Assembly (NCBI GenBank): GCA_049647085.1 | Contig: JBARXA010000007.1 | Span: forward strand, 47,060 to 111,059 | Direction of reading: 5' to 3' | Source of the DNA: Candidatus Humimicrobiia bacterium | Lineage (GTDB): Bacteria > Actinomycetota > Humimicrobiia > JAHJRV01 | Length of the DNA: 64,000 bases | Shown here: positions 1 to 64,000 of the stretch, one piece after another | Layout: every line of letters starts with the position of its first letter | Numbering within the stretch: the stretch's first letter is position 1 | Translations under genes and position numbers: made by a program | The notes under the pieces: generated by a model | What the model saw: the letters and a program-made list of their open reading frames with translations, nothing else | Told to the model about the DNA's origin: nothing | Databases searched by the model: none

Positions 1-144
1 ATAATTTTAAATAGAACATTTAAGATGCTAAAAGAAAAAGGTTTTGCAGTTTTTACTAACTTTCAAGTTCCAGTAAATGATGGGGGGATTTCACTTGGTC
101 AAGCATTTATTGCTCATCATATTGCAAATACATTGAAAGATTAA
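1..144 (+). CDS. hypF: HypF carbamoyltransferase, C-terminal fragment (5' end lies outside the window)
   Basis: Frame 1 is open from nt 1 to TAA at 142-144. It translates to ...FQVPVNDGGISLGQAFIAHH..., the conserved C-terminal NDGG(I/L)SLGQ motif of HypF. It lies directly upstream of hypCDE. Confidence 0.75.
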   Translation: MILNRTFKMLKEKGFAVFTNFQVPVNDGGISLGQAFIAHHIANTLKD

Positions 145-425
145 TATCTGCTATTAACAAGAAAGGTTCATATTTTTTATTTAAGGAAATGATGATAAAA
201 TCAATTTCTTCTAGTAGGAAAATATTTTATTAGGTAAAAATAAATAAAAATTAAATTATATTGTCATCTTAATTTATTAAAAATACAGTTAATTTATCTA
301 TCTTATTTTTAAAAAATAAATTTATGAATGAATATTTTGATAATTGATAAAAATAAGACTTACAATTAAATATATTTATTAATTCTTATAGTAAAAAAAT
401 CTAAAAATAAATTATTTTAAAAAAC

Positions 426-650
426 ATGTGTTTAGCAGTTCCAACTAAGATAGTAAAAATTGAAAAAGATCAAATAGCCGAGGTTGTTCTCTCAGGAGTA
501 AGAATGAAAGTTAGTTTAGCTTTATTACCTGAAGCAAAACTTGGAGATTATGTATTAGTTCATGTGGGATATGCTATTAATATTTTAAGCGAAGAAGAGG
601 CTAAAGAAACTCTAAAACTTCTTTCAGAGTTAGAGAAGCAAGAAATGTGA
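426..650 (+). CDS. hypC: [NiFe]-hydrogenase maturation chaperone HypC/HupF
   Basis: 74 aa. The N-terminal MCLAVP motif has the essential Cys2. Size and position next to hypD fit. Confidence 0.9.
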   Translation: MCLAVPTKIVKIEKDQIAEVVLSGVRMKVSLALLPEAKLGDYVLVHVGYAINILSEEEAKETLKLLSELEKQEM

Positions 651-721
651 ATTATTCTACCAACATAATAGTAAAGAATTAAGATAAGTTTTAAAAAAGT
701 TTTTCATAACAGGGGTATTTT

Positions 722-1804
722 TTGAGATATATTGAAGAGTTTAGAGACTCAAATTTAGCAAAAAAGATAATATCAAAATTAAAAAAGGTTAAAATTAAAG
801 AAGCAACCTACATGGAAGTTTGTGGAACCCATACCGTAAATGCTTCTAAATTTGGGATAAGACAAGCTTTACCCAAAAATTTAAAGTTGATATCTGGTCC
901 AGGTTGTCCAGTTTGTGTAACAGACAATAGAGAACTTGACATTGCAATTGAGATGTTAAGAGAATATGAAATTACACTTGCTACATTTGGGGACATGATG
1001 AGAGTTCCTTCTTCATACTCATCTTTAGAGAAGGAAAAAGCAGATGGAAAAAACATAAGAGTTATTTACTCACCAATAGACGCACTAAATTTAGCAAAAG
1101 AAAATCCAGAAAAAGATTTTGTTCTATTTGGTGTAGGATTTGAAACCACAACTCCCATGATAGCGCATACTATTAAAGTTGCCAGTAAAAAAAGGATTAA
1201 AAATTTTTATGTATATAGTGTTCATAAATTAATACCTCCAGCATTAAAAGTGCTTGTAAAGGACGAGAATATAAAAATCAATGGCTTCTTATGCCCCGGG
1301 CATGTAAGTGTTATTATTGGTTCTAATCCTTATGAGTTTATAGCAAGGGATTATAAAATTCCATGTGTGATAACAGGGTTTGAACCGCTTGATATCTTGC
1401 AAGGAATTTTAATGTTGGTCATACAAACAAAGGAAAAGGAAGCAAAAGTTGAAATTCAGTATAAAAGAGGAGTCAATAAAGAAGGTAATAAAGTTGCCTT
1501 AGAATTAATTAATGATGTTTTTGATAAATCCGATGCTTTATGGAGAGGATTAGGAATAATTTCACAAAGTGGTCTTGTTATAAAAGAAAAATACTCTCAG
1601 TTTGATGCATTAAAAAAGTTTCCAGTTGATCCACCACCTGTAAAAAAGCACAAAGGATGCAAATGTGGAGATGTCTTAAAAGGTTTAATTATGCCATATA
1701 ACTGCCCTCTTTTTAAAAATGTGTGTAATCCCTTAAATCCAGTCGGACCTTGTATGGTTTCAAGTGAAGGAAGTTGTGCTGCATACTATCATTATGCATC
1801 ATAA
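722..1804 (+). CDS. hypD: [NiFe]-hydrogenase maturation protein HypD
   Basis: 360 aa with a TTG start. Carries the EFRD N-terminal motif, GPGCPVCV, CPGHVS and C-terminal Cys-rich Fe-S motifs (GCKCG...CP...C...C). Confidence 0.95.
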   Translation: MRYIEEFRDSNLAKKIISKLKKVKIKEATYMEVCGTHTVNASKFGIRQALPKNLKLISGPGCPVCVTDNRELDIAIEMLREYEITLATFGDMMRVPSSYSSLEKEKADGKNIRVIYSPIDALNLAKENPEKDFVLFGVGFETTTPMIAHTIKVASKKRIKNFYVYSVHKLIPPALKVLVKDENIKINGFLCPGHVSVIIGSNPYEFIARDYKIPCVITGFEPLDILQGILMLVIQTKEKEAKVEIQYKRGVNKEGNKVALELINDVFDKSDALWRGLGIISQSGLVIKEKYSQFDALKKFPVDPPPVKKHKGCKCGDVLKGLIMPYNCPLFKNVCNPLNPVGPCMVSSEGSCAAYYHYAS

Positions 1805-1944
1805 TTTTTTAAATTTAATTTTCATGCTGGGAAGTCTCCTTGCTAAAGCCGGGAGTAGTTCGCAACAATATGTAATTATTAACTTATTACCTTGACTATA
1901 TATAATATATATAGTTTGGGTAATGATTATACCGGGGGAAATTT

Positions 1945-2157
1945 ATGAAAAATATAAGAGATGTTTTACTAATATTTTTAATAGTATTTTTAATTATAAA
2001 TATTGTCAATAATTGGGAAAAAATAAAAACCAAAGGATTTTTTGTTTTTATTATAAGTGTCACTTACAATCCAGCAGTATTTATTTTATCCATAGTGATA
2101 ATAGCATTGAGCACACTAATAAGATTAAGAGAGCATCAATATAAAACTAAAAAATAA
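1945..2157 (+). CDS. Small hydrophobic hypothetical protein (two predicted TM segments) inserted between hypD and hypE
   Basis: 70-aa ORF preceded by GGGGGA 6 nt upstream of the ATG. Strongly hydrophobic. I recognise no family. Confidence 0.3.
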   Translation: MKNIRDVLLIFLIVFLIINIVNNWEKIKTKGFFVFIISVTYNPAVFILSIVIIALSTLIRLREHQYKTKK

Positions 2158-2326
2158 AATTTAAGAATAGAATTAGAAACGCATTATTATAATAGCAAAT
2201 GATATATTGATAATCATTTTTAAACAAAGATTATTTTTACTAATATTTTTCCATATTTTTTTCAATACCCTATTAGTTATAGAGTAATAATTGTTTAGGA
2301 CATTTAAAATAGAAGAGGAGAAATTT

Positions 2327-3337
2327 ATGAGTGAAGACAGAATAATGATGGCACACGGTAGTGGTGGAAAAATTTCTCATGAACTGATTTCTAAATTTTT
2401 TTTACCAAAATTTGATAATGAGATTTTAAAAAAATTGGATGACTCTGCTGTTTTTAAAATTAAAGGTAATAGATTAGCGTTCTCAACTGATTCTTATGTG
2501 ATAAATCCAATATTTTTTCCTGGTGGAGATATTGGTAAATTAGCAATTTATGGGACCGTAAATGATATTTCAATGAGTGGTGCTATTCCCTTATATCTCA
2601 GCGTAGGATTTGTTTTAGAGGAAGGTTTATTAATAAGTGATTTAGAAATGATATTAAAATCCATGAAGGATGCAGCAAAACAGGCAAAGGTTTTGATAGT
2701 ATGTGGAGATACAAAAGTAGTAGAGAAGGGGAGTGCAGATAAAATTTTTATAAATACATCAGGTATAGGAGTAATAGAAGATAAGGTTAATATATCTGGT
2801 GAAAATGCAAAAGTAGGTGATTTAATTATTTTAAGTGGTAGTGTAGGTGATCATGGAATTGCAGTAATGAGTAAAAGAGGCCAGTTTGAGTTTGAAATAC
2901 AAATAGAAAGTGATTGTGCACCACTTTCTAATTTAGTTCAACATATGCTATCTTATACAAAAAAAATTAATGTTCTAAGGGACCCAACCAGAGGAGGTAT
3001 TGCAGCTATATTAAATGAAATTGCCGAAAAATCCAAAGTATCTCTTGAAATATATGAGGACAAGATACCCATAAAAAAATCTGTTATGGGAGCATGTGAG
3101 TTGTTAGGATTTGATCCATTATATATAGCTAACGAGGGGAAATTAATTACAATAGTTTCAAAAGATGTTGCAAGGGGTCTATTAAATCATATGAGAAAAC
3201 ATCAATTTGCTAAAGATGCAGAAATAATAGGGGAAGTTATAGAAGGTAAAACAGGAAGAGTAACCATGAAAACATTAATAGGATCAACAAGGATTTTAGA
3301 TATGATGATTGGAGAACTCCTCCCCCGCATCTGCTAA
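2327..3337 (+). CDS. hypE: [NiFe]-hydrogenase maturation protein HypE (carbamoyl dehydratase)
   Basis: AIR-synthase-like fold motifs (MAHGSGG, DD..., GDTKV). The diagnostic C-terminal PRIC ends the protein. The likely ATG is at 2327, after a GAGGAG RBS; the ORF track starts earlier, at TTG 2291. Confidence 0.95.
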   Translation: MSEDRIMMAHGSGGKISHELISKFFLPKFDNEILKKLDDSAVFKIKGNRLAFSTDSYVINPIFFPGGDIGKLAIYGTVNDISMSGAIPLYLSVGFVLEEGLLISDLEMILKSMKDAAKQAKVLIVCGDTKVVEKGSADKIFINTSGIGVIEDKVNISGENAKVGDLIILSGSVGDHGIAVMSKRGQFEFEIQIESDCAPLSNLVQHMLSYTKKINVLRDPTRGGIAAILNEIAEKSKVSLEIYEDKIPIKKSVMGACELLGFDPLYIANEGKLITIVSKDVARGLLNHMRKHQFAKDAEIIGEVIEGKTGRVTMKTLIGSTRILDMMIGELLPRIC

Positions 3338-3466
3338 CATGTATATTATAATTTGATTATTTTTCGCTCACAGCAATTACTCCTTGGAGAACGTCTTATC
3401 CGAGTATAATGATAATTTTAAAATGCATACCTTTTTAATAATATAATTTAGAAGGGAAATAAATAA

Positions 3467-4531
3467 ATGAAAAGGGAAAATATAAATTATAAACATAAAG
3501 ATAAGCTAAAGATTAAAGTCATTATTGATTATGATGGGACATTAACCCAGGAAGAAAAACAGGTTGAACAGTTAGCTGAGTTAGCTTTTGATACATTATC
3601 AAAAGAAATTTTAAAAGTTCCAAAAGATAAAATTAGAAGAGATTATCAGGAAACACAGAATAAAATTTTAGCCTCCCCTAACAAATACACCTGGAAAGTA
3701 AATGGACTTTCCGCTTGTTATTGTAATGAAGGAGCTTTTGTCTTAAATACAGTAGCAATACAAGAAATGCTGAACAATAATGAATTTTATAAAAATCTTA
3801 TTAAGAGTGTTTTTACTGGAAAAGAGTATGATTCAATAACTGAGTGTGCAAATTATCTTTTTCATAAAAATAGTGCTTTTATTAAACCCCTATTTAGAGA
3901 TGGAGTTAGAGAAACTTTAATTGAGATGATTAAACATTCTCAAATTCAGCCAATTGTTATGACTAATTCAAAGACGGATAAGGTGAAAAAGCATTTAAAA
4001 ACCCTGGGAATCAATCGTAGAACAGTTAATAGTAGCAAATTAGAAGAAGATTTAAAAAAAGAGAAAATTACTGATATAGATAGTGGTAGTAAGAGTAGTA
4101 GTAAATTTAAACAAGAAGAGATTAGTAAAAAAGATTCTAAATCTAATAAATTTGACTATGAAATTGAAATATTAGGCGATACTCGTCAATATCATATGGA
4201 TCAAAAGTGGGATCATTATTTTAATCATCCAGAGTTTGGTAAAATTCAGATTCTTCCAATTAATAAAAAATTTAAGGTTGATCTTAGGCGCCCAGTTTAT
4301 TATCAGGCACTTTTAAACCAGGCTAAAGATGGTTCAAAAGTTATTACTTTTGGTGATATTTTTTCTTTAGTTGGCTCCGTTCCATTAATGATGGGAATGG
4401 ATTTTATTCTACTCAAAGCCCCTTATGTTCCTGCCTGGAGTGAAGAATTTGTAAGAAAACACCCAAATGGTAAAGTAATCGAAAATGTTAAAGAGTTAAT
4501 TAACGAGCTTGGAAAAATATTAAACTATTAA
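3467..4531 (+). CDS. HAD-superfamily-like hydrolase with a Ser/Lys-rich low-complexity insert (tentative)
   Basis: N-terminal IIDYDGTLT matches HAD motif I (DxDGT). MTNS and GD-containing downstream motifs are present. The insert is ...DIDSGSKSSSKFKQEEISKKDSKSNK... Confidence 0.45.
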   Translation: MKRENINYKHKDKLKIKVIIDYDGTLTQEEKQVEQLAELAFDTLSKEILKVPKDKIRRDYQETQNKILASPNKYTWKVNGLSACYCNEGAFVLNTVAIQEMLNNNEFYKNLIKSVFTGKEYDSITECANYLFHKNSAFIKPLFRDGVRETLIEMIKHSQIQPIVMTNSKTDKVKKHLKTLGINRRTVNSSKLEEDLKKEKITDIDSGSKSSSKFKQEEISKKDSKSNKFDYEIEILGDTRQYHMDQKWDHYFNHPEFGKIQILPINKKFKVDLRRPVYYQALLNQAKDGSKVITFGDIFSLVGSVPLMMGMDFILLKAPYVPAWSEEFVRKHPNGKVIENVKELINELGKILNY

Positions 4532-4736
4532 ATCATTGTATTAATTAAATTAAACAATTTTAAATTAAAAAATCCATATCTTTTAAATGATTTTAATAGA
4601 AATAAACAAAATAAATAATCGAACCTATGTTTGACTTTTTAATGAATCTATAATATATTTTTATTATATTGATAGGGAATCTCTTTTTATAAAGAGATAG
4701 TTTTAAAGAATTTGGATGTTATGGAAAGGATTAAAT

Positions 4737-5129
4737 ATGATTATTACAAGATTAAGTCATGGAAAGGATTTAATTTCAGAAATAAAAAGAGTATGCGAAG
4801 AAAATAAGATTAAAACAGGATGGTTTATTGCAATTGGAGTTTTAAAAAATGTCACTTATGGTTTTTATGATCAAAGTTCAAAGCAATATATAAAAAGCTC
4901 ATTTGATAAAGAGTGTGAGATTACCTCCTGCACAGGAAATGTTTCAATTCTTGATAATAAAATTTTTGTACATGCTCATATAAATTTCGCTGATGAGAAA
5001 GGAGATGTAAAAGGAGGCCATCTTTTCAAAGGAGAAATTTTTGCTGCTGAAATAATAATTTTTAAACACGAGGAAGATTTAATAAGAGAATTTGATGAAG
5101 AAACCAATCTGAAATTATGGAAAAAATAA
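4737..5129 (+). CDS. PPC/DUF296 domain protein
   Basis: Pattern ...EITSCTGNVS...HAHINFAD..G.VKGGHL..GEIFAAEIII is typical of PPC (DUF296) domains. The likely ATG is at 4737, after GGAAAGGA. Confidence 0.6.
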   Translation: MIITRLSHGKDLISEIKRVCEENKIKTGWFIAIGVLKNVTYGFYDQSSKQYIKSSFDKECEITSCTGNVSILDNKIFVHAHINFADEKGDVKGGHLFKGEIFAAEIIIFKHEEDLIREFDEETNLKLWKK

Positions 5130-6499
5130 ATTTATTTGAACAAAAAACAAAGAACAAAAAAGCTTATAAGGTGACGGCCCCTCTTGCGGATAGAATGAGA
5201 CCCGAAGATTTGAATGAGCTATTAGGACAGGATCATATAATTGGAAAAGGAAAAGCACTAAGGAGTGCAATTTTATCTGGAGAGATTGGATCCATAATAT
5301 TATGGGGTCCTCCAGGGTCAGGAAAAACAAGTTTAGCAAAGATAATTGCCAAATATACAGATGCAAATTTTATATCTTTTAGTGCTGTATCATCTGGAGT
5401 TAAAAAGATTAGAGAAGTCATTGAACAGGCAAAATACCTTAGAGATTTTAAAAATAAAAAAACTATACTATTTATTGATGAGATACACAGATTTAATAAA
5501 TCACAACAGGATACATTTCTTCCATATGTTGAGGACGGAACTATTATATTAATAGCAGCAACAACTGAAAATCCCTCATTTGAAATTATCTCTCCATTAC
5601 TTTCAAGATCTAGAGTTTATACTTTAAAATCTTTATCTAAAGATGACCTAAAAATTATAATCAAAAGATCTCTTAAAGACAATGAAAGAGGATTTGGAAA
5701 TCTAAATATTGAAATTGATCCAGAAGTTATTGATTTTATTACACAATTTTCTGATGGAGATGCAAGGGTAGCATTAAATGCTATTGAAACATCTGTTCAA
5801 ACAACAAAACCTATAGGTAAAGAGAGAATAATAAAAATAGATATGAAAAAATTAATTGATGTAATGCAGCATAAACCACTAAGGTATGATAAGGCTGGTA
5901 AAGAACATTATAATCTGATATCAGCACTTCATAAAAGTTTAAGGGGTAGCGACCCAGATGCATCTTTGTATTGGCTCGCAAGAATGTTAGAGGGTGGTGA
6001 GGATCCATTATATATTGCAAGAAGATTAGTAAGATTTGCATCTGAGGATGTAGGAAATGCTGATCCTCAGGCATTACAAGTAACAATTGCAGCAAAGCAA
6101 GCAGTAGAATTTATAGGAATGCCTGAAGCAGATTTGGCTTTATCTCAAGCAGTAACATACATGGCAACAGCTCCAAAAAGCAACTCATTATATAAAGCAT
6201 ATAATTTAGTTAAAGAGGACGTTAAAAATAGTATGACATTACCAGTACCACTTTCTATAAGAAATGCACCAACAAGACTAATGAAAGAGTTAGGTTATGG
6301 TAAAAGCTATAGGTATCCCCACATAGCACCAGAAGCAATTGTTAATCAACAATATTTACCATCAAAGTTAAAAGGGAAAAAATACTATTTTCCAAGTGAT
6401 AGGGGATTTGAAGGAGAAATCAAAAAGAGAATGAAATACTGGGAGAGAATAAAAGAAAATCTAAGTAAGATAGGGGAACAAAATAAAAAGAAATCCTAA
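5117..6499 (+). CDS. rarA: Replication-associated recombination protein A (MgsA/RarA AAA+ ATPase)
   Basis: 460 aa. Walker A LWGPPGSGKTSLA, Walker B LFIDEIHRFNK, the MgsA C-terminal domain motifs (HYNLISALHKSLRGSDPDASLYWLARML, GEDP.YIARRL) and YRYPH are all present. Confidence 0.92.
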   Translation: MEKINLFEQKTKNKKAYKVTAPLADRMRPEDLNELLGQDHIIGKGKALRSAILSGEIGSIILWGPPGSGKTSLAKIIAKYTDANFISFSAVSSGVKKIREVIEQAKYLRDFKNKKTILFIDEIHRFNKSQQDTFLPYVEDGTIILIAATTENPSFEIISPLLSRSRVYTLKSLSKDDLKIIIKRSLKDNERGFGNLNIEIDPEVIDFITQFSDGDARVALNAIETSVQTTKPIGKERIIKIDMKKLIDVMQHKPLRYDKAGKEHYNLISALHKSLRGSDPDASLYWLARMLEGGEDPLYIARRLVRFASEDVGNADPQALQVTIAAKQAVEFIGMPEADLALSQAVTYMATAPKSNSLYKAYNLVKEDVKNSMTLPVPLSIRNAPTRLMKELGYGKSYRYPHIAPEAIVNQQYLPSKLKGKKYYFPSDRGFEGEIKKRMKYWERIKENLSKIGEQNKKKS

Positions 6500-7034
6500 A
6501 ATAAAAAATAAACAGATTAAAAATAAACAACAACAAGTTTATGTATTTCCAATAAATAAAAGATAAGAAGAAGCCTTCAAAAAACTTTTAGATCTTAAAA
6601 TAGATAAGAATGTAGCCGGATCATTAATAAAGAAATATGGTTATAAAAAAGTAAATGCTTATACAAAATATCTAAATTGGAAATTATATAAATGATTTAC
6701 ACCAAAAAATGATTTACACCAAAAGATTTAAAACAATCATTTTTAGTTGATTCAATTGTTGATTCTTATATACTTCCTAAAAATTTTAAGGAAGGTACAT
6801 AGTTAAAAATTAAAAATATGAATAGTGCAAAAAAGTGTTATGAATCAACAAAAGGGGATTATATAATATCAGAAACAATATATCTATATCCATATTGTCC
6901 TTATTGTGAAAAAATTTAAAAAAATATTGATCAATGAAAAATATAAATTTTTAATGTCAGTAGAAAATAAAAATAAATTATAAGTAATATTGTTACTACT
7001 ACGTCAAGATGTTAAATTTTACTACGTGAAAATT

Positions 7035-8242
7035 TTAAATTACAAATTGCTGATATTCTCTTTGATTTAAAAAGCTTTCAATTTGCTTACTTATCTTGTA
7101 ATCTTTATTGTTCTCTGACAATTTAGTTATGTGAATAATATCTTTTTTGTAAAGAATATAAATTCCTTTATCTTCAAATAAAAATACATTTGCTAAACAT
7201 TTAGTAAAAGATATTCTGTATTTAGAAGGAGGAATTAAAATAAGTCTTCCCTTGAATTTAATAGTGTTATCAAAATTAACCTTTCTTTCGTAATTTTTAG
7301 AAAATATTAAATCTAAGTTAACATTAGAAGGCAATTTTTTATATACACTTTCTACACCTTTATATTAACAAATCTTTTGTTGTAATATGGTAGAAATTGT
7401 CTTTCAAGATAAATGTTTGCTTCTGATAGTTTTTAATTCCTTTATTAGTCTGTCTTGAAATGTTCCAAATAATCTTTCAATTCTTCCCTTAGCCTGAGGA
7501 GAGTTTGCTATGATAAGATTTGTGTTTAACTCTGTCAGTGTTTTTTCAATCTGTGTTTCATCTTGTTCACTTGACACATTTACATGTAATCCCTTGTACT
7601 TTGTAGTTTTAAAATGAGATGCCTTATCTACATATAAGCAATAAAAAAAACACTTTCTTTTTAATAGTTTCTTTAACAGCTTTAATATTGTTAAATACAC
7701 TATAAGATGAATAAAACTTAGTAAAAATGTGATTCTTTGATAGCATCATCAATGTTGCTATTAAATGCCACCTTTTCCTAATTGAGGGTATCCAGTAACG
7801 TAAAGATGAATCCACCTGAAATAACATACCTGCCTTAGGCACTCTCCTTCTACGCCCGTATAGTTTCTTTCTATTTTTACTTTATGAAGGTTGTATATTT
7901 AATTAAGATCTTTCTTATAGTCTAATAAAAAAACTTAATATTATGTATTTCTTTTAAATTATCTTTAAAATGGGCAATATTATATTAAAAGCAAAATAGA
8001 TCTCTTTATAATGGTTAGCTCTATTTTTTTAAAGAGGCAGTTTTTTTACGGGGAAACTCTCCTTTAGGTCTAAGTAATCCTTCAAATCCACATTTTAATA
8101 CCTTTTGCTTAAGTATTAATATATGAACATAATTATATACTAAAAGTTGAGCAGTTTCATATCCTTTTATTTGCTTATTTATTAGTTGATGTAAAATCTT
8201 ATACTTTTTGATATCTTTCATTGTAATAATTAGTTTTTTCAT
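7035..8242 (-). pseudogene. Decayed ISNCY-like (rve/DDE integrase-type) transposase, broken into at least 4 frames
   Basis: Consecutive minus-strand ORF fragments cover the gene. 8021-8242 is an HTH N-terminus (MKDIKKYKILHQLINKQI.GYETAQLL). 7624-7842 is a decayed catalytic core (FQVDSS...W). 7404-7700 carries the SPQAKGRIERLFGTFQDRL motif. 7035-7334 is the C-terminal part. Frameshifts and stops separate the fragments. Confidence 0.7.
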
Positions 8243-8375
8243 TAGTAATCACATCTTTTATAAAGGTTTAAATTAAATCCTTACACGTGATTACCTTCTA
8301 ATAAAAATTTAACATTTAGTTTTATTAATTATTCTTAACATTTTGTTATTGTAACAATAAATATTACTGTTAAGA

Positions 8376-8404
8376 TTGACAATATTTCTTTTTTATAGTA
8401 AAAT
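8376..8404 (+). promoter_or_regulatory. Candidate sigma70-type promoter for the GRE locus (TTGACA-17 nt-TAAAAT)
   Basis: TTGACA at 8376-8381, an exact 17-nt spacer, and TAAAAT at 8399-8404. It sits about 145 nt upstream of the first locus gene. A perfect 7-1-7 palindrome TTATTGT-A-ACAATAA lies at 8346-8360. In AT-rich DNA such matches also arise by chance. Confidence 0.35.
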
Positions 8405-8549
8405 TAAAAATAATTGCAATCACTGCTCAAATGTGCAAATAATACACAAAGAAAGTTTCATAATTTATAAAATTTAAATTAAGTATAATAATCTAAAAGA
8501 TCCATTTACAGCGCATTTTTCATTGTTGCTTTCAAAAAAGGAGATTGTA

Positions 8550-9602
8550 TTGTCTTTATTATTTTATGAGGAAATTTTGGATCAACCTAAAGCATTAAAA
8601 ATATTAATAGAATATGTTGAAAATTCTAGTGAAGAGTTTAACAAGAAAATAAAAGAATCTTATAGTGTGAGAAAATTCAGTAAGGTTATTTTTACTGGAA
8701 TGGGTAGTTCTCTATTTGCTTCCATACCTGCCTCAATTTATTTAATAAATAGAGGAGTAAGTTCATATTATATCGATGCTTCAGAGTTATTACATTATAC
8801 TTTCAAGATTCTGGATGAAAAAACATTATTGATTGTTGTTTCTCAATCTGGAGGGACAGTAGAAATAATAAATTTATTAAAAAAGTTAAAGGGAAAGAAT
8901 TTAGAAACATGGTTATTTACTAATAATAAAAATTGTGAGATTGCAAATGATGTAAGTATGTTATTTGACATTCATGCCGGAGAGGAAAGAACTACATCAA
9001 CAAAGACTTATACTAATACAGTCTTGATGTTATATTTTGGTGCTCGTTCCATTTTAGACGATTTGGATGAAAACGTTTTTAAAGAAGGTTATAAGATTAG
9101 TGAATTAATTAGTGATTCGTTAAGTGATTTTAAAAAGAGGTCTTATGATATAGCAAAAGAATTAAATAATAGCCAATATATAAGTTTAATCGGTAGAGGT
9201 CCTTCCTTAAGCACAGCATACCAAGGGGCATTGGTAATTAAAGAAACAATAAAAAAATTTGCTGAGGGAATGAGTGGTGGTCAGTTTAGACATGGCCCTC
9301 TAGAGATTACGGGGAAGGGTCATTTTGCTATAATTTTTGCTCCATCAGGAAAGACATATCGTATTAACAGAAATTTAGCTATGGATATGACAAGAAACGG
9401 TTCAAGCGTTTTATGCATAACAGATGTAAATGATGAATCCAGTAAAAAATTGAGTATATTTAAACTACCTAAAATACCAGAAGATTTAGTTCCGTTGATG
9501 GAGATTATACCTATTGAACTTATTATATTGAATTTTGCAGAAATTAAAGGGATAAATATTGGTGATTTTTCCAAGATATACAAAGTAACCACCACTGAAT
9601 AA
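8550..9602 (+). CDS. Double-SIS-domain sugar-phosphate isomerase/deglycase-like protein (GlmS-isomerase/AgaS/FrlB family)
   Basis: EILDQPKAL N-terminus. The first SIS domain shows GMGSS...VSQSGGT; the second shows GRGPS...A.QGAL.IKE. The likely TTG start is at 8550, 7 nt after AAAAGGAG; the ORF track starts at 8523. Confidence 0.8.
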   Translation: MSLLFYEEILDQPKALKILIEYVENSSEEFNKKIKESYSVRKFSKVIFTGMGSSLFASIPASIYLINRGVSSYYIDASELLHYTFKILDEKTLLIVVSQSGGTVEIINLLKKLKGKNLETWLFTNNKNCEIANDVSMLFDIHAGEERTTSTKTYTNTVLMLYFGARSILDDLDENVFKEGYKISELISDSLSDFKKRSYDIAKELNNSQYISLIGRGPSLSTAYQGALVIKETIKKFAEGMSGGQFRHGPLEITGKGHFAIIFAPSGKTYRINRNLAMDMTRNGSSVLCITDVNDESSKKLSIFKLPKIPEDLVPLMEIIPIELIILNFAEIKGINIGDFSKIYKVTTTE

Positions 9603-9605
9603 GAT

Positions 9606-10694
9606 ATGGTCAATTATAAGGAAATAAAAAGAAAATTATTAAAAAAAATAGAAATGTTATCCCGATCAGAACTTTCGAAATTTAAGGTTTTAACAATGTC
9701 TGATTTTATATTAGACCATATTCTTTTTATAGATGATTTTGATTATTTTTTGAGAGAAGTTAAACGAATCTATAAACAAGGTGGTGGTGATCTTCCAGCT
9801 ATAAGGCAAACAATACAAAGAGGTGGCTGTAGTGCAAATACTGCAAGTGGACTCAGTGCTTTAGGAATAGACACATATTTTATTGGACGTACTAACCTTT
9901 TTGGGAAAAAACTTTTAGAATTTTTTCTCGGTGAGAAAAATGTGAATATAAAAAATTTGAAAACTGATGGGAATTTGAGTCTTATGACAATTTTTGAGAT
10001 TGGAAAAGAAAAAATTAATGTAATGGTTGGAGACCCGGATTCATTATCGCCTTTGGGATATAAAGATATTACTTCATCAGACAGGAAACTATTACATTCC
10101 TGTAATTTAGTCGGAATTTCTGGTTGGGCAATGAATAGGTCTGGAACTGATTTGGCTAAAGGCGTTTTTAATTTTGCAAAAAAAGTGAATACTTTGACTT
10201 ATCTTGACACTGCTGATCCTAGTTTTAGATTGGAGGAGATAAAAGATTTATATGAATATGTTATATCGAATAAAAATTTAGATATATTAAGCATCAATGA
10301 AAATGAACTTAATTATTATTCTAGTTTTATCTCTACCAAAGATAGTAATCTAAATATTTTGGAAAAAGGTGTTCTGTTAAAGAAAAATATTTCAGCTAAG
10401 ATAGATATTCATACTTCATTATACTCAGCTTCATTAGATGGTGATGAAGTATATATCATGCCCGCTTTTAAAGTGAATATTAAAAGAACTACAGGAGCTG
10501 GGGATATGTTTAACTCTGGAAATATTTTAGGATATCTTCTAAAATTAGAGCCCCTCGAACGGTTGCAGTTCGCTAATGCAATGGCTGGCTGTTTTATTTC
10601 TTCAAATATTCCATTACCTCCTAATATAAAAGATATCTATAATTTTATAAATAATACGCCATTTAAACCATTAAAAGGTGAAATAGTTGGGTAG
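9606..10694 (+). CDS. PfkB-family carbohydrate/nucleoside kinase
   Basis: 362 aa. Carries the GG...N.A..LSALG motif and the C-terminal TGAGDMFNSG anion-hole motif of the ribokinase/PfkB family. It starts 3 nt after the SIS stop. Confidence 0.8.
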   Translation: MVNYKEIKRKLLKKIEMLSRSELSKFKVLTMSDFILDHILFIDDFDYFLREVKRIYKQGGGDLPAIRQTIQRGGCSANTASGLSALGIDTYFIGRTNLFGKKLLEFFLGEKNVNIKNLKTDGNLSLMTIFEIGKEKINVMVGDPDSLSPLGYKDITSSDRKLLHSCNLVGISGWAMNRSGTDLAKGVFNFAKKVNTLTYLDTADPSFRLEEIKDLYEYVISNKNLDILSINENELNYYSSFISTKDSNLNILEKGVLLKKNISAKIDIHTSLYSASLDGDEVYIMPAFKVNIKRTTGAGDMFNSGNILGYLLKLEPLERLQFANAMAGCFISSNIPLPPNIKDIYNFINNTPFKPLKGEIVG

Positions 10695-13062
10695 TAAAAA
10701 AAATAGAAAACCTATTACGAAAAGAATAGAAAAATTAAGAAATAAAATTATTAATACGGTGCGTAAGTTAGATATTGAGAGAGCAAGATTATTTACTGAA
10801 TCCTATAAAAAGAATGAGAATAAACCTTTAATATTGCGGCGTGCGATGAGCTTATCCTATGTTTTAGAAAATATGACTATAGCTATAGATCCAAATGAAC
10901 TCGTAGTTGGAGATAAGGCAATTGAACCAAGGAATGGTGATGTTTCTCCTGAGATGGCGGTAGATTGGATTAATGAGGAATTAGAAAATTTACCTATTCG
11001 ACCTCAAGATCAATTTAAAGTATCAAGTAGAGATATTTCAGAATTACGCGAAGAAATTTTTCCTTATTGGGAAGGAAAAACATTAAAAGAGGCTATTAAT
11101 AATGCTATGAAAGGTGAAATTAGAAGGGCAATTCAAGAAGGTGTATTTATATTAAATCAAACAGATCATGGGCAAGGACATATATTACCTAATATGGAGA
11201 AGTGGTTAAAGAAAGGAATCTGTGGTTTAAAAAAAGACGTTGAAGAACATATAAATAAATTTAAGAGTTGTGCTAGTAAAAATTATAGGAAGTTTAATTT
11301 TTACAAGTCAGCTCTTATAACACTTGAAGCATCAGAGGTTTTTATAAAACGATATGCAGATTTATCTAAAGAAATGGCTTCTAATTTTGATGGTATGGAA
11401 AAAGAAAATTTATATAAAATATCTGAAATTTGCACTAATTTGATTAATAGACCTCCTATTACTTTCAGAGAAGCTATCCAGGCTTTGTGGTTTCTAATAG
11501 TAATAATTCAAATAGAATCTAATGTTACTTCAATTTCTCCCGGAAGATTGGATCAATACCTTTTCTCATATTATCTTAAAGATATTAATTCCGGAAATAT
11601 TTCAAAGATTCATGCACAAGAAATATTAGAGAATCTTTGGATTAATTTCAACAAAATTGTATTTCTTCGTAGTTCAGAGAGTGCACAATATTATGCTGGA
11701 TTTCCTATGGGCTTTAATATCGCCATAGGAGGTCAAAATATAGATGGAAAAGATGCTACAAATGAATTATCTTATATGTGCTTAAAGGCACAGGAGGACA
11801 TTGGATTCCCTCAACCTAATTTATCAGTAAGATTACATAGTACTACACCAACGGATTTTTTACTAGAAGTTTGTAAAGCAATAAGTTATGGTGATGGACA
11901 ACCACAACTGTTCAATGATGAGGTTATAATTCCTGCACTATTAAATTGTGGTTATTCATATGAGGATGCGAGAAATTATGCTATTGTTGGATGTGTTGAG
12001 ATTTCTGTTCCTGGAAATACAATGGGTCTCACAAATGCTGCTATGGTAAACATGGTCAAAATATTAGAGTTAACTATGAATAATGGAGTATCAAGAACTA
12101 CCCAACATCAGGTTGGTACAAAAACTGGGACTTTGAGTACCTTTGAAGACTTTGAAGAAGCTTTTGAAAAGCAATTAAAACATTTTATTAGTTTAATGGT
12201 TAGAGGATCTAGAATTGTAGAAAAGATGCACGCTAGTATGGTACCTACTCCTTTTCTTTCAACAGTTATTGATAATTGCTTGGAGAAAAGAAAAGATGTA
12301 ACTGATGGTGGCGCAAAATATAATTTTTCAGGAGTTCAAGGTGTTCAAATAGCGAATATAGCTGATTCTCTTATTGTAATTAAAAAAGTTATTTATGAGG
12401 ACAATTTATTAGACCTAAAAAGTTTTAATGTTATTTTAGATAAAAATTATGAAGATGCTGAAGAAATTCGCCAGATGCTAATATATAAACTTCCAAAATA
12501 TGGCAATGATATTGAAGAGGTTGACAATTTAGCTAATAAGTGGGCAAAAAAATATTGTAAGTTGATTGAAGAACATAAAAATTATCGTGGTGGTCAATTT
12601 CATCCTGGATTTTATACAGTTTCTGCATACATTCCTATGGGTTTTGTTGTAGGAGCAACCCCAGATGGACGGAAAGCTTTTAGTCCTCTAGCTGATGGAG
12701 GTCTATCACCAATGAGGGGTTTGGATGTAAAAGGTCCAACAGCAATATTGAAATCTGTATCAAAAATTGATTTATTGTTGGCTTCTAATGGTTCACTTTT
12801 AAATCTTAAGTTCCTCCCCTCCTTCTTTGAAACTGATGGAGCTTTTAAACATTTTTCAGCATTTCTTAGGACGTTTGTTGATCTTAAAGTCCAACATGTT
12901 CAGTTTAATGTTATTTCATCTAAAATTTTAAGGGAAGCACAAAAAGAACCTCAAAATTATAGAAATTTATTAGTAAGAGTTGCGGGTTATAGTGCTTTTT
13001 TTGTAGAACTCTCTAAAGAAATGCAGGAAGAAATAATTATGAGAACAGAGCATACTGGTTAA
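10687..13062 (+). CDS. Glycyl radical enzyme, PFL-like fold, single-Cys eliminase class; substrate unknown
   Basis: 791 aa. N-terminal ERARLFTESYK. Cys loop VGCVE at nt 11989-12000 (GCVE, not the CC of pyruvate formate-lyase). Glycyl radical loop RVAGYSAFF with Gly767 at nt 12985-12987. The TTG start overlaps the kinase stop by 8 nt and is preceded by AAAGGTG. Confidence 0.92.
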   Translation: MGSKKNRKPITKRIEKLRNKIINTVRKLDIERARLFTESYKKNENKPLILRRAMSLSYVLENMTIAIDPNELVVGDKAIEPRNGDVSPEMAVDWINEELENLPIRPQDQFKVSSRDISELREEIFPYWEGKTLKEAINNAMKGEIRRAIQEGVFILNQTDHGQGHILPNMEKWLKKGICGLKKDVEEHINKFKSCASKNYRKFNFYKSALITLEASEVFIKRYADLSKEMASNFDGMEKENLYKISEICTNLINRPPITFREAIQALWFLIVIIQIESNVTSISPGRLDQYLFSYYLKDINSGNISKIHAQEILENLWINFNKIVFLRSSESAQYYAGFPMGFNIAIGGQNIDGKDATNELSYMCLKAQEDIGFPQPNLSVRLHSTTPTDFLLEVCKAISYGDGQPQLFNDEVIIPALLNCGYSYEDARNYAIVGCVEISVPGNTMGLTNAAMVNMVKILELTMNNGVSRTTQHQVGTKTGTLSTFEDFEEAFEKQLKHFISLMVRGSRIVEKMHASMVPTPFLSTVIDNCLEKRKDVTDGGAKYNFSGVQGVQIANIADSLIVIKKVIYEDNLLDLKSFNVILDKNYEDAEEIRQMLIYKLPKYGNDIEEVDNLANKWAKKYCKLIEEHKNYRGGQFHPGFYTVSAYIPMGFVVGATPDGRKAFSPLADGGLSPMRGLDVKGPTAILKSVSKIDLLLASNGSLLNLKFLPSFFETDGAFKHFSAFLRTFVDLKVQHVQFNVISSKILREAQKEPQNYRNLLVRVAGYSAFFVELSKEMQEEIIMRTEHTG

Positions 13063-13301
13063 TTAGTGGATTACTTTAACAGTGAAAAATTGTAATTGTA
13101 TTAATAAAATTTAGTAAAAGGGGGTAAGCGGGGAAATGATGAATTAACTAATTTCTTTAAAAAAGGAGGTGGGATATGAAAAAAATTAGATTTGTTTTAA
13201 GAAAGGTATTGAGTTGAACTCTTTTAAAACCTATTACTTAAAACAAATCTTCATAAAATTTTACTAAACTTTTAATTAAAATCAGAAAAAGAGAGGTTGA
13301 A

Positions 13302-14414
13302 ATGAATTTTCTTAAAAAAGTAATTCTAACGATTGTGACTCTTTCAATTGTTGTATCACTATCACTTGCATTTACTGGTTGCCCTCCTGCAGCACCTACA
13401 GAGGAAGCCACTGAGGTAGAAGAAACTACTGAAAAAGAGGAAGAAGAAGCAGAGACTGAGGAAGAGGAGCCTATAAAGGTAGCATTATTGTTTTCAGGAT
13501 TTTTAGGTGATCAGTCATTTAATGACTCGGCTTATGCGGGTATACAGAGAGCAGTGGATGATTTTGGAATAGAAGTAAAAGTATTTGAATCAAAAGAGCC
13601 TGCTGTTTGGGAACAAAATGTGGTTTCTGCTGCAGACGCTAATTATGATTTGGTACTTTGTGTTTCTACCAATTTCCAAGAATTTATAAAAGATCATGCT
13701 CCAGAATTTCCTGATGTAAAATTTGCTTTAATTGATGGAATTGTGGAAGACGAGCCGAACGTATCTTCAGCGGTTTTTGCTAATAATGAAGGGTGTTTCT
13801 TATCGGGACTAGTTGCAGCAATGTGGACAACAAAGACAGAAATTTCAGGGGTTAATGAAGATAAGATTATAGGATTTGTGAGTGGAATGGATATTCCAGT
13901 TGTGCATGATTTCTTGAAAGGATATGAACAGGGTGCAAGATTAATAGAACCTGATATAGAAGTTTTGGTTTCATGGGCAGGATCTTGGACCGATCCTGTT
14001 AAAGGAAAAGAATTAACCTTAGCACAATATAATCAGGGAGCAGATGTTGTTATGAATGTTGCTTCTGGTACAGGACCTGGAATTCTTGAAGCTGCATCTG
14101 AAGCTGGTAAGTATGCAATAGGTGTTGATTTAAATCAGGATGGATTATTTCCCGGAAGTATAATTACTTCTTTACTTAAAAGAGTAGATAATGCTTGTTA
14201 TGTTACAGTTAAGTCAGTAATAGATGGTACTTTTAAAGGTGGAACTGTAGTAGATATGAATTTAACTAATGGTGGTGTAAGCCTTACTGACTTTTCAGTA
14301 ATGAAAGAAAATATGGGTGATGCTTTTCCTGAAGATGTAATTACCACTGTAGAGGAATATATACAGAAAGTTATAAATGGTGAAATAATAGTAGAGGGTG
14401 AGCCAGGCTTTTAA
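13302..14414 (+). CDS. BMP-family (PnrA/Med-like) ABC transporter substrate-binding lipoprotein
   Basis: Signal peptide with lipobox LAFTGC, then a Glu/Thr-rich linker. The body has the BMP-family pattern (FLGDQSFNDSAY.G...A.....GVD.NQ). Confidence 0.85.
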   Translation: MNFLKKVILTIVTLSIVVSLSLAFTGCPPAAPTEEATEVEETTEKEEEEAETEEEEPIKVALLFSGFLGDQSFNDSAYAGIQRAVDDFGIEVKVFESKEPAVWEQNVVSAADANYDLVLCVSTNFQEFIKDHAPEFPDVKFALIDGIVEDEPNVSSAVFANNEGCFLSGLVAAMWTTKTEISGVNEDKIIGFVSGMDIPVVHDFLKGYEQGARLIEPDIEVLVSWAGSWTDPVKGKELTLAQYNQGADVVMNVASGTGPGILEAASEAGKYAIGVDLNQDGLFPGSIITSLLKRVDNACYVTVKSVIDGTFKGGTVVDMNLTNGGVSLTDFSVMKENMGDAFPEDVITTVEEYIQKVINGEIIVEGEPGF

Positions 14415-14461
14415 TGTAAAAACTTAAGATCCTCCTGATTAATTTGTGCTACTTAGTGAAA

Positions 14462-14497
14462 GTAATGGTTTCTGGTTATCCTATCAGAAACCATTAC
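14462..14497 (+). terminator. Perfect 13-bp stem-loop downstream of the binding-protein gene (intra-operon attenuator or mRNA stabiliser candidate)
   Basis: GTAATGGTTTCTG (14462-14474), a 10-nt loop, then CAGAAACCATTAC (14485-14497). No clear U-tract follows. Confidence 0.5.
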
Positions 14498-14540
14498 CTA
14501 TAAAAAATCTTAGTAATGTATTTTTAAGGAACAAAAACGC

Positions 14541-16067
14541 TTGGATTTTAAATTGATTAATAAAATAATTGAAATGATTAATATAAATAAAAGCTTTCCC
14601 AATGTTAAAGCTGTTGATAATGCTGGAATCGATCTTTATCAAGGGGAAATTCATTCACTCGTGGGAGAAAATGGAGCTGGAAAAACCACGCTTATGAATA
14701 TTTTATATGGATTATATCAACCTGATTCGGGGAAAATTAAGATTAGAGGAAAAGATATGGAATCATTAACCCCCAGGGTTGCTATTGAGCTTGGTATTGG
14801 AATGATACATCAGGAATTTATGTTGGTAAGGGAACTTACAGTTTTAGAAAATATTATATTAGGATTTGAACTAGGTAAATTTGGTAGAATTGATTTTTCA
14901 AAAACTAAGGAAAAAATTAATTACTATCTTGATAATTATAATTTGGAAATTCCACTAAATAAAAAGGTTAGGGATATTTCCGTAGGTGAGGCACAAAGGG
15001 TTGAGATTATAAAGACTTTATATCGTAGTACTGAAATTTTGATATTAGACGAACCAACTGCAGTTTTAACCCCTCAAGAGACAAAAAAATTATTCGAAAT
15101 TTTAAATTTTTTAAAGAAAGATAATAAGTCTATTATTTTCATCTCACATAAATTAAGGGAAGTCATGGAGATAAGTGAAAGAATTACCATAATGCGTAAT
15201 GGTAAGCATGTAAATACAGTAAATAAAGAAGACGTCTCCATAAAAGAATTAGCTAAAATGATGGTTGGCAGAGAAGTTTTTTTAAATATAAAAAGAGAAC
15301 CTTGTAAAAAGAGTAAAAAAATTTTATCTGTCAGGGATATTTATGTTACTGGTGAGAAGGAGCTTTCAAAATTAAAAGGGGTATCTTTTGATGTACATCG
15401 TGGCGAAGTTGTTGGAGTAGCTGGGGTAGATGGAAATGGTCAGAGTGAGCTTGTAGAAGCACTCACAGGTCTTCGTAAAATTGAAAAAGGGGATGTTACA
15501 TTTAAGGGTAAATCAATTAAAAATTTAAGCCCAATAGAAATTAGGAAAGCAGGTATTTCACACATTCCAGAAGATAGGAATCTAAGAGGTTTAAACAGAA
15601 GTTTTACTTTATATGAAAATCTAATAGCTAATCATTTTAATAAAAAACCTTACTCAAGATTAATACAGTTAAATAAAAAGAAAATTACAAAATATGGTAA
15701 TAGATTAATTAAGGAATTTGATATTAGACCAGCTATTGGGAATACAGTTGCTGTAAATTTGTCTGGTGGTAATGCACAAAAGACTGTGGTTGCAAGAGAA
15801 GTGGATATGAATGCAGATTTATTAATTGCTTCTCAACCTACTAGAGGTGTTGATGTAGGTTCTACAGAAGCAATTAGAAATACTATAAATTATATTAAGA
15901 AAAAAGGTGTAGCTGTTTTATTAGTTTCTGCTGATTTAGAAGAAATATTATCTTTATCTGATGTAATACTAGTTATGTATGAAGGCAAAATAAGTGGGAT
16001 TATACCGGCAGAAAAGGCTAGAGAAGATAATATTGGGATCTTAATGACTGGAGGTAAAGTTAAGTGA
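14541..16067 (+). CDS. ABC transporter ATP-binding protein with duplicated ABC domains (sugar/nucleoside importer type)
   Basis: Two Walker A motifs (GENGAGKTT, GVDGNGQSE), LSVGEAQRVEI and LSGGNAQK signatures, and Walker B ILDEPT. The start is ambiguous: TTG 14541 or ATG 14574. Confidence 0.9.
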   Translation: MDFKLINKIIEMININKSFPNVKAVDNAGIDLYQGEIHSLVGENGAGKTTLMNILYGLYQPDSGKIKIRGKDMESLTPRVAIELGIGMIHQEFMLVRELTVLENIILGFELGKFGRIDFSKTKEKINYYLDNYNLEIPLNKKVRDISVGEAQRVEIIKTLYRSTEILILDEPTAVLTPQETKKLFEILNFLKKDNKSIIFISHKLREVMEISERITIMRNGKHVNTVNKEDVSIKELAKMMVGREVFLNIKREPCKKSKKILSVRDIYVTGEKELSKLKGVSFDVHRGEVVGVAGVDGNGQSELVEALTGLRKIEKGDVTFKGKSIKNLSPIEIRKAGISHIPEDRNLRGLNRSFTLYENLIANHFNKKPYSRLIQLNKKKITKYGNRLIKEFDIRPAIGNTVAVNLSGGNAQKTVVAREVDMNADLLIASQPTRGVDVGSTEAIRNTINYIKKKGVAVLLVSADLEEILSLSDVILVMYEGKISGIIPAEKAREDNIGILMTGGKVK

Positions 16068-17089
16068 GAAGAAGTAGTTATTTAAATTTACTTATAACAA
16101 TAATAATTTCACTAATTGCTGGTGGAATTATTATGATTTTATTAGGCCATAATCCCTTTAAAGTCTATGCTGAACTTTTTAAAGGAGCTTTTATTGGGAA
16201 ATTCAATATAGGTAACACTCTTGGACGTTTTGTTCCTATTTTATTAACAGCAATTGCTTTTGCTATATCATTTAAAGTATCAGTATTTAATGCTGGCGTT
16301 GAAGGGGAATTATATTTAGGTGCAATTGCAGCAGCATGGGCAGGATTTGCAATTCAAGGGTTGCCAAAGGTTCTTCATATATTAGTTTGTATGATAGTTG
16401 CAACTATTGTTGGGGCTTTATGGGCTGCGGTTCCTGGGGTTTTAAAAGCTTATTATAGAGTAAATGAAATATGTACCACTCTATTATTAAATTATGTTGC
16501 AATTTTTTTCACATCATATCTGGTTAATAATCAGTTATCTTCACATACTGGAATACCACAAACACCTAAAGTTCTTCCATCAGCAACACTTACTATGATT
16601 CTCAAACCTAGTAAAGCAAATATTGGCATATTTATTACTTTAGCAGTTTTGTTATTCGTTTACTGGTTAATACATTATACAACCCTAGGATATAAAATAA
16701 GAAGTGTAGGTAGTAACCCATTCTTTTCAGATTATGTTGGAATTGGAACTAAAAAAATAATAGTAATTGGGATGCTTATTAGTGGTGGGATTGGTGGTCT
16801 CGCTGGCGGTATAGAATCATTAGGAACATATAATCGTTTTTTAGATGGATTTTCACAATTTATAGCTTTTGATGGTATGTTAGCCTCACTAATTGCTAGA
16901 AATAACATAAAAATGATTTTTATAATTGCATTATTTCTAGCTAGTTTGAAAAACGGTGCTTTAGGTATGGAGAGATTTACTAGTGTTCCAAAATCTATAG
17001 TCGATGCAATTATAGCCATATTTATATTATTAACTTCGCTTGAAGGGTTAATAAATATAAGAAGGAAAGTCAAAACTATAGAAGCCTGA
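16064..17089 (+). CDS. ABC transporter permease (BMP-system, NupB/YufP-like)
   Basis: 341-aa polytopic membrane protein. It overlaps the ATPase stop by 4 nt. Typical branched-chain/ribose-type permease pattern. Confidence 0.85.
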   Translation: MRRSSYLNLLITIIISLIAGGIIMILLGHNPFKVYAELFKGAFIGKFNIGNTLGRFVPILLTAIAFAISFKVSVFNAGVEGELYLGAIAAAWAGFAIQGLPKVLHILVCMIVATIVGALWAAVPGVLKAYYRVNEICTTLLLNYVAIFFTSYLVNNQLSSHTGIPQTPKVLPSATLTMILKPSKANIGIFITLAVLLFVYWLIHYTTLGYKIRSVGSNPFFSDYVGIGTKKIIVIGMLISGGIGGLAGGIESLGTYNRFLDGFSQFIAFDGMLASLIARNNIKMIFIIALFLASLKNGALGMERFTSVPKSIVDAIIAIFILLTSLEGLINIRRKVKTIEA

Positions 17090-17119
17090 GTTAAAAAATA
17101 ATTTAAATAAGGGTTAGCT

Positions 17120-18052
17120 ATGTTAGAGAAAATAGCGTTGATTTTTAATTATTCTATTATCAAAACAACTATTAGATATTCTACACCAATATTATATGCA
17201 GCTTTGGGTGTTCTTATCACTCAGCAAGCTAATATGTTAAATGTTGGTGTAGAAGGTATGATGCTTAGTGGTGCTTTTACAGCTATTGCAGTAAGTTATT
17301 TTACCGGTAATTGGTTTCTAGCTTTAATTGCAGCTATTATTGTTGGAATAATTCTGGCAATAATTATGGCATTTGCTCATTTGAAATATGATGCTGACAT
17401 CATTGTTGTTGGTGTAGCTATTAATCTACTTTCATTAGCATTGACCAGATTTTTATTAAACAATGTTTTAGGAGCTAGTGGTTTTTTTCGTTCTCCATAT
17501 ATAGTACCTATACCCAAAGTTCATTTTGATTTTTTAACTAAGAATGATGTGATTAATACTCTTTTTAATAATTATTCAATGTTTGAAATAATTGGAATTA
17601 TGCTAGTTTTTATAATTTGGTTCTTGTTATTTAAAACTGTTTGGGGTTTGAGGGTAAGGAGTGTAGGATTGTTCCCGCAAGCAGCAGAAACCGCAGGTAT
17701 AAATGTATATAAATTGAAATTTAGTACAATGATATTTTCAGGTCTTCTTGGTGGAATGGCTGGTGCTCATTTATCATTAGGTTATTCAAAGCTTTTTGTT
17801 GAAAATATGACAGGTGGCAAAGGATTAATGGGTGTTGCTGCAATGTTTTTCGGGGGAGGAGATCCCATTTTTACTTGGGTTGGTTGTTTAATATTTGGAT
17901 TTACTGATTCCGTTGGTTCTAGGTTGCAACCTTATGGATTACCAAGTCAATTTGTTCTTATGTTTCCGTATATTACAACTGTATTATTTTTAACATTGTC
18001 TATGATAAGGAGAATAAGAAGGGAAAGAATAGAAAAAAGTTCTTTAAAATAA
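17120..18052 (+). CDS. ABC transporter permease (BMP-system, NupC/YufQ-like)
   Basis: 310-aa polytopic membrane protein and a paralogue of the preceding permease (VGVEGMML, GLRVRSVG motifs). Confidence 0.85.
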   Translation: MLEKIALIFNYSIIKTTIRYSTPILYAALGVLITQQANMLNVGVEGMMLSGAFTAIAVSYFTGNWFLALIAAIIVGIILAIIMAFAHLKYDADIIVVGVAINLLSLALTRFLLNNVLGASGFFRSPYIVPIPKVHFDFLTKNDVINTLFNNYSMFEIIGIMLVFIIWFLLFKTVWGLRVRSVGLFPQAAETAGINVYKLKFSTMIFSGLLGGMAGAHLSLGYSKLFVENMTGGKGLMGVAAMFFGGGDPIFTWVGCLIFGFTDSVGSRLQPYGLPSQFVLMFPYITTVLFLTLSMIRRIRRERIEKSSLK

Positions 18053-18121
18053 AAAATATTCTTCAGTATTATAACAATATTTTGAAATATATTTATTTTT
18101 ACAAACCTATTAGGAGGCATA

Positions 18122-19183
18122 ATGGGTGTAATAACTGTTAATGGTGAGATAAAAAGCAAGGATCTAGGTATAACATTAGTTCATGAGCATTTATTTCTGG
18201 ACTTCCGTTTAATATTTGAGGATTCGAGTGAAGTATCAAAAAAAGAATTATCAGAACAAAAGATTAACATAGAAAATTTACATATCCTAAAAAAAAGTCC
18301 CTATAGTATTAAAGATAACTTGATTTTGTCCAGTGAAGACCTAATTCTAAAAGAACTATTAGAATTTAAAAAAGCAGGAGGAAAGACGATAGTCGAACAG
18401 ACTTCAATTGGTCTTGGGAGATCACCCCAATCTATTCGTAATGTTGCTAATTTAGCTGCTCTAAATGCAGTGATGGGATGTGGTTATTATGTAAAAGATA
18501 GTCTTCCTGAGTACATTATTAAAAAATCTGAAAAGGATCTAATCTCTGAATTGATTAGTGAGATTCATTACGGTGTTAATGGGACAAATATTAGACCGGG
18601 TATTATTGGAGAATTAGGTATAAGTAATGATATAGGTGATTGGGAAAAGAAATTATTAAAAGTTGCCTCAAAGGTTCAAAGAGAGACAGGTCTTGCAATT
18701 TCAGTACATATACAGGCAGTACCAACATTACCTGGTTTCACAGGTAAATTGCCTGGATTAAAAATATTGAATATATTAGATGAATATGGGGCAATTTTAG
18801 AAAAGGTTGTTATTTGTCATACAGATGCGAAGATAGATTTGAAATATATTAAAAGCATAATGGATTTTGGTGCATATGCAGAGTTTGATCATGTAGGTAA
18901 AGAATTTTATATAGAATCAAGTGATTTTTTGATGGATAGAGATATTGATAGAATACTCGCATTAAAGGAATTAGTTGATTCTAATTATAGTAAAAACATA
19001 TTAATTTCTAATGATGTGTGTCTAAAGACTGATCTGATTTCATATGGTGGCTTCGGGTACGGACACATACTAAACAATTTAGTTCCTTTGATGTTGAAAA
19101 AAGGAATAGATAGGGAAGTAATTAATACAATATTAGTAAGTAACCCAAGAAGGTTGTTAGATGTTGGAAGTAGTTATATGTAA
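18122..19183 (+). CDS. Phosphotriesterase-homology protein (amidohydrolase superfamily; lactonase-like)
   Basis: N-terminal GITLVHEHL (HxH metal ligands). Later His/Asp positions (SVHIQ, CHTD, ISNDV) are consistent with the PTE/PHP TIM-barrel family. Confidence 0.8.
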   Translation: MGVITVNGEIKSKDLGITLVHEHLFLDFRLIFEDSSEVSKKELSEQKINIENLHILKKSPYSIKDNLILSSEDLILKELLEFKKAGGKTIVEQTSIGLGRSPQSIRNVANLAALNAVMGCGYYVKDSLPEYIIKKSEKDLISELISEIHYGVNGTNIRPGIIGELGISNDIGDWEKKLLKVASKVQRETGLAISVHIQAVPTLPGFTGKLPGLKILNILDEYGAILEKVVICHTDAKIDLKYIKSIMDFGAYAEFDHVGKEFYIESSDFLMDRDIDRILALKELVDSNYSKNILISNDVCLKTDLISYGGFGYGHILNNLVPLMLKKGIDREVINTILVSNPRRLLDVGSSYM

Positions 19184-19260
19184 TTTTAAATACTTTTAAA
19201 AAATAAATTCTAACTTTCATTGGTTTAATAATTAATAATTTAATTTTAAAGGAGGCTAAA

Positions 19261-20040
19261 ATGGGAAATCTCAATGGAAAAGTTGCAGTCATAACTGGTG
19301 CTGGGCAAGGAATTGGAAGAGCAATTGCATTAAGACTAGCTGAAGACGGTGCTGACATAGCAGTATGTGATATTAGTGAAAAAACTGGTAAGAAAGTTGC
19401 TGATGAGGTATTAAAAAAAGGGCGGCAAAGTTTATTTGTAAAAGTTGATGTGACTAACAGTAAAATGGTTAAGGATATGGTAAAAAAAATCATTGATAGG
19501 TTTGGAAAAATTAATATTTTTGTTGCAAATGCTGCAATTTCACAAGTAAAAAAATTTCTTGATATAACTGAAGATGATTGGAATAAGATGATAACAACAA
19601 ATTTAACTAGTGTTTTTCTTACAGACAAAGCTGTAATACCATATATGCAAAAGCAAGGTGGTGGAAAAATCATTAATGCAGCAAGTATAGTAGGAAAACA
19701 GGGAGCAGCTTTGTTTTCACATTATAGCGCAGCAAAATTTGGAGTAATAGGTCTTACTCAAGCTTTAGCCAAAGAGCTTGCAGAAGATAATATTACTGTA
19801 AATGCATATTGCCCAGGGATAGTTGATACGCCTATGTGGAAGGTTGGTGAGGAAGGTGTTTCAAAAATATGGGGGATTAAGTCAGAAGATGTAACGAAAA
19901 AATATATAGAAAATACACTTCTTAAAAGAATTACAAAACCCGAAGAGATTGCCGGCTTGGTCTCATTTTTAGCTTCAGAGGATGCTAATTTTATGACAGG
20001 TCAATCTGTGGTATTAGATGGTGGTATTTGTATTATTTAA
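19261..20040 (+). CDS. Short-chain dehydrogenase/reductase, acetoin reductase / sorbitol-6-P dehydrogenase-like
   Basis: TGAGQGIGRAIA cofactor motif, NAA, the catalytic YSAAK, and CPGIVDTPMW as in BudC/SrlD-type SDRs. Confidence 0.9.
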   Translation: MGNLNGKVAVITGAGQGIGRAIALRLAEDGADIAVCDISEKTGKKVADEVLKKGRQSLFVKVDVTNSKMVKDMVKKIIDRFGKINIFVANAAISQVKKFLDITEDDWNKMITTNLTSVFLTDKAVIPYMQKQGGGKIINAASIVGKQGAALFSHYSAAKFGVIGLTQALAKELAEDNITVNAYCPGIVDTPMWKVGEEGVSKIWGIKSEDVTKKYIENTLLKRITKPEEIAGLVSFLASEDANFMTGQSVVLDGGICII

Positions 20041-20133
20041 TTATTTCTTTGAAATGTTTTATAAATTTATTTTTTAGATGGTATTAAAATCTCAAAAAGC
20101 TATCTATCTTAAATTTTAGTGAGGTGAGTAGGA

Positions 20134-21303
20134 GTGAAAAGAATTAAAGCAGGTTTTGTAGGTGCTGGATTTGTTGGTCCTATACATATTGAAAATTTAA
20201 GGAGACTTGGTATTGCAGATGTAGTTGCACTAGCTGAAATAGACCAAAAAAAGGCTGATGAATTAGCTGATAGATTAAGTATAAAAAAAGCTTATGGGAA
20301 ATGGGAGGACTTAATATCAGATGATGAAGTTGAGGTTGTGCACGTTACATGCTCAAATGATTTACATTACCCAGTATCTAAAGCATGTATCGAAGCAGGA
20401 AAGAATGTTATTTGTGAAAAGCCTTTAAGTATGAGTATAGAAGAAGCCAAGGAGCTTGTATCATTGGCTAAGAAAAAAAATGTTGTTAATGCTACTACTT
20501 TTAATATGGAATTCTACCCTATGGTAAAAGAAGCAATTGCTATGATATCGAGAGGAGATTTAGGCAGAATTTATTTGGTATTTGGTAGATTGTATCAAGA
20601 TTGGTTATCGAAGGATTCGGATTATAACTGGAGAGTTGAATCTAAATATCAAGGAAAGACTAGAGTTGTAGCTGATTTAGGTTCACATTGGTTTCATATA
20701 ATTCAAAAAATATTAAATAAAAGAATTATATCAGTCTTTGGTGATAGAACAATTTTCATCCCAGTAAGAAAAAGACCTACAATTGAAATCCCAACCTTTT
20801 TAGAACAGGAATTAAAACCAGGTGAATATGAGGAAATAGAGGTTGATACCGAGGATCATGCAACTGTGTTGCTTAGATTTGAGGATAATATAAAAGGTAT
20901 ATTTGTTGGATCTCAAGTTAGTCCAGGTAGAAAGAATAGATTAGAGTGGGAAGTTAGTGGTAGTTTGAAAAGCTTGGCTTGGCAACAGGAAGATCCTAAT
21001 CAACTTTGGATAGGCTATAGAAATAAAGCCAATGAATTATTATTAAGAGATCCGAGTCTATTAAGTGAAAATGTAAGGCAGTTTGCTTATTATCCAGGAG
21101 GACTTGCTGAAGGTTATGATGATTCTTGGAAAAATTTATTGAATAAGATTTATAAATATATATTGGAGGAAGGAAATTTAAAAGGAAAAGTACCAGATTT
21201 TCCAACTTTTAAGGACGGATATGAAAATATGGTTATTATAGAATCTATATGGCAAAGTATGAAAAAAAATGAGTGGATTGATATTAATTGGGAGTTGTAT
21301 TGA
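20134..21303 (+). CDS. Gfo/Idh/MocA-family NAD(P)-dependent oxidoreductase
   Basis: N-terminal Rossmann motif GFVGAGFVG, the diagnostic CEKP motif, and a typical C-terminal alpha/beta domain. GTG start after GAGGTGAGTAGGA. Confidence 0.85.
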   Translation: MKRIKAGFVGAGFVGPIHIENLRRLGIADVVALAEIDQKKADELADRLSIKKAYGKWEDLISDDEVEVVHVTCSNDLHYPVSKACIEAGKNVICEKPLSMSIEEAKELVSLAKKKNVVNATTFNMEFYPMVKEAIAMISRGDLGRIYLVFGRLYQDWLSKDSDYNWRVESKYQGKTRVVADLGSHWFHIIQKILNKRIISVFGDRTIFIPVRKRPTIEIPTFLEQELKPGEYEEIEVDTEDHATVLLRFEDNIKGIFVGSQVSPGRKNRLEWEVSGSLKSLAWQQEDPNQLWIGYRNKANELLLRDPSLLSENVRQFAYYPGGLAEGYDDSWKNLLNKIYKYILEEGNLKGKVPDFPTFKDGYENMVIIESIWQSMKKNEWIDINWELY

Positions 21304-21375
21304 TTTTTTAGATAAAAACTACTCCTAGAAAAACAATAAAATTTTTATAAAAGATTAATAATTATTGGCACAAGA

Positions 21376-22302
21376 GTGAACAACAATTTTTCTATTGGTG
21401 ATAATAAGGGTCTAATTTTCAACATACAGAGATTCAGTATTCATGATGGTCCTGGGATAAGAACAGTAATATTTTTAAAGGGATGTCCTTTAGTTTGTGG
21501 ATGGTGTTGTAATCCTGAGGGTCAGGATACAGAAATGGAAATAATGTTCCTAAGTGAGAGGTGTATAAATTGTAACACTTGTTACACTGTTTGTGATAAT
21601 GATGCAATCATAAAAAAGCCTAATAAGTATAGAGTCAAAAAAAAATTTTGTAATCTTTGTTGCGAGTGTATAAGAGCGTGTCCTTCCGGAGCTTTAAAAC
21701 TTGTAGGAAGATATTATTCTATAAATGAAGTTATAAAGGAGATTTTAAAGGATGAAATTGTTTATTACAGATCAAATGGAGGGATAACTCTTTCTGGTGG
21801 TGAGCCTCTTTACCAGTGGAAATTTTCATTAAATGTATTTAAGGCTTGTAAAGATTTAGGTATAAATACTGCCTTAGAAACATGCGGTTATGGACCTTGG
21901 GAGAATTTTAAAAAAATTTTAGAGCATGTAGACTGGTTATTTTACGACATTAAACATATTGATTCAGATATTCATAAATATTTAACAAGTGTAGATAATA
22001 AAATAATATTGAAAAATGCGAAAAGAGCTTCTGACTTGAATATAAATATGATTTTGCGTTTTCCAATAATATCAGGTATTCATGACAATGAACAGTACGT
22101 ATTAAAGATTATGAAGCTATCAAAGGAGTTGGGTATTAAAGAAATACATCTACTACCTTATCATAAATGGGGGGTTTCAAAATATAAAAATTTAGGTAGA
22201 CAATACAAATTTGTAGATTTGGAGAAGGTAAAGAATTCTACTTTAGAAAAATTAAATTTGATCCTGGAGTTGGATGGTTTTAAAGTTTCGATTGTAGAAT
22301 AA
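21376..22302 (+). CDS. Glycyl-radical enzyme activating enzyme (radical SAM) with two auxiliary ferredoxin-type cluster motifs
   Basis: Radical SAM motif CPLVCGWC (Cx3Cx2C) within GCPLVCGWCCNPE. Also CINCNTCYTVC and CNLCCECIRACP, plus the GGEPL SAM motif. This architecture is typical of activases for eliminase-class GREs. Confidence 0.9.
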   Translation: MNNNFSIGDNKGLIFNIQRFSIHDGPGIRTVIFLKGCPLVCGWCCNPEGQDTEMEIMFLSERCINCNTCYTVCDNDAIIKKPNKYRVKKKFCNLCCECIRACPSGALKLVGRYYSINEVIKEILKDEIVYYRSNGGITLSGGEPLYQWKFSLNVFKACKDLGINTALETCGYGPWENFKKILEHVDWLFYDIKHIDSDIHKYLTSVDNKIILKNAKRASDLNINMILRFPIISGIHDNEQYVLKIMKLSKELGIKEIHLLPYHKWGVSKYKNLGRQYKFVDLEKVKNSTLEKLNLILELDGFKVSIVE

Positions 22303-22637
22303 TTCTTTTTTAAGTATTTTTATTGAAAAGTTGGAATTATGGTTAGAGAGATTAACTTATTCCTCTAAACATTGAAGCTATTCTTAACTCTGTAAAAAAA
22401 GGAAAAGCAATTATAATATACAAGCCCATTCTCAGTGTTAGTTTCACTGATGAGATAGCAAGCCAGATTCAGCAGTTAGTCTTTGATTAACTAGATATGC
22501 CAATTTATAGAATAAATTCACCTAATGGAATTCATCCTAGTTCAGAGGCTTTAGAAAAGATATTTTTACCCAATTCAGAGGAAATAATAGAAGCTATAAA
22601 TTCATATATGTAACCAAGGGAGGTCTTAAAACAGAAT

Positions 22638-23600
22638 ATGGTTATTAAAGAATTATTATATAAAATTTTAAAATTATACTATCATGAACATCTGAAACAG
22701 AAAGAGATTGCTGAGAAGTTAAGTATTTCAAGATTTAAAGTTTCAAGATATTTAAATAAAGCATTAAATGAAGGTATAGTTAAGATATTGATTAATTATC
22801 CTGAAAATGTAGTAAGTTTTTCAGATTTGGAAAACAAAATAGAAAAGAAGATAGGTTTAAAAGAATGCATAGTTGTTCAAACTGCAGATGATATTGAAGA
22901 AATCTATAAGAAGATGGCAGTAAGATTGGTTGATCTATTAGAGAGATATGTAAGAATTGGTGATTATATTGGAATTAGTTGGGGTAGTACTCTTAAAGGG
23001 GTAGTAGATCATATTGATATTATTAAGAATATGAATATAAAAGTTGTGCCAATGGTTGGTGGGGTGGGTAAAATTGGAAAAAATAGTCAAACTACAAATA
23101 TAGTTGCGAAAATTTTAGCTGATAAATTTGGGGGCATAAATTTTATGATTCATGCGCCTGCAGTTTTAAACAGTGTGGAATTGAAAAAGGTGTTTTTAAA
23201 GGAACCCCATATTAACAAGATTTTTAAGATTATTAATAGAATACGGATAGCATTGGTAGGAATAAGTGATATTGGGTCAGAATCTAATTTACTTAAAACT
23301 GGGGTTTTTATTAAGGAACAATTCGATTATTTAAGAAAAAAAGGTGTAGTTGGTGATGTAAATTTAATTTTTATTGATAGAAAAGGCGAGCAAGTAGTTA
23401 CTGATTTAGACGATAGACTTATCAATTTTAATAAAGATGATTTAAAAAAGATTGAGAATGTTGTAGGAATTGCTTTTGGAGAAAGGAAAGCTGAGGCAAT
23501 TATATCTGCTTCTATTGGTAAAATTATAAATATTTTAATAACTGATAACATAACTGCTAAAAGAATTTTGAAATTACTTAATAGAAAAGATATTTATTGA
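22638..23600 (+). CDS. SorC/DeoR(Bsu)/CggR-family sugar-phosphate-binding transcriptional regulator
   Basis: N-terminal HTH (YYHEHLKQKEIAEKLSISRFKVSRYLNKA) and a C-terminal sugar-binding domain (GISWGSTL, VPMVGG, GISDIG, GDV). Confidence 0.85.
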   Translation: MVIKELLYKILKLYYHEHLKQKEIAEKLSISRFKVSRYLNKALNEGIVKILINYPENVVSFSDLENKIEKKIGLKECIVVQTADDIEEIYKKMAVRLVDLLERYVRIGDYIGISWGSTLKGVVDHIDIIKNMNIKVVPMVGGVGKIGKNSQTTNIVAKILADKFGGINFMIHAPAVLNSVELKKVFLKEPHINKIFKIINRIRIALVGISDIGSESNLLKTGVFIKEQFDYLRKKGVVGDVNLIFIDRKGEQVVTDLDDRLINFNKDDLKKIENVVGIAFGERKAEAIISASIGKIINILITDNITAKRILKLLNRKDIY

Positions 23601-23741
23601 TTAATTTATATAATTTTATAGACATAAGTTTGGAAAGATTTTTGATTAAAAGTGAATTATTCTTTAAGTATTTTAAAAATTTATAGTAATAATTATATTT
23701 CTTTTGAGATATATTAATTTTTTTATATTTTATAGAACTTT

Positions 23742-25823
23742 ATGCAAAATAAAAAAAATAAAAGTTTAAGAAAGTTAATGGACGAATCAGACCTTTATAT
23801 AGATAATTTAAAAACTTATCTTCGTCAGATGTTAGAGATAAGATTCTTTGAACAGAAAGTTTTTGAATTATTGAGTGGAGATATAATAAAAGGTGCATCA
23901 CATCTTTATGCAGGACAGGAAGCAGTTGCAGTAGGTGCTATCTCAGCTATTAAAGAGGATGATTATATAACAAGTACTCATAGAGGACATGGACATTGTC
24001 ATGCTCACGGTGATATGTTTTTAAAGACAAAAGAAGAGAAACAGAATCATTTAAACAAGATGATGGCTGAACTTTGTGGAAAGGTTACAGGATATTGTAA
24101 GGGTAGAGGGGGTTCAATGCATATAGCAAATGTTGAAAAAGGAAATTTAGGTGCAACTGGAATAGTCGGGAGTAATATTCCTGTGGCTACTGGAGCTGGT
24201 CTTTCAATAAGGTTAAGAAAAACTGATCAGGTTGTTCTTTGCTTCTTTGGAGATGGGGCATCAAATACAGGTGCTTTTTATGAATCATTGAATATGGCAT
24301 CAACTTGGAACCTTCCGGTTATATACATATGTGAAAATAACCTTTATGGTATGAGTGTCCCCTTCTCTAAAGCATCTAAGGTAAAAAATGTAGCAGATAA
24401 GGCTAAAGCATTTGATATGGAAAGTGATATCATTGATGGAATGGATGTAGTATCAGTGAGAGAAGCAATCAAAAAAGCAGTTGAAAAAGCTAGAAGGGGA
24501 GGAGGCCCAACACTTATAGAGTGTAAAACATATAGATATTATGGACATTCAAGAGGTGATCCTAGAATATATAGGACTAAAGAAGAAGAAGAATTATGGA
24601 AGCAAAAAGATCCAATTATAAAATTAAAAACAAAACTTTTAAATGAAGAAATTTTTAATAAAGAAGAGATAGAAGATATTGAAAGAAATGCACTAAAAAG
24701 TATTGAAATTTCTACCAAATTTGCATTAGAAAGTCCTTTCCCAAGAGTGAATGATCTTTATAAAGATGTATATATTCCAGTCAAAGTTACGAAAAGGGAA
24801 ATTGAAGAAGAAACTAAACTAAGAGAATTAATTAAAAAAGATAAAAATATTAGACAAATATATTATGTAGATGCATTAAATGAAGCAATTTATGAGGAGA
24901 TGGAAAGAGACAATAGAGTATTTGTATTAGGTGAAGATGTTGGAGTCTATGGAGGAGCATATCAAGTAACAAAAGGACTTATCCAAAAATTTGGGGAGGA
25001 AAGAATAAGAGATACCGCTATATCAGAGGCTGCTATTGCAGGAGCAGCAATTGGAGCTGCTATGACTGGTCTAAAACCAATTGCAGAAATAATGTATATT
25101 GATTTTTCTACAATAGCTATGGATCAGATAGTAAATATAGGTGCTAAAAATAGGTATATGTTTGGTGGAAAAAGTAAGATACCTATAGTAATAAGAACTC
25201 AAGGAGGAACTGGAAGGTGTATAGCAGCTCACCATTCTCAGAGTCTTGAAGCATTATGGCTTCATTTTCCAGGAATTTATGTTGTAATGCCATCAACTCC
25301 TTATGATGCCAAGGGATTACTTAAGACATGTATAAGAGATGAAAATCCTATTATGTTTATAGAACATAAAGAACTTTATGGAACAAAAGGCCCTGTTCCA
25401 AATTTTAAATACACTATTCCTTTAGGAGTTGCTGATATAAAAAAAGAGGGGCAAGATATAACAATAATTAGCTATTCAAGAATGGTTTTAAGATGTCTCG
25501 AAGCCTCAGAGGAGCTTTTGGACCAAGGAATAAATGTTGAAGTAATCGATTTAAGAACTCTAAAACCCTTGGACATAGATTTAATTATAAATTCTGTTAA
25601 AAAAACAGGAAGGGTAATAGTAGTATCTGAGGGATATAAGACTTGTGGATTTACTTCGGAACTAATAGCTTTGATAAATGAAATTGCTTTTGACTATCTC
25701 GATGCTCCTATAGTTAGATTAGCAGCTGCCGATGTACCAGTTCCTATGAGCGAAATACTGGAAAAAAATTCTATTCCGACCAAAGATGAGATTATTAATG
25801 AGGCTATAAGAATAATTTCGTAG
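23742..25823 (+). CDS. Fused E1 alpha+beta thiamine-diphosphate-dependent 2-oxoacid/acetoin dehydrogenase component
   Basis: 693 aa. The N-terminal half is alpha-like (YAGQEAV, TYRGHGH-type STHRGHGH, TPP motif GDGASNTG...ENNLYGMS). The C-terminal half is beta-like (VLGEDVG.YGGAY.VT, RDT.ISE, IEHK.LY). A linker of about 30 aa joins them. Confidence 0.85.
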   Translation: MQNKKNKSLRKLMDESDLYIDNLKTYLRQMLEIRFFEQKVFELLSGDIIKGASHLYAGQEAVAVGAISAIKEDDYITSTHRGHGHCHAHGDMFLKTKEEKQNHLNKMMAELCGKVTGYCKGRGGSMHIANVEKGNLGATGIVGSNIPVATGAGLSIRLRKTDQVVLCFFGDGASNTGAFYESLNMASTWNLPVIYICENNLYGMSVPFSKASKVKNVADKAKAFDMESDIIDGMDVVSVREAIKKAVEKARRGGGPTLIECKTYRYYGHSRGDPRIYRTKEEEELWKQKDPIIKLKTKLLNEEIFNKEEIEDIERNALKSIEISTKFALESPFPRVNDLYKDVYIPVKVTKREIEEETKLRELIKKDKNIRQIYYVDALNEAIYEEMERDNRVFVLGEDVGVYGGAYQVTKGLIQKFGEERIRDTAISEAAIAGAAIGAAMTGLKPIAEIMYIDFSTIAMDQIVNIGAKNRYMFGGKSKIPIVIRTQGGTGRCIAAHHSQSLEALWLHFPGIYVVMPSTPYDAKGLLKTCIRDENPIMFIEHKELYGTKGPVPNFKYTIPLGVADIKKEGQDITIISYSRMVLRCLEASEELLDQGINVEVIDLRTLKPLDIDLIINSVKKTGRVIVVSEGYKTCGFTSELIALINEIAFDYLDAPIVRLAAADVPVPMSEILEKNSIPTKDEIINEAIRIIS

Positions 25824-26149
25824 AGTTATTACTATTATGAATATACAATTTTTTTTAAAAATTAAAAATTTGTTATTTAAATAAAATCTCTAAAGTCTTT
25901 TTATTGTAATAGAAATAATATAAATAATGAGAATTTATATTCAATTTAGATGATAAATTAGACTATATTTTTTATATAACTTGAGTTGTTTTTTAACCAA
26001 AAATATTGTTAAGGTGCATTTAAAAAATAGAGTATATATTTTTATTGTTCTGAAAAAAGATAATAATTATTTAAAATATGAAATAAAGAAGGATTGTTAT
26101 ACTTTGAGATTTGGAGACTATATTAAATTGAACTATAAAATTCCTAAAA

Positions 26150-26770
26150 GGATGTTGACTTGGAACTCTACTGAACTGGTTTTGATAATTTTGGAAAAGA
26201 GAATAAACTCACATTAGTAAAAATTCTAGATATAAATCCTTACCAGCTTCTTGTTAGGATTGATGCAGCTGGTATCTGCTTTTCTGATGTTAAGATTATA
26301 AAATTGGGTGGAAAACACCCAACACTTTTGGGAAGGGACCTATCAAAAAATCAAGTTATTCCAGGTCATAAGGTTCCTATTACTATTGTAAAAGTAGGAT
26401 ATAATTTAAAAGAAAAATTTAAGATGGGTGATAGATTAATAGTAAAAACTAATATTTTTTATAAAGGTAAAAATTTAGCCTATGGATATAGGATTAAGAG
26501 AGGATATTCAATACGGTGTTATAGGTGAAGAGATTCCTCAAGGCGATGAAGGTTTTTACTTGATCCCATTAAAAAAGAAGATTGGCTATGCAGAAGCAGC
26601 TTTAACAGAACCTTAGACTTGTGCGGAAGACTCATATAATCTAATTTACAGAAAAAAATTAAAATCTAAAGGAATCTCTTTTATAATTAACTTTGCTAAA
26701 AATTTACCTTTTAAAAAGGTTTTCTTTCGTAAAATCATTGATTTTAAAAATTCTCCTCAAAAAATTATTA
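26150..26770 (+). pseudogene. Zn-dependent alcohol/polyol(-phosphate) dehydrogenase pseudogene (frameshifts plus an in-frame stop)
   Basis: Read across frames: TGFDNFGKENKLTLVKILDINPYQLLVRIDAAGICFSDVKIIKLGGKHP...IPGHK...FKMGDR...NLAYGY, then a +1 shift near 26500 to QYGVIGEEIPQGDEGFYLIPL..IGYAEAALTEP. A TAG at 26614-26616 sits where the family has Trp (EPWAC). The catalytic GHE is degraded to GHK. Confidence 0.6.
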
Positions 26771-27146
26771 TTAAGTGAAGTTAAAGATTTTTTAGACAGA
26801 GTTTGGAATTCTACTGAAAAATATGAAATTAAATTTATTATTTTAGAAGGTAAAGAAGAAATTCTTTTACCTACTTTTATAGAATCTAGAGAACAAATAT
26901 AAGGTTTATAGTAATTTGTAAACTTGTAGATTTTGAAAGAGAATTTCGGTTATATAGGATAGAGAAAAAAATAAATATTTAAAATTTGAAATTAAGTTTA
27001 CATAATATGTTTATCGGAAGTTAATATAATACCTAATAAAATATTAAATTTTTATATTAATAAAAAATTAAAGATTATATTATTTTGAAAAGATAAAATT
27101 AAAAAATAAAAAATTATTCATTATAACTATTTATTTAAGAGGTATC

Positions 27147-28049
27147 ATGCTAACGGGAATTCATTTTCTTCTAACTTATATGTGCAATTTAGAATGTGAT
27201 CATTGTTTTGTATATAGTGGACCGGATGCCAGGGGTACTTTCACTTTGGACCAAATACGGAAGGTTCTTAATGAAGCAACTAAGATTGGAACAATAAATT
27301 GGATATACTTTGAAGGTGGCGAGCCATTTTTATTCTACCCTATAATGATTGAAGGAATAAAAATTGCTCGCAGTATGGGGTTTAAAGTAGGTGTGGTAAC
27401 TAATGCGTACTACGCAACATCTGAGGAAGACATAGAGATTTGGCTCAAGCCTTTTTGTGAATTAGGAATATCTGATCTTAGCATAAGTGATGACTCATTT
27501 CACTATGAAGATGAAAAAGATAATCCTGCTAAACGAGCTTTAGCTGTGGCAAAAAGATTAGGCTTGCCTGCTGATGCGATTTGCATTAGGAAACCCACAG
27601 TTGAAATAGGCATAAACAAGGAGCAAGATAAGGGAGCGCCAGTTATTGGCAGTGGCGCTATGTTTAGAGGGAGAGCAGTTGAGAAGTTGGTAGAAGGGCT
27701 TCCGCAAAGACGGTGGGAAGAATTCACAGAATGTCCGTACGAAGATTTAAAAGAGCCAAAGAGAGTTCATATCGACCCATATGGTAATGTCCATCTCTGT
27801 CAGGGGTTGAGTATGGGAAATATGTGGGAAAACCCTCTGTCTATCATGGTAAGGAACTATAATGCTGATTCACATCCAATCTGTGGGCCTTTGGTTAGAG
27901 GAGGACCTGCTCTTTTAGCTAAAGAATACAATGTTGAGCATGAGGACAAGTATGTTGATGCATGTCATTTCTGCTACCTTATTCGCTTGGCTCTAATATA
28001 CAGGTTCCCGCAATACCTTGCACCAAAGCAGGTTTATGGGTTGGAATAG
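27147..28049 (+). CDS. Radical SAM protein of unknown function, located on a GC-rich islet
   Basis: 300 aa. CNLECDHC (Cx3Cx2C) lies near the N-terminus, with a FEGGEPF SAM motif. Extra C-terminal Cys residues (CPYED, HLCQG, PICG, CHFC) suggest an auxiliary cluster or twitch-like domain. Confidence 0.8.
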   Translation: MLTGIHFLLTYMCNLECDHCFVYSGPDARGTFTLDQIRKVLNEATKIGTINWIYFEGGEPFLFYPIMIEGIKIARSMGFKVGVVTNAYYATSEEDIEIWLKPFCELGISDLSISDDSFHYEDEKDNPAKRALAVAKRLGLPADAICIRKPTVEIGINKEQDKGAPVIGSGAMFRGRAVEKLVEGLPQRRWEEFTECPYEDLKEPKRVHIDPYGNVHLCQGLSMGNMWENPLSIMVRNYNADSHPICGPLVRGGPALLAKEYNVEHEDKYVDACHFCYLIRLALIYRFPQYLAPKQVYGLE

Positions 28050-28116
28050 CTGTTGACAACATAGGTTTACTATTAATCCAAATTGCAATTTTTACATTTT
28101 TTAAGATATTTTGTTT

Positions 28117-29565
28117 TTAGTCGATGATTCCACCACCTATTAAGACATCGTCTTTATAAAATACTACAGATTGGCCAGGTGTTATAGCCCATTTAGGTTT
28201 ATCAAATATTACTTTTACTCTATCTTCACTAATTGGAATAACTAAAGCAGGTTCTAATTCATCTCGGTATCTGATTTTGGCTTTTACTTTCATTTCTGAT
28301 TCTAATTTATCAAGGTATATAAAGTTTATATCAGATGCAGTTAATTCTTTTCCCATAAGCTGTTTTGAATTTCCAACAATTAGTGTATTAGTATCTGGAA
28401 TTATCTTTTTTACATAAAGTGGTTCCTTATAAGATATTCCCAATCCCTTTCTCTGACCGATTGTGTAAAAAGGGAATCCCTTGTGTTGTCCCAATATGTT
28501 GTTATTTAAATCAACAATTGGACCAGGTTCAATTTTAATATTGAGATTTTTTTCAATAAAATTACCATAATTACCATCAGGGATGAAGCAAATATCCTGA
28601 CTTTCAATTTTACTTGCTATCTTCAGATTATTTTTTTGTGCAATATCTCTTATCTCACTTTTTTTATAATTTCCTAAAGGACAGATAATTTTTGATAATT
28701 GTTCCTGGTTTAGTTTCCAAAAAACATATGACTGGTCTTTATTTCTATCTTTGGCTCTTTTGATTATGAATTTATTAGAGCTTGAATCTTTCTCAATTGA
28801 CACGTAATGGCCCGTGGCAATTATTGGAGCCCCCAATTTTTCTGCAATGCTTATCAAAGCATTAAATTTTATATATTTATTACACATGATACAAGGATTT
28901 GGGGTTTTACCTAATAGATATTGATTACAAAAATAATCGACAACTTTTTGTTTAAAAATATTTCTTAAATCTAATGTGAAATGTGCTATATTTAATTTTC
29001 TACAAACATCCCTGGCATTCCAAATTCCTATAATTGAGCAACAAGATTTCAAGTAATATTCTTCCAGGGGAAATTCCCAGAGTCTCATTGTTGAACCAAT
29101 AACTTCATATCCCTGTTTAGTAAGAAGTAATGCTGATACGGAGCTATCAACTCCTCCACTCATAGCAACTAATACTTTGTTATCATTTTTGGGAAATATA
29201 GTTTTTATTTCATTTCTTGAGATGTAATCTCCAACTGCTCTATGAAAAGCTTCAATTGGTAGATTTATAATTTCTTTTTCTTCAGTTGGTATTATTTCTT
29301 CAAATCTTGTTCTCTCCAATTCTTTTATCAACTCTTCTATTGCGAGTTCTTTAGAAATTTTTACAGCATCTAATAGATTTGATTTCTGGGCTAAATCTCT
29401 AATTTTTACACACACTTTAGATAAAAAAGGAGATAGTGAATGAGGACTATTATAATCAAAATCTAAATCTACTATGGATGAATCTTCAATAAGAACAACA
29501 GCTTTTACATAAATTGATTTTTTAGAATCTTCTATATCTCCAACACCAAAGAAAATATTTTTCAT
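28117..29565 (-). CDS. mnmA: tRNA 2-thiouridine(34) synthase MnmA with an N-terminal extension of about 125 aa
   Basis: PP-loop VAMSGGVDSSV begins at about residue 133. NPCIMCNKYIKF, KDQSYVF and SQDICFI match the MnmA catalytic Cys motifs. Canonical MnmA starts at the PP-loop. Confidence 0.9.
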   Translation of the reverse strand: MKNIFFGVGDIEDSKKSIYVKAVVLIEDSSIVDLDFDYNSPHSLSPFLSKVCVKIRDLAQKSNLLDAVKISKELAIEELIKELERTRFEEIIPTEEKEIINLPIEAFHRAVGDYISRNEIKTIFPKNDNKVLVAMSGGVDSSVSALLLTKQGYEVIGSTMRLWEFPLEEYYLKSCCSIIGIWNARDVCRKLNIAHFTLDLRNIFKQKVVDYFCNQYLLGKTPNPCIMCNKYIKFNALISIAEKLGAPIIATGHYVSIEKDSSSNKFIIKRAKDRNKDQSYVFWKLNQEQLSKIICPLGNYKKSEIRDIAQKNNLKIASKIESQDICFIPDGNYGNFIEKNLNIKIEPGPIVDLNNNILGQHKGFPFYTIGQRKGLGISYKEPLYVKKIIPDTNTLIVGNSKQLMGKELTASDINFIYLDKLESEMKVKAKIRYRDELEPALVIPISEDRVKVIFDKPKWAITPGQSVVFYKDDVLIGGGIID

Positions 29566-29586
29566 AATTGTCTTATGAGTTAAATT

Positions 29587-32130
29587 TTATTTGTGAAAGC
29601 TCCAAAAAGATTTAATAAATTTATAAAAACTAGAGAACATTTTTTTAAGTGTTGGTAAAGAATTTAAGCTTATCAGTGCTTTGAATTTTTCTATTGGTAC
29701 AAATTTTTTCTTTATACTTTCTGAAAAATCTTTAATCAGTATTTTTGCTTGTTCCATATAATATTTATCAGGTTTTTTACCACTATATGCAGATAATAGA
29801 TATAGTTCAGTAATTTCATCTATATTTAACTCTACCTTATCTTTAACTCGCATTGCATATTCACAGCTATCTTCCCAAGATTTTTTTTGAATACCAAAAT
29901 CAGAAAGCTTATGAATTATTCTTCTATAACTAGCCTGAATATATATGTTTGGATTATTATAATTTTTATAAATATTCATATAATAACGAATGTCTTTTGA
30001 AAAAATAATAGAGCAAAAGCCTAAAAAGATAGCACCTATAATAGTAAGAATTCCGAAAATAATTTTAGATGGTTTGATTGGTTTTTTTATTGTTCCTATT
30101 CCCTCACCCTCTCCTAACTCTACATCTTCCATCAGCAACTCTTTTAGACTCTTTAATCTTCTTTCTGCTGCCTCTCCTCCTACAGGTTCCTTCTTTATTT
30201 TTTCAGCATATTCAGGTGCTTTAAAGGGTGAAGTAGGCTCAAAATTTATCCATCCATAATTGGGAAAATAGACCTCAACCCACATGTGTATATTATTCCT
30301 ATTCACATAATAAAAACTTGTTTTTGGATCAAAAGTTCCTGTTGTATAACCCACTGCTACTCTTGAAGGAATATCCAAAAGTCTACACATTAGCGCCATG
30401 GAAGCTGCATAGTGCTGGCAATAACCCCTTTTTAAATCAAATAGGAAATTTGAAATATCATAACCAGCCGGAACATCTTCCATATCAAGTGAATAATAAT
30501 AATTCCCTTTTAGATAGTCTCGTATAGCTATGACTTTATCATAGTTATTATCTATACCACTTGTTATCTCTTTTGCAAGTTGCTCAATTCTTGGGTCTAA
30601 AGGTCTGTTTTCAAATTGAAATATTTTTGTATACTTTTTTAAATCAAAATTATATAAATATATATTTCCTGCATCTCTTAACATTTCCGGTGTAGCTGTT
30701 GAAACAATAGATATAATGTCATATTCATCTCCCTTTTTAAGCAAGTCTTGTGTCATAATATTTCCGGTTTCAGATACAGAAAAATTTTTAGGATATTTAG
30801 AATCTAATTTTACTGGCATATTTATACTAAAGACATATGGGGAGATAAGCTTTTTTACTACATAACTTTGTTTGATAAATTTTATATTAGGGATATTTAG
30901 TTCTTCTAAATCTGAAATACCTCCACCTTCTAATAATATGTTAATAGCATTTTCATATAATTGAGAAGATTTTAAGAAGGTTTCAATTCTTTCTTTTAAA
31001 ATATCATCATTCACAAGAGCTTCATCTAAAAAACCTTCATATAAGATCAAAGCTTCCCCAAGTTCAAGCCCAAAAAGTATCTGCATCCCCCCTTCCTCAC
31101 CAGCATATGTTTTATTTATAAAGCTTAAATCAAAATGTGGCTCCATAAAGATCGCCCTACCTACTCCCATTGATGCATGATAATCGCTTTTATACCAGAA
31201 AGAACCGTCAGTGGTATTAAGTAAAGTTGCTCTCCAGTAACCTGGTTCAGGACTCCTTACCATAAAGACTATTTCTGGTTCAGAAAGTGTAATCTCTGAT
31301 GGAAAATCCATGTTAGGATAAAAGTATGATACCTTTCTTCGAGAAATTACATATCTTTTAAAAATGTCATATTTCCACCATTGAAATTCTGGTCTTTTTA
31401 CATGTCCTGATAACAATGTAGTTACCAGAATAGCCAATATAACAATTCCAATAGAAAACATTAATCCAATTTGGTGATGACTTTTTAAAGCAGATAAATT
31501 TAGAGATACCTTTTCAACACTTCTTCTTAAAATACCTATACCCTCAAGTTCCAGTAAAAGAATAGAAGAAAGTATGAAAAGTAAGGATATTTGATACTTC
31601 ATCCAGTTTGTACCCAGAATGCTCATAATTAAAAAAAATGGTAAAAAGATAAGTGTAGTCATTAATGGCTTTTTCCATCTAAAGGTACTCCATGATGCTA
31701 AAATGGAAATAATCCAGACAATGGGTAAAAAGAAAAGTCCTACTCCTGGAACATATCTAATAGGAGCTCGGTGACCTGAGAAAAACTTAAAAGCATAATC
31801 TAAATCTCTCCCAATTTTTTGTAGAAGGTTAAACCAGAAGCCATAACTGTTTATAAATTGATGATGTATTGGAGAATAAATTAAATAATAAATAAGAAAT
31901 ATTCCCACTACAGCAGATATTATTATTGCAAAAAATCCGTGTATCCTGGTTTTTGAAAGCAGGATTGCCAGTAAAGTTGCAATTAAAAATAGATATAAAC
32001 AAGCTATTATAAACTGGTACCAGGTAACAATCCTTCTTAAGGAAAGAATTGATGAAATTCCCAAAGCAGTGTGTACAAAGACAAGAAATATGAAATTTTT
32101 ATCTCCAAACTGCTTTAAATATTTTTTCAC
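29587..32130 (-). CDS. Transglutaminase-domain polytopic membrane protein (DUF3488/TgpA-like)
   Basis: 847 aa. N-terminal multi-TM region. Transglutaminase core GYCQHYAASMALMCRLLDIPSRVAVGY...HMWVEVYF...GWINFEPT (Cys-His-Asp/Glu triad context). One C-terminal TM segment. Confidence 0.85.
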   Translation of the reverse strand: MKKYLKQFGDKNFIFLVFVHTALGISSILSLRRIVTWYQFIIACLYLFLIATLLAILLSKTRIHGFFAIIISAVVGIFLIYYLIYSPIHHQFINSYGFWFNLLQKIGRDLDYAFKFFSGHRAPIRYVPGVGLFFLPIVWIISILASWSTFRWKKPLMTTLIFLPFFLIMSILGTNWMKYQISLLFILSSILLLELEGIGILRRSVEKVSLNLSALKSHHQIGLMFSIGIVILAILVTTLLSGHVKRPEFQWWKYDIFKRYVISRRKVSYFYPNMDFPSEITLSEPEIVFMVRSPEPGYWRATLLNTTDGSFWYKSDYHASMGVGRAIFMEPHFDLSFINKTYAGEEGGMQILFGLELGEALILYEGFLDEALVNDDILKERIETFLKSSQLYENAINILLEGGGISDLEELNIPNIKFIKQSYVVKKLISPYVFSINMPVKLDSKYPKNFSVSETGNIMTQDLLKKGDEYDIISIVSTATPEMLRDAGNIYLYNFDLKKYTKIFQFENRPLDPRIEQLAKEITSGIDNNYDKVIAIRDYLKGNYYYSLDMEDVPAGYDISNFLFDLKRGYCQHYAASMALMCRLLDIPSRVAVGYTTGTFDPKTSFYYVNRNNIHMWVEVYFPNYGWINFEPTSPFKAPEYAEKIKKEPVGGEAAERRLKSLKELLMEDVELGEGEGIGTIKKPIKPSKIIFGILTIIGAIFLGFCSIIFSKDIRYYMNIYKNYNNPNIYIQASYRRIIHKLSDFGIQKKSWEDSCEYAMRVKDKVELNIDEITELYLLSAYSGKKPDKYYMEQAKILIKDFSESIKKKFVPIEKFKALISLNSLPTLKKMFSSFYKFIKSFWSFHK

Positions 32131-32245
32131 CTCAATTTTCTCCAGTGTATAAATTTACCATATCAATATATGAAACTTATTTATCACTTTTTATTCACAT
32201 TAGGATTCGTTTTTATACATTAATATATATGGCAAGACCTGAAAA

Positions 32246-33490
32246 TTATTTCTCACTTCTTATACCCTCCAGCGAGCTTTTTATATCGCAACCCTTTCTA
32301 AGTAAACAAACTGAAATACCAGAGCCATAAATCTTAGCTAAGAATCCAGAAAGCATTGTCATTTTTTGCTTATATAAGACCTCAGACATAGGCAGGAATG
32401 TCTCGCCCTCTACCAATACCAAGGCAATTCTCATTTGGCCTCTTCTTTTTATTCTCTTGAGTTTATCAAGCCAATCTGTATTAAATGAAGTAGTTAAAAA
32501 AACAATGTTTGAACCTGTAGGAAGGGTATCTAATTCTTTGCTAATAATTATATCTGGAGATATATTTCCCGTAGGTTCACATTTGGCAAATACTTCCATT
32601 ATTCTATGATAGTTTCTGGAAGCATCATCAAAAGGAATAACATATAATCTATCACCACTTACAACAATTTTGACACGGTAATTGTTTTTTGCAAAATAAT
32701 TAACAATTGTAGCTGCAGCACTGATAAGATATTCAAAAGTAGATTCTTTACCATCTCCAAGATGAGAGCCTCTAAATCCATCTACAATAACAGCAACTCT
32801 ACTAATTGTTGCATCGTCTACTTTTCTAATCATTAGAGTCGAAGTCTTTGCTGTTGATTTCCAATGAATTTTTCTTAAGTCATCTCCGCTAACATATTCT
32901 CTGAGGGAATAGAAATCATCACCAATAGGTGAAATAAAATCACTGGATAAAGCTTCATATCCAATAAACCCTACCCCTCCTGGTGAAAATCGTGAGATAT
33001 TATAGATTTTGGGATATACAAGTATTTCCTGATAATCATCAAACAAAATATTGTTACCAGTAAGATTGAATGAATCTTGACCACTCATAGAAATTGGACC
33101 TATTTTATAGAGTCCTCTCTTATCCATATTTAACTTATATTTAATATTGAAATCTTTTTTGGAAAAATCTGTAGGAATAATAAAATTGTTAGAATTACCA
33201 AAATAGGAGGGTAATTGGTCCTTTATAATAGGTATTGAAGTAAATATAGCACCTTTATTCTCAGTATGTAAGTTTACATTTAAAATATTATCAACATAAA
33301 CTCTTTTATCTTCAACTTGCCTTTTAATAGAGAGTTTATCCCTTACCTGGATAGTAGAAAATAGAGAATATAAAAGAGTTATAAAAAAAGTGATAGAAAG
33401 AAGGAGAAATTCGTATGAACCAAAAGCTCGGGCTCCTATATAGCTTAAAATTGATAATAAAAGTATTAACCAACCTTTAAGTTTAATCAT
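32246..33490 (-). CDS. DUF58 domain protein (vWA-like, MoxR partner)
   Basis: 414 aa. Two N-terminal TM helices, then the DUF58 motif LREYVSGDDLRKIHWKSTAK. Its start abuts the moxR stop (33490/33491). Confidence 0.8.
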   Translation of the reverse strand: MIKLKGWLILLLSILSYIGARAFGSYEFLLLSITFFITLLYSLFSTIQVRDKLSIKRQVEDKRVYVDNILNVNLHTENKGAIFTSIPIIKDQLPSYFGNSNNFIIPTDFSKKDFNIKYKLNMDKRGLYKIGPISMSGQDSFNLTGNNILFDDYQEILVYPKIYNISRFSPGGVGFIGYEALSSDFISPIGDDFYSLREYVSGDDLRKIHWKSTAKTSTLMIRKVDDATISRVAVIVDGFRGSHLGDGKESTFEYLISAAATIVNYFAKNNYRVKIVVSGDRLYVIPFDDASRNYHRIMEVFAKCEPTGNISPDIIISKELDTLPTGSNIVFLTTSFNTDWLDKLKRIKRRGQMRIALVLVEGETFLPMSEVLYKQKMTMLSGFLAKIYGSGISVCLLRKGCDIKSSLEGIRSEK

Positions 33491-34468
33491 TTACTCCACC
33501 TCGGGAGCAGGTATTTTCTTTAATATTTCATTTAAAACATCGAAAGCATTTTCACCATGCATTCTGGCTTCTGGAGTTAATATAATCCTATGAGCTAATA
33601 CTAATGTTACCATCTCCTTAATATCATGAGGTATTACATAATCTCGACCTCTAATTAGTGCAAGTGCCTTTGATGTCTTTAATAGTCCCAAAGAACCTCT
33701 TGGACTTGAACCTAAATAAAGTTTGTCGTTTTTTCTTGTTTGCTCAACTATGCTTACTAGGTAATCTTTAATACTTTCATTTACAAATATAGTTTTAGTT
33801 ACTTCTATCCAGCGACTAACATCCTCACCTGTACAAACTGGAGATATATCATCTATTGCAGGATGAGTTCCATGTTTTTCTAAAATTACTAATTCATCAC
33901 TATGAGTGGGATATCCCATAGTTATATGCATGATAAACTTGTCTAACTGAGCTTCTGGTAATGGGTATGTTCCTTCATATTCAATGGGATTTTGGGTTGC
34001 TACAATTAAAAATGGTATATTTAATTTATAAGTTATACTATCTACAGTCACCTGTTTTTCTTCCATACACTCAAGAAGACTAGATTGGGTTTTTGGAGAA
34101 GCCCTGTTTATCTCATCAGCCAAGATGATATTAGCAAAAACCACCCCTTCTCTGAAATTGAAATCTTGAGTCTTTTGACTATATACAGAAACACCAGTTA
34201 TATCTGAAGGTAAAAGATCAGGTGTGAATTGAATTCTTTTAAATTTACAATCTATTGATTTTGTAAGAGACTTAGCCAACATTGTCTTTCCAACTCCAGG
34301 TACATCTTCAATAAGGACATGTCCCTCAGCAAGGAGTGCTGTTAAAATGTATTCAATTACTTTTCTTTTTCCCTCAATTACCTTCTCAATGTTTTCTATA
34401 ACATTAATTATTTCTTCCCGTGTTTTCTTTACCTTGTCTCTAACTCTTGACTCCATAAAATCCTCCAA
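33491..34468 (-). CDS. MoxR-family AAA+ ATPase
   Basis: 325 aa. Walker [10 protein letters not shown], Walker [10 protein letters not shown], the ATQNP motif and a typical MoxR C-terminal lid. Confidence 0.92.
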
Positions 34469-34606
34469 TCATTAAATTATTATTTCATTTCATAGTATTA
34501 ATAAGATAGATCTATATTTTACTATTTAGTAAGTATCCTCAAAGTAATTTTAACATAATGTATTTCAACTTTTTTAATTTCCTCCTTTCTCTAAAAACTT
34601 TTAAAT

Positions 34607-34775
34607 GTCATTGAGAGCTACCGAAGAGATTGCCACGTCGCTAATGCTCCTCGCAATGACAAGTAAATCTTTATTGCATCATTGCGAGATAGGTCCTGGT
34701 TGTCATTGCGAGCCACCAAAGGTGGCGTGGCAATCTCTCTCAGAGCGTGCACTTGAGCGGAGCGAAGGAATGACA
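34607..34775. repeat. Composite copy of a dispersed GTCATTGCGAGC-type palindromic repeat element (REP/MITE-like)
   Basis: Module 1 is bounded by the inverted termini GTCATTGAGAG (34607-) and CTCGCAATGAC (34650-34660). Further CATTGCGAG units lie at about 34680 and 34703. The hairpin GCCACC-AAA-GGTGGC and the terminal GGAATGACA (34767-34775) follow. The 53-bp core at 34691-34743 recurs at 40668-40720. Confidence 0.8.
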
Positions 34776-34902
34776 AACAGTAATTTTTTATTATTTATTT
34801 TAAACTTTATTTTTATAATAGGATGGATAAGTTGTTTTTATATGATAAAATTTTTATTAAGTATAAATTTTTTATTTGTAAAATTTTAGGAGTATTAATT
34901 TT

Positions 34903-35718
34903 ATGCCATGGTTACCAGAAATTGAAATATTAAAAAAGAAACTAAAAAAGGAATTTACAGGAAAGAAAATATTAAGTGTAGAGTTTTATAAAGAGAGCGA
35001 ATATTATCCACAAGTTAGATTATTAGAATATGAACTTACCAACAAACACATTCTAAATATAACAAGGAAGGGAAAGTATCTAAAAATTTCGCTTGAAGGA
35101 GGAAATAATCTAATATTAGATTTAAAGGTTACTGGAATTCTTAGATACTTTTCAGAAAAACTTTCAATAAACAGTTATACCCCCATGATTTTAGAGATTG
35201 ATAACGGATATCTCTGTCTGCAAAATCTAAGTTTAAGATATGTAAGTTCTATACCGACAATGCAACTGAAGAATAATCAAATATTTAGAAATTTAGGTAT
35301 TGATCCATTATCAAATGAATACAATATAGAAATATTTTATAAGGCAACAAACAAAAGAATTGGAATGTTAAAAACAAATCTTTTAGATCCTTCCTATATA
35401 ACTGGGTTGGGAAATTATTATGCAGATGAAATACTTTTTTTGGCAAAATTTCATCCTAAAAAAGAGATATCAAAACTTAATAGATTAGAGATAGAAGCTT
35501 TATATTCAAGTATAAATAAAGTACTAAATGAAAGTATTAATGTTGGAGGATCATCCAGAGAAGGGTTTTGTTACCTTGATGGTAGTAGGGGGAGCTTTCA
35601 AAATGATTTTAATATTTATGACAAAGAAGGAAAACCTTGTCCAATCTGTAGAAAGAATATAAAAAGAATATTCATTGGTGGTAGAGGAACATATATTTGT
35701 GAAAATTGTCAGAAATAA
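34903..35718 (+). CDS. Fpg/Nei-family (formamidopyrimidine-DNA glycosylase-like) protein with a divergent active site
   Basis: 271 aa. N-terminal MPWLPEIE, RKGKYL, H2TH GLGNYYADEILF, and the C-terminal zinc finger CPICRKNIKRIFIGGRGTYICENCQ. Confidence 0.8.
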   Translation: MPWLPEIEILKKKLKKEFTGKKILSVEFYKESEYYPQVRLLEYELTNKHILNITRKGKYLKISLEGGNNLILDLKVTGILRYFSEKLSINSYTPMILEIDNGYLCLQNLSLRYVSSIPTMQLKNNQIFRNLGIDPLSNEYNIEIFYKATNKRIGMLKTNLLDPSYITGLGNYYADEILFLAKFHPKKEISKLNRLEIEALYSSINKVLNESINVGGSSREGFCYLDGSRGSFQNDFNIYDKEGKPCPICRKNIKRIFIGGRGTYICENCQK

Positions 35719-35726
35719 ATTTAAAA

Positions 35727-37385
35727 CTAATTATCAAAATATGGGGAGAAAAATTCTGAGAGATCTTTTTCACTAACTTCTTCACATATATCAATAAATC
35801 CTGTGATATCTGCGTTTTCAAACTTATACTCTTCATAATATCTTCTTAATATCTCATACATCACTTCTTTTCCAAGATGATCTTCTAATTTAAATAGAAG
35901 CTCTGAACCTCCTTTATAAATTTCAGCACCATACTCCCCAAAATCTTCATAATCTCTTATTGTTTTACTCATCACTTTTGGTGGAACCTCTATAGAACGT
36001 GGTTTGCGATGCATAGTTGAAAAAATATTTTCTCTCTCCTCTTCACTGTATTTATTAATAAAATATTGATACGTAGAATATTCAGCAAATGCCTCATCTA
36101 ACCAGGGCTGATTAATTTCATCATTTCCAACAACTGAGTACCACCACTGGTGAGCAGTTTCATGAGCTATTACATATTCATTGCGATAGCAAGAAATCTT
36201 TTTGTCATTATAATCTGCATATTTAATTTGGCATAGTTGTGGGTACTCCATTCCACCAAAATTCATAAAGTTTTGAGCAATTGTGTAATTTTGATAAGGA
36301 TATTTTCCGAAGAGTTCACTAAAAATATCAATTGCATCTTTAGCAAAATTTAGGCTATTCTTATTTTTTTCTAAATCTTCTACTATCAAAAAAGAATAAA
36401 TATTAATATCATGATAGTTATCCTCTAATACACCATATTCCTTACTAAACATAATTGCAAAATCTCTAACTGGGTAGGCTTCATATGTATAAGTTATATA
36501 ATCATCAATTTTTTTTGTATTAATAAGTTCTCCAGTAGATGCCAAAACATAATTTTCAGGAAGTGATATTTCTACTTCGTAAATTGAACTATCACTATAA
36601 AAGGGATCTCCTATAGGGAGAAACGGGTCTTTATGCCAACCATCATCATCATAAACAGCCAGTATTGGACTCCAATTTCCCAAGGAGACAACATCTTTGT
36701 AATAACCATATCTGTCCGCATTTTTTGGAATATTCTGATAAAACTCAATAGTTATTTCTAAAATTTCATCAGGATTAATAGGCTTTTCTAAATCTATTTC
36801 ACACAAAGTCTGTTCTATCTTGTAATTAATCTCTATACCATCAACTAAAAGTTTTGTTATTTCCATTTTTCCTGGAACTATGTCTAATTCATTTAAATCC
36901 TTTCCAGTTAAATCAGTTATTATCTTAAATGAATCATCTGAATATTCATCATAAGCTCTTGGATATAGATGAAAATAAAGCTTATCTAATTTATCATCCT
37001 CAAAATTCGTATATTCTAATTGGAGTTTACATTCTAACTGCATATCCTCAGGAAGGAATTTAACCTGAACAGTGTATTCATTGAGTATATTTTTTAAAGA
37101 CTCTTTATCTTTAAAAAATTCTTTAATTTCTATGGATTCTTCAATACTATCTGTTTCCTGATCTGTCTTCTTAGTTTCCTTTTCGCTTTTTTCATAAGAA
37201 GTAATTTCAATTTTAGTTTCCCCTTCTGACGAAGTAGTTTCTATGGAAGTCTCTGATCTAGTCTTGTCTGATACAGGAAATTTTAAAATATTTCTTAATT
37301 GTCTGTAAGCAAATATTACAAAAATGCTTATCAGAATTAATATAAATATAAAAGTTATAATTTTAAAAATTCTTGATTTCATCAT
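35727..37385 (-). CDS. M1-family zinc metallopeptidase (aminopeptidase N-like), membrane-anchored
   Basis: 552 aa. N-terminal TM helix, a GGMEYP (GxMEN-like) motif, the zinc motif HETAHQWW (HExxH) and a downstream WLDEAFAEY Glu ligand. Confidence 0.8.
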   Translation of the reverse strand: MMKSRIFKIITFIFILILISIFVIFAYRQLRNILKFPVSDKTRSETSIETTSSEGETKIEITSYEKSEKETKKTDQETDSIEESIEIKEFFKDKESLKNILNEYTVQVKFLPEDMQLECKLQLEYTNFEDDKLDKLYFHLYPRAYDEYSDDSFKIITDLTGKDLNELDIVPGKMEITKLLVDGIEINYKIEQTLCEIDLEKPINPDEILEITIEFYQNIPKNADRYGYYKDVVSLGNWSPILAVYDDDGWHKDPFLPIGDPFYSDSSIYEVEISLPENYVLASTGELINTKKIDDYITYTYEAYPVRDFAIMFSKEYGVLEDNYHDINIYSFLIVEDLEKNKNSLNFAKDAIDIFSELFGKYPYQNYTIAQNFMNFGGMEYPQLCQIKYADYNDKKISCYRNEYVIAHETAHQWWYSVVGNDEINQPWLDEAFAEYSTYQYFINKYSEEERENIFSTMHRKPRSIEVPPKVMSKTIRDYEDFGEYGAEIYKGGSELLFKLEDHLGKEVMYEILRRYYEEYKFENADITGFIDICEEVSEKDLSEFFSPYFDN

Positions 37386-37456
37386 AATTTTTTATGGTTT
37401 TTTAAATTGTTTTAGAAAAAATGGTATAAGATAAAACATTTAATTTTAGGAATAAT

Positions 37457-38008
37457 TCAAAGACTAAGTTCTTTGCTTATATTCTGCATTGCTGAGAGGC
37501 CAAGTTTTACAAATTCTTCCAATTCTAATCCTATTTCTGAACATTTTTTAATTTGCTCTCTATTAGCACCTCTTGCAAAAGCCTTTTCCTTAAATCGATG
37601 GAGAACAAAGTTATGGTCAATTGAAGATAATTTTTTGTCTGGATGAATAAGAGCTGCTGCTACTATCAAACCAGTTAAAGGATCAACACAGTAAAGTGCT
37701 TTTTCAAGTAAGGTTGTTCTTTCTATTTTGTGCATATCGTTGTGAGCTCGTACAGCATTGACTAATTCATCATCTAATCCAATCTTTTTTAGCATGTCTG
37801 CTCCTACAATGCTATGCATATTAGGATCTTTTGCAGTTATTTCATAATCTATGTCGTGAAGAAGACCAGTTAATACCCATTTTTCTTCATCCTCTCCCAA
37901 ATTTTCTGCAAGACTTTTCATAATGGCTTCAACAGCAAGCATATGTTTAATAAGATTTTTGTTTTTTACATTCTCTTTAATAAGTTGATAAGCCTCTTCT
38001 CTATTCAT
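37457..38008 (-). CDS. HD/HDIG-domain metal-dependent phosphohydrolase
   Basis: 183 aa. Carries H...HDID and later H/D residues typical of small HDIG proteins. Confidence 0.75.
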   Translation of the reverse strand: MNREEAYQLIKENVKNKNLIKHMLAVEAIMKSLAENLGEDEEKWVLTGLLHDIDYEITAKDPNMHSIVGADMLKKIGLDDELVNAVRAHNDMHKIERTTLLEKALYCVDPLTGLIVAAALIHPDKKLSSIDHNFVLHRFKEKAFARGANREQIKKCSEIGLELEEFVKLGLSAMQNISKELSL

Positions 38009-38063
38009 ATCAATTTCCTTTCTAAATAGATCTTATAAAATATTTATTTTATAAGATTATATT

Positions 38064-38324
38064 TTATTTTTCTATTAAATAAAAAGTAAATATGTTTAAT
38101 TTAATAAGAAACAAGAAATAGGTGTACAAGATCTCCAATTTGTTTAATAATTTTCTATTGGTATAATTATCTGTTTTTTTAATTGCTAAAGCAATATCAT
38201 AACTTTTAAGGGTAAAATAGTTCTCTACAATAGATTTATATGAAATGAGAGCACAGAGTATAAAGGAAAGTAATATTATTTTATAAAAGGAATTTATTAA
38301 GGAATTTATCTTTCTTATTTTCAT
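38064..38324 (-). CDS. Hypothetical small membrane protein (weak call)
   Basis: 86-aa ORF in a very AT-rich region with one or two hydrophobic segments. No recognisable motif. Confidence 0.2.
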   Translation of the reverse strand: MKIRKINSLINSFYKIILLSFILCALISYKSIVENYFTLKSYDIALAIKKTDNYTNRKLLNKLEILYTYFLFLIKLNIFTFYLIEK

Positions 38325-38545
38325 TTTTTAAATAACATAATAAAAAGTAATTCTGATATTATTATTGTGTATTTTTGAAAAATAAAATAAAAAAAATTAT
38401 AAAATTTTTATTTGGTAGTTTAATAGATTAAAATAAATAAATTATCTAATAAAATTTGTATATTAAAAATTTATGATGGGAAAATACTTAAGAGATTAAA
38501 AGTAAAAAATTAGTAACATTAAAAGTATTATTTATATTAATAAAT

Positions 38546-39055
38546 ATGGAAAAGAATCTGAAAAATTTAAAGTATATTGGAATAAGGATAATAGGAAGAA
38601 TCAGGGAAACCCACATTTTTTCAGATGAGAAAAATGATGAAATTGGAAGGTTGGAATTTAAATTTTGGGGAAAAGATGCCGTATATAAATCTAAAGATGA
38701 GGAGCTAAAGCTAATAAAAAAGGGATGGCCTACAAAGAGATATAGTTTGATAAAAAAAGATAAAGTCCTTTTAAGTGGAAAACAGCTATTTTTGTCTCGT
38801 AATGCAAGTATTTATTCACAAGAGGATGGAAGTTTTAAATTAGAAATTAGTGGATATCGTATACCATATGTACTAACCGATATAAACAAAAAAGAAGATT
38901 TATTTTCTATTGGAATAAAAAGAATTGCCCCTCCCGATATAGAGGTAAAAATAATTTCGGATAGTCTAAAAGACATCGAATTGTCAAATTATTTAATAAT
39001 ACTTACATATTTCACCTGGGTAGGCATAAAAAGATCCAGAATTATAAAATTTTAA
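38546..39055 (+). CDS. Hypothetical protein (orphan)
   Basis: 169-aa ORF with plausible coding composition. I recognise no family motif. The C-terminus is hydrophobic. Confidence 0.3.
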   Translation: MEKNLKNLKYIGIRIIGRIRETHIFSDEKNDEIGRLEFKFWGKDAVYKSKDEELKLIKKGWPTKRYSLIKKDKVLLSGKQLFLSRNASIYSQEDGSFKLEISGYRIPYVLTDINKKEDLFSIGIKRIAPPDIEVKIISDSLKDIELSNYLIILTYFTWVGIKRSRIIKF

Positions 39056-39249
39056 ATAATAAATATTAGTAAATTATCCTTACAAGATGTAATATTTAAA
39101 AAATAATTATTACCCGACTAAATCAAAAATATTGTAAAATAGTTTTACAGAAATGTCTTAATAAACATACTCAAAATACTTCAAATCTTAAAACTGAAAT
39201 AAATAAAATATTTAGATAGACATATTATACGAGGAGAAAGAGGGAAACA

Positions 39250-39444
39250 ATGAAAAGATTATATCGTTCGAAAAAGGACAGAATGCTATGTGGAGTATGT
39301 GGAGGAATAGCAGAATATTTTAATGTAGACCCAACATTAATAAGGATACTGTGGGTAATACTTTCTTTACCAGGAGTGGTATTTCCAGGAATCTTAGCAT
39401 ACATAATTTGTTGTATAATCATTCCTGAAAATCCTGAACAATAA
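39250..39444 (+). CDS. PspC-domain small membrane protein
   Basis: 64 aa. LYRSKKDRMLCGVCGGIAEYFNVDPTLIRILWVIL is the PspC-domain signature. An RBS GAGGAGAAAGAGGGA lies upstream. Confidence 0.75.
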   Translation: MKRLYRSKKDRMLCGVCGGIAEYFNVDPTLIRILWVILSLPGVVFPGILAYIICCIIIPENPEQ

Positions 39445-39565
39445 GAAAAACTGTTTGTTTACATAAAAACATAGAATTTGACAGTGTCACTAATGTATAA
39501 GAAGAGATACATCGGTAACACTTTAGTTGTATAATTTATAAAATATAAAATTATAATGAAACTTA

Positions 39566-40537
39566 GTGGATATGAAAATTTTAATTTATGACCGAGAAAA
39601 AAAAGCTATAAACTTAGATGCTCAAAAAAAAGATGCAGTAGTATTGGTTAAGAATCCAAATTATATTATATGGGTGGACATAGATGAGCCACAAAAAGAA
39701 GTATTGGATTGGTTAAAAGAAACCTTCGGATTTCACCCATTAGATTTAGAAGACTGTGTAAGTTTAATTGAGAGACCAAAGATAGATTTATATGAGGATT
39801 ACCACTTCTTAGTGATGCATTTTCCAATTTTTGATGAAATAACTAAAAGGTTGTCACCAATACAGGTGAACATATTTTTGGGAACAAACTTTTTAATTAC
39901 AATTCGAAAAGGTTATATTAAAGCTCTAAATAAAACATTTGAGGATGTTTCAAAAAATAAGGAACTCCTTTCTAAGGGAACTGATTATTTATTATACAAA
40001 GTCATTGATGATTTAGTTGACTATTGTTTTCCAATTCTAAATAAAATAAGGCAAAATATTCAGAATGCAGAAAATACGATATTTAATGGAGCTACGAGAG
40101 ATACGATAAAGGACATACTTTTCATAAAAAGAAACATAATTCTCTTTAAAAATATAATAGATCCTCAAAGAAGGATATTAAGAGGAATAGAGGCCAGAGA
40201 TAGTGAATTTATTTCAGATGAACTGGATGTATATTTTGGAGACATCGTTGACCACCTTGATAAAATACAGGACAGTTTAGTAAGTTATGGAGAGATGATT
40301 GAGAGTATTCATGATGCACATCAATCCATAGTTTCAAATCGTATTAATGAAATTATGAAAATATTAACTATTATATCCGTTATAATGCTTCCTCTAACTC
40401 TCATATCAAGTATATATGGTATGAACATAGGTCTTCCTATAGCAAAAAACCCATTTGCTTTTATAATCATATTTTCTGTAATGGTTCTAATGGGTTTAGG
40501 GATGTTTTTCTATTTTAAGATTAAACATTGGATATAA
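39566..40537 (+). CDS. corA: CorA-family magnesium/cobalt transporter
   Basis: 323 aa. Cytoplasmic funnel domain, two C-terminal TM helices and the YGMNI (GMN) signature. Confidence 0.9.
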   Translation: MDMKILIYDREKKAINLDAQKKDAVVLVKNPNYIIWVDIDEPQKEVLDWLKETFGFHPLDLEDCVSLIERPKIDLYEDYHFLVMHFPIFDEITKRLSPIQVNIFLGTNFLITIRKGYIKALNKTFEDVSKNKELLSKGTDYLLYKVIDDLVDYCFPILNKIRQNIQNAENTIFNGATRDTIKDILFIKRNIILFKNIIDPQRRILRGIEARDSEFISDELDVYFGDIVDHLDKIQDSLVSYGEMIESIHDAHQSIVSNRINEIMKILTIISVIMLPLTLISSIYGMNIGLPIAKNPFAFIIIFSVMVLMGLGMFFYFKIKHWI

Positions 40538-40655
40538 TTACCCTCAGATTCTAGTAGAATTGAATCTTTATATAACTTTAGTTGTACTATTTAAGCTTAG
40601 TGTTTACAGTTTACTATTGATAAAATATAAATATGAATTAATTTATATATAGATT

Positions 40656-40747
40656 GTCATTCTGAACAGGTCCTGGTTGTCATTGCGAGCCACTGAAGGT
40701 GGCGTGGCAATCTCTCTCAGGATAAACTTAGCGACTGAAGAATCTCT
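40656..40747. repeat. Second copy of the GTCATTGCGAGC-type repeat element
   Basis: GTCATTCTGAAC (40656-40667), then the core AGGTCCTGGTTGTCATTGCGAGCCACTGAAGGTGGCGTGGCAATCTCTCTCAG (40668-40720). By eye the core is 51 of 53 identical to 34691-34743. Confidence 0.8.
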
Positions 40748-40795
40748 TTTTTAAAATATAAATATAATGGTCTAAAATTTAATGGGGGTTAAATT

Positions 40796-41812
40796 TTGAA
40801 ATTTGCAATTATAGGTGCTGGTTCAATAGGTTCACTTATTGGAGCAAAACTCTCATTATCAGGAGAGGAAGTAGCCCTAATTGGAAGAGATCCCCACATG
40901 TCTAAGGTAAGAAACGATGGTCTAGTAATTGAACTTCCAAAAGAAAAAAAATTAGTTAAAAATCTATTTGCTTGTACTAATTTAATTGAATTGAAGAATA
41001 GTCGGTTTAGTCCTCATTTTTTTGTTTTTACAATGAAATCATATAGTACAAAGCAATCCTGTGAAGAACTTTTAGAAGTATTTGGGAAAAAGTGTAATAT
41101 ATTAACATTACAGAATGGAGTTGGTAATGAGGAGACTATATCAAGTTTTTTCGGTGAGGAAAATACCTTTTCGGGTGCACTTACTATCAGCGTATCTTTG
41201 GTAGAACCTGGGATGGTAAGACAGAATACTATCAAAGGTGGTGTTGGATTAGCTCCAGTAGCTATGATAGAAAATGCAAAGAAAATAGTGAATAAATTGA
41301 AAGAAATATTTGAAAAAGCAAGATTTAAAACGAAAGTTTTTGAAAATTACAGAGAACTCAAGTGGTCAAAATTACTTTTAAATATAATTGCTAACGCAAG
41401 TTCCGCTATATATGACTTATCTCCTTTAAAAATATCCAATAATTATGAACTGTTCTTACAGGAACAAATGGCATTTAGAGAAGCATGTAAAGTAATATCC
41501 AAACTGAGGTTGGGGACAGTTAATTTACCTGATTACAATGTGTATTTACTTAAATTTGTGATGAATCTTCCACAACCTATTGCTCATTCAATATTAAAGA
41601 ATAAAATTGCAAAATCACGTGGTGAGAAAATGCCATCTCTTTGGTATGATTTAAATATGGGTAAAAAGTTTTCAGAAGTTGAGGTTCTAAATGGAGCAGT
41701 AGTTAAGTATGGACAGAGATTGAAAATTGACACACCAGCTAATGACTTTTTTTATTACACTTTAAAAAATATAGCTGAGGGTAAATTAAACCGGGAAAAT
41801 TTCAAAGATTAA
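40796..41812 (+). CDS. 2-dehydropantoate 2-reductase-like (ApbA/PanE family) oxidoreductase
   Basis: 338 aa. Rossmann motif IIGAGSIGS, a KWSKLLLN motif and the ApbA_C domain pattern. TTG start. Confidence 0.75.
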   Translation: MKFAIIGAGSIGSLIGAKLSLSGEEVALIGRDPHMSKVRNDGLVIELPKEKKLVKNLFACTNLIELKNSRFSPHFFVFTMKSYSTKQSCEELLEVFGKKCNILTLQNGVGNEETISSFFGEENTFSGALTISVSLVEPGMVRQNTIKGGVGLAPVAMIENAKKIVNKLKEIFEKARFKTKVFENYRELKWSKLLLNIIANASSAIYDLSPLKISNNYELFLQEQMAFREACKVISKLRLGTVNLPDYNVYLLKFVMNLPQPIAHSILKNKIAKSRGEKMPSLWYDLNMGKKFSEVEVLNGAVVKYGQRLKIDTPANDFFYYTLKNIAEGKLNRENFKD

Positions 41813-42444
41813 GGATTTTTACTATCCTTTTTAGTTCTCCTTGAAATTATATAAATCCAAATTTGGGAAATAAAGATTATTATGGTAAATAATATAATAA
41901 TAGCTAAACCTGAATGAATTTCAACTAATGGTTTATATTTATGCCAGAGTCCATTTATGAATGTGATTAATCCCAGTGTAAGAGCACACCAAATAGCAGA
42001 TCCTAAAAAAGTATATAAAACAAATTTTTTAAAGTTGAATTTCAATACTCCTGCAGGATATGATATAAAAGTTCTTGTTTGTCCTATAAGTTGAGCAATA
42101 AAAACTGAAAATTCGCCATATTTATTTATGAATTCACCCGTTCTACTACGTTTTTTACTATTTTTAGAGTTATTGTTTTTCAACATTCTTAAAGGAGCAA
42201 TGATTCCTTTACCAATACCATAACTGATTGATGAACCAAAAGTACCGCCAATTGATCCTGCCAGAACTGAGAATATATAAGTAAAAAAATTTTCTCCGAC
42301 TTTCTCTGATGAAATTATTAAAAATGGTGTAGAGGCAAAAGGTATTCCAAGACTCTCTAAAAACATTCCAAGACCTAATCCAACATAGATCGAGCTCGGT
42401 CTTATATTTGTAAGAAAATGGTAAATATTTTTTAAAAGATTCAT
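41809..42444 (-). CDS. DedA-family membrane protein
   Basis: 211 aa. Carries the DedA (SNARE-associated/VTT) patterns ...LESLGIPF... and ...R.F.SYPAGV.K.....F..YT..GS..W.... Confidence 0.8.
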   Translation of the reverse strand: MNLLKNIYHFLTNIRPSSIYVGLGLGMFLESLGIPFASTPFLIISSEKVGENFFTYIFSVLAGSIGGTFGSSISYGIGKGIIAPLRMLKNNNSKNSKKRSRTGEFINKYGEFSVFIAQLIGQTRTFISYPAGVLKFNFKKFVLYTFLGSAIWCALTLGLITFINGLWHKYKPLVEIHSGLAIIILFTIIIFISQIWIYIISRRTKKDSKNP

Positions 42445-42905
42445 AATATTTATTAAAATTTATTCTCTGAAATCTTATGTAAAGTATTTTAAAGAAAATT
42501 CATATAATAACTAATTTTTATATAATTATATACATTTATTAACTTTCATTGTCCATATTTTATAATTAAACCTCCAGCTGATAATTGTCAAAATAATGTT
42601 TAATCAAAATGATTTTTAATTATAATAAAAAAGTAAATCACAAAAAACAAATTCATTCCTAATTTAAGAGAATATTTATAGATTGTACAATAATTATTAT
42701 TATTGTTACTAATTTCTAAAAAATCCTTCTGGTTGTTTTTGCCATATTTTCGCAAATAATATAGAATTCACATGAATCATCCCTATCTGGTAATAAAAAA
42801 AAGAATCTTCCTTCACGATTTTTCTAGGAAGAAAGAAGGGACCTAATAATTAAGATAAGAAGTAAAAGGTTAAAATTAATAGTTAAAATTTGTTGAAGTC
42901 AAAAT

Positions 42906-43520
42906 ATGGAAGCTATAATTAATTTTTTAGAAAAATATATAAGTCAGTTTGGATATTTAGCTATATTTATACTTATGTTTTTAGAGAGCGCATGTGTTCC
43001 CATACCAAGCGAGATAACAATGCCATTTGGGGGATTTTTAGCAGCAATTGGAAATCTTAACTTAATATTGGTTACTCTGGTTGGCTCATTAGCAAATTTA
43101 TTTGGTTCTTATGCCGCATACTATGTTGGGAAATTGGGAGGAAGACCATTTTTAGATAAGTATGGCAAATATATCCTTTTAAGGAAAGAAGAGCTTGATA
43201 AGGTAGATGAATGGTTCAATCATCGGGGAGAAATAACTGTTTTTATAACTCGCCTTTTACCAGGAATTAGAACATTTATATCCCTTCCCGCAGGGATGGC
43301 TAAGATGAACTTAACAAAATTCTCTATATATACAATTTTAGGTGTAATCCCTTGGTGCTTTATATTAGCTTATCTTGGTTATATGTTTGGGGAGAACTGG
43401 AAGATAATTTTAGACTACTATCACAAGTTTGAATATATTTTCTTTGCTATAATAATTTTAATAATAGTAGCTTTTTTAGTTTTTATGTTTATTAAAAAAA
43501 GAAAACAACTTTTAAAATAA
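42906..43520 (+). CDS. DedA-family membrane protein
   Basis: 204 aa. Carries FLESACVPIPSE, GRPFL.KYGKY, and RLLPGIRTFISLPAGMAKMN..KF..YT..G..PW, a canonical DedA pattern. Confidence 0.88.
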   Translation: MEAIINFLEKYISQFGYLAIFILMFLESACVPIPSEITMPFGGFLAAIGNLNLILVTLVGSLANLFGSYAAYYVGKLGGRPFLDKYGKYILLRKEELDKVDEWFNHRGEITVFITRLLPGIRTFISLPAGMAKMNLTKFSIYTILGVIPWCFILAYLGYMFGENWKIILDYYHKFEYIFFAIIILIIVAFLVFMFIKKRKQLLK

Positions 43521-43562
43521 AAAAATCAAAAAATATAATTAATTTTAACTTAGAGGTTACTA

Positions 43563-44414
43563 TTGTCATTATTTCAATCCATTGTATTAGGGATAATTCA
43601 GGGAGCTACTGAATTCTTACCAGTCAGTAGCTCAGGTCATATGGTTCTAATACCATATTTTCTTGGATGGGAAAATCCACCACTATTTTTTAATGTAATG
43701 GTTCATTTTTCAACTTTAATAGCTGTTTTATGGGCTATGTGGTCTGATATAAATGATATATTCGAATCATTTATTAATCTATTCAAAAAAGAGAAAGAAA
43801 AATCCAAAGATAAGTCAACTAATTTATTAAAATCCAAAATTATCTGGTTATTATTTATTGCCACAATCCCCGCAGCAATCTTGGGTTATTTAGCACATGA
43901 TTTCTTTGAAAAACTATTTTCTGTTCCAATATATGTTACAATTGCAATTTTTATAACAGGAATACTACTTTTCATTGAGGGATGGATGAAAAAAACTATT
44001 GACTCATTGGAGTCATTAAGACTATCCGATGCAATTTCTATAGGAATTGCTCAAGCTATAGCCATTGTTCCCGGAATTTCAAGATTAGGAATAACAACAG
44101 TAACGGGGAAATCCAGAGGATTATCAAGAGAAGATTCTTTAAAATTTTCCTTTTTACTATCTATACCCATAATATTCTCAGCCACTCTATATGAGACATT
44201 CAGATTTTATAAGACAGTTGGATCATTTAATGAAATATCATCTAATATAAACATAACAAATACAATTATTGGTATGATGTTTGCTCTGTTAACAGGTTTT
44301 TTATCAATAAAATTGCTTCTAAATTTCTTTAAGAGAAGAAAATTAAGGATATTCTCTCTATACTGTTGGGTATTCTCTATTTTGAGTTTTATCGTAATAA
44401 TTATCAGAAAATGA
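43563..44414 (+). CDS. uppP: Undecaprenyl-diphosphate phosphatase (BacA/UppP)
   Basis: 283 aa. N-terminal GIIQGATEFLPVSSSGH and the second motif PGISRLG.T. Polytopic membrane protein. TTG start. Confidence 0.9.
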   Translation: MSLFQSIVLGIIQGATEFLPVSSSGHMVLIPYFLGWENPPLFFNVMVHFSTLIAVLWAMWSDINDIFESFINLFKKEKEKSKDKSTNLLKSKIIWLLFIATIPAAILGYLAHDFFEKLFSVPIYVTIAIFITGILLFIEGWMKKTIDSLESLRLSDAISIGIAQAIAIVPGISRLGITTVTGKSRGLSREDSLKFSFLLSIPIIFSATLYETFRFYKTVGSFNEISSNINITNTIIGMMFALLTGFLSIKLLLNFFKRRKLRIFSLYCWVFSILSFIVIIIRK

Positions 44415-44515
44415 TATTAAAACCGATATAATTAAAAAAACTTAAATTCAATGGAAAATCTTGACAGAACTTTAATTTTTAAAATAAATAAATTAAATAA
44501 ATATTGGGGGTATCT

Positions 44516-45868
44516 ATGAAAGAGAAATCATCTTTTGAAGGATTCAATAGTTGGATTAAAAATTCTATAACTGTCAAATTATTTGCAACTGGTTTTTTAA
44601 TCTTAATTTTATTAATTCCAACCAATATGATTAGATTTCTAATCAATGATAGAGAAAACAGGCGCTATACTACAATTGAAGAAATAAGCTCTAAATGGGG
44701 AAGGGAACAGACTATAGCTGGACCAATTCTTACAGTTCCTTATGGAAAATATTCTAAAGAAAAAGGTGAAAAGGTATTAAAATCCGTTAACCATGCACAC
44801 TTTTTACCGGATGAATTAAATATTGATGGAAGTATATCACCTGAAATAAGATATAGAGGTATATATGAAACTGTTGTCTATAAGTCTAATTTAAAATTTA
44901 CTGGAAAATTTCCATCTCCCAATTTTAAAGATTTAAATATTCCAGATGACAATGTATTATGGGAAGATGCATTTATCTCTTTGGGCATACCAGATATGAG
45001 AGGCATTGAGAAAAATATTGAAATAAATTTAAATAAAATTATTTTTGCCTATACTCCTGGAATTGAAACTAATGATATTATCAACCCTGGCTTAAGTGCT
45101 CCCTTTCCAATTAAAGGTGCAGATAATCCTGAAAAGAGTTATGAATTTTCCTTTGACATTAATTTAAAAGGAAGCAAAGAGCTCAATTTTATTCCTCTTG
45201 GAAAAGAAACAAATGTTAAATTAACATCGAATTGGAATAATCCTAGTTTCGATGGCGCATTTTTACCAGATGAAAGAGAAATAACTGATAATGGATTTAG
45301 TGCAAAATGGAATGTTCTTTATTTAAATAGGGATTATCCTCAAAAATGGAAAGGAAATTCTTATAATATATTTAATTCAGCATTTGGAGTTAAATTATTA
45401 ATGCCTGTTGATGAATATCAAAAAACAATGCGTTCGGTAAAATATGCTGTCATGTTTATATCTTTAACTTTTATGATTTTTTTCTTTGTTGAAGTTATAA
45501 ATAAAAAAAGAATACACCCTATTCAATATATATTAGTTGGATTAGCACTTGTTATATTCTTTACACTACTTCTTTCACTATCAGAACATACTAATTTCAA
45601 TCTTGCTTATATAATTGCAAGTATTGCTACTATTTTGCTGATTACTGCTTATTCAAAAACTATTTTTAAGAGCAATTTTTTAACCATTTTAATGGGTTCA
45701 GTGCTTTTGATTTTGTATGGCTTCATGTACACAATTTTGCAACTTCAAGATTATTCACTTTTGTTAGGTAGCATTGGTTTATTTATTGTTTTAGCAGTAG
45801 CAATGTATTTATCAAGAAAAATTGATTGGTATTCACTCAGCTCAAATAGTAATATTAATAAAGAATAA
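44516..45868 (+). CDS. creD: CreD-family cell-envelope integrity inner-membrane protein
   Basis: About 450 aa. One N-terminal TM helix, a large periplasmic domain (ER..R......I...WG..Q...GP.L.VPY pattern) and a C-terminal cluster of five TM helices. The likely ATG is at 44516, after GGGGGT. Confidence 0.8.
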   Translation: MKEKSSFEGFNSWIKNSITVKLFATGFLILILLIPTNMIRFLINDRENRRYTTIEEISSKWGREQTIAGPILTVPYGKYSKEKGEKVLKSVNHAHFLPDELNIDGSISPEIRYRGIYETVVYKSNLKFTGKFPSPNFKDLNIPDDNVLWEDAFISLGIPDMRGIEKNIEINLNKIIFAYTPGIETNDIINPGLSAPFPIKGADNPEKSYEFSFDINLKGSKELNFIPLGKETNVKLTSNWNNPSFDGAFLPDEREITDNGFSAKWNVLYLNRDYPQKWKGNSYNIFNSAFGVKLLMPVDEYQKTMRSVKYAVMFISLTFMIFFFVEVINKKRIHPIQYILVGLALVIFFTLLLSLSEHTNFNLAYIIASIATILLITAYSKTIFKSNFLTILMGSVLLILYGFMYTILQLQDYSLLLGSIGLFIVLAVAMYLSRKIDWYSLSSNSNINKE

Positions 45869-45971
45869 TAAATATATCTAACAAATTTTCTTCTTGTAAC
45901 ATAAGTTTTATTTCCTCGTTATAATATTTAGGGTTTGTTTATATTGTATAAGTAATGATATTGAAATAAGT

Positions 45972-46187
45972 ATGATTGAGAACTTGGTAATTAGAGCTAA
46001 AGACAGTGAACCAGAAGCTCTTGGTGAACTTTATGAGCTTTTTGTTGAGAAAATCTATCGATTTCTTCTCTTTAAAGTTGGTAGTGTTACTGAAGCAGAA
46101 GATCTAACTGCATGGGTTTTTGAAAAAGCCTGGGAAAATTTGATAAAATATAGAGTTAAAAGAATTTATGATTATTATAGCACCTAA
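45972..46187 (+). pseudogene. Truncated ECF-type sigma-70 factor remnant (region 2 only)
   Basis: The 71-aa ORF contains LYELFVEKIYRFLLFKVGSVTEAEDLTAWVFEKAW (sigma region 2.1-2.2). No region 2.4 or region 4 follows in any frame before 46527. Confidence 0.5.
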
Positions 46188-46526
46188 ATTATTTAAAAAA
46201 TAAGAAAAGGTTTTTAATTATTCGACAAAAACTTCTCGAACTTCAGAAGTCTTCTTCCTAACAATTCTTTTATCTCAAAAAAGTTAAATTACACTCCCTT
46301 CATCATAAAAAAGAAATATGTATATTGATATTAGATTTCTATAAAATTTATAACTAAAAAATTTCATTTGTCATTTTAGAAACAGTTAATAATTTCATTG
46401 AGGTAGTTGAAAATTAGTGGTAGAATTTAACAATAATTTTGAATATAAAATTTAGCAAAATATTAATAGAAAGGAGGATGGCTCTTACCCTATATCTTTA
46501 AAAGGGTATTTGAGCTACATTTTAAT

Positions 46527-47258
46527 ATGAAGGGTGTAGTTTTAGCAGGTGGATTAGGAACTAGATTATTACCTCTTACAAAAATCACCAACAAACATCT
46601 TTTGCCAGTTTATGACAAACCCATGATTTATTATCCATTAAACACATTAGTTAAAGGTGGAATAGACGACATAATGATTGTTACTGGTGGAAATAATGCT
46701 GGTGATTTCCTAAGGTTATTAGCAAATGGTGCAGAGTTTGGCTTGAAACATATTAATTATACTTATCAGGAAGGACATGGAGGTATTGCTGCTGCCCTGT
46801 CTTTAGCTGAACATTTCGTTGATTGTGAAAAAATTGTGGTAATTTTGGGAGATAACATATTTGAAGATGATATTAAAGGTGCAGTTAAAGAATTTGAGAA
46901 ACAGGAAAGGGGAGCTAAAATATTTCTTAAAAAAATTGAAGAACCCAAACGTTATGGTGTTCCTGAATTAAAAGGTAATAAAATTATAAATATTGAGGAA
47001 AAACCCAAAAATCCAAAAAGCTGTTATGCAGTAACTGGTCTTTATATGTATGATGATAGGGTGTTTGATATTATTAAAAACTTAAAACCTTCAGCTCGAG
47101 GAGAACTAGAAATAACGGATGTAAATAATGTTTATGTTAAAGAAGAAACTATGACATATTCCATTCTAAATGGTCTATGGACGGATGCAGGAAGTTCATT
47201 TGAAAGCTATTATCGAGCAAATAAGTGGGTCGCAGAGGGTCTAATTTCTAAATTTTAA
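46527..47258 (+). CDS. Sugar-phosphate nucleotidyltransferase (short-form glucose-1-phosphate thymidylyl/uridylyltransferase-like)
   Basis: 243 aa. The N-terminal MKGVVLAGGLGTRLLPLTKITNKHLLPVYDKPMIYYPL signature and the LGDNIF and EKPK.PKS motifs are present. Confidence 0.85.
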   Translation: MKGVVLAGGLGTRLLPLTKITNKHLLPVYDKPMIYYPLNTLVKGGIDDIMIVTGGNNAGDFLRLLANGAEFGLKHINYTYQEGHGGIAAALSLAEHFVDCEKIVVILGDNIFEDDIKGAVKEFEKQERGAKIFLKKIEEPKRYGVPELKGNKIINIEEKPKNPKSCYAVTGLYMYDDRVFDIIKNLKPSARGELEITDVNNVYVKEETMTYSILNGLWTDAGSSFESYYRANKWVAEGLISKF

Positions 47259-50005
47259 CTTCTTTTAAAGAATCTTCTTATTTTATTTTCTAATTTCTCA
47301 AATGGAGCTGGATATAAAATAAGACCACCTAATGAACCAAGAAGTATAATTCCCCATTCTTTTAATCCTATCGGATATGTATCAAATATAGGTTGTAAAA
47401 ATGGAGTGTATATTATTATAAGTTGCAATAAAAATCCTCCCAATATTGAAAATAATAGAGTCTTATTTTCTGTAAGAATTTTTATGCTCGAGAATGCGTA
47501 TTTATTAGGTGATTTGCAATTAAATGATAAAAACAACTCAAATAATACAGCGATAGTAAATGCAACAGTCCTGGCTATTTCAAGTGTACTATTTCTATAA
47601 AACCAGATAAATGCCCCAAGTGAAGCAATAGCAGCAATAATTGCAGCTATTAAGATATATAATCCCATTCCGTGATAAATTGGTTCACTTGGATCTCTTG
47701 GCTTCTTTTTCATTAGGTCTGGTTCTGGTTTATCCATTCCGAGAGCAAGAGCTGGTAAGCTATCCGTTATAAGATTTATCCATAAGATTTGAACCGCTAG
47801 AAGAGGAGGTGGAAATTTCATAATACTTGCAAAAAAAATAATCAAAATTTCATCAAAGTTTGCAGATAGAAGTAGTCTTATAAACTTTCTGATATTATTA
47901 AAAATTCCTCTTCCCTCTTCTATAGCTGAGACTATAGTTGCATAATTGTCATCAGCCAAAATCATATCCGCAGCTTCTCTGGTAACATCTGAACCTCTTA
48001 TTCCCATAGATATTCCAACATCAGATTTTTTAACAGAAGGAGCATCATTTATACCATCTCCTGTCATAGCTACAATTTCACCATCTTTTCTAAGCGAGTT
48101 TATTATTCTTAATTTATGTTCGGGAGATACTCTTGCAAACACTGAGACATCTTTTATAGTCTGACTTAATTCTTCATCACTAATATCTTCCAAATCTCTT
48201 CCACTAAGGGATTTTCCAGCATCTTTCTCTTTCATTATGCCTGTTTCAATTGCAACAGCCTCAGCTGTAAGTTGATGATCGCCTGTAACAACTATTGTTC
48301 TAATTCCAGCATCCCTGGCTTTTTTTACTGCATCTTTGACCTCTATTCTTGGAGGATCTACTATACCTACTAAACCAATGAAAATCATATCTTCTTCTAT
48401 ATTTTCTTTACTATGGTAGTTTTCAAGAGGTTTATAGGCTATTGCTAAAACTCTTAAAGCTCTATTTGCCATATTTATGACTGCTTCAAGAATATCTTTT
48501 TTATCTCTTAGATTTAGATCATCAATTCCAGATTTTTTGTAGAATTTTTTACAAACACTAAGAACTCTTTCTGGAGCTCCCTTTGAGAAAGCAAAAAATT
48601 TATTATCACTTTGATTAATAGTGGTCATCATTTTTCTTACAGAGTCAAATGGAATTTCATCAATCCTGGAAAAGTTTTTGATTAGGTGTTCAATATCAAA
48701 TCCAGCCTTTGAAGAAAGAACAGTTAAAGCTATCTCTGTAGGTGCACCACTTGTAAAATAATTGCCCTTTTTATCTAATTTTAAAGTTGAATCGTTACAG
48801 AGAGTTCCCCCTTTTATCAATAAGTTCAGAAGCTCATCATCCAGTAGGCTTATTTTTTGACCGTTAACTTTAAATTCACCTTCGGGAATATACCCCTCAC
48901 CTGTAACATTAATTTTAGTACCATCTGTCCATATTTCCCTGACAGTCATCTCATTTCTTGTGATTGTACCAGTTTTATCTGTACAAATAATAGTGGAGCT
49001 TCCGAGAGTTTCAACAGAGGATAATCTTCTAACAATAGAGTTTCTTTTTGCCATTCTTCTAACTCCCAGAGCAAGTGTTATTGTAACAACAGCAGGCAAG
49101 CCTTCTGGAACAGCCGAAACTGCTAATCCTATTGCTGTTAATACTATTTCGTTTATATTTACCATATTACCAATAGCTCTATATTCTATGATTTCAACAA
49201 CTGCTACTATTGCGCAAAGGATAAGTACAACAATTCCAAGTTGCCTTCCAAATCTATCAAGTTTCTTTTGAAGAGGAGTAAATTCTTTTTTCTCTTTTTG
49301 CAAGCTTCCAGCTATTTTACCAACTTCTGTAGTCATACCTGTTTCAGTTACAATAGCTTTCCCCCTTCCGTAGGTTACATATGTAGAAGAAAAGACCATG
49401 TTTTTTCTATCTGGTAGAGTAATATTCTTATCTAAAATTAATGTGTGGTCTTTCTCAACTGGGACAGACTCCCCAGTGAGAATAGCTTCATCAATCTGTA
49501 AATTGGAAGAATCCAATAGTCTACAATCAGCCGGTATTTTATCTCCTGCTTTTATAATTACAATATCTCCAGGCACTATATCTTTTGATGGAATTGTTTT
49601 TTCAAAACCATCTCTTAAAACAGTTGCTGTAGGAGCAGAAAGCTTTTTTAATGCTTTTAGTGACTCTTCTGCCTTAAATTCCTGAAAAGTTCCTAAAGCA
49701 GCATTTATGAGTAGAATAAATGCAATAGCAATTGCTTCAGTTTTCTCTCCGAGATAAATTGAAAAAATTGTAGCGAAAATTAAAATAAGTATAAGAAAAC
49801 TCTTAAACTGCTCAATGAAAATACCAAAAAGCGTTTTTCTTCTTGCCTCTTTTAATTCGTTAAAACCAAACTCTTTTATTCTTTTAGAAGCTTCATCAGT
49901 AGTTAAACCGTTTGAGCTGGTTCCCAATTTATTGAATATTTCTCTTATTGATAGACCGTGCCAATATTTCGTTGTTTTTTTAACTTCTTCCTTTTTATTT
50001 TTCAA
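47255..50005 (-). CDS. P-type ATPase, Ca2+-transporting (P2A/P2B-like)
   Basis: 916 aa. TGES, PEGLP, the phosphorylation site ICTDKTGTIT, KGAPE, the DPPR motif, TGDHQLTA and the hinge MTGDGINDAP. Ten TM segments are expected. Confidence 0.92.
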   Translation of the reverse strand: MKNKKEEVKKTTKYWHGLSIREIFNKLGTSSNGLTTDEASKRIKEFGFNELKEARRKTLFGIFIEQFKSFLILILIFATIFSIYLGEKTEAIAIAFILLINAALGTFQEFKAEESLKALKKLSAPTATVLRDGFEKTIPSKDIVPGDIVIIKAGDKIPADCRLLDSSNLQIDEAILTGESVPVEKDHTLILDKNITLPDRKNMVFSSTYVTYGRGKAIVTETGMTTEVGKIAGSLQKEKKEFTPLQKKLDRFGRQLGIVVLILCAIVAVVEIIEYRAIGNMVNINEIVLTAIGLAVSAVPEGLPAVVTITLALGVRRMAKRNSIVRRLSSVETLGSSTIICTDKTGTITRNEMTVREIWTDGTKINVTGEGYIPEGEFKVNGQKISLLDDELLNLLIKGGTLCNDSTLKLDKKGNYFTSGAPTEIALTVLSSKAGFDIEHLIKNFSRIDEIPFDSVRKMMTTINQSDNKFFAFSKGAPERVLSVCKKFYKKSGIDDLNLRDKKDILEAVINMANRALRVLAIAYKPLENYHSKENIEEDMIFIGLVGIVDPPRIEVKDAVKKARDAGIRTIVVTGDHQLTAEAVAIETGIMKEKDAGKSLSGRDLEDISDEELSQTIKDVSVFARVSPEHKLRIINSLRKDGEIVAMTGDGINDAPSVKKSDVGISMGIRGSDVTREAADMILADDNYATIVSAIEEGRGIFNNIRKFIRLLLSANFDEILIIFFASIMKFPPPLLAVQILWINLITDSLPALALGMDKPEPDLMKKKPRDPSEPIYHGMGLYILIAAIIAAIASLGAFIWFYRNSTLEIARTVAFTIAVLFELFLSFNCKSPNKYAFSSIKILTENKTLLFSILGGFLLQLIIIYTPFLQPIFDTYPIGLKEWGIILLGSLGGLILYPAPFEKLENKIRRFFKRS

Positions 50006-50142
50006 TTTTATCCACTTCTATTAAAATTTAAAATTAAATAAAAATTTGTCACCGTATGTTGATATTATTTTTTTATATTAACATAATAGATAAAATTATA
50101 TCAAATAAATTGATGTGGAGAGAAGGCGGGTAAGTTTGCATT

Positions 50143-50154
50143 GTCATTGCGAGC
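50143..50154. repeat. Third (truncated) copy of the GTCATTGCGAGC repeat core
   Basis: An exact GTCATTGCGAGC lies in the divergent intergenic region between the P-type ATPase and eno. It is preceded by a GC-richer stretch, GGAGAGAAGGCGGGTAAG. Confidence 0.6.
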
Positions 50155-50350
50155 AATAATAAGTATACTTGTGAGATAAAAGTATTAATTTATTAATCCC
50201 GAAAAATAAAAATAGTTTATAATAAAATTTAGTTTGATTGTTAATAAAGAGTGGGATTAGATATTCACTAAGCTATTGTAGATATATTTATAAGAGATTT
50301 TAAAAAAATTTAAAAGGAGGATGAACTCTTCGGCTCACTTTAGAAATTAG

Positions 50351-51679
<1,329 letters not shown>

Positions 51680-51730
51680 TTTTTATAATTAATAAATTAA
51701 ACTATATTTTTGGAGGTAAATTAATTAAGA

Positions 51731-52906
51731 ATGGATAGGATATATTTTGACCATTCAGCAACAACACAGGTTCTTCCTGAAGTTCTTGAGACTATGTTAC
51801 CATGCTTCACAAAATTTTATGGAAATGCTTCAGAACCTCATACGCCAGGAAATGAAGCATTTGAACTGCTTCTAAAATCAAGAGATACAATAGCCAGTGC
51901 AATAAATGCAAAACCTGAGGAGATAATATTTACATCAGGTGGAACAGAAAGTGATAACCTGGCTATTAAGGGAGTTGCTGAAGCTTACAAGAAAAAAGGT
52001 AATCGCATAATAATATCTTCTATTGAACACCCAGCAGTTGGAAATACATGTAAATATTTGGAGAAAGTTGGATATGATGTAACCTATATTCCAGTAGATA
52101 AAAATGGAGTGGTTAATCCTAAAGATGTTGAGAATGCAATAAATAGCAAAACTACATTGATTAGTATAATGCATGCAAACAATGTTGTTGGGAGTATACA
52201 GCCAATAGAGGAAATTGGAGAAATTGCTAAAAAAAGAGGAATTATATTTCATACTGATGCCGTGCAATCTTTTGGTACCTTAGAGATAGATGTTGAGAAG
52301 TTAAATGTTGATTTATTATCAATGTCATCTCATAAACTTCATGGACCTAAGGGAGTTGGGGCTTTGTATAAAAGAAAAGGAGTGAAAATTACTCCTCTTA
52401 TACATGGAGGAGAACACGAGAAAAGAAGAAGAGCGGGAACAGAAAATATCCCGGGAATTGTAGGATTTGCAAAAGCAGTAGAAATTGCTATAAGTGAAAT
52501 TGATGAAAAAGCTAAGAAATTAAAGGAACTTAGAGAATATCTTGTTAAGGGTGTGTTGGAAAGAATTGATGATGTTATATATTTAGGACATCCAGAAAAC
52601 AGACTTCCAGGACATGTAAGTTTTGCTATTAAATATGTAGAGGGTGAATCGATAGTTTTAGGTTTAGATAATAAGAGAGTAGCTATTTCAAGTGGTTCAG
52701 CTTGTGCTTCTATGAAATTGGAGCCATCTCATGTTTTATTAGCAATGGGAATTGTGCCTGAAATAGCACAAGGTTCAATAAGAATCTCTATGGGTAGAAG
52801 TAATACAAAAGAGGAAGTAGATTACTTTTTAGAGGTCTTACCGCCTATTGTTAAAAGACTAAGAGAGATGTCACCACTTTATCCAGGTAAGGAGTTTGAG
52901 ATATGA
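51731..52906 (+). CDS. Class V aminotransferase: cysteine desulfurase (NifS/IscS type)
   Basis: 391 aa. YFDHSATT, the PLP lysine motif SSHKLHGPKGVGALY and the active-site loop SSGSACAS. Confidence 0.9.
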   Translation: MDRIYFDHSATTQVLPEVLETMLPCFTKFYGNASEPHTPGNEAFELLLKSRDTIASAINAKPEEIIFTSGGTESDNLAIKGVAEAYKKKGNRIIISSIEHPAVGNTCKYLEKVGYDVTYIPVDKNGVVNPKDVENAINSKTTLISIMHANNVVGSIQPIEEIGEIAKKRGIIFHTDAVQSFGTLEIDVEKLNVDLLSMSSHKLHGPKGVGALYKRKGVKITPLIHGGEHEKRRRAGTENIPGIVGFAKAVEIAISEIDEKAKKLKELREYLVKGVLERIDDVIYLGHPENRLPGHVSFAIKYVEGESIVLGLDNKRVAISSGSACASMKLEPSHVLLAMGIVPEIAQGSIRISMGRSNTKEEVDYFLEVLPPIVKRLREMSPLYPGKEFEI

Positions 52907-53352
52907 AATGTCCATTTTGTGAATACGAGGAAACAAAAGTGATAGATTCAAGATTAACTGAAGAAGGAGATGCTGTTAGGCGAAGGAGAGAATGTCCATC
53001 TTGTAGTAAGAGATTTACAACTTATGAAAGGAATTATGAGATTCCAATAACAGTAGTGAAAAAGAATAAAGAAACTCAACCCTTTGATAGACAAAAGTTA
53101 TTAAATGGTTTAGTAAGAGCTTGTGTAAAGAGAAGTATTCCTGTATATAAATTAGAAAAAGTGGTTGGTGACATAGAAGATGAGTTAAGAAATCAATATA
53201 AATATGAAATAACTTCAAAAGAATTAGGTGAAATTGCTTTGAACAAATTAAAGGAACTGGACAAAGTTGCTTATGTAAGATTTGCATCTGTTTATAAGGA
53301 ATTTGATGATATCAAAAAATTTACTGAAGAATTAACTGAGCTTGAAAAATAA
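52903..53352 (+). CDS. nrdR: Transcriptional repressor NrdR (zinc ribbon + ATP-cone)
   Basis: 149 aa. MKCPFCEYEETKVIDSR...RRRRECPSCSKRFTTYE zinc ribbon followed by an ATP-cone. Its ATG overlaps the upstream TGA (ATGA). Confidence 0.92.
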   Translation: MKCPFCEYEETKVIDSRLTEEGDAVRRRRECPSCSKRFTTYERNYEIPITVVKKNKETQPFDRQKLLNGLVRACVKRSIPVYKLEKVVGDIEDELRNQYKYEITSKELGEIALNKLKELDKVAYVRFASVYKEFDDIKKFTEELTELEK

Positions 53353-53391
53353 AAAAAAATAAATTTAACAAATTATAGTGAAAGGATTACT

Positions 53392-54120
53392 ATGCCAATT
53401 CATGTAAGAGCAAATGAAGGTGATTTTGCTAAATATTGTTTACTTCCCGGTAATCCAGATAGGGCAAAGTATGTAGCAGAAAAATTTTTTGATAACCCAA
53501 AACTGGTTACAGAATACAGAAGAATGTTTGGATATACAGGGACATATAAAGGAATACCTGTATCTGTTCAAACTACAGGAATGGGATGTCCCTCTGCAGC
53601 AATAATTACGGAAGAGCTAATTATGTTGGGGGTTAAAAATTTTATTAGAATAGGTACATGTGGTGCAATCGGTAAGGGATTAAAACTAATTGATTTGATA
53701 ATTGCTACAGGGAGTGTTCCGATAGATGGAACAACTAAATCATTATTTGAAGGAGACCCGTTTGCTCCAGTTGCCAGTTTTCCTATTGTTCATCAATCTG
53801 TGCATGAAGCAGAGAAACTTGGTATCAAATATCATACTGGTCTAATTGCAACTTCTGATTTATTTTATGGTCCTGACCCAGAAATTGGAGAGGGAGCTGA
53901 AAAATGGGCAAAAAGAGGAGTTTTAGCATTTGAAATGGAAGCATCCATTCTTTTTTCTATTGCTGTGAGAGCTGGTGTTAATGCTGGCTGTTTATTAACA
54001 GTTTCTGATATTGTTTCAGGGAGAATAAGGGCAGAAGATTCTGAAATTGCAAAGGGAGTTGACGATATGACAAAGGTTGCACTTGAAACCGTCTATCAAT
54101 TGGAAACAATGGGCAAATAA
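53392..54120 (+). CDS. Nucleoside phosphorylase, NP-I family (DeoD/uridine phosphorylase-like)
   Basis: 242 aa. LLPGNPDRAKYVAE, YTGTYKG.PVSVQTTGMGCPSAAI..EEL, IRIGTCGA and FEMEAS motifs. Confidence 0.8.
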   Translation: MPIHVRANEGDFAKYCLLPGNPDRAKYVAEKFFDNPKLVTEYRRMFGYTGTYKGIPVSVQTTGMGCPSAAIITEELIMLGVKNFIRIGTCGAIGKGLKLIDLIIATGSVPIDGTTKSLFEGDPFAPVASFPIVHQSVHEAEKLGIKYHTGLIATSDLFYGPDPEIGEGAEKWAKRGVLAFEMEASILFSIAVRAGVNAGCLLTVSDIVSGRIRAEDSEIAKGVDDMTKVALETVYQLETMGK

Positions 54121-54428
54121 CAACAAATAAAGGATTTAATAAAAATTTAAAGTAAATTGAATATTAATTGGAAATAATTTATAAAAATTATCTCAAGTAT
54201 TTTGAATAATAAATTCTGTTATAATATATGGATTAATATTTTTATACCTGGTTTTAACTAGAAAATATAATAAAAATTAATAGCAAATAACCAATTATAT
54301 AATTAATTTTTTTTGTTTTTTTTATCTTATTTTATATAAATAGAATCAGATAATTATCAAATTATAAATATATATCAAAATTTAAATATTAAAATTATAA
54401 AGTAAATTAAAATATTGGAAGGAGTGTT

Positions 54429-56369
54429 ATGACAGAAGAGTTCTTAAATAAAACTATAGACCCGGCAACAAAAGAAATGCTCAAATATGCTTATGATAAT
54501 AACATCTCTACTATGTTTTCAAGAGTAGAGGAAATGAAAAAATGTCCAATTGGAGCAGAAGGTAGGTGTTGTAAAAATTGTGCAATGGGTCCTTGCAGAT
54601 TTACTGGAAAGGATTATGAGGAGAAAGTTGGTATATGTGGTGCTACTTTGTCTACAGTTGCAGCTAGAAATCTTGGTAGAGCTATCGCTGCTGGAGCATC
54701 AGCTCACTCAGACCATGGAAGAGACCTTGCTTTAACTTTGAAAGCTGTGGCAAAAGGGGAAGCTCCTGGATATGAAATAAAAGATGAGCAAAAACTATAT
54801 AATGTCGCAAAATTTATGGAAGTGGAAACAGACGGAAGAGATGTAAAAGAAATAGCGCTTGATGTAGCTGATAGAGCACTTGAAGATTTTGGGAGGCAGG
54901 AGGGGATAATCTATTATGTTTCAAGAGCACCTAAAAGGCGTCAGGAGATATGGGAAAAAGCAAGAATATACCCAAGGGGAGTTGATAGAGAAGTTGTTGA
55001 GATGATGCATAGAACCCATATAGGAGTTGATCAGGATGCTGAAAATATACTACGTCATGGATTAAGAACATCATTAAGTGATGGTTGGGGTGGTTCAATG
55101 TTGGCTACAGATATATCAGATATTTTGTTCGGTACACCAAAAGCAGTTTCTTCAACTACGAACCTTGGAGTTTTAAAGGAGGATGAAGTTAATTTAGTTA
55201 TACATGGTCATGAACCAACATTATCTGAAATGATAGTCACTGTTGCAGATGACCCAGAACTTATTAATTATGCTAAATCAAAAGGTGCAAAAGGGATAAA
55301 CATAACTGGAATATGTTGCACTGCAATTGAAATTCTTATGAGACAGGGTGTCCCAGTTGTTGGAAACTTCTTACAACAGGAATTAGCTATATTAACTGGA
55401 GCTGTTGATGCTATGGTTGTAGATATTCAGTGTATAATTCAGGCTTTGGGAAAATTGGTTGAAACTAATCATACAGAACTTATAACTACCTCACCAAAAG
55501 CTAAAATTCCAGGAGCAACCCACATACCTTTTGATGAACACAATGCTCCAGAAATTGCAAAACAGATAATAATGAAAGCTATAGATAATTTTTCAAATAG
55601 AAATGGCACAAGAATTCCAAATGTAAGTAGTCCATTGGTTGCTGGATTTTCACATGAATATATAAATTATATGTTAGGAGGAAAATATAGAGCATCTTTT
55701 AGACCTCTTAATGATGCGATAATTGATGGAAGGATTCAAGGTGTAGTTGGAGTAGTTGGTTGTAATAACCCAAGGGTAACGCATGATAAATCTCATAATT
55801 ATCTAGTTAAAGAGTTAATATCAAGAGATTATTTGGTGGCTCAAACTGGCTGTGGAGCAATTGCATGTTCAAAATACGGATTACTTAGACCTGAGGCAAT
55901 GGAACATGCTGGTGAAGGGCTACGATCTATTTGTGAAACAGTTGGTATCCCACCAGTTCTACATCTTGGTTCATGTGTAGATAACTCAAGGATATTAACA
56001 GTTCTTGCTCAGGTTGTACATGAAGGTGGTTTAGGAGAAGATATAAGCGATCTTCCTGCTGCTGGAATTGCGCCTGAATGGATGAGTGAGAAAGCACTAT
56101 CAATAGGAACTTATTTTGTTGCATCAGGTCTTTATGTTTTATTTGGAGTGGGTTCACCAGTCGGAGGAAGTTCTGAAGTTACCGAAATGATTAATAATGG
56201 ATGGGAAAAATTGATTGGTGGAAAATTGGAATTTGAACCAGATCCTGAAAAAATATTGGAAAAGACAATTGATCATATTCAGAAAAAAAGAAAGGCTTTA
56301 GGAATACATGAAAAGAAAGAACGAGTATTATTTGATATGGAAACAAGAAGGGAGTTAGAAATTGAGTAA
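54429..56369 (+). CDS. cooS: Anaerobic Ni-Fe-S carbon monoxide dehydrogenase catalytic subunit (CooS/AcsA)
   Basis: 646 aa. The N-terminal B/D-cluster motif CPIGAEGRCCKNCAMGPCRF, plus HGHEP, GICCT, GCNNP and GSCVDNSR C-cluster ligand motifs. Confidence 0.95.
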   Translation: MTEEFLNKTIDPATKEMLKYAYDNNISTMFSRVEEMKKCPIGAEGRCCKNCAMGPCRFTGKDYEEKVGICGATLSTVAARNLGRAIAAGASAHSDHGRDLALTLKAVAKGEAPGYEIKDEQKLYNVAKFMEVETDGRDVKEIALDVADRALEDFGRQEGIIYYVSRAPKRRQEIWEKARIYPRGVDREVVEMMHRTHIGVDQDAENILRHGLRTSLSDGWGGSMLATDISDILFGTPKAVSSTTNLGVLKEDEVNLVIHGHEPTLSEMIVTVADDPELINYAKSKGAKGINITGICCTAIEILMRQGVPVVGNFLQQELAILTGAVDAMVVDIQCIIQALGKLVETNHTELITTSPKAKIPGATHIPFDEHNAPEIAKQIIMKAIDNFSNRNGTRIPNVSSPLVAGFSHEYINYMLGGKYRASFRPLNDAIIDGRIQGVVGVVGCNNPRVTHDKSHNYLVKELISRDYLVAQTGCGAIACSKYGLLRPEAMEHAGEGLRSICETVGIPPVLHLGSCVDNSRILTVLAQVVHEGGLGEDISDLPAAGIAPEWMSEKALSIGTYFVASGLYVLFGVGSPVGGSSEVTEMINNGWEKLIGGKLEFEPDPEKILEKTIDHIQKKRKALGIHEKKERVLFDMETRRELEIE

Positions 56370-58542
56370 AATAATTGCATCGGCGGCAATTAGAGGCGCT
56401 CACCAGAAGGTGAAAGAAGCCCAGGAAATATTAGATAAATCATTAGAGCAGTTTGGACCAAAACAAGAGGTTGAGTTTCCTAATACAGGTTATTATTTAC
56501 CCATAATATATGGAATAACGGGAATAGCAATTAAAAAATTGGGGGACATGCAACCGGTTTTGGATGAGGCTAAAAAGTTATTACCGCCTGTTCCTAAAGA
56601 TAAAGTTTGGTTACCATATTTAGGGAATGCATTGGATGCTGGAATGGCTACACTTTTTGCAGAGGAGATTATGGAAGCAATTAAATATATAATGGATCCA
56701 AATCCAGTACAAGATATCTGGCTTGGTGCAGCAGAGGATATGACTATAAGAGAAAGGGGAATAGAATTTGTGGATGGCTCAGCTCCAGGTTTTGCAGCAG
56801 TAATTGGAGCTACTCCAACAAATGATATGGCAGTAAAGATAGCAAGGGAACTTCAGCAAAAGAGTATTTATATATTAATGTCTGGAAATACTAATGGAAA
56901 AGCATTTGCTGAACAGCTGAATGAAGAGGGAGTTGATTTAGGATGGGAAACCAGACTTGTTCCATTTGGAAAGGAAATAGGAGCTACAGTTTATTCTTTA
57001 GGTTTTGCAACAAGAGTTGCATTAACATTTGGTGGAGTAAAACCGGGAGATTATAGAAGGGTCCTTCTTTACAATAAAAACAGGATTTTTGCATTTGTAC
57101 TTGCATTAGGTGAAGTTACTGATGAGAAGTATGCTAATGCAGCGGGAGCTATAAATTTTGGATTTCCGACAATTGCAGATACTGATATTCCTTCAATTCT
57201 TCCAAGAGGAGTTTGTACTTACGAACATGTTGTACCAAGTATAAAAAGGGAGGAAATTGTCTCTAAAGGGATTGAGGTAAGAGGACTCAAATTAACTATT
57301 ACAGAAGTACCTGTACCAATACCATACGGCCCAGCATTTGAGGGTGAGAGAGTTAGGAAAGAAGATATGCACGCTGAATTTGGTGGAACAAAGAGTAAAT
57401 GTTTGGAATTTTTATATACAAAAGATTTAGCTGAAGTTGAGGATGGGAAGATTGAGTTAATTGGTCCAGACGTAGATACAATAGAACCAGGTACTGCAAT
57501 TCCATTAGCAATTATTGTAGAAGTTGCAGGGAGGGATATGCAACCCGATTTTGAACCAATATTGGAGAGACAGATTCACCATTTCACAAATTATGGTCAT
57601 GGTTTATTACATATTGGTCAAAGGGATATTTCCTGGATAAGAATAAGTAAAGATGCTTATAATGCTGGATTCAGAATAGAGGATATTGGAAAAATAATTC
57701 ATGCAAAGTTACATAGTGATTTTGGAGCTATTCTGGATAAAGTTCAGGTAAAACTATATACAGATGAAAAGCAAGTAGAAGAACTTTTAAAAGTTGCTAA
57801 ACCAGTTTATAAAGTAAGGGATGATAGAATTGGTGCACTAACTGATGAGAGTGTAGATACTTTCTATTCCTGCACATTATGTCAATCGTTTGCTCCAAAT
57901 CATGTTTGTATTATTTCCCCAGAAAGACCAGGACTTTGTGGTGCATACAATTGGCTGGACGGAAAAGCATCTAATCAGATAAATCCTACTGGACCTAATC
58001 AACCAGTTAAAAAAGGAGAATTGATTGATAAGCATCTTGGGCAATGGAAAGGTGTTAATGAATTTGTTTATAAAAATTCTCACCAAACGCTTGCTACATT
58101 TAGTGCATATTCAATGATTAATGATCCTATGACTTCATGTGGTTGTTTTGAAACAATAGTTGCAGTTCTTCCAATGACAGGTGGAGTAATGGTTGTTCCA
58201 AGAGAACACCCTGATATGACTCCATGTGGAATGAAATTCTCAACACTGGCTGGTTCTGTTGGTGGCGGAGTCCAGACACCAGGCTTTATTGGAGTTAGTA
58301 AGTTCTTTTTAAGCAGCAAGAAGTTTATAAAAGCCGATGGAGGATTTAAACGCTTGGTATGGATGCCAAAAATGTTGAAGGAAGAAGTAAGAGAAGCATT
58401 TCAACACAGAGCGGATGAATTAGAAATCCCGGATTTTCTGGACAAGATTGCGACTGAGGAAAATGCTGTAACAGAAGAGGAAGTTCTTAATTTTATACAA
58501 AAAGTAGGACATCCAGTATTAGAAATGGAATCAATGTTCTAA
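56362..58542 (+). CDS. acsB: CO-methylating acetyl-CoA synthase (bacterial AcsB, A-cluster subunit)
   Basis: 726 aa and collinear with Moorella-type AcsB. Carries FYSCTLCQSFAPNHVCIISPERPGLCGAYNWLD and MTSCGCFE (A-cluster Cys-Gly-Cys). The TTG start overlaps the cooS stop by 8 nt. Confidence 0.95.
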   Translation: MSKIIASAAIRGAHQKVKEAQEILDKSLEQFGPKQEVEFPNTGYYLPIIYGITGIAIKKLGDMQPVLDEAKKLLPPVPKDKVWLPYLGNALDAGMATLFAEEIMEAIKYIMDPNPVQDIWLGAAEDMTIRERGIEFVDGSAPGFAAVIGATPTNDMAVKIARELQQKSIYILMSGNTNGKAFAEQLNEEGVDLGWETRLVPFGKEIGATVYSLGFATRVALTFGGVKPGDYRRVLLYNKNRIFAFVLALGEVTDEKYANAAGAINFGFPTIADTDIPSILPRGVCTYEHVVPSIKREEIVSKGIEVRGLKLTITEVPVPIPYGPAFEGERVRKEDMHAEFGGTKSKCLEFLYTKDLAEVEDGKIELIGPDVDTIEPGTAIPLAIIVEVAGRDMQPDFEPILERQIHHFTNYGHGLLHIGQRDISWIRISKDAYNAGFRIEDIGKIIHAKLHSDFGAILDKVQVKLYTDEKQVEELLKVAKPVYKVRDDRIGALTDESVDTFYSCTLCQSFAPNHVCIISPERPGLCGAYNWLDGKASNQINPTGPNQPVKKGELIDKHLGQWKGVNEFVYKNSHQTLATFSAYSMINDPMTSCGCFETIVAVLPMTGGVMVVPREHPDMTPCGMKFSTLAGSVGGGVQTPGFIGVSKFFLSSKKFIKADGGFKRLVWMPKMLKEEVREAFQHRADELEIPDFLDKIATEENAVTEEEVLNFIQKVGHPVLEMESMF

Positions 58543-58581
58543 ATTAGATTTACAAGATAAGAATAATATTTGGAGGTTATA

Positions 58582-58806
58582 GTGGAAAAGGAAGTATTAA
58601 TAACTAAAGATATGACTATTGGAGAAGTTGTAACTAAATATCCTCAAACTATGCCAGTTTTTTTTAGCTACGGTCTTCCATGTGTGGGATGCCATGTTGC
58701 TAATTGGGAAAGTGTTGAGGAGGGAGCAGTTGCCCATGGAATTAAAGATGTTAAAAAATTAGTTGAGGATTTAAACAAAGTTGCTGAGCAAGTTAATATT
58801 AAATAG
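58582..58806 (+). CDS. DUF1858 domain protein (hybrid-cluster-protein-associated redox disulfide family)
   Basis: ITKDMTIGEVVTKYPQTMPVFFSYGLPCVGCHVA....VEEGAVAHGI matches the DUF1858 pattern with its CxxC. The likely GTG start is at 58582, after TTGGAGG; the ORF track starts at 58570. Confidence 0.7.
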   Translation: MEKEVLITKDMTIGEVVTKYPQTMPVFFSYGLPCVGCHVANWESVEEGAVAHGIKDVKKLVEDLNKVAEQVNIK

Positions 58807-58873
58807 AGAAAATATTAACATAATATTTTCTTAATCTATAATATTCTCTTAAATATCCACATTAGGAGTTAGT

Positions 58874-59242
58874 TTGAATCAAAAGCTATTTGAAAATTAT
58901 GAATTTATTTTCATAGTAGTATTTGTTCCATTAATCATAATAATTTTGTTTTATTTATTACAAAAATTTATTAATTTCATTTCTGGTAAATCAACCACCA
59001 CTAAATCTTCTACAAAAATGCATCCAAAAAGTTACAATTTGCAAACATTTACTATAGGCTATTTAGAACCTATTCTTATTGTGATAATACTTTTTTATGA
59101 GGTAGGTTTATTATTTTTTGGAGGTTTAATAGTATTGTCTTCACTTAATGGAAAATTTATAGCCATAGTTATGACTATTTTAATCTTATTGTTTATTTTG
59201 GGCTTAATTTTAATATATAGAATGTATAGTACAAAGTATTAA
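58874..59242 (+). CDS. Small 3-TM membrane protein, possibly a very divergent NuoA-like subunit
   Basis: 122 aa and three hydrophobic segments, in the position of nuoA directly upstream of a nuoB-like gene. Resemblance to NuoA is weak: HPKSY...ILFYEVGLLFF versus P.K..YE.G...lF.iFDvE..Fl. Confidence 0.35.
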   Translation: MNQKLFENYEFIFIVVFVPLIIIILFYLLQKFINFISGKSTTTKSSTKMHPKSYNLQTFTIGYLEPILIVIILFYEVGLLFFGGLIVLSSLNGKFIAIVMTILILLFILGLILIYRMYSTKY

Positions 59243-59321
59243 AAATGCTATTAAAATATTAAGAAGCTAAAAAATGTATTTAATATTTATAGGATAATGT
59301 GTAATAACAAAATAAAAATAT

Positions 59322-59771
59322 ATGTTAGATAAACCTAAACATTTAAGAAAAATTAAATTTCTGAATAGATTAAAAAATTGGGTGAAGTTAACATCTATAA
59401 ATGTATATTGCTTTTCATCAGGATGTTGTGGAGATGAAATTTTGGCAACTTATGGGCCCGTTTATGACCTTGAGAGATTGGGAGTAAACTTTGTCTCTTC
59501 TCCAGAAAGAGCGGATGTTCTAATGATAGCGGGAATCATCACCAAAGAAATGAAATCCACATTAGAAGATTTATATAACAGCACCGAAGATAAGAAAGTG
59601 GTAATAGCGGTTGGCTCATGTGCAATAAATGGGGGTCCTTTTTACAAAAGCGATTATATATTAAATGGAGTAAAAGAAATTTTTAATGTGGACCTTTATG
59701 TACCAGGTTGTCCACCAAGACCAGAAGCAATTATATATTCAATTTTAAGATATAAGGACAGGTTTAAATAA
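59322..59771 (+). CDS. NuoB-like [4Fe-4S] subunit (complex I / group-4 hydrogenase small-subunit family)
   Basis: 149 aa. Carries SGCCGDE (tandem Cys as in NuoB), SPERADVLMIAG, GSCAINGGPF and VPGCPPRPEAI. Confidence 0.85.
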   Translation: MLDKPKHLRKIKFLNRLKNWVKLTSINVYCFSSGCCGDEILATYGPVYDLERLGVNFVSSPERADVLMIAGIITKEMKSTLEDLYNSTEDKKVVIAVGSCAINGGPFYKSDYILNGVKEIFNVDLYVPGCPPRPEAIIYSILRYKDRFK

Positions 59772-59857
59772 CAAACCAAAAATATTAACAAAATATTGAA
59801 TTTTAAAAGAGGGTGTAAAAAATAGATACTTATAGCATATATATTGAGCCTAAATTT

Positions 59858-60904
59858 ATGCCATTTGGATTTCCCATTGGATTGAATATTGACTTAAAAG
59901 AAGATGTGGTTATTAATTTGAATCCAGATTTTGGATATTTAAGGACTGGTGTTGAAAAAATAATTGAGGGAATAGAAATTGATAAGGTTATTCCATTTAT
60001 TAATAGAGTTGATACTAGCAGTGCGATATCTGTCGAACTTGCATATTGTATTGCCTTAGAAAATTATTTCAAAATAGAGGTACCCATAAGAGCAAAATTT
60101 ATTCGGGTAATTCTCAGTGAACTTTCGAGAATATCCAGTCATATACTATTTTTAACCAAGTTAGCGAATGCATTGGGTATGAATATGCCACTTCATTATT
60201 GCTTGAGAGAAAGAGAAGAAATACTTCATCTTATAGAGGTTGCAACAGGATCGAGACTAACTCCAAATTTTGTAAGAGTTGGGGGTATAAAAAGTGATTT
60301 GAGCATGCAGTTTTTTGACAAATTAAAAGAAATGTTAAAGGGTTTTAGAAAAAAGGTTCATGAGATAAGAGTATTTTTCTTAGAGAATGAGCTGGTAGTT
60401 AATAGACTAAATAATTTGGGTATTTTAGTAAAAGAAGATGCTATTAAATTAGCTATTAGTGGTCCAAACTTAAGAGCCCTGGGGGTATCCCGGGATATTA
60501 GAAAAAATGATAATTACGAAATATATGATGAGTTAAATTTCAAAGTGCCCATTGGTGATAGAGGAGATAGTTTGGACAGATGTATGGTTAGAATAGAGGA
60601 AATAGAAAAATCTATTTCTATTATTTCGCAGGCTCTTTATAAAGTGCCAGAGGGAAAAATAAGAACATATGGTGTAGTTAATACTCATTTAACGGAAAAT
60701 ATATATAGCCATGTTGAATGTCCCCACGGTGAACTGGGTATGAATATGTCAGTAAGTGAGGGTAGAATAGCTAAATTAAGCATAAAAGGACCTTCATATA
60801 ATAACCTGTTTGCTTTTTCAAAAGCAGTTATAGGTGAAAAACTCGAGGATATTGAATTAATACTGGCAAGTTTTGATATCTGTGTGTGTGAGGTAGATAA
60901 ATGA
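59858..60904 (+). CDS. NuoD-like / [NiFe]-hydrogenase large-subunit-like protein lacking the NiFe and quinone ligands
   Basis: 348 aa. Carries GYLRTGVEK, PIRAKFIRVILSELSRISSHILFL, RVGGI, GDSLDRCMVRIEEI, ECPHGELG and C-terminal SFDICVCEVDK. It is collinear with NuoD but N-terminally short. Its stop overlaps the next start (ATGA). Confidence 0.8.
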   Translation: MPFGFPIGLNIDLKEDVVINLNPDFGYLRTGVEKIIEGIEIDKVIPFINRVDTSSAISVELAYCIALENYFKIEVPIRAKFIRVILSELSRISSHILFLTKLANALGMNMPLHYCLREREEILHLIEVATGSRLTPNFVRVGGIKSDLSMQFFDKLKEMLKGFRKKVHEIRVFFLENELVVNRLNNLGILVKEDAIKLAISGPNLRALGVSRDIRKNDNYEIYDELNFKVPIGDRGDSLDRCMVRIEEIEKSISIISQALYKVPEGKIRTYGVVNTHLTENIYSHVECPHGELGMNMSVSEGRIAKLSIKGPSYNNLFAFSKAVIGEKLEDIELILASFDICVCEVDK

Positions 60905-61854
60905 TTTTAAAAGCTTTATATTTCTTATTATTTCTATTTTTAGGACTATATATAATTATCTACCTTCATAAGAAAGCACTAGCTCATATGCAATCAAGAA
61001 GAGGACCATTACAAACTGGTTTTCATGGAACTTTACAAATATTTTCTCAAATTTTGAAATCAATTTTAAATTGGCCAAAATTATTTACCAGTTTGCAAGA
61101 TCTATCTAATAACATTGGAGTGATGATCTCACTTACATTTGCCATATTAGCCTTTCTGTTAATTCCCCTGACAGAAGATATTTTCTTAATGAATATTGAG
61201 ATGTCCCTGCCACTTTGTCTTTCTTTTATTATGATATCCAACATGGGTGCATTTCTTTCAATTAAGAAGGTTAAATTAAATACGAATAAAATGGCAGATT
61301 TATTAGATAGGATATCTACTGTTCTTATATTTAGCATTCCATTATTCATATCATCTATGGGGCCTGTAATAGTTTCGTCATCTTTTAATCTTTTTGAAAT
61401 AGTTCGAGCGCAAAGTAGATTCTATAACATCTTATACCAACCATTAAGTTTTATTGTTTTTTTATTAAGTTGTTCTTTGCTTTGGCAGAGATTACCTCTT
61501 GATGTTCCATTAAAGGATACCTACTTTAGTACTGATTATCTTTCTACTCAAACTGGATTGAATTATCTAATATCTACCATCTCTGAGTATATTAATATTA
61601 TATCCTTATTGATTCTGGGAACCCTACTTTATCTTGGTGGGTGGAATGGTCCAAAAAATTTACATCCACTGGTCTGGACTATAATAAAGACTTTTATTTT
61701 ACAAGTAATACTATTATTTTTATATACTATTATTCCCAGAATAAGAGGTTTTAGAAAAAAAATGAATTTAAGTTTAGCCATTCTTTGTTTATTATCATTT
61801 TTAAACTTATTGATTATAATATTTTTGGTTCTTTATTTGAAACCTGTTTTTTGA
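60901..61854 (+). CDS. NuoH-like membrane subunit (divergent)
   Basis: 317-aa polytopic protein. N-terminal MQSRRGPLQTG..GTLQ resembles NuoH mQ.R.GPn.vG..GllQ. The pattern R.P.D......EY.N......LYLGGW lies near the C-terminus. Confidence 0.65.
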   Translation: MILKALYFLLFLFLGLYIIIYLHKKALAHMQSRRGPLQTGFHGTLQIFSQILKSILNWPKLFTSLQDLSNNIGVMISLTFAILAFLLIPLTEDIFLMNIEMSLPLCLSFIMISNMGAFLSIKKVKLNTNKMADLLDRISTVLIFSIPLFISSMGPVIVSSSFNLFEIVRAQSRFYNILYQPLSFIVFLLSCSLLWQRLPLDVPLKDTYFSTDYLSTQTGLNYLISTISEYINIISLLILGTLLYLGGWNGPKNLHPLVWTIIKTFILQVILLFLYTIIPRIRGFRKKMNLSLAILCLLSFLNLLIIIFLVLYLKPVF

Positions 61855-61863
61855 GTTTAGCTT

Positions 61864-62286
61864 ATGAAGGGTATATTTAGAAGTTTAATAACTGTTATCA
61901 GAAATACATTTAAGAGATCTGTAACTGTTCTTTATCCACATGATAGAATAATGGTTCCTTATAATAGCAGGGGAAGCATTCAATTAATGGTGGATCCAGA
62001 TACAAGAAAGATCCTCTGTGATGGATGTGGTCAATGCGAGAAATCTTGTCCATTAAAATTGATATCTATTGAAGTAGATATCAGTAATAAAAAATTAAAA
62101 AGTTTTTATATAGATATTAGCAGATGTATGTTCTGTGGTTTTTGTGAGGAAGCATGCAAGAAAAAAGCATTGAAAATGAGTTTTAATTATGAGCTGACTG
62201 AAAAGGATTTTTCAGCTTTAAAATATGATATTGAAAAATTAACCAAACACGCGAGGCCGAAGTTAAGGAAATTCTGGAAAACTTAA
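61864..62286 (+). CDS. NuoI-like 2x[4Fe-4S] ferredoxin subunit
   Basis: 140 aa. Two cluster motifs, CDGCGQCEKSCP and CMFCGFCEEACK. The size and N-terminal (L)YP... motif fit NuoI. Confidence 0.8.
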   Translation: MKGIFRSLITVIRNTFKRSVTVLYPHDRIMVPYNSRGSIQLMVDPDTRKILCDGCGQCEKSCPLKLISIEVDISNKKLKSFYIDISRCMFCGFCEEACKKKALKMSFNYELTEKDFSALKYDIEKLTKHARPKLRKFWKT

Positions 62287-62335
62287 AAAAACTTTAAAAA
62301 ATTAAAAAATTTATTATTAGTTAAAAGGCAAATAA

Positions 62336-62824
62336 TTGGAAAACATATTATTTTATATAGTATCAATACTTATTATAATGGGTGCTTTAGGTATTGTTCT
62401 TTTTAAAAAGCATCTATTTATAGTTTTGAGTTTTTTGATCTGTGTTTTAAGCATAAGTTTTCTTTTTTTATTTTTGAAAAATTCTGTTCTCTTTTTATTT
62501 ATATATATTCCCCTTCCAGCAATAATCGCGGGTCTATTATTGGCAGGAATTGGAGAAAGGGAGAATCTAGTTTTTAATTGGAAAAGAGATTGGCCAAGAA
62601 CTTTTATAGCAATTTTTATAGCCATATTAGTATTATTAGGTCTTGTTTTTGTGATTAATAATAGTAAGTGGGAAACAACTAAAGTTGATGAATTTCAATC
62701 CACTTCTCCAGCAAAAATTGCCGAGATATTATATGTTGAACATACTACACTTCTGATAATTATATTTATTTATTTTATCAGCTTTTTTGTTGGAATATAT
62801 TTTGTTTCTAAAGATAGGAAGTAG
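62336..62824 (+). CDS. NuoJ-like membrane subunit (tentative)
   Basis: 162 aa. Three N-terminal TM helices, a loop and a C-terminal TM helix. Its position between the I-like and K-like genes fits. Motif similarity is weak. TTG start. Confidence 0.5.
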   Translation: MENILFYIVSILIIMGALGIVLFKKHLFIVLSFLICVLSISFLFLFLKNSVLFLFIYIPLPAIIAGLLLAGIGERENLVFNWKRDWPRTFIAIFIAILVLLGLVFVINNSKWETTKVDEFQSTSPAKIAEILYVEHTTLLIIIFIYFISFFVGIYFVSKDRK

Positions 62825-62827
62825 ATA

Positions 62828-63172
62828 GTGTTTTCTCTAAAAAATTATTTATATATATCCACGATTATATTCTGTTTAGGAATTTTTGGTGTCTTATTTA
62901 GAAGAAAGTTTTTATATAAGTTAATTAGTTCTTCACTAATAGCTTTATCAGCTATTATTAATTTTATTTCCTTCTCTTATTTTTTATATCCTGAAAAGAT
63001 TTTTCAACTGACTTTAATTATATTTATGATTGGCCTAATAATTATGCAGTTTGCTATAGGATTTTTTGTTTATTACCTTATTAAAAGAGAAGGGAAAGAT
63101 ATAGATCTAAAAAGGAGGGACCCCTTTTTAGAATTAAATTTAAAAATTGCTAACTTTTTTAGGAGGAAGTAA
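62828..63172 (+). CDS. NuoK-like membrane subunit (divergent; conserved Glu residues replaced)
   Basis: 114 aa with three TM helices. IIFCLGIFGVLFRRKFLY aligns with E. coli NuoK ILFVLGLTGLVIRRNLLF. GTG start. Confidence 0.55.
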   Translation: MFSLKNYLYISTIIFCLGIFGVLFRRKFLYKLISSSLIALSAIINFISFSYFLYPEKIFQLTLIIFMIGLIIMQFAIGFFVYYLIKREGKDIDLKRRDPFLELNLKIANFFRRK

Positions 63173-64000
63173 TTGTCAATTGACTTTTCTCTTATAATTC
63201 CTGAACTATTAATACTCTCTTCATTTCTTTTTGTTTTGTTACTTTTAGTTTTTAGTAGTGTGACAAAATTAAGATGGTTAAGTTATTCTTGTATTTTAGT
63301 AGTAATAGCTGCAATGGCTTTAACCTTTGTATTTAAAGACAGAATGGGAATTGTATCGGATAACTTTTTAGAGGTTAGTAAGATTTCAACCTTTTTTAGA
63401 TATTTATTTCTTTTTTCAGGGGCGAGTCTTTTAATTTCGCTAATTGTCTCTAAAGTAGAAAAACCTGGTATTTATGCTTTAATTCTAATTTCAATATTTG
63501 GTGCGATGTCACTTGGACTTAGTTCAAATCTATTATCACTACTAATGTTTTTAGAAATTGTTACAGTCTCGTCTTATTTTATCCCTACTTTAAAATTTGA
63601 GAAAATTGACTGGCTCTCATATCTGAGATATGTCATTTTTGGGATAATTTCAACCTTTTTATTTATATATTTGTTTTCCTTTATATATGGAATATCGGGA
63701 TCTCTTTCTTTAAATGTTAATTTTACAAACATTGATATTAATAAAGTAAATATTTTATTAATCATAGTGCATATAGTTATAATGGTAATAATGTCAATTA
63801 GATTGTCCCTATTCCCATTTCATATTTTGTTTCCCTCTCTTGCTAAAGATAGTGGTTTTTTTACAACACTTTTTTTCTCAATTCTTGTTATTCCTGTAAA
63901 TTTCCTGGCTCTTAAGAAGATATTAAATATAGCTGGTCATTTGGATAATACACCTCTTTTTGATAATTTTCTTGTAATTTTAATTCTCGTTTTCATAACA
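63173..64000 (+). CDS. NuoL/M/N-family antiporter-like subunit, 5' part (continues beyond the window); not in the supplied ORF track
   Basis: A TTG at 63173 lies 5 nt after AGGAGGA, and the frame stays open for 276 codons to the window end. Translation: LSIDFSLIIPELLILSS...LLSLLMFLEIVTVSSYF...IRLSLFPFHILFPS.... This matches the NuoN-type l.lflglE..sl and K...PFH.W.P patterns. Confidence 0.6.
   Translation, partial: MSIDFSLIIPELLILSSFLFVLLLLVFSSVTKLRWLSYSCILVVIAAMALTFVFKDRMGIVSDNFLEVSKISTFFRYLFLFSGASLLISLIVSKVEKPGIYALILISIFGAMSLGLSSNLLSLLMFLEIVTVSSYFIPTLKFEKIDWLSYLRYVIFGIISTFLFIYLFSFIYGISGSLSLNVNFTNIDINKVNILLIIVHIVIMVIMSIRLSLFPFHILFPSLAKDSGFFTTLFFSILVIPVNFLALKKILNIAGHLDNTPLFDNFLVILILVFIT

Follow-up and report, generated by a model that had tools for sequence, protein, structure and literature searches.

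The closest described counterparts of the locus presented here are glycyl radical enzymes (GREs) that open the rings of anhydro-sugar phosphates. According to the passages on these enzymes in PMC13450708 and PMC12441222, PflD and YbiW, characterised in 2024, ring-open 1,5-anhydromannitol-6-phosphate and 1,5-anhydroglucitol-6-phosphate, respectively. Both are C-O lyases/isomerases with 1-deoxyfructose-6-phosphate as the product (Ma et al., JACS 146:26187, as cited in PMC13450708 and PMC12441222). In E. coli, PflD/PflC together with frwCBD, fsaB and gldA form a pathway termed ‘anhydroglycolysis’ (Ma et al. 2024, as cited in PMC13450708). Where it deals with specificity, PMC13450708 describes GRE active sites as usually tailored narrowly, and it gives HplG as an example of a GRE isomerase that cleaves a C-N bond. 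The relevant part of PMC12441222 places 1,5-anhydrofructose reductase in the Gfo/Idh/MocA family.

The locus described here comes from a strict anaerobe. Within the window, that is, the whole 64-kb stretch of DNA that was analysed, 12 genes occupy positions 8523-23600, all co-directional on the + strand. The original prediction placed the open reading frames correctly but counted thirteen genes in 8376-23600; the thirteenth co-directional gene, an E1 fusion (23742-25823), lies just outside. All family assignments passed Pfam gathering scores.

8376..8404, + strand: putative sigma-70-like promoter, TTGACA-17-TAAAAT (11/12), intergenic, 5' of the SIS gene
8523..9602, + strand: double-SIS phosphosugar isomerase/deaminase/deglycase-type protein (Pfam SIS, 97.6 bits)
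9606..10694, + strand: PfkB-family sugar kinase of no named subfamily (Pfam PfkB, 61.6 bits)
10687..13062, + strand: GRE, 791 aa, candidate PflD-like CXE-class C-O lyase/isomerase
13302..14414, + strand: BMP/PnrA-family lipoprotein, substrate-binding component of an ABC importer (Pfam Bmp, 223.6 bits)
14541..16067, + strand: tandem-domain ABC ATPase, sugar/nucleoside-importer type (Pfam ABC_tran, two stretches)
16064..17089, + strand: putative ABC permease 1 (multiple hydrophobic segments)
17120..18052, + strand: putative ABC permease 2 (multiple hydrophobic segments)
18122..19183, + strand: PTE-family hydrolase, amidohydrolase superfamily (Pfam PTE, 221.1 bits)
19261..20040, + strand: classical SDR, acetoin reductase/2,3-butanediol dehydrogenase-like (TIGR02415, 266 bits; cut-off 304)
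20134..21303, + strand: Gfo/Idh/MocA NAD(P) sugar oxidoreductase (Pfam)
21376..22302, + strand: radical-SAM GRE activase with two auxiliary 4Fe-4S motifs (TIGR02494, 340 bits; cut-off 174)
22638..23600, + strand: SorC/DeoR-type regulator with sugar-phosphate-binding domain (Pfam Sugar-bind, 200.3 bits)
23742..25823, + strand: fused E1 alpha/beta thiamine-diphosphate enzyme, acetoin/pyruvate dehydrogenase E1 type (Pfam E1_dh, Transket_pyr, Transketolase_C)

The genes had been described as separated by short gaps or overlaps. This holds at the 5' end, where the SIS and PfkB genes are 3 nt apart and the end of PfkB runs 8 nt into the GRE gene, but not for the gaps from GRE to BMP (239 nt) and from activase to SorC (335 nt). 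There is also a 4-nt overlap between the ABC ATPase and permease 1 genes. Translational coupling links the GRE to the PfkB kinase, and the proposed coupling to both this kinase and the SIS enzyme, a phosphosugar-binding protein, was borne out. Promoter and terminator scans of the region gave counts not above shuffled background. Because promoter-like sites are no more numerous than in shuffled sequence, 8376-8404, the strongest site in the scan, is only plausible as the operon start. The evidence for one unit is conservation of the SIS-kinase-GRE core, not promoter or terminator signals. Of the scanned ORFs of at least 100 aa in the window (those of 100-170 aa in part), none encodes a BMC shell protein, an aldehyde dehydrogenase or a P5C reductase, and none is a sulfite gene. 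The earlier view that the surroundings do not resemble BMC, diol, hydroxyproline or sulfonate loci is supported.

The motifs originally read in the GRE are present: RVAGYS at 764-769, with Gly767 as the radical glycine, and the single-cysteine GCVE loop of the CXE class at 435-438, with Cys436 and Glu438. Pfam scores are 734.6 bits for PFL-like and 99.9 bits for Gly_radical. The activase contains C37x3C41x2C44 and two further cysteine clusters, C63xxC66xxC69 and C92xxC95..C98, in line with the two extra ferredoxin motifs attributed to it. These motifs make the GRE complete as a member of the CXE class, and the locus also encodes its activase.

The GRE had been called an orphan, but its closest solved relative and top PDB match is E. 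coli PflD (8yjo; 773 bits, 47% identity). A second PflD structure, the substrate complex 8ID0, scores 705 bits, and YbiW is 34% identical. In a neighbour-joining tree (no support values), the window clade falls inside a PflD-containing group, with glycerol dehydratase as its sister and YbiW outside. The GRE, PflD and the wider group share the motifs NQTD[HK]GQGH, YTVSA and LADGGLSP, the last with a one-residue insertion, and have Gly where glycerol dehydratase has Tyr339; these PflD-type motifs had no counterpart in glycerol dehydratase or YbiW in the motif comparison. GFPxG is likewise common to PflD and the window GRE. YbiW, which is encoded with YbiY and fsaA, has the CXE motif and, in the published pathway, the reaction class and product of PflD, but differs in its loop motifs. 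The B12-independent glycerol dehydratase of C. butyricum (PDB 1R8W) and propanediol dehydratase resemble the GRE in the Cys/Glu loop and in the equivalents of His164 and Tyr640. However, the window GRE lacks the dehydratase-specific loops and has one residue inserted in the ADG(G)xSP loop.

Nevertheless, the GRE sits beside the PflD clade, not within it. It scores 910 bits against TIGR01774 and 894 bits against the PflD equivalog NF007437 (cut-off 1109). It also has residues of its own at eight positions where at least 85 of the 86 other group members agree (V280, T281, N320, Q405, M446, T449, N450 and Y648), with Asn450 occupying the position of glycerol dehydratase Asp447. Assignment as a PflD orthologue was rejected on the equivalog score, these eight changes and the different partner genes. 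PflD-like GREs from gut Firmicutes (for example Anaerostipes hadrus L046 and Eubacterium segne L053), whose flanking genes encode FrwCB-type PTS and Fsa aldolase, and from Chloroflexota (e.g. L013), flanked by ROK or PfkB kinases, have the same motif set and 46-53% identity to the window GRE. In contrast, they keep A280, S281, K320, M405, S449, D450 and H648, and lack a SIS partner. The sugar-phosphate context of these enzymes supports a reaction class in common with the window GRE. Because eight near-invariant residues are changed in its clade, the GRE substrate is probably not identical to 1,5-anhydromannitol-6-phosphate; it would probably be a related cyclic-ether sugar phosphate.

The immediate partners of the GRE are also distinctive. 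The SIS gene probably starts at TTG 8550, after AGGAG. Its product scores about 139 bits against GlmS models (cut-off 418) and 25.9 bits against the FrlB equivalog (cut-off 430), far under every equivalog cut-off. In an alignment with E. coli GlmS (1moq), SQSGxT and STK are conserved, as are residues equivalent to Glu488, His504 and Lys603, and the product so appears as a GlmS-type protein with phosphosugar-binding and catalytic residues intact. The PfkB kinase has no NCBIfam equivalog match and only weak PDB matches; its score against prokaryotic ketohexokinase (Khk), 30.6 bits, is below the cut-off of 35. A PfkB kinase gene adjoining a double-SIS enzyme recalls FrlB/FrlD, the fructoselysine-6-phosphate deglycase and kinase, although we know of no GRE in the FrlB/FrlD or GlmS systems.

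A check of neighbourhood conservation, suggested with the original prediction, found the SIS-kinase-GRE core on contigs of five other organisms, partly with SDR and Gfo. Gene order is SIS-PfkB-GRE-SDR-Gfo in L001/L002 and L173, SIS-PfkB-ABC-GRE-activase in L090, Gfo-PfkB-GRE in L003 and GRE-activase-SIS-ABC-SDR-ROK in L004/L005. SIS homologues (68%, 68% and 60% identical) lie immediately 5' of PfkB-GRE in L001, L173 and L090, and PfkB relatives (56-72%) adjoin the GRE in these loci and in L003. SDR relatives (78-80%) directly follow the GRE in L001 and L173, and the Gfo/Idh/MocA enzyme is 80% identical in those two and 72% in L003. Across the 84 loci of the wider GRE group, a sugar kinase or PTS occurs within 8 kb in 44, sugar ABC transporter parts in 18, Fsa aldolase in 14 and the Gfo/Idh/MocA family in 12.

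The remaining genes are less constant. The BMP lipoprotein, with Lbp (7x0r), 4pev and TmpC/PnrA as its nearest structures, is not conserved in the related loci, which carry SBP_bac_1 (CUT1) transporters. The ABC ATPase resembles xylose, ribose and B6-type ATPases, each under its cut-off. The PTE-family hydrolase gene, in the transporter block that separates the GRE and SDR genes, is absent from every related locus examined; its product resembles Rsp3690 and PTER (top PDB matches 3k2g, 216 bits, and PTER 9efa, 187 bits) and scores 60 bits against a phospho-furanose lactonase model (cut-off 630). The best NCBIfam match of the Gfo/Idh/MocA enzyme is levoglucosan dehydrogenase (146 bits vs 650), and its PDB matches are levoglucosan dehydrogenase 6a3f (120 bits), scyllo-inositol/L-glucose dehydrogenase (108), DgpA (63) and 1,5-anhydrofructose reductase (62). 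Levoglucosan dehydrogenase, DgpA and 1,5-anhydrofructose reductase act on ring-locked sugars, which was counted in favour of an anhydroglycolysis-type reading. The SorC/DeoR regulator (Bacillus DeoR model, 195 bits vs 420; LsrR model, 150 vs 486) was not found in related loci. The E1 fusion scores 407 bits against NCBIfam PDH E1 beta. It may belong to the pathway. A 56% identical homologue lies 3' of the GRE cluster in the Chloroflexota locus L013 and an E1 fragment 3' of Gfo in L173; 11 relatives in reference genomes are not GRE-linked. The SDR and the E1 fusion are both acetoin-type, which fits a CH3-CO-CHOH- product.

Radical chemistry on a phosphorylated sugar derivative, as first proposed, remains the most likely function. 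More specifically, there is about an even chance that the locus encodes an import-and-kinase variant of a radical ‘anhydroglycolysis’-type pathway. Both this locus and that of E. coli PflD encode a sugar-phosphate-forming step beside the GRE. The window differs in having an ABC importer and PfkB kinase where E. coli has a PTS, in lacking Fsa aldolase (none in the 64-kb window) and GldA, and in adding SIS, Gfo/Idh/MocA and SDR as conserved partners. The ABC system would import a small neutral sugar derivative, most likely a 1,5-anhydro-alditol, 1,5-anhydrofructose or a close cyclic-ether analogue. The Gfo/Idh/MocA enzyme and SDR may convert the substrate between keto and alcohol forms or between epimers, or else the SDR could reduce a methyl-ketone product, the role of GldA in E. 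coli. The PfkB kinase would form the phosphate ester in place of the PTS. The activated GRE would then take a hydrogen from the carbinol carbon adjoining the ether carbon, Glu438 would deprotonate the hydroxyl, the C-O bond would break by spin-centre shift, and Cys436 would give the hydrogen back to yield an open-chain deoxy-ketose phosphate. Finally, the SIS enzyme may process the ketose-6-phosphate intermediate, in the position that Fsa aldolase holds in the loci of E. coli and gut Firmicutes, or may instead convert a 2-keto anhydro-sugar phosphate. A 1-deoxy-ketose cannot undergo the C1-C2 aldose-ketose isomerisation catalysed by GlmS-type SIS enzymes, and the simple model therefore leaves the conserved SIS partner unexplained. 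Other observations counted against the anhydroglycolysis-type reading are the nucleoside (BMP) type of the binding protein, similarity to glycerol dehydratase (44%) nearly as high as to PflD (47%), the missing Fsa aldolase, the eight changes at near-invariant positions, Asn450 among them, and the score under the PflD cut-off.

True functional orthology with PflD, meaning conversion of 1,5-anhydromannitol-6-phosphate to 1-deoxyfructose-6-phosphate with only substrate supply altered as importer and kinase replace the PTS, is unlikely. Gfo and SDR would then funnel 1,5-anhydroglucitol and 1,5-anhydrofructose to the manno epimer, and the aldolase would be encoded elsewhere in the genome. PflD is indeed the best structural match, motifs are shared, and the Gfo/Idh/MocA family includes 1,5-anhydrofructose reductase. 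Nor is the lack of an aldolase exceptional, as 0 of the 37 kinase-type loci of the wider group have Fsa nearby. However, the GRE falls under an equivalog cut-off that even L025, a borderline member of the PflD clade, approaches at 1108.5 bits; its clade-specific changes affect near-invariant positions in an enzyme type whose active sites, where PMC13450708 discusses them, are usually narrowly tailored; and the conserved SIS partner would have no role. Quite improbable is a 1,2-eliminase (dehydratase) like glycerol/propanediol dehydratase that would attack a linear polyol or its phosphate, made by the kinase, SIS and redox enzymes, at the vicinal diol end. Identity to glycerol dehydratase is 44% (696 bits), the GRE has equivalents of the catalytic Cys, Glu, His165 and Tyr643, and the oxidoreductases could make or consume polyols, but the signatures GNYYYNGVGH, Tyr339 equivalent and ADG-VSP are missing, the tree puts the GRE with PflD, and the scanned window ORFs include no aldehyde dehydrogenase, alcohol dehydrogenase pair or BMC gene, nor does the locus have aldehyde-processing genes.

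A C-N-cleaving role seems very doubtful. Here SIS-PfkB would work like FrlD/FrlB, as a kinase/deglycase module of the fructosamine type (Amadori/Heyns or imino-sugar), and the GRE, like HplG, would break a C-N bond in place of a C-O bond, its substrate being a glycated amine or imino-alditol in phosphorylated form. The pairing of SIS and PfkB genes and the CUT1 ABC transporters of relatives resemble the frl and fra operons, the SIS protein has the Glu, His and C-terminal Lys that GlmS-type enzymes use, and the GRE has Asn replacing Asp450. C-N-cleaving GRE isomerases such as HplG do exist, according to the passage concerned in PMC13450708. On the other hand, the FrlB score is negligible beside its cut-off, the partners of the wider SIS family (33-38% identity) are ROK kinases, in ordinary sugar contexts such as the vicinity of a GH38 mannosidase, and the locus has no amino-acid or amine-handling gene. 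There is a similarly slight chance that the 15-kb stretch is not one functional unit, and that the BMP-ABC-PTE block (13.3-19.2 kb), SorC and the E1 fusion are unrelated insertions adjoining a small SIS-PfkB-GRE-SDR-Gfo-activase module. SDR and Gfo do directly follow the GRE in L001 and L173, BMP, PTE and SorC are missing from all relatives, the wider gaps fall at the block borders, and in reference genomes the E1 relatives are AcoAB-type genes of the ordinary kind, with no GREs. However, the genes are all co-directional with no convincing terminator between them, every related locus carries some sugar ABC importer, and an E1 homologue or fragment recurs 3' of the cluster in L013 and L173. Such an arrangement is compatible with an anhydroglycolysis-type reading for the core genes.

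The locus represents a described pathway type in divergent form. That type is not unprecedented, since PflD has been known since 2024 to open an anhydro-sugar phosphate ring, and the claim that no such GRE reaction had been described is superseded by the work on PflD and YbiW. At the same time, the GRE does not fall in a characterised clade with identical substrate contacts and an unconserved neighbourhood: it lies beside the PflD clade, near-invariant residues differ and its neighbourhood is conserved. Consequently, the locus may still involve a new substrate or downstream route, inside a now-known reaction class.

The window encodes a glycyl radical enzyme (GRE) that, judged by its predicted protein, is a divergent and rare subfamily of the PflD-like group of GRE isomerases (C-O lyases), placed in a new pathway arrangement. 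ORF calling gives 12 co-directional open reading frames at 8523-23600. In order, these encode a SIS protein, a PfkB kinase, the GRE, a BMP lipoprotein, a double ABC ATPase, two permeases, a PTE-family hydrolase, an SDR, a Gfo/Idh/MocA oxidoreductase (Gfo), the GRE activase and a SorC regulator. The genes on which most of the argument turns are as follows.

8523-9602, + strand: SIS protein
9606-10694, + strand: PfkB kinase
10687-13062, + strand: GRE, 791 aa
19261-20040, + strand: SDR
20134-21303, + strand: Gfo
23742-25823, + strand: fused E1 alpha/beta TPP enzyme of the AcoA/AcoB or PDH-E1 type, with no adjoining E2 or E3 gene

The original prediction was of a 13-gene co-directional unit. Its gene order stands, but 8523-23600 holds 12 of the genes and the E1 fusion, the 13th, lies beyond it. 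All 10 of the 12 ORFs that were searched (the set without the two permeases) pass Pfam gathering scores. The TTG start of the GRE overlaps the kinase stop by 8 nt, as predicted, and the gap between SIS and PfkB is 3 nt. Promoter and terminator scans were at background level, the top promoter-like site being at 8376-8404. The predicted lack of BMC shell, aldehyde dehydrogenase, P5C reductase and sulfite genes extends to all scanned ORFs of at least 100 aa in the 64-kb window.

The catalytic motifs that had been read from the GRE were likewise confirmed. The RVAGYS glycyl loop lies at residues 764-769, with Gly767 as the radical residue; it fits RVxG[FWY], and Pfam Gly_radical scores 99.9 bits. 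The thiyl loop is the single-Cys GCVE (435-438; Cys436, Glu438) and not the CC of formate-lyases, and its Cys and Glu align with those of PflD and glycerol dehydratase. The activase has a CX3CX2C motif and two ferredoxin-type cysteine motifs, and scores 340 bits against TIGR02494 (cut-off 174). These motifs, with the nearby cognate radical-SAM activase, place the enzyme by prediction in the PFL-like division and the CXE (eliminase/isomerase) class.

Within this class, the best match in the PDB is Escherichia coli PflD (8yjo, 773 bits), followed by the PflD of 8id0 (705), B12-independent glycerol dehydratase (696) and other eliminases, with YbiW at 485. In pairwise alignment the window GRE is 47% identical to E. 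coli PflD and 45% to 8ID0; the figures for glycerol dehydratase and YbiW are 44% and 34%. The relation to PflD appears to be settled by loop motifs and not by identity alone. Four loop features unite the window GRE and its close relatives with both PflDs, with a clade from gut Firmicutes and with a large environmental family that is mainly from Chloroflexota.

Shared loop feature: NQ[TK]D[HK][AG]QGH
Shared loop feature: Gly at the position of glycerol dehydratase Tyr339 (GFPxG)
Shared loop feature: YTVSA[HY]
Shared loop feature: LADGG[LM]SP, with a one-residue insertion

At all four, glycerol dehydratase and YbiW depart from the PflD-like group. These loops also bear on an alternative in which the GRE is a dehydratase acting on a linear polyol or polyol phosphate. 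In a neighbour-joining tree of 100 sequences, which carries no support values, glycerol dehydratase is sister to the PflD-containing group, the window clade (the locus GRE and its close relatives) falls within that group, and YbiW falls outside. The signatures of B12-independent glycerol and diol dehydratases (GNYYYNGVGH, the Tyr339 equivalent and ADG-VSP) are missing from the window GRE, which instead has NQTDHGQGH, Gly342 and ADGGLSP at these positions.

A further alternative is true PflD orthology with a different supply route. The shared loops and the PDB ranking are in keeping with it; in the same tree, again without bootstrap values, the window GRE is not within the clade formed by PflD, 8ID0 and L025, a borderline member. 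The window GRE also misses the 1109-bit cut-off of the PflD equivalog model NF007437, scoring 894, against 1725 for E. coli PflD and 1108.5 for L025; its close relatives P0002 and P0007 score 861 and 864. The window clade carries eight fixed changes (A280V, S281T, K320N, M405Q, L446M, S449T, D450N and H648Y) at sites that are conserved in at least 85 of the 86 other members. The PflD clade has A, S, K, I/M, Y, H, D and H at these sites, so that the PflD-type residues at eight near-invariant, likely pocket-lining positions are not kept in the window GRE. Position 450 aligns with glycerol dehydratase Asp447 and position 281 adjoins the Ser282 equivalent, both of which we take to be substrate-binding positions; this is a lead, not a test. 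According to section 4.3 of a 2026 review (PMC13450708), GRE active sites are narrowly tailored to their substrates. Together with the 894-bit score and the eight fixed substitutions, this argues against PflD orthology, and we conclude that the window GRE probably represents a distinct subfamily inside the PflD-like group.

This subfamily is rarely sampled. A search of 5.8 billion proteins recovered six closer GRE clusters, each drawn at 90% protein identity, in addition to that of the window itself; they come from contigs of five other organisms. Two of them share 75% identity with the window GRE and two about 65%, and the others are at 68% and 57%. The large family follows at about 50%. Among 185,579 GTDB species representatives, no GRE is more than 53% identical.

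The same core is present on the contigs of close relatives. L001/L002 and L173 carry SIS-PfkB-GRE-SDR-Gfo, and their SDR and Gfo share 78-80% identity with those of the window; L090 carries SIS-PfkB-CUT1 ABC-GRE-activase, L003 carries ROK-Gfo-PfkB-GRE, and L004/L005 carry GRE-activase-SIS-CUT1 ABC-SDR-ROK with a Gfo gene upstream. These gene orders define a core of SIS, kinase and GRE (with activase), to which Gfo and SDR are often added; a sugar ABC importer of some kind is present every time. The locus could alternatively be a mosaic: in comparison with the related loci, only the window has the BMP transporter, PTE hydrolase and SorC regulator. At the exact spot where SDR follows GRE in L001 and L173, the window has its BMP-ABC-PTE block, which therefore looks like an exchanged transporter cassette. 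A role for the PTE gene as a phospho-sugar lactonase was rejected, as its nearest relatives are Rsp3690 and PTER, not phospho-furanose lactonase, and it is missing from all related loci.

The wider PflD-like group was surveyed at 84 loci (L010-L089 range), with neighbours counted within 8 kb. Of these, 44 loci have either a sugar kinase (ROK or PfkB) or a Frw-type PTS, 18 have ribose-type ABC parts and 12 a Gfo/Idh/MocA gene. Fsa aldolase occurs in 14, four of which also have a PTS; none of these 14 is among the 37 loci with a sugar kinase. Outside gut bacteria, loci commonly have a kinase in place of the PTS and no Fsa nearby. Such surroundings speak for a sugar phosphate as the probable substrate of the whole group. 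In 20 loci (L022, L028, L030 and 17 others), the GRE is accompanied by a conserved protein, some 594 aa long, that bears an actin-like ATPase (ROK-like) motif. Two relatives have a second, tandem GRE, each with its own activase (L001, 2616-5006; L013, 6040-8487). For the L001 copy, the scores against glycerol dehydratase and YbiW are about even and that against PflD is lower; the copy of L013 branches outside the PflD-containing group in the unsupported neighbour-joining tree. Tandem GREs suggest two radical steps or two substrates per cluster.

A reaction of this kind is already on record. PflD and YbiW, termed 'GRE isomerases', are C-O lyases that open the ring of 1,5-anhydromannitol-6-phosphate and of 1,5-anhydroglucitol-6-phosphate, respectively (Ma et al., JACS 2024, as described in PMC13450708, section 5.7, and in a 2025 review, PMC12441222, section 5.1). 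PDB entries 8ID0 (PflD) and 8ID7 (YbiW) are complexes with these ligands. As these reviews describe it, the substrates are delivered by PTS, and the product, 1-deoxyfructose-6-phosphate, is split by FsaA or FsaB into glyceraldehyde-3-phosphate and hydroxyacetone (PMC13450708, PMC12441222). The original prediction held that no GRE reaction on a phosphorylated sugar was known, which, going by the same sections, has been out of date since that 2024 work (PMC13450708, PMC12441222). Our literature search on anhydrofructose gene clusters and newer sugar-acting GREs found nothing beyond it. The enzyme is thus not an orphan of an unknown reaction class, since its relative PflD is characterised; the other parts of that interpretation, likely sugar-phosphate radical chemistry and a conserved, unusual neighbourhood, hold up. 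On the E. coli chromosome, ptsA-fsaB-gldA lies beside frwCB-pflDC-frwD, and ybiWY beside fsaA. Whereas E. coli anhydroglycolysis has a dedicated PTS, an Fsa-type aldolase and GldA, the window has an ABC importer, PfkB, SIS, Gfo and SDR instead, and no homologue of FsaA, FsaB or FrwC was found in it.

Among the partner enzymes, PfkB belongs to no named subfamily and has a sub-threshold match to the prokaryotic ketohexokinase model; the partial PfkB of L013 exceeds the gathering cut-off of that model. Gfo is nearest to levoglucosan dehydrogenase and further off from scyllo-inositol/L-glucose dehydrogenase, the C-glycoside 3-oxidoreductase DgpA and 1,5-anhydrofructose reductase. The SDR is near acetoin reductase/butanediol dehydrogenase, with 266 bits where the cut-off is 304.

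The SIS protein is similar to the isomerase domain of GlmS (about 70 bits) and falls below the equivalog cut-offs for FrlB (25.9 against 430 bits), GlmS (139 against 418) and NagB-II (55 against 430). Its motifs SQSGGT, STK, IKE (Glu), FRHGP (His) and C-terminal YKVT (Lys) align with what we take to be GlmS S347-T352, E488, H504 and K603. Since the phosphosugar motif and the catalytic Glu, His and Lys are kept, the protein probably has activity as a ketose/aldose-6-phosphate isomerase, deaminase or deglycase. The last of these activities touches on another alternative, in which the GRE is a C-N lyase tied to an Amadori-type SIS/PfkB module; the SIS-PfkB pairing is in keeping with it, and the low FrlB score is against it. 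Remoter members of its own family (33-44% identity; L174-L176, L091 and L092) are nearly always encoded beside a kinase, either ROK or PfkB, and no GRE is seen on their contigs. One such SIS-kinase pair lies beside a GH38 mannosidase. Another occurs with Fsa, Gfo/Idh/MocA and an AP_endonuc_2 enzyme, again with no GRE in view, and may be a non-radical counterpart pathway.

The E1 fusion has a copy in L013 (9667-11124; Chloroflexota, cut by the contig end) at 56% identity, after the double-GRE cluster and the second activase, and L173 has an E1 fragment after its Gfo gene. From the window, L013 and the L173 fragment alone, a link between E1 fusion and GRE can be hypothesised. The L013 ORF between GRE and activase was considered as an E1 fusion and rejected, as Pfam identifies it as the second GRE. 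A general partnership was also rejected: the 11 reference-genome relatives (43-59% identity) are AcoA/AcoB-type genes of the usual kind, and none has a GRE in its vicinity. After the E1 gene, 1.3 kb of the window (25824-27146) has no intact ORF longer than 78 aa and may reflect gene decay. A suspected decayed Zn-alcohol dehydrogenase gene at 26.3-26.9 kb was not confirmed, there being an ADH_N hint only (E = 0.035) and no tblastn match to the ADH proteins of L001 and L090.

Taken together, sugar-phosphate radical chemistry at the locus is likely, along the lines of PflD. The enzyme classes, their relatedness and their linkage can be read directly, and we infer the substrate and every step assignment. 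The ABC system would import the substrate, whose redox state or epimer Gfo and SDR might optionally adjust, for example among 1,5-anhydroglucitol, 1,5-anhydrofructose and 1,5-anhydromannitol. PfkB would then phosphorylate it with ATP. In the radical ring-opening, the Cys436 thiyl radical would take the carbinol hydrogen and Glu438 deprotonate the hydroxyl; the ether C-O bond would break and the hydrogen be returned, giving a deoxy-ketose phosphate. SIS would convert the product further, perhaps together with the acetoin-type SDR and the E1 enzyme. A 1-deoxy-ketose is unable to undergo C1-C2 isomerisation, and the conserved, intact SIS is therefore the main piece that this model leaves unexplained. 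Possibly the GRE product is not 1-deoxyfructose-6-phosphate, or SIS works on a 2,3-enediol. It might also convert a keto-anhydro sugar phosphate (e.g., 1,5-anhydrofructose-6-phosphate) to hexose-6-phosphate, an oxygen analogue of the deglycase reaction.

More tentatively, the small clade might catalyse an undescribed radical ring-opening or elimination on a sugar phosphate, such as another anhydro-, keto-anhydro- or imino-alditol phosphate. The product would be routed via the GlmS-type SIS isomerase rather than an Fsa aldolase, possibly together with an acetoin-type TPP enzyme that cleaves a 1-deoxy-ketose phosphate to an acetyl unit plus a tetrose phosphate. We regard this proposal as less likely than not. 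If true, radical sugar catabolism in environmental anaerobes would have a second downstream branch that differs in mechanism.

The window has about 30% G+C and carries hydrogenase maturation genes, CODH/ACS and an Ech-type hydrogenase, which mark the host as a strict anaerobe. A HypD and a HypE-like gene lie at 722-3337, and genes for CODH (prismane family) and the ACS beta subunit are followed by those for complex-I-like (Ech/Mbh-type) hydrogenase subunits (54429-58542 and 59858-63172). The source organism is probably an acetogen-like or hydrogen-cycling strict anaerobe. About 1.8 kb on the 5' side of the locus (6500-8300) is A-T-rich with only short minus-strand ORFs, one with a faint integrase-core (rve_3) hint (E = 0.086), and may be a mobile-element remnant at the locus border. 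On the minus strand, 28117-29565 holds an MnmA-type tRNA 2-thiouridylase ORF of 482 aa whose conserved domain runs from residue 130 on, reflecting an extended N-terminus or else a start codon that was placed too far upstream. Also on the minus strand, 29587-34468 encodes a MoxR AAA+ ATPase, DUF58 and transglutaminase-like (TgpA) trio; in Chloroflexota L176, a similar MoxR-DUF58 pair adjoins a ROK-SIS pair. The enolase (50351-51679) is at most 63% identical to any in the 185,579 GTDB species representatives; together with the 53% ceiling for the GRE, it seems that the source lineage is missing from that set.

In the review sections cited here, anhydro-sugar phosphates first appear as substrates of radical ring-opening in 2024, with two E. 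coli enzymes as the only examples, fed by PTS and followed by an Fsa aldolase. This locus and its relatives indicate that the enzyme group is much broader: in environmental anaerobes, kinases and ABC importers accompany many of its members. In at least one sub-clade, re-tailored near-invariant residues appear to go together with a different conserved partner, a SIS enzyme predicted to be catalytically intact. If the substrate is 1,5-anhydromannitol-6-phosphate, the locus would be an ordinary variant in substrate supply. If it is not, the finding would widen the known scope of glycyl radical carbohydrate chemistry and point to unrecognised pools of anhydro- and deoxy-sugars in anoxic habitats.

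Follow-up and report, generated by a model that had tools for sequence, protein, structure and literature searches.

Gene content and extent of the operon

Which enzyme is encoded by the complex-I-like genes located downstream of CODH and ACS genes in an uncultivated low-GC sediment bacterium? The window, a 64-kb stretch of DNA, contains eight plus-strand genes at 58874-64000 for B-, D-, H-, I-, and K-like subunits, for A- and J-like subunits with weak matches, and for a NuoN-type antiporter-like subunit (Table 1). An earlier note had recognized this co-directional set, and ORFs and Pfam/NCBIfam matches bear it out. The module is best read, with a probability of about 0.55, as a secondarily reduced and neofunctionalized descendant of a Nuo-type enzyme (complex I/NDH-1), forming an eight-subunit membrane complex. 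The note also described tiny gaps or overlaps between the genes; its figure of 86 nt for B-D is correct and D and H overlap by 4 nt, but the spacing of A/B (79 nt) and B/D does not fit that description.

Table 1. Features of the module and its upstream region (window coordinates)
Feature	Position	Strand	Remarks
CODH	54429-56369	+	Prismane E=2e-170; CODH and ACS regions match CODH_A_N, CdhC, ACS_CODH_B_C
ACS	56362-58542	+	adjoins CODH, upstream of module
DUF1858 / "hybrid-cluster-protein-associated redox disulfide" protein	58570-58806	+	TIGR03980 E=3.5e-25; PF08984
Sigma-70-like promoter match	58815-58842	+	TTAACA-16-TATAAT, 11/12; best of region, before A-like gene
NuoA-like	58874-59242	+	122 aa, 3-TM; TTG start after AGGAG; tentative
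NuoB-like	59322-59771	+	149 aa; PF01058 E=2e-26; NCBIfam NuoB 141 bits
NuoD-like	59858-60904 (ATG), probably from 59822	+	PF00346 E=6e-67
NuoH-like	60901-61854	+	317 aa; PF00146 E=2.5e-41
NuoI-like	61864-62286	+	140 aa; TIGR01971 E=8.5e-27; Fer4_7 E=5e-11
NuoJ-like	62336-62824	+	162 aa; NCBIfam NuoJ E=1.4e-5; Pfam Oxidored_q3 E=0.026
NuoK-like	62828-63172	+	114 aa; GTG start; PF00420 E=1e-11
NuoN-type	63173-64000 (window end)	+	first 276 of ~495 aa; PF00361; best NCBIfam = NuoN

The absence of L and M had been left open at the window end, and the contigs of relatives, some near-identical and others 67-91% identical, settle it for the operon, which stops after one N-like gene (about 495 aa). 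The same end was found in six independent lineages or assemblies; in L001 (98% identical DNA) the full N gene encodes 495 aa, and the next gene codes for a GNAT acetyltransferase. The module is A-B-D-H-I-J-K-N, and the operon has no C, L, M, E, F, or G. Searches of the 64-kb window using phmmer with the E. coli subunits revealed no homologues of NuoC, E, F, G, L, or M, in agreement with the note's view of C and of the E/F/G module, and neither did Pfam on most of the larger ORFs. An HMM of the NuoC-like domain from a sister family found no such domain in the 64-kb window, and a NuoC-like ORF is absent from the window and the family loci. NCBIfam equivalog scores are all far under their cutoffs (FpoD 262 vs 600, NdhH 236 vs 583). 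The description of a stripped-down, very divergent complex-I-type module is supported.

Iron-sulfur wire and acceptor pocket

The electron-input side is intact, as had been proposed. The B-like subunit contains the CCGDE motif and all four ligands of the N2 [4Fe-4S] cluster (tandem C35-C36, C100, C130), with the tandem-Cys spacing of the Nuo type (SC-CYVE in E. coli NuoB; CNGC in HycG). The I-like subunit has two CxxCxxCxxxC motifs, equivalent to 2x[4Fe-4S], whose cysteines are invariant in the family alignment, and overall 12/12 FeS cysteines of the module are invariant. The I-like subunit is presumed to be the ferredoxin-facing entry point.

The D-like subunit has no NuoC domain. It scores 314 bits against the NCBIfam NuoD model, under the cutoff of 360, and its AF2 model (pLDDT 91.6) matches 49-kDa/NuoD chains with Foldseek TM values of 0.94-0.95. 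Its reading frame almost certainly begins before the ATG at 59858. A non-canonical ATA at 59822 is likely to be the start codon, because the in-frame peptide KIDTYSIYIEPKF (from 59819) upstream of the ATG is conserved in relatives, the ATG reads ACG in two sister strains, and a Shine-Dalgarno sequence, GAGGGTG, lies at 59809-59815. The protein has 348 aa from the ATG and 360 aa from the ATA. The in-frame TAA reported at 59816-59818 is real.

Alignments confirmed that the D-like subunit and several membrane subunits have lost hallmark residues. In D, the quinone ligands are replaced (His38 by G, Tyr87 by T/C/S/N, Asp139 by A), and position 87 is variable in the family. Two motifs with conserved Cys/His have been gained, ECPHG and DICVCE, the former invariant in 15 family and sister sequences; the family-specific residues are C242, C288-P-H290, and C342-V-C344. 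C342 aligns with C531 and H290 with R479 of E. coli HycE, and one Cys occupies the position of hydrogenase Ni ligand 3. The conserved Cys/His of the pocket sit at the positions of the Ni-ligand Cys and the active-site Arg of hydrogenases, and homology to the hydrogenase motifs suggests that they may cluster in space. Since the quinone ligands are gone and Cys/His residues are found in the pocket instead, the acceptor is probably not a canonically bound quinone.

Membrane subunits and ion coupling

The A-like protein matches no Pfam or NCBIfam family. The best match of its family profile among 177,635 PDB sequences is the NuoA/ND3 homologue NdhC (E=0.009; residues 9-116 colinear with 3-109), and two family members carry the JGI label "subunit 3 (A)". 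The gene precedes nuoB in all loci, and sister loci also carry a 3-TM ORF there. The A-like family itself comprises 2 representative clusters in 1.84 billion and is restricted to the window's lineage. Its assignment as a NuoA homologue is tentative. The J-like assignment is weak; the sole PDB match is NuoJ (E=3.9), the counterpart in the sister family matches Oxidored_q3 (E=0.0014), and the position between I and K is conserved.

The H-like subunit matches E. coli NuoH with 101 bits and shows no match to HycD or MbhM; other residues stand in place of the acids of its TM5-6 loop and of its N-terminal ERR and KED motifs. In alignments of the K-like subunit to NdhE/NuoK, neither membrane glutamate is kept (S36 for E36, Q74 for E72, E. 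coli numbering), and these substitutions are shared by all family members and the sister family; a C-terminal extension of about 15 aa is also present. The module has no antiporter-like subunit other than the N-like protein. The best PDB matches of this protein are NuoN and NdhB (E. coli NuoN 55 bits), with no match to NuoM, NuoL, or HycC, and of its key residues E128 and K388 are kept while K217 is replaced by R210 and K247 by N243. The replacement of the NuoK glutamates, the NuoH loop acids, and NuoN K217 and K247 makes the earlier attribute "ion-translocating" doubtful.

The same residues bear on the possibility of an ordinary ferredoxin- or NADH-linked complex I performing normal menaquinone reduction and proton pumping, with NuoC, L, M, and perhaps E/F/G encoded elsewhere. 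Cyanobacterial ndh genes are split in the genome in this way, the absence of the missing subunits is known for the operon and the 64-kb window only, all recognizable subunits are of the Nuo type, and the N2 tandem Cys is typical of quinone-reducing enzymes. Such an enzyme is nevertheless quite unlikely, given the loss of all three quinone ligands with a variable position 87, the absence of the NuoK glutamates and NuoH loop acids, and an operon that stops after N in every lineage. The N-like subunit has no NuoL/NuoM similarity hinting at paralogues, and the sister NuoC is fused to D, which makes a detached nuoC improbable; none occurs in the 64 kb.

Nuo ancestry and the sister family

The earlier note held that the module does not resemble standard Nuo or Fpo/NDH-1 and is reminiscent of transitional Mbx/Mbs complexes. 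Neither view was upheld. Every recognizable subunit is closer to Nuo/NDH-1 than to hydrogenase-type homologues: D, H, K, and N have their best matches in Nuo/NDH-1, D scores NuoD 187, MbsL 151, MbhL 128, and HycE 95 bits, H matches NuoH/NdhA/ND1 only, and N matches NuoN and NdhB first. In a neighbor-joining (distance) tree of D, which has a single hydrogenase as outgroup and contains long branches, including that of D itself, the family and its sister group (99/100 bootstrap) are nested in NuoD.

The sister family (P0015 type) comprises more than 110 protein clusters from "Actinomycetota" MAGs with the same short operon, A?-B-(C)D-H-I-J-K-N; no description of it was found in the literature searched. 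It shares with the window's family ECPHG and PNF(I/V)RxGG, the loss of both His38 and the NuoK glutamates, and the downstream synteny, consisting of DUF1287 and then a minus-strand gene of about 300 aa. It differs in Tyr or Trp at position 87, Ser instead of Cys at position 403, an N subunit in which all four key charges are lost, an upstream region without CODH/ACS and DUF1858, and genomic GC (36-43% vs 25-31%). It has also kept a fused NuoC-like domain, an N-terminal region of D of about 135 aa (AF2 pLDDT 86) that matches solely NuoC/30-kDa/MbhK/MbsK chains. Because this domain is retained, the window's lineage probably lost NuoC secondarily, and the module appears to be a secondary reduction of a Nuo-type enzyme and not an intermediate form. 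In the sister MAG L016, the N gene is split.

It is highly unlikely that the module is an ancestral or intermediate stage linking group 4 [NiFe] hydrogenases, Mbx/Mbs, and complex I, with the Cys at the Ni ligand 3 position as a vestige. Such vestigial Cys are retained in "ancestral" Nuo, Mbx, and Fpo proteins (PMC4758237; PMC7684303), and the missing quinone ligands would fit. However, D is farther from HycE than canonical NuoD (distance 2.10 vs 1.64), its clade is nested within NuoD, and the Ser of the sister family points to a late gain of the Cys. B has the derived tandem-Cys motif without the hydrogenase CxxC, the subunits H, K, and N belong to the Nuo type, and small subunits of the Mrp type are missing.

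The closest known systems are the 11-subunit ferredoxin-dependent relatives without NuoEFG, i.e., cyanobacterial and chloroplast NDH-1, the "NUO11" operons of anaerobes, and the Methanothrix Fpo-like complex. They are nearest by sequence for D, H, K, and N, and share the gene order A-B-(C)-D-H-I-J-K-...-N, the tandem-Cys N2, and two NuoI clusters; the window module differs in lacking NuoC, NuoL, and NuoM, His38, Tyr87, and Asp139, the NuoK glutamates, and the NuoH loop acids. The energy-converting [NiFe] hydrogenase Ech (EchABCDEF) uses ferredoxin and is often tied to CO/CODH metabolism, e.g., Coo. It is similarly minimal, having just one antiporter-like subunit and lacking a NuoC homologue, whereas the window module has separate NuoA-, J-, and K-like subunits and phylogenetically Nuo-type proteins. 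A [NiFe] hydrogenase identity was ruled out, because D retains 1/4 Ni-ligand cysteines and the motif in B is CC, not CxxC. MBS/Mbx (membrane-bound sulfane-sulfur reductase) and the hydrogenase-related Ehr complexes, the latter compared by description only, resemble the module in being built like complex I without acting as hydrogenases or quinone reductases. MBS lacks His38 and Tyr87 and retains Cys beside the proximal cluster (PMC7684303); in Ehr complexes, Ni/Fe ligands are missing and the partners are unknown (PMC6349859). The 13 subunits of MBS include those of an Mrp-type Na+ module, two that are antiporter-like, and the NuoC-like MbsK, and the MBS proximal cluster has three Cys ligands only, whereas the window N2 has all four, Mrp subunits are lacking, and MbsL ranks below NuoD for D.

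Selection and integrity

Comparisons between relatives indicate that all module genes are under purifying selection. The dN/dS values are 0.10-0.45 in most pairwise comparisons, with J up to 0.6; values of 0.2-0.45 are above those usual for core respiratory genes. More than 10 assemblies carry intact ORFs. A decaying, non-functional relic on its way to loss would account for the absent subunits and residues, and the many missing hallmarks, the elevated dN/dS, and the split N gene of L016 agree with it. It is very improbable all the same: dN/dS stays far under 1, lineages with 30-45% protein divergence share all eight ORFs, intact and in the same order, no variation occurs in the 12 FeS cysteines or in the new ECPHG and CVC motifs, and the type is found in more than 110 clusters.

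Genomic context and proposed function

The position directly after CODH/ACS, emphasized in the earlier note, is conserved throughout the family (L001-L004, L012, L020). A small DUF1858 protein with a CxGC motif lies between ACS and the A-like gene and occurs together with CODH/ACS in the family; it is absent from sister loci. The promoter-like match is suggestive of a separate transcription start, although the total of such matches is at chance level. The functional tie to CODH/ACS is weaker than it looks, because CODH/ACS do not accompany the operon in the far larger sister family and a promoter-like site precedes the A-like gene.

The module most likely functions as a membrane oxidoreductase linked to ferredoxin, whose acceptor is non-canonical and whose ion coupling is reduced or altered; a ferredoxin-oxidizing role with a non-assigned acceptor, as first proposed, stays the best reading of the intact FeS side and the remodeled D pocket. 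Ferredoxin is the expected donor since there is no NADH module, and by analogy with 11-subunit NDH-1 and Fpo-like enzymes without NuoEFG, electrons would enter at the I-like subunit from reduced ferredoxin. This could be supplied by the neighboring CODH/ACS and by downstream ferredoxin and PFOR genes, found a few kb off in L005-L007. The wire, intact by sequence, consists of three [4Fe-4S] clusters, two in the I-like subunit and N2 in the B-like subunit, from which electrons would pass to an acceptor in the D/B/H pocket. The acceptor may be a sulfur compound, a thiol, or a menaquinone bound in an unconventional manner, and a metal-assisted reaction is also a candidate. Ion coupling, if kept, would proceed via the single NuoN-type subunit only, without canonical E-channel carboxylates; pumping would be at most low-stoichiometry or altered, and the complex may be a non-pumping, membrane-anchored oxidoreductase.

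It is unlikely that the complex works mainly in reverse, the membrane potential driving electrons from a higher-potential donor onto ferredoxin for CO2 reduction by CODH/ACS. Eha, Ehb, and Ech supply such low-potential electrons in methanogens, complex-I-type enzymes are in principle reversible (Ech, Rnf), and the tight same-strand placement after CODH/ACS is conserved in the whole family. This direction needs efficient ion coupling, however, and the canonical coupling residues are mostly missing; the sister operon without CODH/ACS and the possible separate promoter also argue against it, and the donor would be as little defined as the acceptor. Since the FeS wire persists while the quinone site, NuoC, two of the three pump subunits, and most residues of the proton channels are gone, the module probably performs chemistry not yet described for the complex I family.

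Gene content and extent of the operon

Eight co-directional ORFs on the + strand occupy positions 58874-64000 of the window, whose GC content is 30%. An earlier note, made from the sequence by itself, had described eight Nuo-like genes in this region, and the ORFs are indeed present, with Pfam or NCBIfam matches for most and none for the A-like gene. Pfam domain cutoffs were reached by the B, D, H, K, and N subunits. Among the NCBIfam models, only the broad NuoB subfamily model was passed (141 bits vs. a cutoff of 116), while D, H, I, J, K, and N scored below their cutoffs (e.g., NuoD 314 vs. 360, NuoH 138 vs. 305). Scores under the curated cutoffs for all but NuoB mark these proteins as real but very divergent homologues. 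An Rfam scan of the window returned no matches.

Features of the operon and of related loci. Positions without a locus name refer to the window.
Feature	Location	Strand	Evidence or remark
CODH	54429-56369	+	upstream of module
ACS	56362-58542	+	upstream of module
DUF1858 "redox disulfide" protein	58570-58806	+	upstream of module
A-like	58874-59242	+	no family match
NuoB	59322-59771	+	PF01058, 2e-26
NuoD	59858-60904	+	PF00346, 6e-67
NuoH	60901-61854	+	PF00146, 2.5e-41
NuoI	61864-62286	+	TIGR01971, 8.5e-27; two CxxCxxCxxxC motifs
NuoJ (weak)	62336-62824	+	NCBIfam 1.4e-5; Pfam 0.026
NuoK	62828-63172	+	PF00420, 1e-11
Antiporter-like (N)	63173 to window end	+	PF00361; best models NuoN
Sister locus	L016 9198-15233		
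Sister locus	L017 9258-15217		
Ferredoxin/PFOR neighbourhood	L005 11591-11947		
Ferredoxin/PFOR neighbourhood	L006 10973-11503		
Ferredoxin/PFOR neighbourhood	L007 12359-12450		

The exact D-like protein of the window was absent from the record in a look-up, and the exact K-like protein was present only on contigs of 1.5-2.3 kb. Among 5.8 billion proteins, the D-like protein has five close clusters, with 99, 91, 69, 67, and 67% identity. Beyond them identity is 40% or less, and the matches are ordinary NuoD proteins and the fused sister family described below. Gene order is uniform in the contigs of the close relatives without NuoC (the family; L001-L012, L020, and L021): DUF1858, A-like, B, D, H, I, J, K, and one antiporter-like gene of 456-498 aa. 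Unrelated genes follow on the 3' side (GNAT acetyltransferase, glutamate dehydrogenase, and DUF1287; further on, ferredoxin and PFOR). The missing 3' end of the module was represented by L001, whose DNA is 98% identical to the window. Since the operon ends after one N-like gene in the relatives, the module is read as A-B-D-H-I-J-K-N with a single antiporter-like subunit. The earlier note had left open whether L and M lay beyond the window; on the contigs of near-identical relatives, the operon stops after the N-like gene without them. No C, L, or M was found in the operon of the window and of six related lineages or assemblies, nor anywhere in the 64-kb window, which bears out the reported lack of NuoC. 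The labels "Actinobacteria" or "Actinomycetota" of the family MAGs were given by the NCBI submitters, and the taxonomic label rests on these names.

The start of the D-like gene deserves attention. Its ATG at 59858 is replaced by ACG in L007 and L012. The in-frame codons 5' of it encode KIDT(Y/N)SIYIEPKF, a peptide homologous to the N-termini of relatives of 371-378 aa. A stop codon directly precedes these codons (the in-frame stop at 59816-59818 noticed earlier is present), and an ATA at 59822 has a good Shine-Dalgarno sequence (GAGGGTG, 59809-59815) 6 nt ahead of it. Taken together, these features suggest that translation of D probably starts at this non-canonical ATA, so that gene callers would shorten the protein to 328-348 aa. 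With such a start, the gap between B and D shrinks to 50 nt, without room for NuoC. A NuoC hidden in the gap was considered and ruled out, as the gap measures 50-86 nt and holds the conserved D N-terminus.

In every family lineage, the ORFs are uninterrupted and colinear. At the three depths of divergence compared, pairwise dN/dS lies mostly at 0.10-0.45, with J at 0.50-0.62 against L006. These values are above those usual for respiratory core genes and far from neutral, and the module genes are under purifying selection. That the module is a decaying relic conflicts with this conservation and is very improbable.

Two further features of the DNA were observed. Identity between the window and L001, ~98% overall, falls to 65-90% across the 3' end of ACS, DUF1858, and the gap before the A-like gene (58200-58890), and the last ~110 nt of the window (63890-64000, in the N-like gene) are nearer to the L006 allele than to that of L001; such local changes indicate putative recombination mosaics between strains. 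The H-I spacer is 9 nt long in the window, L007, and L012 and 115-140 nt in L001, L004, L008, L009, and L020. The extra DNA of L001 (11997-12138, against window 61854-61864) is, by alignment, a second copy of window 61809-61950.

Subunit identities and evolutionary origin

Every recognisable subunit is of the Nuo/NDH-1 type, as judged from sequence and model comparisons. Against the PDB, the D-like protein scores 164-187 bits with most bacterial, mitochondrial, and NDH-1 NuoD/NdhH chains and less with NuoCD of E. coli (141) and the M. smegmatis chain (140); the hydrogenase-type and MBS chains reach 151 (MbsL), 128 (MbhL), and 95 bits (HycE). Among E. coli proteins, NuoCD is preferred over HycE (146 vs. 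94). Its AF2 model (pLDDT 91.6) superimposes on 49-kDa/NuoD chains with a TM of 0.94-0.95. The H-like protein matches only NuoH, NdhA, and ND1 (E. coli NuoH 101 vs. HycD 0), and the K-like protein matches NdhE and NuoK. For the N-like protein, NuoN and NdhB come first in the PDB, followed by MbsH, MrpD, and MbhH; in E. coli only NuoN is matched (55), with no match to NuoL or NuoM and HycC below 0.

The A-like protein is the most elusive. It has no Pfam or NCBIfam match, neither phmmer nor a profile links it to E. coli NuoA, and its profile retrieves only its own family among 1.84 billion representatives. When the family profile was compared with all PDB sequences, the top match was the NuoA homologue NdhC (E=0.009), colinear from end to end, and two family members have been named "subunit 3 (A)" by JGI. 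An uncalled ORF with three TM segments precedes B in the loci of the sister family, and such ORFs are only 17-19% identical to the A-like protein in a joint alignment. Homology of the A-like protein to NuoA is weakly suggested, the NdhC match and the JGI names being its only positive signals.

The sister family (P0015, P0020, P0033, and P0160-P0271), found in other "Actinomycetota" MAGs with 36-43% GC, comprises more than 110 clusters in a profile search and is apparently undescribed. Its D proteins of 499-504 aa are 33-40% identical to the D-like protein and share the ECPHG motif. The operon reads B, long D, H, I, J, K, one N, and then DUF1287, a downstream synteny that is shared with the family of the window, and the N subunit lacks all four canonical charged residues. 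The additional N-terminal domain of D (~135 aa) gave nothing significant when its profile was searched against the PDB, and only E=0.2 with Pfam Complex1_30kDa. Its AF2 model (pLDDT 86), however, retrieves NuoC-type chains or domains (30-kDa, NDUFS3, MbhK, MbsK, and the HycE N-terminal region) in 48 of the 50 top Foldseek matches, at ranks 1-48. On the basis of this model, the long D is read as a NuoC-NuoD fusion. An HMM of the NuoC-like domain found nothing in the window or in the family loci, which argues that the window's lineage has lost NuoC.

The phylogeny of B, D, and H proposed in the earlier note was carried out for D, as a neighbor-joining (NJ) tree of 365 columns with 100 bootstraps, a distance method with a single hydrogenase outgroup (HycE). 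The family and the sister group form a clade in 99/100 replicates. The clade falls within NuoD on a long branch, and its distance from HycE exceeds that of canonical NuoD, which points to the module being a secondary reduction of a Nuo-type enzyme, probably not an ancestral form. The earlier likening to transitional Mbx/Mbs complexes is therefore not supported: the subunits score as Nuo/NDH-1-type, and the D-like protein nests within NuoD in the tree rooted on HycE. A transitional Mbx/Mbs-like form conflicts with these features and can hardly be expected.

Iron-sulfur ligands and the remodelled D pocket

The electron-input side is intact, as noticed earlier. Aligned with E. coli NuoB and HycG, the B-like protein shows the N2 ligands C35-C36, C100, and C130, i.e., the tandem-Cys arrangement of complex I, unlike the CxxC proximal-cluster motif of HycG. 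Together with the two cluster motifs of the I-like subunit, these ligands make up twelve FeS cysteines, all invariant, and a complete chain of three clusters.

The acceptor side has been rewritten, and the loss of hallmark residues reported in the earlier note is confirmed for D as well as for the membrane subunits. The GPQHPSTHGV loop of canonical NuoD has become EP(K/Q)F-x-P-(F/L)-GFP in the family, so that His38 (T. thermophilus NuoD numbering) is now G. The Tyr87 position is T in the window protein and C, S, or N in relatives, and the Asp139 position is A; none of these three quinone head-group ligands is kept. That the missing subunits are encoded elsewhere and serve normal quinone chemistry conflicts with such features and is quite unlikely.

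Nor are the ligands of a hydrogenase present. At the Ni-ligand positions of E. coli HycE (C241, C244, C531, and C534), the aligned D-like protein has D52, S55, C342, and E345, that is, Cys at one of four. The hydrogenase active-site Arg (PRG; Lys in Nuo) corresponds to H290 within an invariant E-C288-P-H290-G, and the C-terminus reads D-I-C342-V-C344-E-V-D-K. By homology, these Cys and His residues would line the old catalytic pocket beside N2. The position of C342 is Ser in the sister family, which suggests that Cys342 is a late gain, not a vestige. Elsewhere in the window (722-3337), HypD (722-1804) and a HypE-like AIR-synthase-family protein (2291-3337) are encoded. The genome should thus mature at least one [NiFe] hydrogenase, and the D-like protein cannot bind NiFe canonically.

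Membrane subunits and ion coupling

In the H-like protein, ERR is changed to HKK, KED to LNW, and PEAEQEL...EYSG to PLKDTYF...TQTG, and the acidic residues of the NuoH TM5-6 loop are replaced. In the K-like protein, S36 and Q74 stand in place of the membrane glutamates E36 and E72. The E-channel carboxylates (NuoK E36/E72 and the acidic NuoH loop) are thus not kept. Of the four key charges of antiporter-like subunits (TM5 Glu, TM7 Lys, TM8 Lys/His, and TM12 Lys/Glu), the single such subunit retains two, namely E128 and K388 (E133 and K395 in E. coli numbering); K217 is Arg and K247 is Asn. The 3' end of the K-like gene contains a 27-nt near-perfect palindrome, TCTAAAAAGGAGGGACCCCTTTTTAGA (63106-63132), which codes for part of the K C-terminal extension and lies ~40 nt ahead of the N-like start. 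The palindrome is conserved in L001, a terminator scan picks it up in either orientation, and it may affect the expression of K/N.

Comparison with known systems

In sequence, the module is nearest to the 11-subunit NDH-1 and Nuo enzymes; in architecture, to Ech, with one antiporter-like subunit and no NuoC; and in concept, to MBS/Mbx and "Ehr", complexes that act neither as a hydrogenase nor as a quinone reductase (PMC7684303, PMC6349859, PMC4758237). Defining features of Nuo/NDH-1, the group 4 hydrogenases, MBS/Mbx, and Fpo are missing from the module. Ehr complexes have a large subunit that belongs to the group 4 hydrogenase radiation and is devoid of Ni/Fe ligands; the D-like protein is devoid of them too, and in the NJ tree, with HycE as its one hydrogenase and no Ehr sequence, it nests within NuoD. 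The Nuo/NDH-1 core set (A, B, C, D, H, I, J, K, L, M, and N) is incomplete, as C, L, and M are absent, although the N2 tandem-Cys ligation of NuoB is kept. From the group 4 [NiFe] hydrogenases (Ech, Coo, Hyc, and Mbh) it differs in the four-Cys ligand set RxCGxC/DPCxxC, of which 1/4 remains, and in having CC in place of the proximal CxxC, with scores that favour Nuo. MBS/Mbx have an Mrp-derived Na+ module, two antiporter-like subunits, the NuoC-like MbsK, a three-Cys proximal cluster, and Cys85 and Cys385 of MbsL (PMC7684303). Mrp subunits and other such components are absent from the operon, N2 has all four Cys, and only the Cys385 equivalent is kept in D. Fpo is defined by the set FpoABCDHIJKLMN(O,F) and by Tyr87, Phe146, and Asp401 of FpoD (PMC4758237); the module reaches 262 bits with the FpoD model (cutoff 600) and 86 with FpoH (cutoff 475), and of the three residues only Asp401 is kept, Tyr87 being absent. 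In the open literature that was searched, no account of this reduced Nuo type turned up, and searches for a reduced Nuo module or for the energy metabolism of these lineages yielded nothing specific.

Genomic neighbourhood

CODH/ACS lies 5' of the module wherever a family contig reaches that far, including the deep branch L020 (551-kb contig). The region's strongest promoter-like match (11/12) falls between DUF1858 and the A-like gene, in a gap of 67 nt; the total of such matches is at chance level. CODH/ACS and DUF1858 are absent from the sister loci. The adjacency on which the earlier note relied is therefore kept within the family but missing from a much larger sister family, and a functional link with CODH/ACS is suggestive, not established. 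DUF1858 was considered as a dedicated subunit or substrate and rejected, because it goes with CODH/ACS and not with the operon.

About 5 kb 3' of the module, the relatives encode a small 2x[4Fe-4S] ferredoxin and then a PFOR-type 2-oxoacid:ferredoxin oxidoreductase; two glutamate dehydrogenase paralogues are also found. These genes make this a neighbourhood rich in ferredoxin metabolism.

Other parts of the window are of separate interest. A gene-poor stretch of 2 kb (7035-8242, - strand) contains several short, frame-broken ORFs, one of which ends in a motif like ...GRIERLFGTFQDRLIKELK and resembles what is left of an integrase-type transposase (a putative degraded IS element). At 10687-13062 and 21376-22302, a group of genes includes a pyruvate-formate-lyase-like glycyl radical enzyme of 791 aa. 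Beside it are dehydrogenases, a candidate radical-SAM activase, a PTE-family hydrolase, and an ABC transporter for sugars or nucleosides. This group looks like a substrate-specific glycyl-radical utilisation cluster.

Functional interpretation

In the likeliest reading, and by analogy with other complex I relatives without NuoEFG, reduced ferredoxin would deliver electrons to the I-like subunit, an entry that fits CODH/ACS and the downstream ferredoxin and PFOR. From N2, electrons would pass to an acceptor other than a canonically bound quinone, and ion coupling would be reduced, altered, or lost. Operation in reverse, making reduced ferredoxin for CODH/ACS, differs from this ferredoxin-oxidising reading in direction only, and is possible at rather low odds.

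A further proposal builds on the invariant C288-P-H290 at the Arg position, on C342-V-C344 with C342 at a Ni-ligand position, and on the intact N2 adjoining them. The D pocket might be a new catalytic site that binds a metal or performs thiol/persulfide chemistry, and the complex a ferredoxin-driven membrane enzyme of a type not known before, acting as the main membrane device for energy coupling in CODH/ACS-carrying subseafloor Actinomycetota. The proposal is doubtful as a whole. If true, the module could be, e.g., a ferredoxin:sulfur or ferredoxin:disulfide oxidoreductase, or use another small-molecule acceptor.

Complex I and its relatives serve as a model for redox-driven ion pumping, and their indispensable parts are still debated. 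The module amounts to a naturally occurring, selected "deletion mutant" of the coupling machinery, combining a single antiporter-like subunit with the loss of NuoC, of the quinone ligands, and of the E-channel carboxylates. It also suggests that the old hydrogenase/quinone site can host a third kind of chemistry. The clade is widespread in uncultivated Actinomycetota of marine sediment and the subsurface. Humimicrobiia-type Actinomycetota make up 15-46% of the communities at one subseafloor site (PMC11920076), and it is a lead that the organisms carrying the module belong to this type. Placed right behind CODH/ACS in the window's lineage, the module would be a prime candidate for ferredoxin handling in abundant, energy-starved organisms.

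Follow-up and report, generated by a model that had tools for sequence, protein, structure and literature searches.

The 64-kb window (the whole stretch of 64,000 nucleotides that was analysed) ends in an eight-gene operon, transcribed from the + strand, which codes for a three-transmembrane (3-TM) protein, for homologues of the complex I subunits NuoB, NuoD, NuoH, NuoI, NuoJ and NuoK, and for one NuoN-like subunit. The make-up is identical in the window and in the related loci L001, L002 and L004–L008. The first gene (58874–59242) encodes a 122-aa 3-TM protein at the NuoA position, a place that it keeps in all relatives; it has no Pfam or NCBIfam match and a PDB profile search returned noise only, so that NuoA homology was not demonstrable with these tools and it has been kept as the "NuoA-position protein". 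It is followed by the genes for the NuoB-like subunit (59322–59771), the NuoD-like subunit (annotated at 59858–60904), the NuoH-like subunit (60901–61854), the NuoI-like subunit (61864–62286), the NuoJ-like subunit (62336–62824, a weak match) and the NuoK-like subunit (62828–63172). The NuoN-like antiporter subunit starts with TTG, and its 5′ part (63173–64000) continues past the window end; relatives of this protein have 492–498 aa. The iron–sulfur wire is intact: NuoI carries two [4Fe-4S] motifs, and NuoB keeps the four cysteines of cluster N2, with the tandem CC among them. In the membrane subunits, the E-channel carboxylates of NuoH/J/K are absent, while they are kept in the co-aligned E. 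coli proteins and in the canonical operon of locus L015. NuoH has lost most of its conserved acidic residues (E36, D63, E71/D72, E157 and the Glu cluster of the TM5-6 loop, in E. coli numbering), the equivalent of NuoJ Tyr59 is absent, both membrane glutamates of NuoK have been replaced (E36 by Ser, E72 by Gln), and NuoN has no counterpart of K247, the central antiporter Lys. The E-channel carboxylate chain is thought to be essential for coupling; with its loss, the complex could be not energy-converting at all. Searches for NuoC, E, F, G, L and M by tblastn were negative in the window and at the loci of five relatives, a result that concerns these loci.

Immediately upstream, on the same strand, lie cooS (54429–56369) and acsB (56362–58542), which together cover 54429–58542 and are also found ahead of the nuo-like genes in L001 and L002. 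Between acsB and the nuo-like genes, a small DUF1858/TIGR03980 "redox disulfide" protein with a CVGC motif is encoded (58570–58806, + strand); it is also present in L002, L004 and L007, and its presence just upstream of the operon has been counted for the favoured explanation given below. Ahead of the 3-TM gene, a promoter-like site with 11/12 matches (58815–58842) suggests that the nuo-like genes may have their own transcription, apart from that of cooS–acsB; save for this one site, a promoter and terminator scan of the AT-rich window gave counts at or under chance. The window also encodes HypD and HypE, some 55 kb away.

The NuoD-like ORF as annotated (348 aa) is a real one, matching Pfam Complex1_49kDa with an E-value of 6e-67. 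Its AF2 model (pLDDT 92.4) has been matched by Foldseek to the complex I 49-kDa subunit with TM-scores of 0.90–0.94. With HMMER, the protein gave E-values of 1.5e-59 for Nqo4 and 6e-40 for MbsL, MbhL and MbsL both lying at about 1e-40. It misses the NCBIfam cut-offs of the NuoD equivalogs NF004739 (314.6 vs. 360) and TIGR01962 (287.9 vs. 459), and also that of FpoD, NF040602 (262.5 vs. 600). The probable true extent of the gene is 59822–60904 (+ strand), with upstream in-frame codons (ATA GAT ACT TAT AGC ATA TAT ATT GAG CCT AAA TTT) encoding the β1 strand seen in relatives: the peptide DTYSIYIEPKF resembles ETYSIYFEPQF of the 371–378 aa relatives, and AF2 predicts a strand at residues 4–8 of the N-terminal extension. 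A TAA stop lies 5′ of the extended frame (59816–18), a Shine-Dalgarno-like motif, AGAGGGTG, is located at 59808–15, 6 nt ahead of ATA 59822, and the annotated ATG at 59858 is ACG in L001 and L004 (95 and 91% relatives, respectively). A truncated N-terminus as a true family feature was rejected, because relatives are 23–30 residues longer and the homologous strand is encoded in frame upstream of the window's ATG.

The missing canonical start codon in this sub-lineage might be taken as a mark of decay, as might the lack of many canonical functional residues in several subunits and a dN/dS that, at about 0.2, is not very low. A decaying pseudogene was the alternative that the original prediction had itself put forward for checking, and it has been refuted. 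In 15 pairs whose dS reaches about 1, dN/dS lies between 0.19 and 0.27, far under 1; the eight operon ORFs are all intact and syntenic across lineages with dS of about 0.9–1.0; the 37 members read, of about 79 in the listed clusters, showed no disruption, just contig-end fragments; and the Fe-S ligands are all conserved. These data, together with conservation at the codon level, make a pseudogene or functionless relic operon extremely improbable. The NuoD-like gene is under purifying selection.

The claim that this subunit has neither the quinone ligands of complex I nor the NiFe cysteines of hydrogenases holds, with some corrections, in MAFFT alignments of 87 and 268 sequences used for the ligand columns. 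In Thermus Nqo4, His38 and Tyr87 are the ligands of the quinone head group and Asp139 is the partner of His38; this triad, His38/Tyr87/Asp139, is replaced by Gly4/Thr53/Ala105. Gly4 (59867–59869, + strand) stands in a column with His in 68/82 canonical sequences, so that the predicted loss of the His of GPQHPSTHG is correct. On the other hand, the segment had been described as reduced, and this part did not stand: GPQH-PSTH-GVLR pairs with EPKF-MPFG-FPIG without gaps in both alignments, and the segment is therefore substituted; its equivalent here, EPKFMPFGFPIG, starts 5′ of the annotated ATG, with its first four residues upstream of that codon. The reading of RMDY (RxCGxC in hydrogenases) as RVDTSS (60005–60022, + strand), with neither Tyr nor Cys, was borne out by HMMER against Thermus Nqo4, which pairs Thr53 (nt 60014–60016) with Tyr87. 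That column contains Tyr in 70/82 and Trp in 10/82 canonical sequences and drifts between S, T, N and C within the clade, while Asp52 and Ser55 occupy the positions of the N-terminal NiFe cysteines. The change of YLHTG to YLRTG was also right, Arg29 replacing the His of GYLHRG (His in 72/82 canonical sequences), and the HMMER alignment adds to the earlier observations Ala105 (60170–60172, + strand) at the Asp139 position. As to the ligands of group 4 [NiFe]-hydrogenases, RxCGxC is absent and only the first Cys position of DPCxxC is occupied by Cys, three of the four ligand cysteines being gone.

With this pocket, a reductase of (mena)quinone or another lipophilic carrier would bind its substrate via non-canonical residues. 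Such binding has been suggested for the NuoD of Sulfolobus, Nautiliales and Desulfurobacteriales without His38/Tyr87/Asp139, and Nuo complexes without the triad are documented (PMC4758237); moreover, the NuoD fold is retained here with its cavity-forming NuoB and NuoH partners, and so is the tandem-Cys motif of N2, which is typical of complex I enzymes that reduce quinones. However, the three head-group ligands have given way to small, non-H-bonding or variable residues, and the complex is without the acids of the NuoH TM5-6 loop and the E-channel, the elements that link quinone chemistry with pumping. No quinone biosynthesis or cytochrome genes were found among 30 ORFs scanned in the 64-kb window, a weak argument as it comes from a single window. 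Reduction of a quinone or another lipophilic carrier is a possible but doubtful function for this complex.

At the C-terminus, SFDICVCEV had been said to carry a Cys at the first C-terminal NiFe-ligand position, and HMMER against MbhL (6cfw_L) agrees, aligning it with SIDPCLSCT and Cys342 with the first Cys of CxxC. Cys344 falls on Ser, one residue too close for the second C-terminal NiFe ligand, and Glu345 falls on the second Cys of CxxC. The Cys342-Val-Cys344 motif (60881–60889, + strand) is supported by this match, by the multiple alignments and by its conservation in the clade. Retention of the core motifs was predicted too, and it is true of PIRAKFIRV...SSH and RVGGI; ECPHGELG, however, is not canonical at two positions, since E-[N/S/A]-P-[K/R]-G has Ala/Ser/Asn in the place of Cys288 and Lys/Arg in that of His290. 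In the resulting Cys288-Pro-His290 (60719–60727, + strand), the His has the place that in [NiFe]-hydrogenases belongs to the pendant Arg and in NuoD to Lys/Arg. The pendant Arg, not kept here, lies in the PRG motif of those hydrogenases. It stands above the NiFe site (PMC10430524). When orthologues were checked for the same tail, CVC and ECPHGE were found in 35/35 complete C-termini of the clade, with synonymous variation at the codons of Cys344, His290, Pro289 and Val343 and around these residues. Judged from these codons, the conservation is not chance; invariance alone is weak evidence of function because roughly half of the columns are invariant in so shallow a clade. The sister group has CPH and no CxC, and in the homologue P0122 CPH is accompanied by just the first Cys of CxC; therefore the four residues are not an obligate unit.

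By homology to the hydrogenase and MBS structures, Cys288, His290, Cys342 and Cys344 would be close to each other and to N2. They might then form, with possible help from Asp52 and Glu345, a new cofactor site for a metal ion or a small cluster at the place of the NiFe centre, a reading that draws on four soft ligands invariant in the clade and located at or beside NiFe-ligating or capping positions, namely those of the pendant Arg and of the first Cys at the C-terminus (PMC10430524). Nevertheless, the C-x-C spacing chelates a single metal ion poorly, and the sister group and P0122 are without one or both of the CxC cysteines. The presence of HypD and HypE in the window would fit a metal site, but their genes could instead serve soluble NiFe hydrogenases, which have been reported in another Actinobacteria class, UBA1414 (PMC7325909). 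A metal site is, in our view, improbable.

The relatives of the NuoD-like protein are informative about its origin. In neighbour-joining (NJ) trees, its clade groups (88% bootstrap) with Actinomycetota sequences having a degenerate NuoC–NuoD fusion, whose N-terminal domain is NuoC-like (hhalign 94%, E 1.3e-7) and whose loci are syntenic with those of the clade, including a downstream DUF1287 gene. The next to join is the homologue from L015, where a short operon with a free NuoC adjoins the canonical nuo operon; this locus came from a metagenome scan for the context of P0122, a genome-contig scan for the same context having given nothing. A fused degenerate NuoC in the sister group and a free NuoC in L015 indicate stepwise secondary loss; the reduced state is derived, not ancestral. 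The original prediction had spoken of an evolutionary intermediate, that is, of a form linking complex I with group 4 [NiFe]-hydrogenases, and this found no support. The protein does have a Cys at one of the four NiFe-ligand positions, as in MBS, and neither of its ligand sets is complete; but it resembles canonical NuoD more than it does MbhL or MbsL, its NuoB partner has the tandem CC of complex I, its operon has a nuo-like gene order with J and K subunits, and a hydrogenase-rooted NJ tree puts lineages with canonical ligands before and beside the clade. Given also the stepwise NuoC loss, an intermediate is very unlikely.

Among known systems, the Nqo4/NuoD subunit of respiratory complex I is the best match in both sequence and structure, and the 11-subunit Nuo enzyme has in common with this complex the B-D-H-I-J-K-N order and the tandem-Cys N2 motif. 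Unlike complex I, the operon here is without NuoC/L/M, the E-channel carboxylates, the central antiporter Lys and His38/Tyr87/Asp139. A minimal architecture of similar kind is that of Ech-type energy-converting hydrogenase, a ferredoxin-linked enzyme that makes do with one antiporter-like subunit, has no homologue of NuoC and is encoded beside CODH in some organisms; Ech, however, carries a true NiFe site and is not known to have NuoA, J or K homologues. The MBS of Pyrococcus furiosus (MbsL, PDB 6U8Y) is like the NuoD-like protein in being without the Nqo4 His38/Tyr87 ligands or a NiFe site. In MbsL, H38 and Y87 are absent, C385 lies about 12 Å from the proximal cluster, and the equivalent cysteines have been shown not to be catalytic (PMC7684303). 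C385, the first C-terminal NiFe-ligand Cys, is 6 residues from the C-terminus, like Cys342, and appears to be its equivalent; MBS is also ferredoxin-driven and, like this operon, without NuoE, F and G. In contrast, MbsL retains an N-terminal Cys, C85, in a place taken by Asp and Ser in the NuoD-like protein; the proximal cluster of MBS is coordinated by three Cys, whereas NuoB here has four Cys with the tandem CC; and the MBS membrane arm is large, of Mrp type, with two antiporter-like subunits instead of one NuoN-like subunit. In the Nuo10/Nuo11 complexes of Nautiliales, Desulfurobacteriales and Sulfolobus, NuoD is without His38, and Tyr87 and Asp139 are changed to non-H-bonding residues; for these "ancestral-type" enzymes a non-quinone function has been proposed (Degli Esposti, 2015; PMC4758237). 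Their operons retain L, M and N together with a NuoC that is either free or joined to NuoD; compared by description only, CxC tail and CPH are absent as far as described. FpoD keeps Tyr87, though not His38 and Asp139 (PMC4758237), whereas the NuoD-like protein has Thr53 at the Tyr87 position. The Ehr enzymes, encoded by EhrA-D/L/S operons, are membrane complexes with kinship to complex I and group 4 hydrogenases, and their large-subunit homologue is without Ni and Fe ligands, as here, according to a 2013 study cited in PMC6349859. In contrast to Ehr as described, the complex of the window branches with NuoD and not with hydrogenases, and its NuoI, J and K homologues follow the nuo order. There are thus already known NuoD homologues that have neither set of ligands (MBS, Ehr and Nautiliales-type Nuo). 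A literature search for a natural complex I without NuoL and NuoM found no description.

The explanation that we favour, with a probability of roughly 45%, is a secondarily reduced, ferredoxin-linked, eight-subunit complex-I-like complex with a pocket remodelled for a non-quinone acceptor, probably by thiol chemistry. Its components differ in strength: a reduced complex-I-like enzyme with a non-canonical pocket is highly probable, a non-quinone acceptor has about even odds, and thiol/disulfide chemistry at the CxC is tentative. Under this explanation, ferredoxin, as the CODH/ACS carrier, would exchange electrons with NuoI, both the partner and the CODH/ACS link being suggested by gene adjacency; electrons would then pass from NuoI to N2, and from there to an acceptor other than a quinone, bound in the remodelled pocket of NuoD, which is presumably lined by Cys342, Cys344, Cys288-Pro-His290, Asp52 and Glu345. 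The favoured chemistry would involve either a redox-active Cys342/Cys344 dithiol–disulfide or a sulfur or disulfide substrate that is reduced directly, in the manner of MBS; ion translocation would be at most weak and non-canonical, via the single antiporter-like subunit. The original idea of a site repurposed for another substrate or cofactor is compatible with the purifying selection, the intact Fe-S chain and the conserved pocket Cys and His residues.

The complex occurs in a narrow Actinomycetota lineage of AT-rich, uncultured sediment bacteria. Enzymes of the complex I type are usually classed by whether they reduce protons (NiFe), sulfur (MBS) or quinones; the form described here is conserved and drastically reduced, with a full iron–sulfur wire, neither known acceptor site, no carboxylate chain and an operon without NuoC/L/M. 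A broader and rather unlikely conjecture is that the clade, its Actinomycetota sister and the L015-type operon make up one family, so far undescribed, of "short" relatives of complex I, composed of B-(C)-D-H-I-J-K and one antiporter-like subunit and devoid of both E-channel and quinone ligands; they would join the ferredoxin pool, here that of the Wood–Ljungdahl CODH/ACS, to a non-quinone acceptor, which in this clade would be a thiol/disulfide at the Cys-x-Cys/Cys-Pro-His site beside N2. If so, they would be ferredoxin-dependent membrane-bound reductases of a new type, and would show in natural, minimal form the machinery with which complex I achieves coupling. If active, the complex would show which parts of the complex I machine are dispensable and would point to an as yet unrecognised electron acceptor in acetogenic sediment Actinomycetota. 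In current annotation, the members of the clade are named "hypothetical protein" at NCBI, and in pipeline output the genes go by "NADH-quinone oxidoreductase subunit D" or by "hypothetical", with three different start positions.

The open reading frame at 59858-60904 (+ strand) encodes a NuoD-like protein of 348 aa that matches the Pfam family Complex1_49kDa (E 6e-67); its match to the NiFe-hydrogenase large-subunit family is marginal and below the cut-off (E 6e-4). Among solved structures it is closest to Thermus Nqo4 (E 1.5e-59), with Pyrococcus MbhL and MbsL at about 1e-40. An AlphaFold2 model built from an 87-sequence alignment (mean pLDDT 92.4) overlays the 49-kDa/NDUFS2 chains of complex I at TM scores of 0.90-0.94. 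Residues at the ligand positions were counted in two MAFFT alignments (87 and 268 homologues), 82 sequences being from outside the clade of close relatives. As originally predicted, the quinone-ligand Tyr is gone, since HMMER places Thr53 opposite Nqo4 Tyr87, in a column with Tyr in 70/82 and Trp in 10/82 of the non-clade sequences; Nqo4 Asp139 pairs with Ala105 (HMMER). The quinone-ligand His is also absent (Gly4, where 68/82 have His), but the N-terminal segment described as reduced has been substituted and not shortened: EPKF-MPFG-FPIG aligns without gaps to GPQH-PSTH-GVLR in MAFFT, and begins upstream of the annotated ATG. The predicted change of YLHTG to YLRTG is borne out by Arg29 at the His of GYLHRG (His in 72 of the 82), and Asp52 and Ser55 occupy both N-terminal NiFe-cysteine positions, as expected from the reported lack of cysteines there. 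At the C-terminal CxC, HMMER sets SFDICVCEV opposite SIDPCLSCT of MbhL; Cys342 therefore does lie at the first C-terminal NiFe ligand position, Cys344 at a Ser and Glu345 at the second ligand position. Judged from these alignments, every known acceptor ligand has gone from the pocket. Absence of both ligand sets is common in general, since a motif classifier found neither in 46 of the 268 homologues. In the literature, NuoD homologues with neither NiFe nor quinone ligands are documented for the Pyrococcus sulfane sulfur reductase MBS (PMC7684303), Ehr complexes (passages of PMC6349859) and the Nuo complexes found in Nautiliales, Desulfurobacteriales and Sulfolobus (PMC4758237).

The window and seven loci of relatives share one invariant gene order: a DUF1858 protein, a 122-aa 3-TM protein, NuoB, NuoD, NuoH, NuoI, NuoJ, NuoK and a NuoN-like antiporter subunit (~495 aa), followed by unrelated genes. 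With E. coli and L015 (the locus of the more distant homologue P0122) as queries, tblastn searches of the window and of the relatives' loci gave no match to NuoC, E, F, G, L or M. NuoB has all four N2 cysteines, tandem CC included, and NuoI both 4Fe-4S motifs; by these motifs, the three-cluster wire ending at N2 is intact. In the membrane arm, NuoK E36 and E72 are replaced by Ser and Gln, NuoH lacks E36, D63, E71/D72, E157 and the acidic TM5-6 loop, NuoJ lacks Tyr59, and the antiporter subunit lacks the central Lys (K247) and still has the TM5 Glu, His224 and TM12 Lys, with Arg for the TM7 Lys. E. coli and canonical L015 subunits in the same alignments retain all of these residues, so the alignments are valid. 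Within the 3' end of nuoK, right ahead of the gene for the antiporter subunit, is a 27-nt near-palindrome, TCTAAAAAGGAGGGACCCCTTTTTAGA (63106-63132), that scored terminator-like on both strands.

The protein had been proposed as an evolutionary intermediate, or as a repurposed site. In the NJ tree, the clade groups with Actinomycetota proteins of ~500 aa (88% bootstrap; 100% for each group alone). The sister group has the ECPHG motif in common with the clade, as well as the operon order and the downstream DUF1287 gene. Its NuoD carries an additional N-terminal domain, identified by hhalign as a degenerate NuoC (probability 94%, E 1.3e-7; operons at L010 9603-15233 and L011 9143-15400). In both sister operons, the antiporter-like subunit has lost all conserved charged residues and its Pfam Proton_antipo_M match. 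Next outside stands P0122 (NJ, 70% bootstrap), with IDSSS, ECPHGELG, SFDICLSEVDR and a single C-terminal Cys. Its locus, a metagenomic contig (L015, 397-14794), carries a canonical nuo operon D-H-I-J-K-L-M-N directly followed by a short operon, to which the NuoD with IDSSS belongs, made up of an A-position gene, B, C, D, H, I, J and K and a single antiporter-like subunit. The sister group and this short operon show the same membrane-arm losses, which are thus a family trait. NuoC is free, then degenerate and fused, then absent across the relatives, and the protein resembles canonical NuoD more than hydrogenases; both observations speak against an intermediate between hydrogenase and complex I and argue for a secondary reduction, as read from NJ trees only.

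The motif ECPHGELG had been listed as a retained core motif, but Cys288 and His290 stand at variable positions of the canonical one, which is E-[N/S/A]-P-[K/R]-G in NuoD and EAPRG in hydrogenases against ECPHG here. His290 is at what we take to be the motif position of the hydrogenase arginine hanging over Ni and Fe. In [NiFe]-hydrogenases, that arginine lies directly over both metals (passages of PMC10430524). By homology, Cys288, His290, Cys342, Cys344, Asp52 and Glu345 would line the former active-site pocket. Cys342 should fall at the site of MbsL C385, because HMMER aligns the proteins end to end and both cysteines are six residues from the C-terminus; C385 is ~12 Å from the proximal cluster (PMC7684303). 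We infer, as the preferred reading, that electrons from ferredoxin would pass to a non-quinone acceptor in the remodelled pocket, reduced through thiol or sulfur chemistry, with little or no canonical proton pumping. Against this reading count the MBS cysteines, which are not needed for catalysis (PMC7684303), and the fact that CPH and CxC do not always occur together in relatives. The alternatives are a quinone site of non-canonical make-up and a new metal site in the same pocket.

The gene is under purifying selection, with dN/dS of 0.19-0.27 in 15/15 pairs (Nei-Gojobori; six loci; dS up to ~1.0). The Cys344, Pro289, His290, Val343 and Glu287 codons vary synonymously with their residues unchanged. 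The search for orthologues with the same tail found C-V-C, together with ECPHGE, in 35/35 complete clade sequences, within a shallow clade in which about half of the alignment columns are invariant; the Tyr87-equivalent position varies (Ser, Thr, Asn, Cys). The clade has a narrow spread: searched with a profile, 1.84 billion representatives yielded a single cluster at 50% identity (738 bits), and the match after it scored 278 bits. Clade sequences originate from metagenomes of marine sediment and the subsurface and from MAGs labelled Actinomycetes or Actinomycetota. At 30% G+C, the window is unusually AT-rich for Actinomycetota, the phylum label of the closest MAGs.

Relatives at 67-69% identity have 371-378 aa and start 23-30 residues earlier than the annotated form. 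Upstream of ATG 59858 the frame reads TAA(59816)-K-I-D-T-Y-S-I-Y-I-E-P-K-F, homologous to ETYSIYFEPQF of these relatives, and in AlphaFold2 the extension forms a beta strand. In the window (59816-59860) and in L001 and L004, two relatives' loci, the conserved codons of strand beta1 have no canonical start codon in front of them. The annotated ATG is ACG in L001 (95% identical; 4510-4550) and L004 (91%; about 1410-1470), which explains the three start sites in public gene calls for this sub-lineage (348, 332 and 328 aa). Most economically, translation would begin at a non-AUG codon near 59822, probably ATA 59822, which the motif AGAGGGTG precedes by 6 nt.

Directly upstream of the operon and on the same strand are cooS and acsB (54429-58542, + strand, 8-nt overlap), likewise in L001 and L002; acsC, acsD and acsE (corrinoid protein, methyltransferase) were not noted near them. 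Between acsB and the nuo-like genes lies the DUF1858 gene (58570-58806; 78 aa, CVGC), which matches TIGR03980, a 'hybrid cluster protein-associated redox disulfide domain', and is conserved in position in L002, L004 and L007; its product may be part of CODH/ACS cluster repair or of the nuo-like complex. Between it and the 3-TM gene, a promoter-like site (11/12 matches) and no terminator-like site were found. In a paper on Wood-Ljungdahl Actinobacteria, nuo is among the abbreviations in WL/CODH-ACS gene-cluster figures, and the genes were not analysed (PMC7325909); a limited literature search found no published description of short operons without NuoC, L and M. What is new is the C-x-C tail combined with CPH, the conserved operon lacking NuoC, L, M and the E-channel, and its fixed placement beside cooS-acsB. 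At the far end (start) of the window, HypD (722-1804) and a HypE-like protein with AIRS/AIRS_C matches only (2291-3337) suggest, as [NiFe]-hydrogenase maturation factors, that the organism probably makes a true NiFe hydrogenase encoded elsewhere. A scan of 30 further ORFs of the window showed no quinone or cytochrome genes. Finally, a glycyl-radical enzyme (PFL-like and Gly_radical domains; 10687-13062) and a radical-SAM/4Fe-4S protein (21376-22302) that could be its activase are consistent with a fermentative anaerobe.
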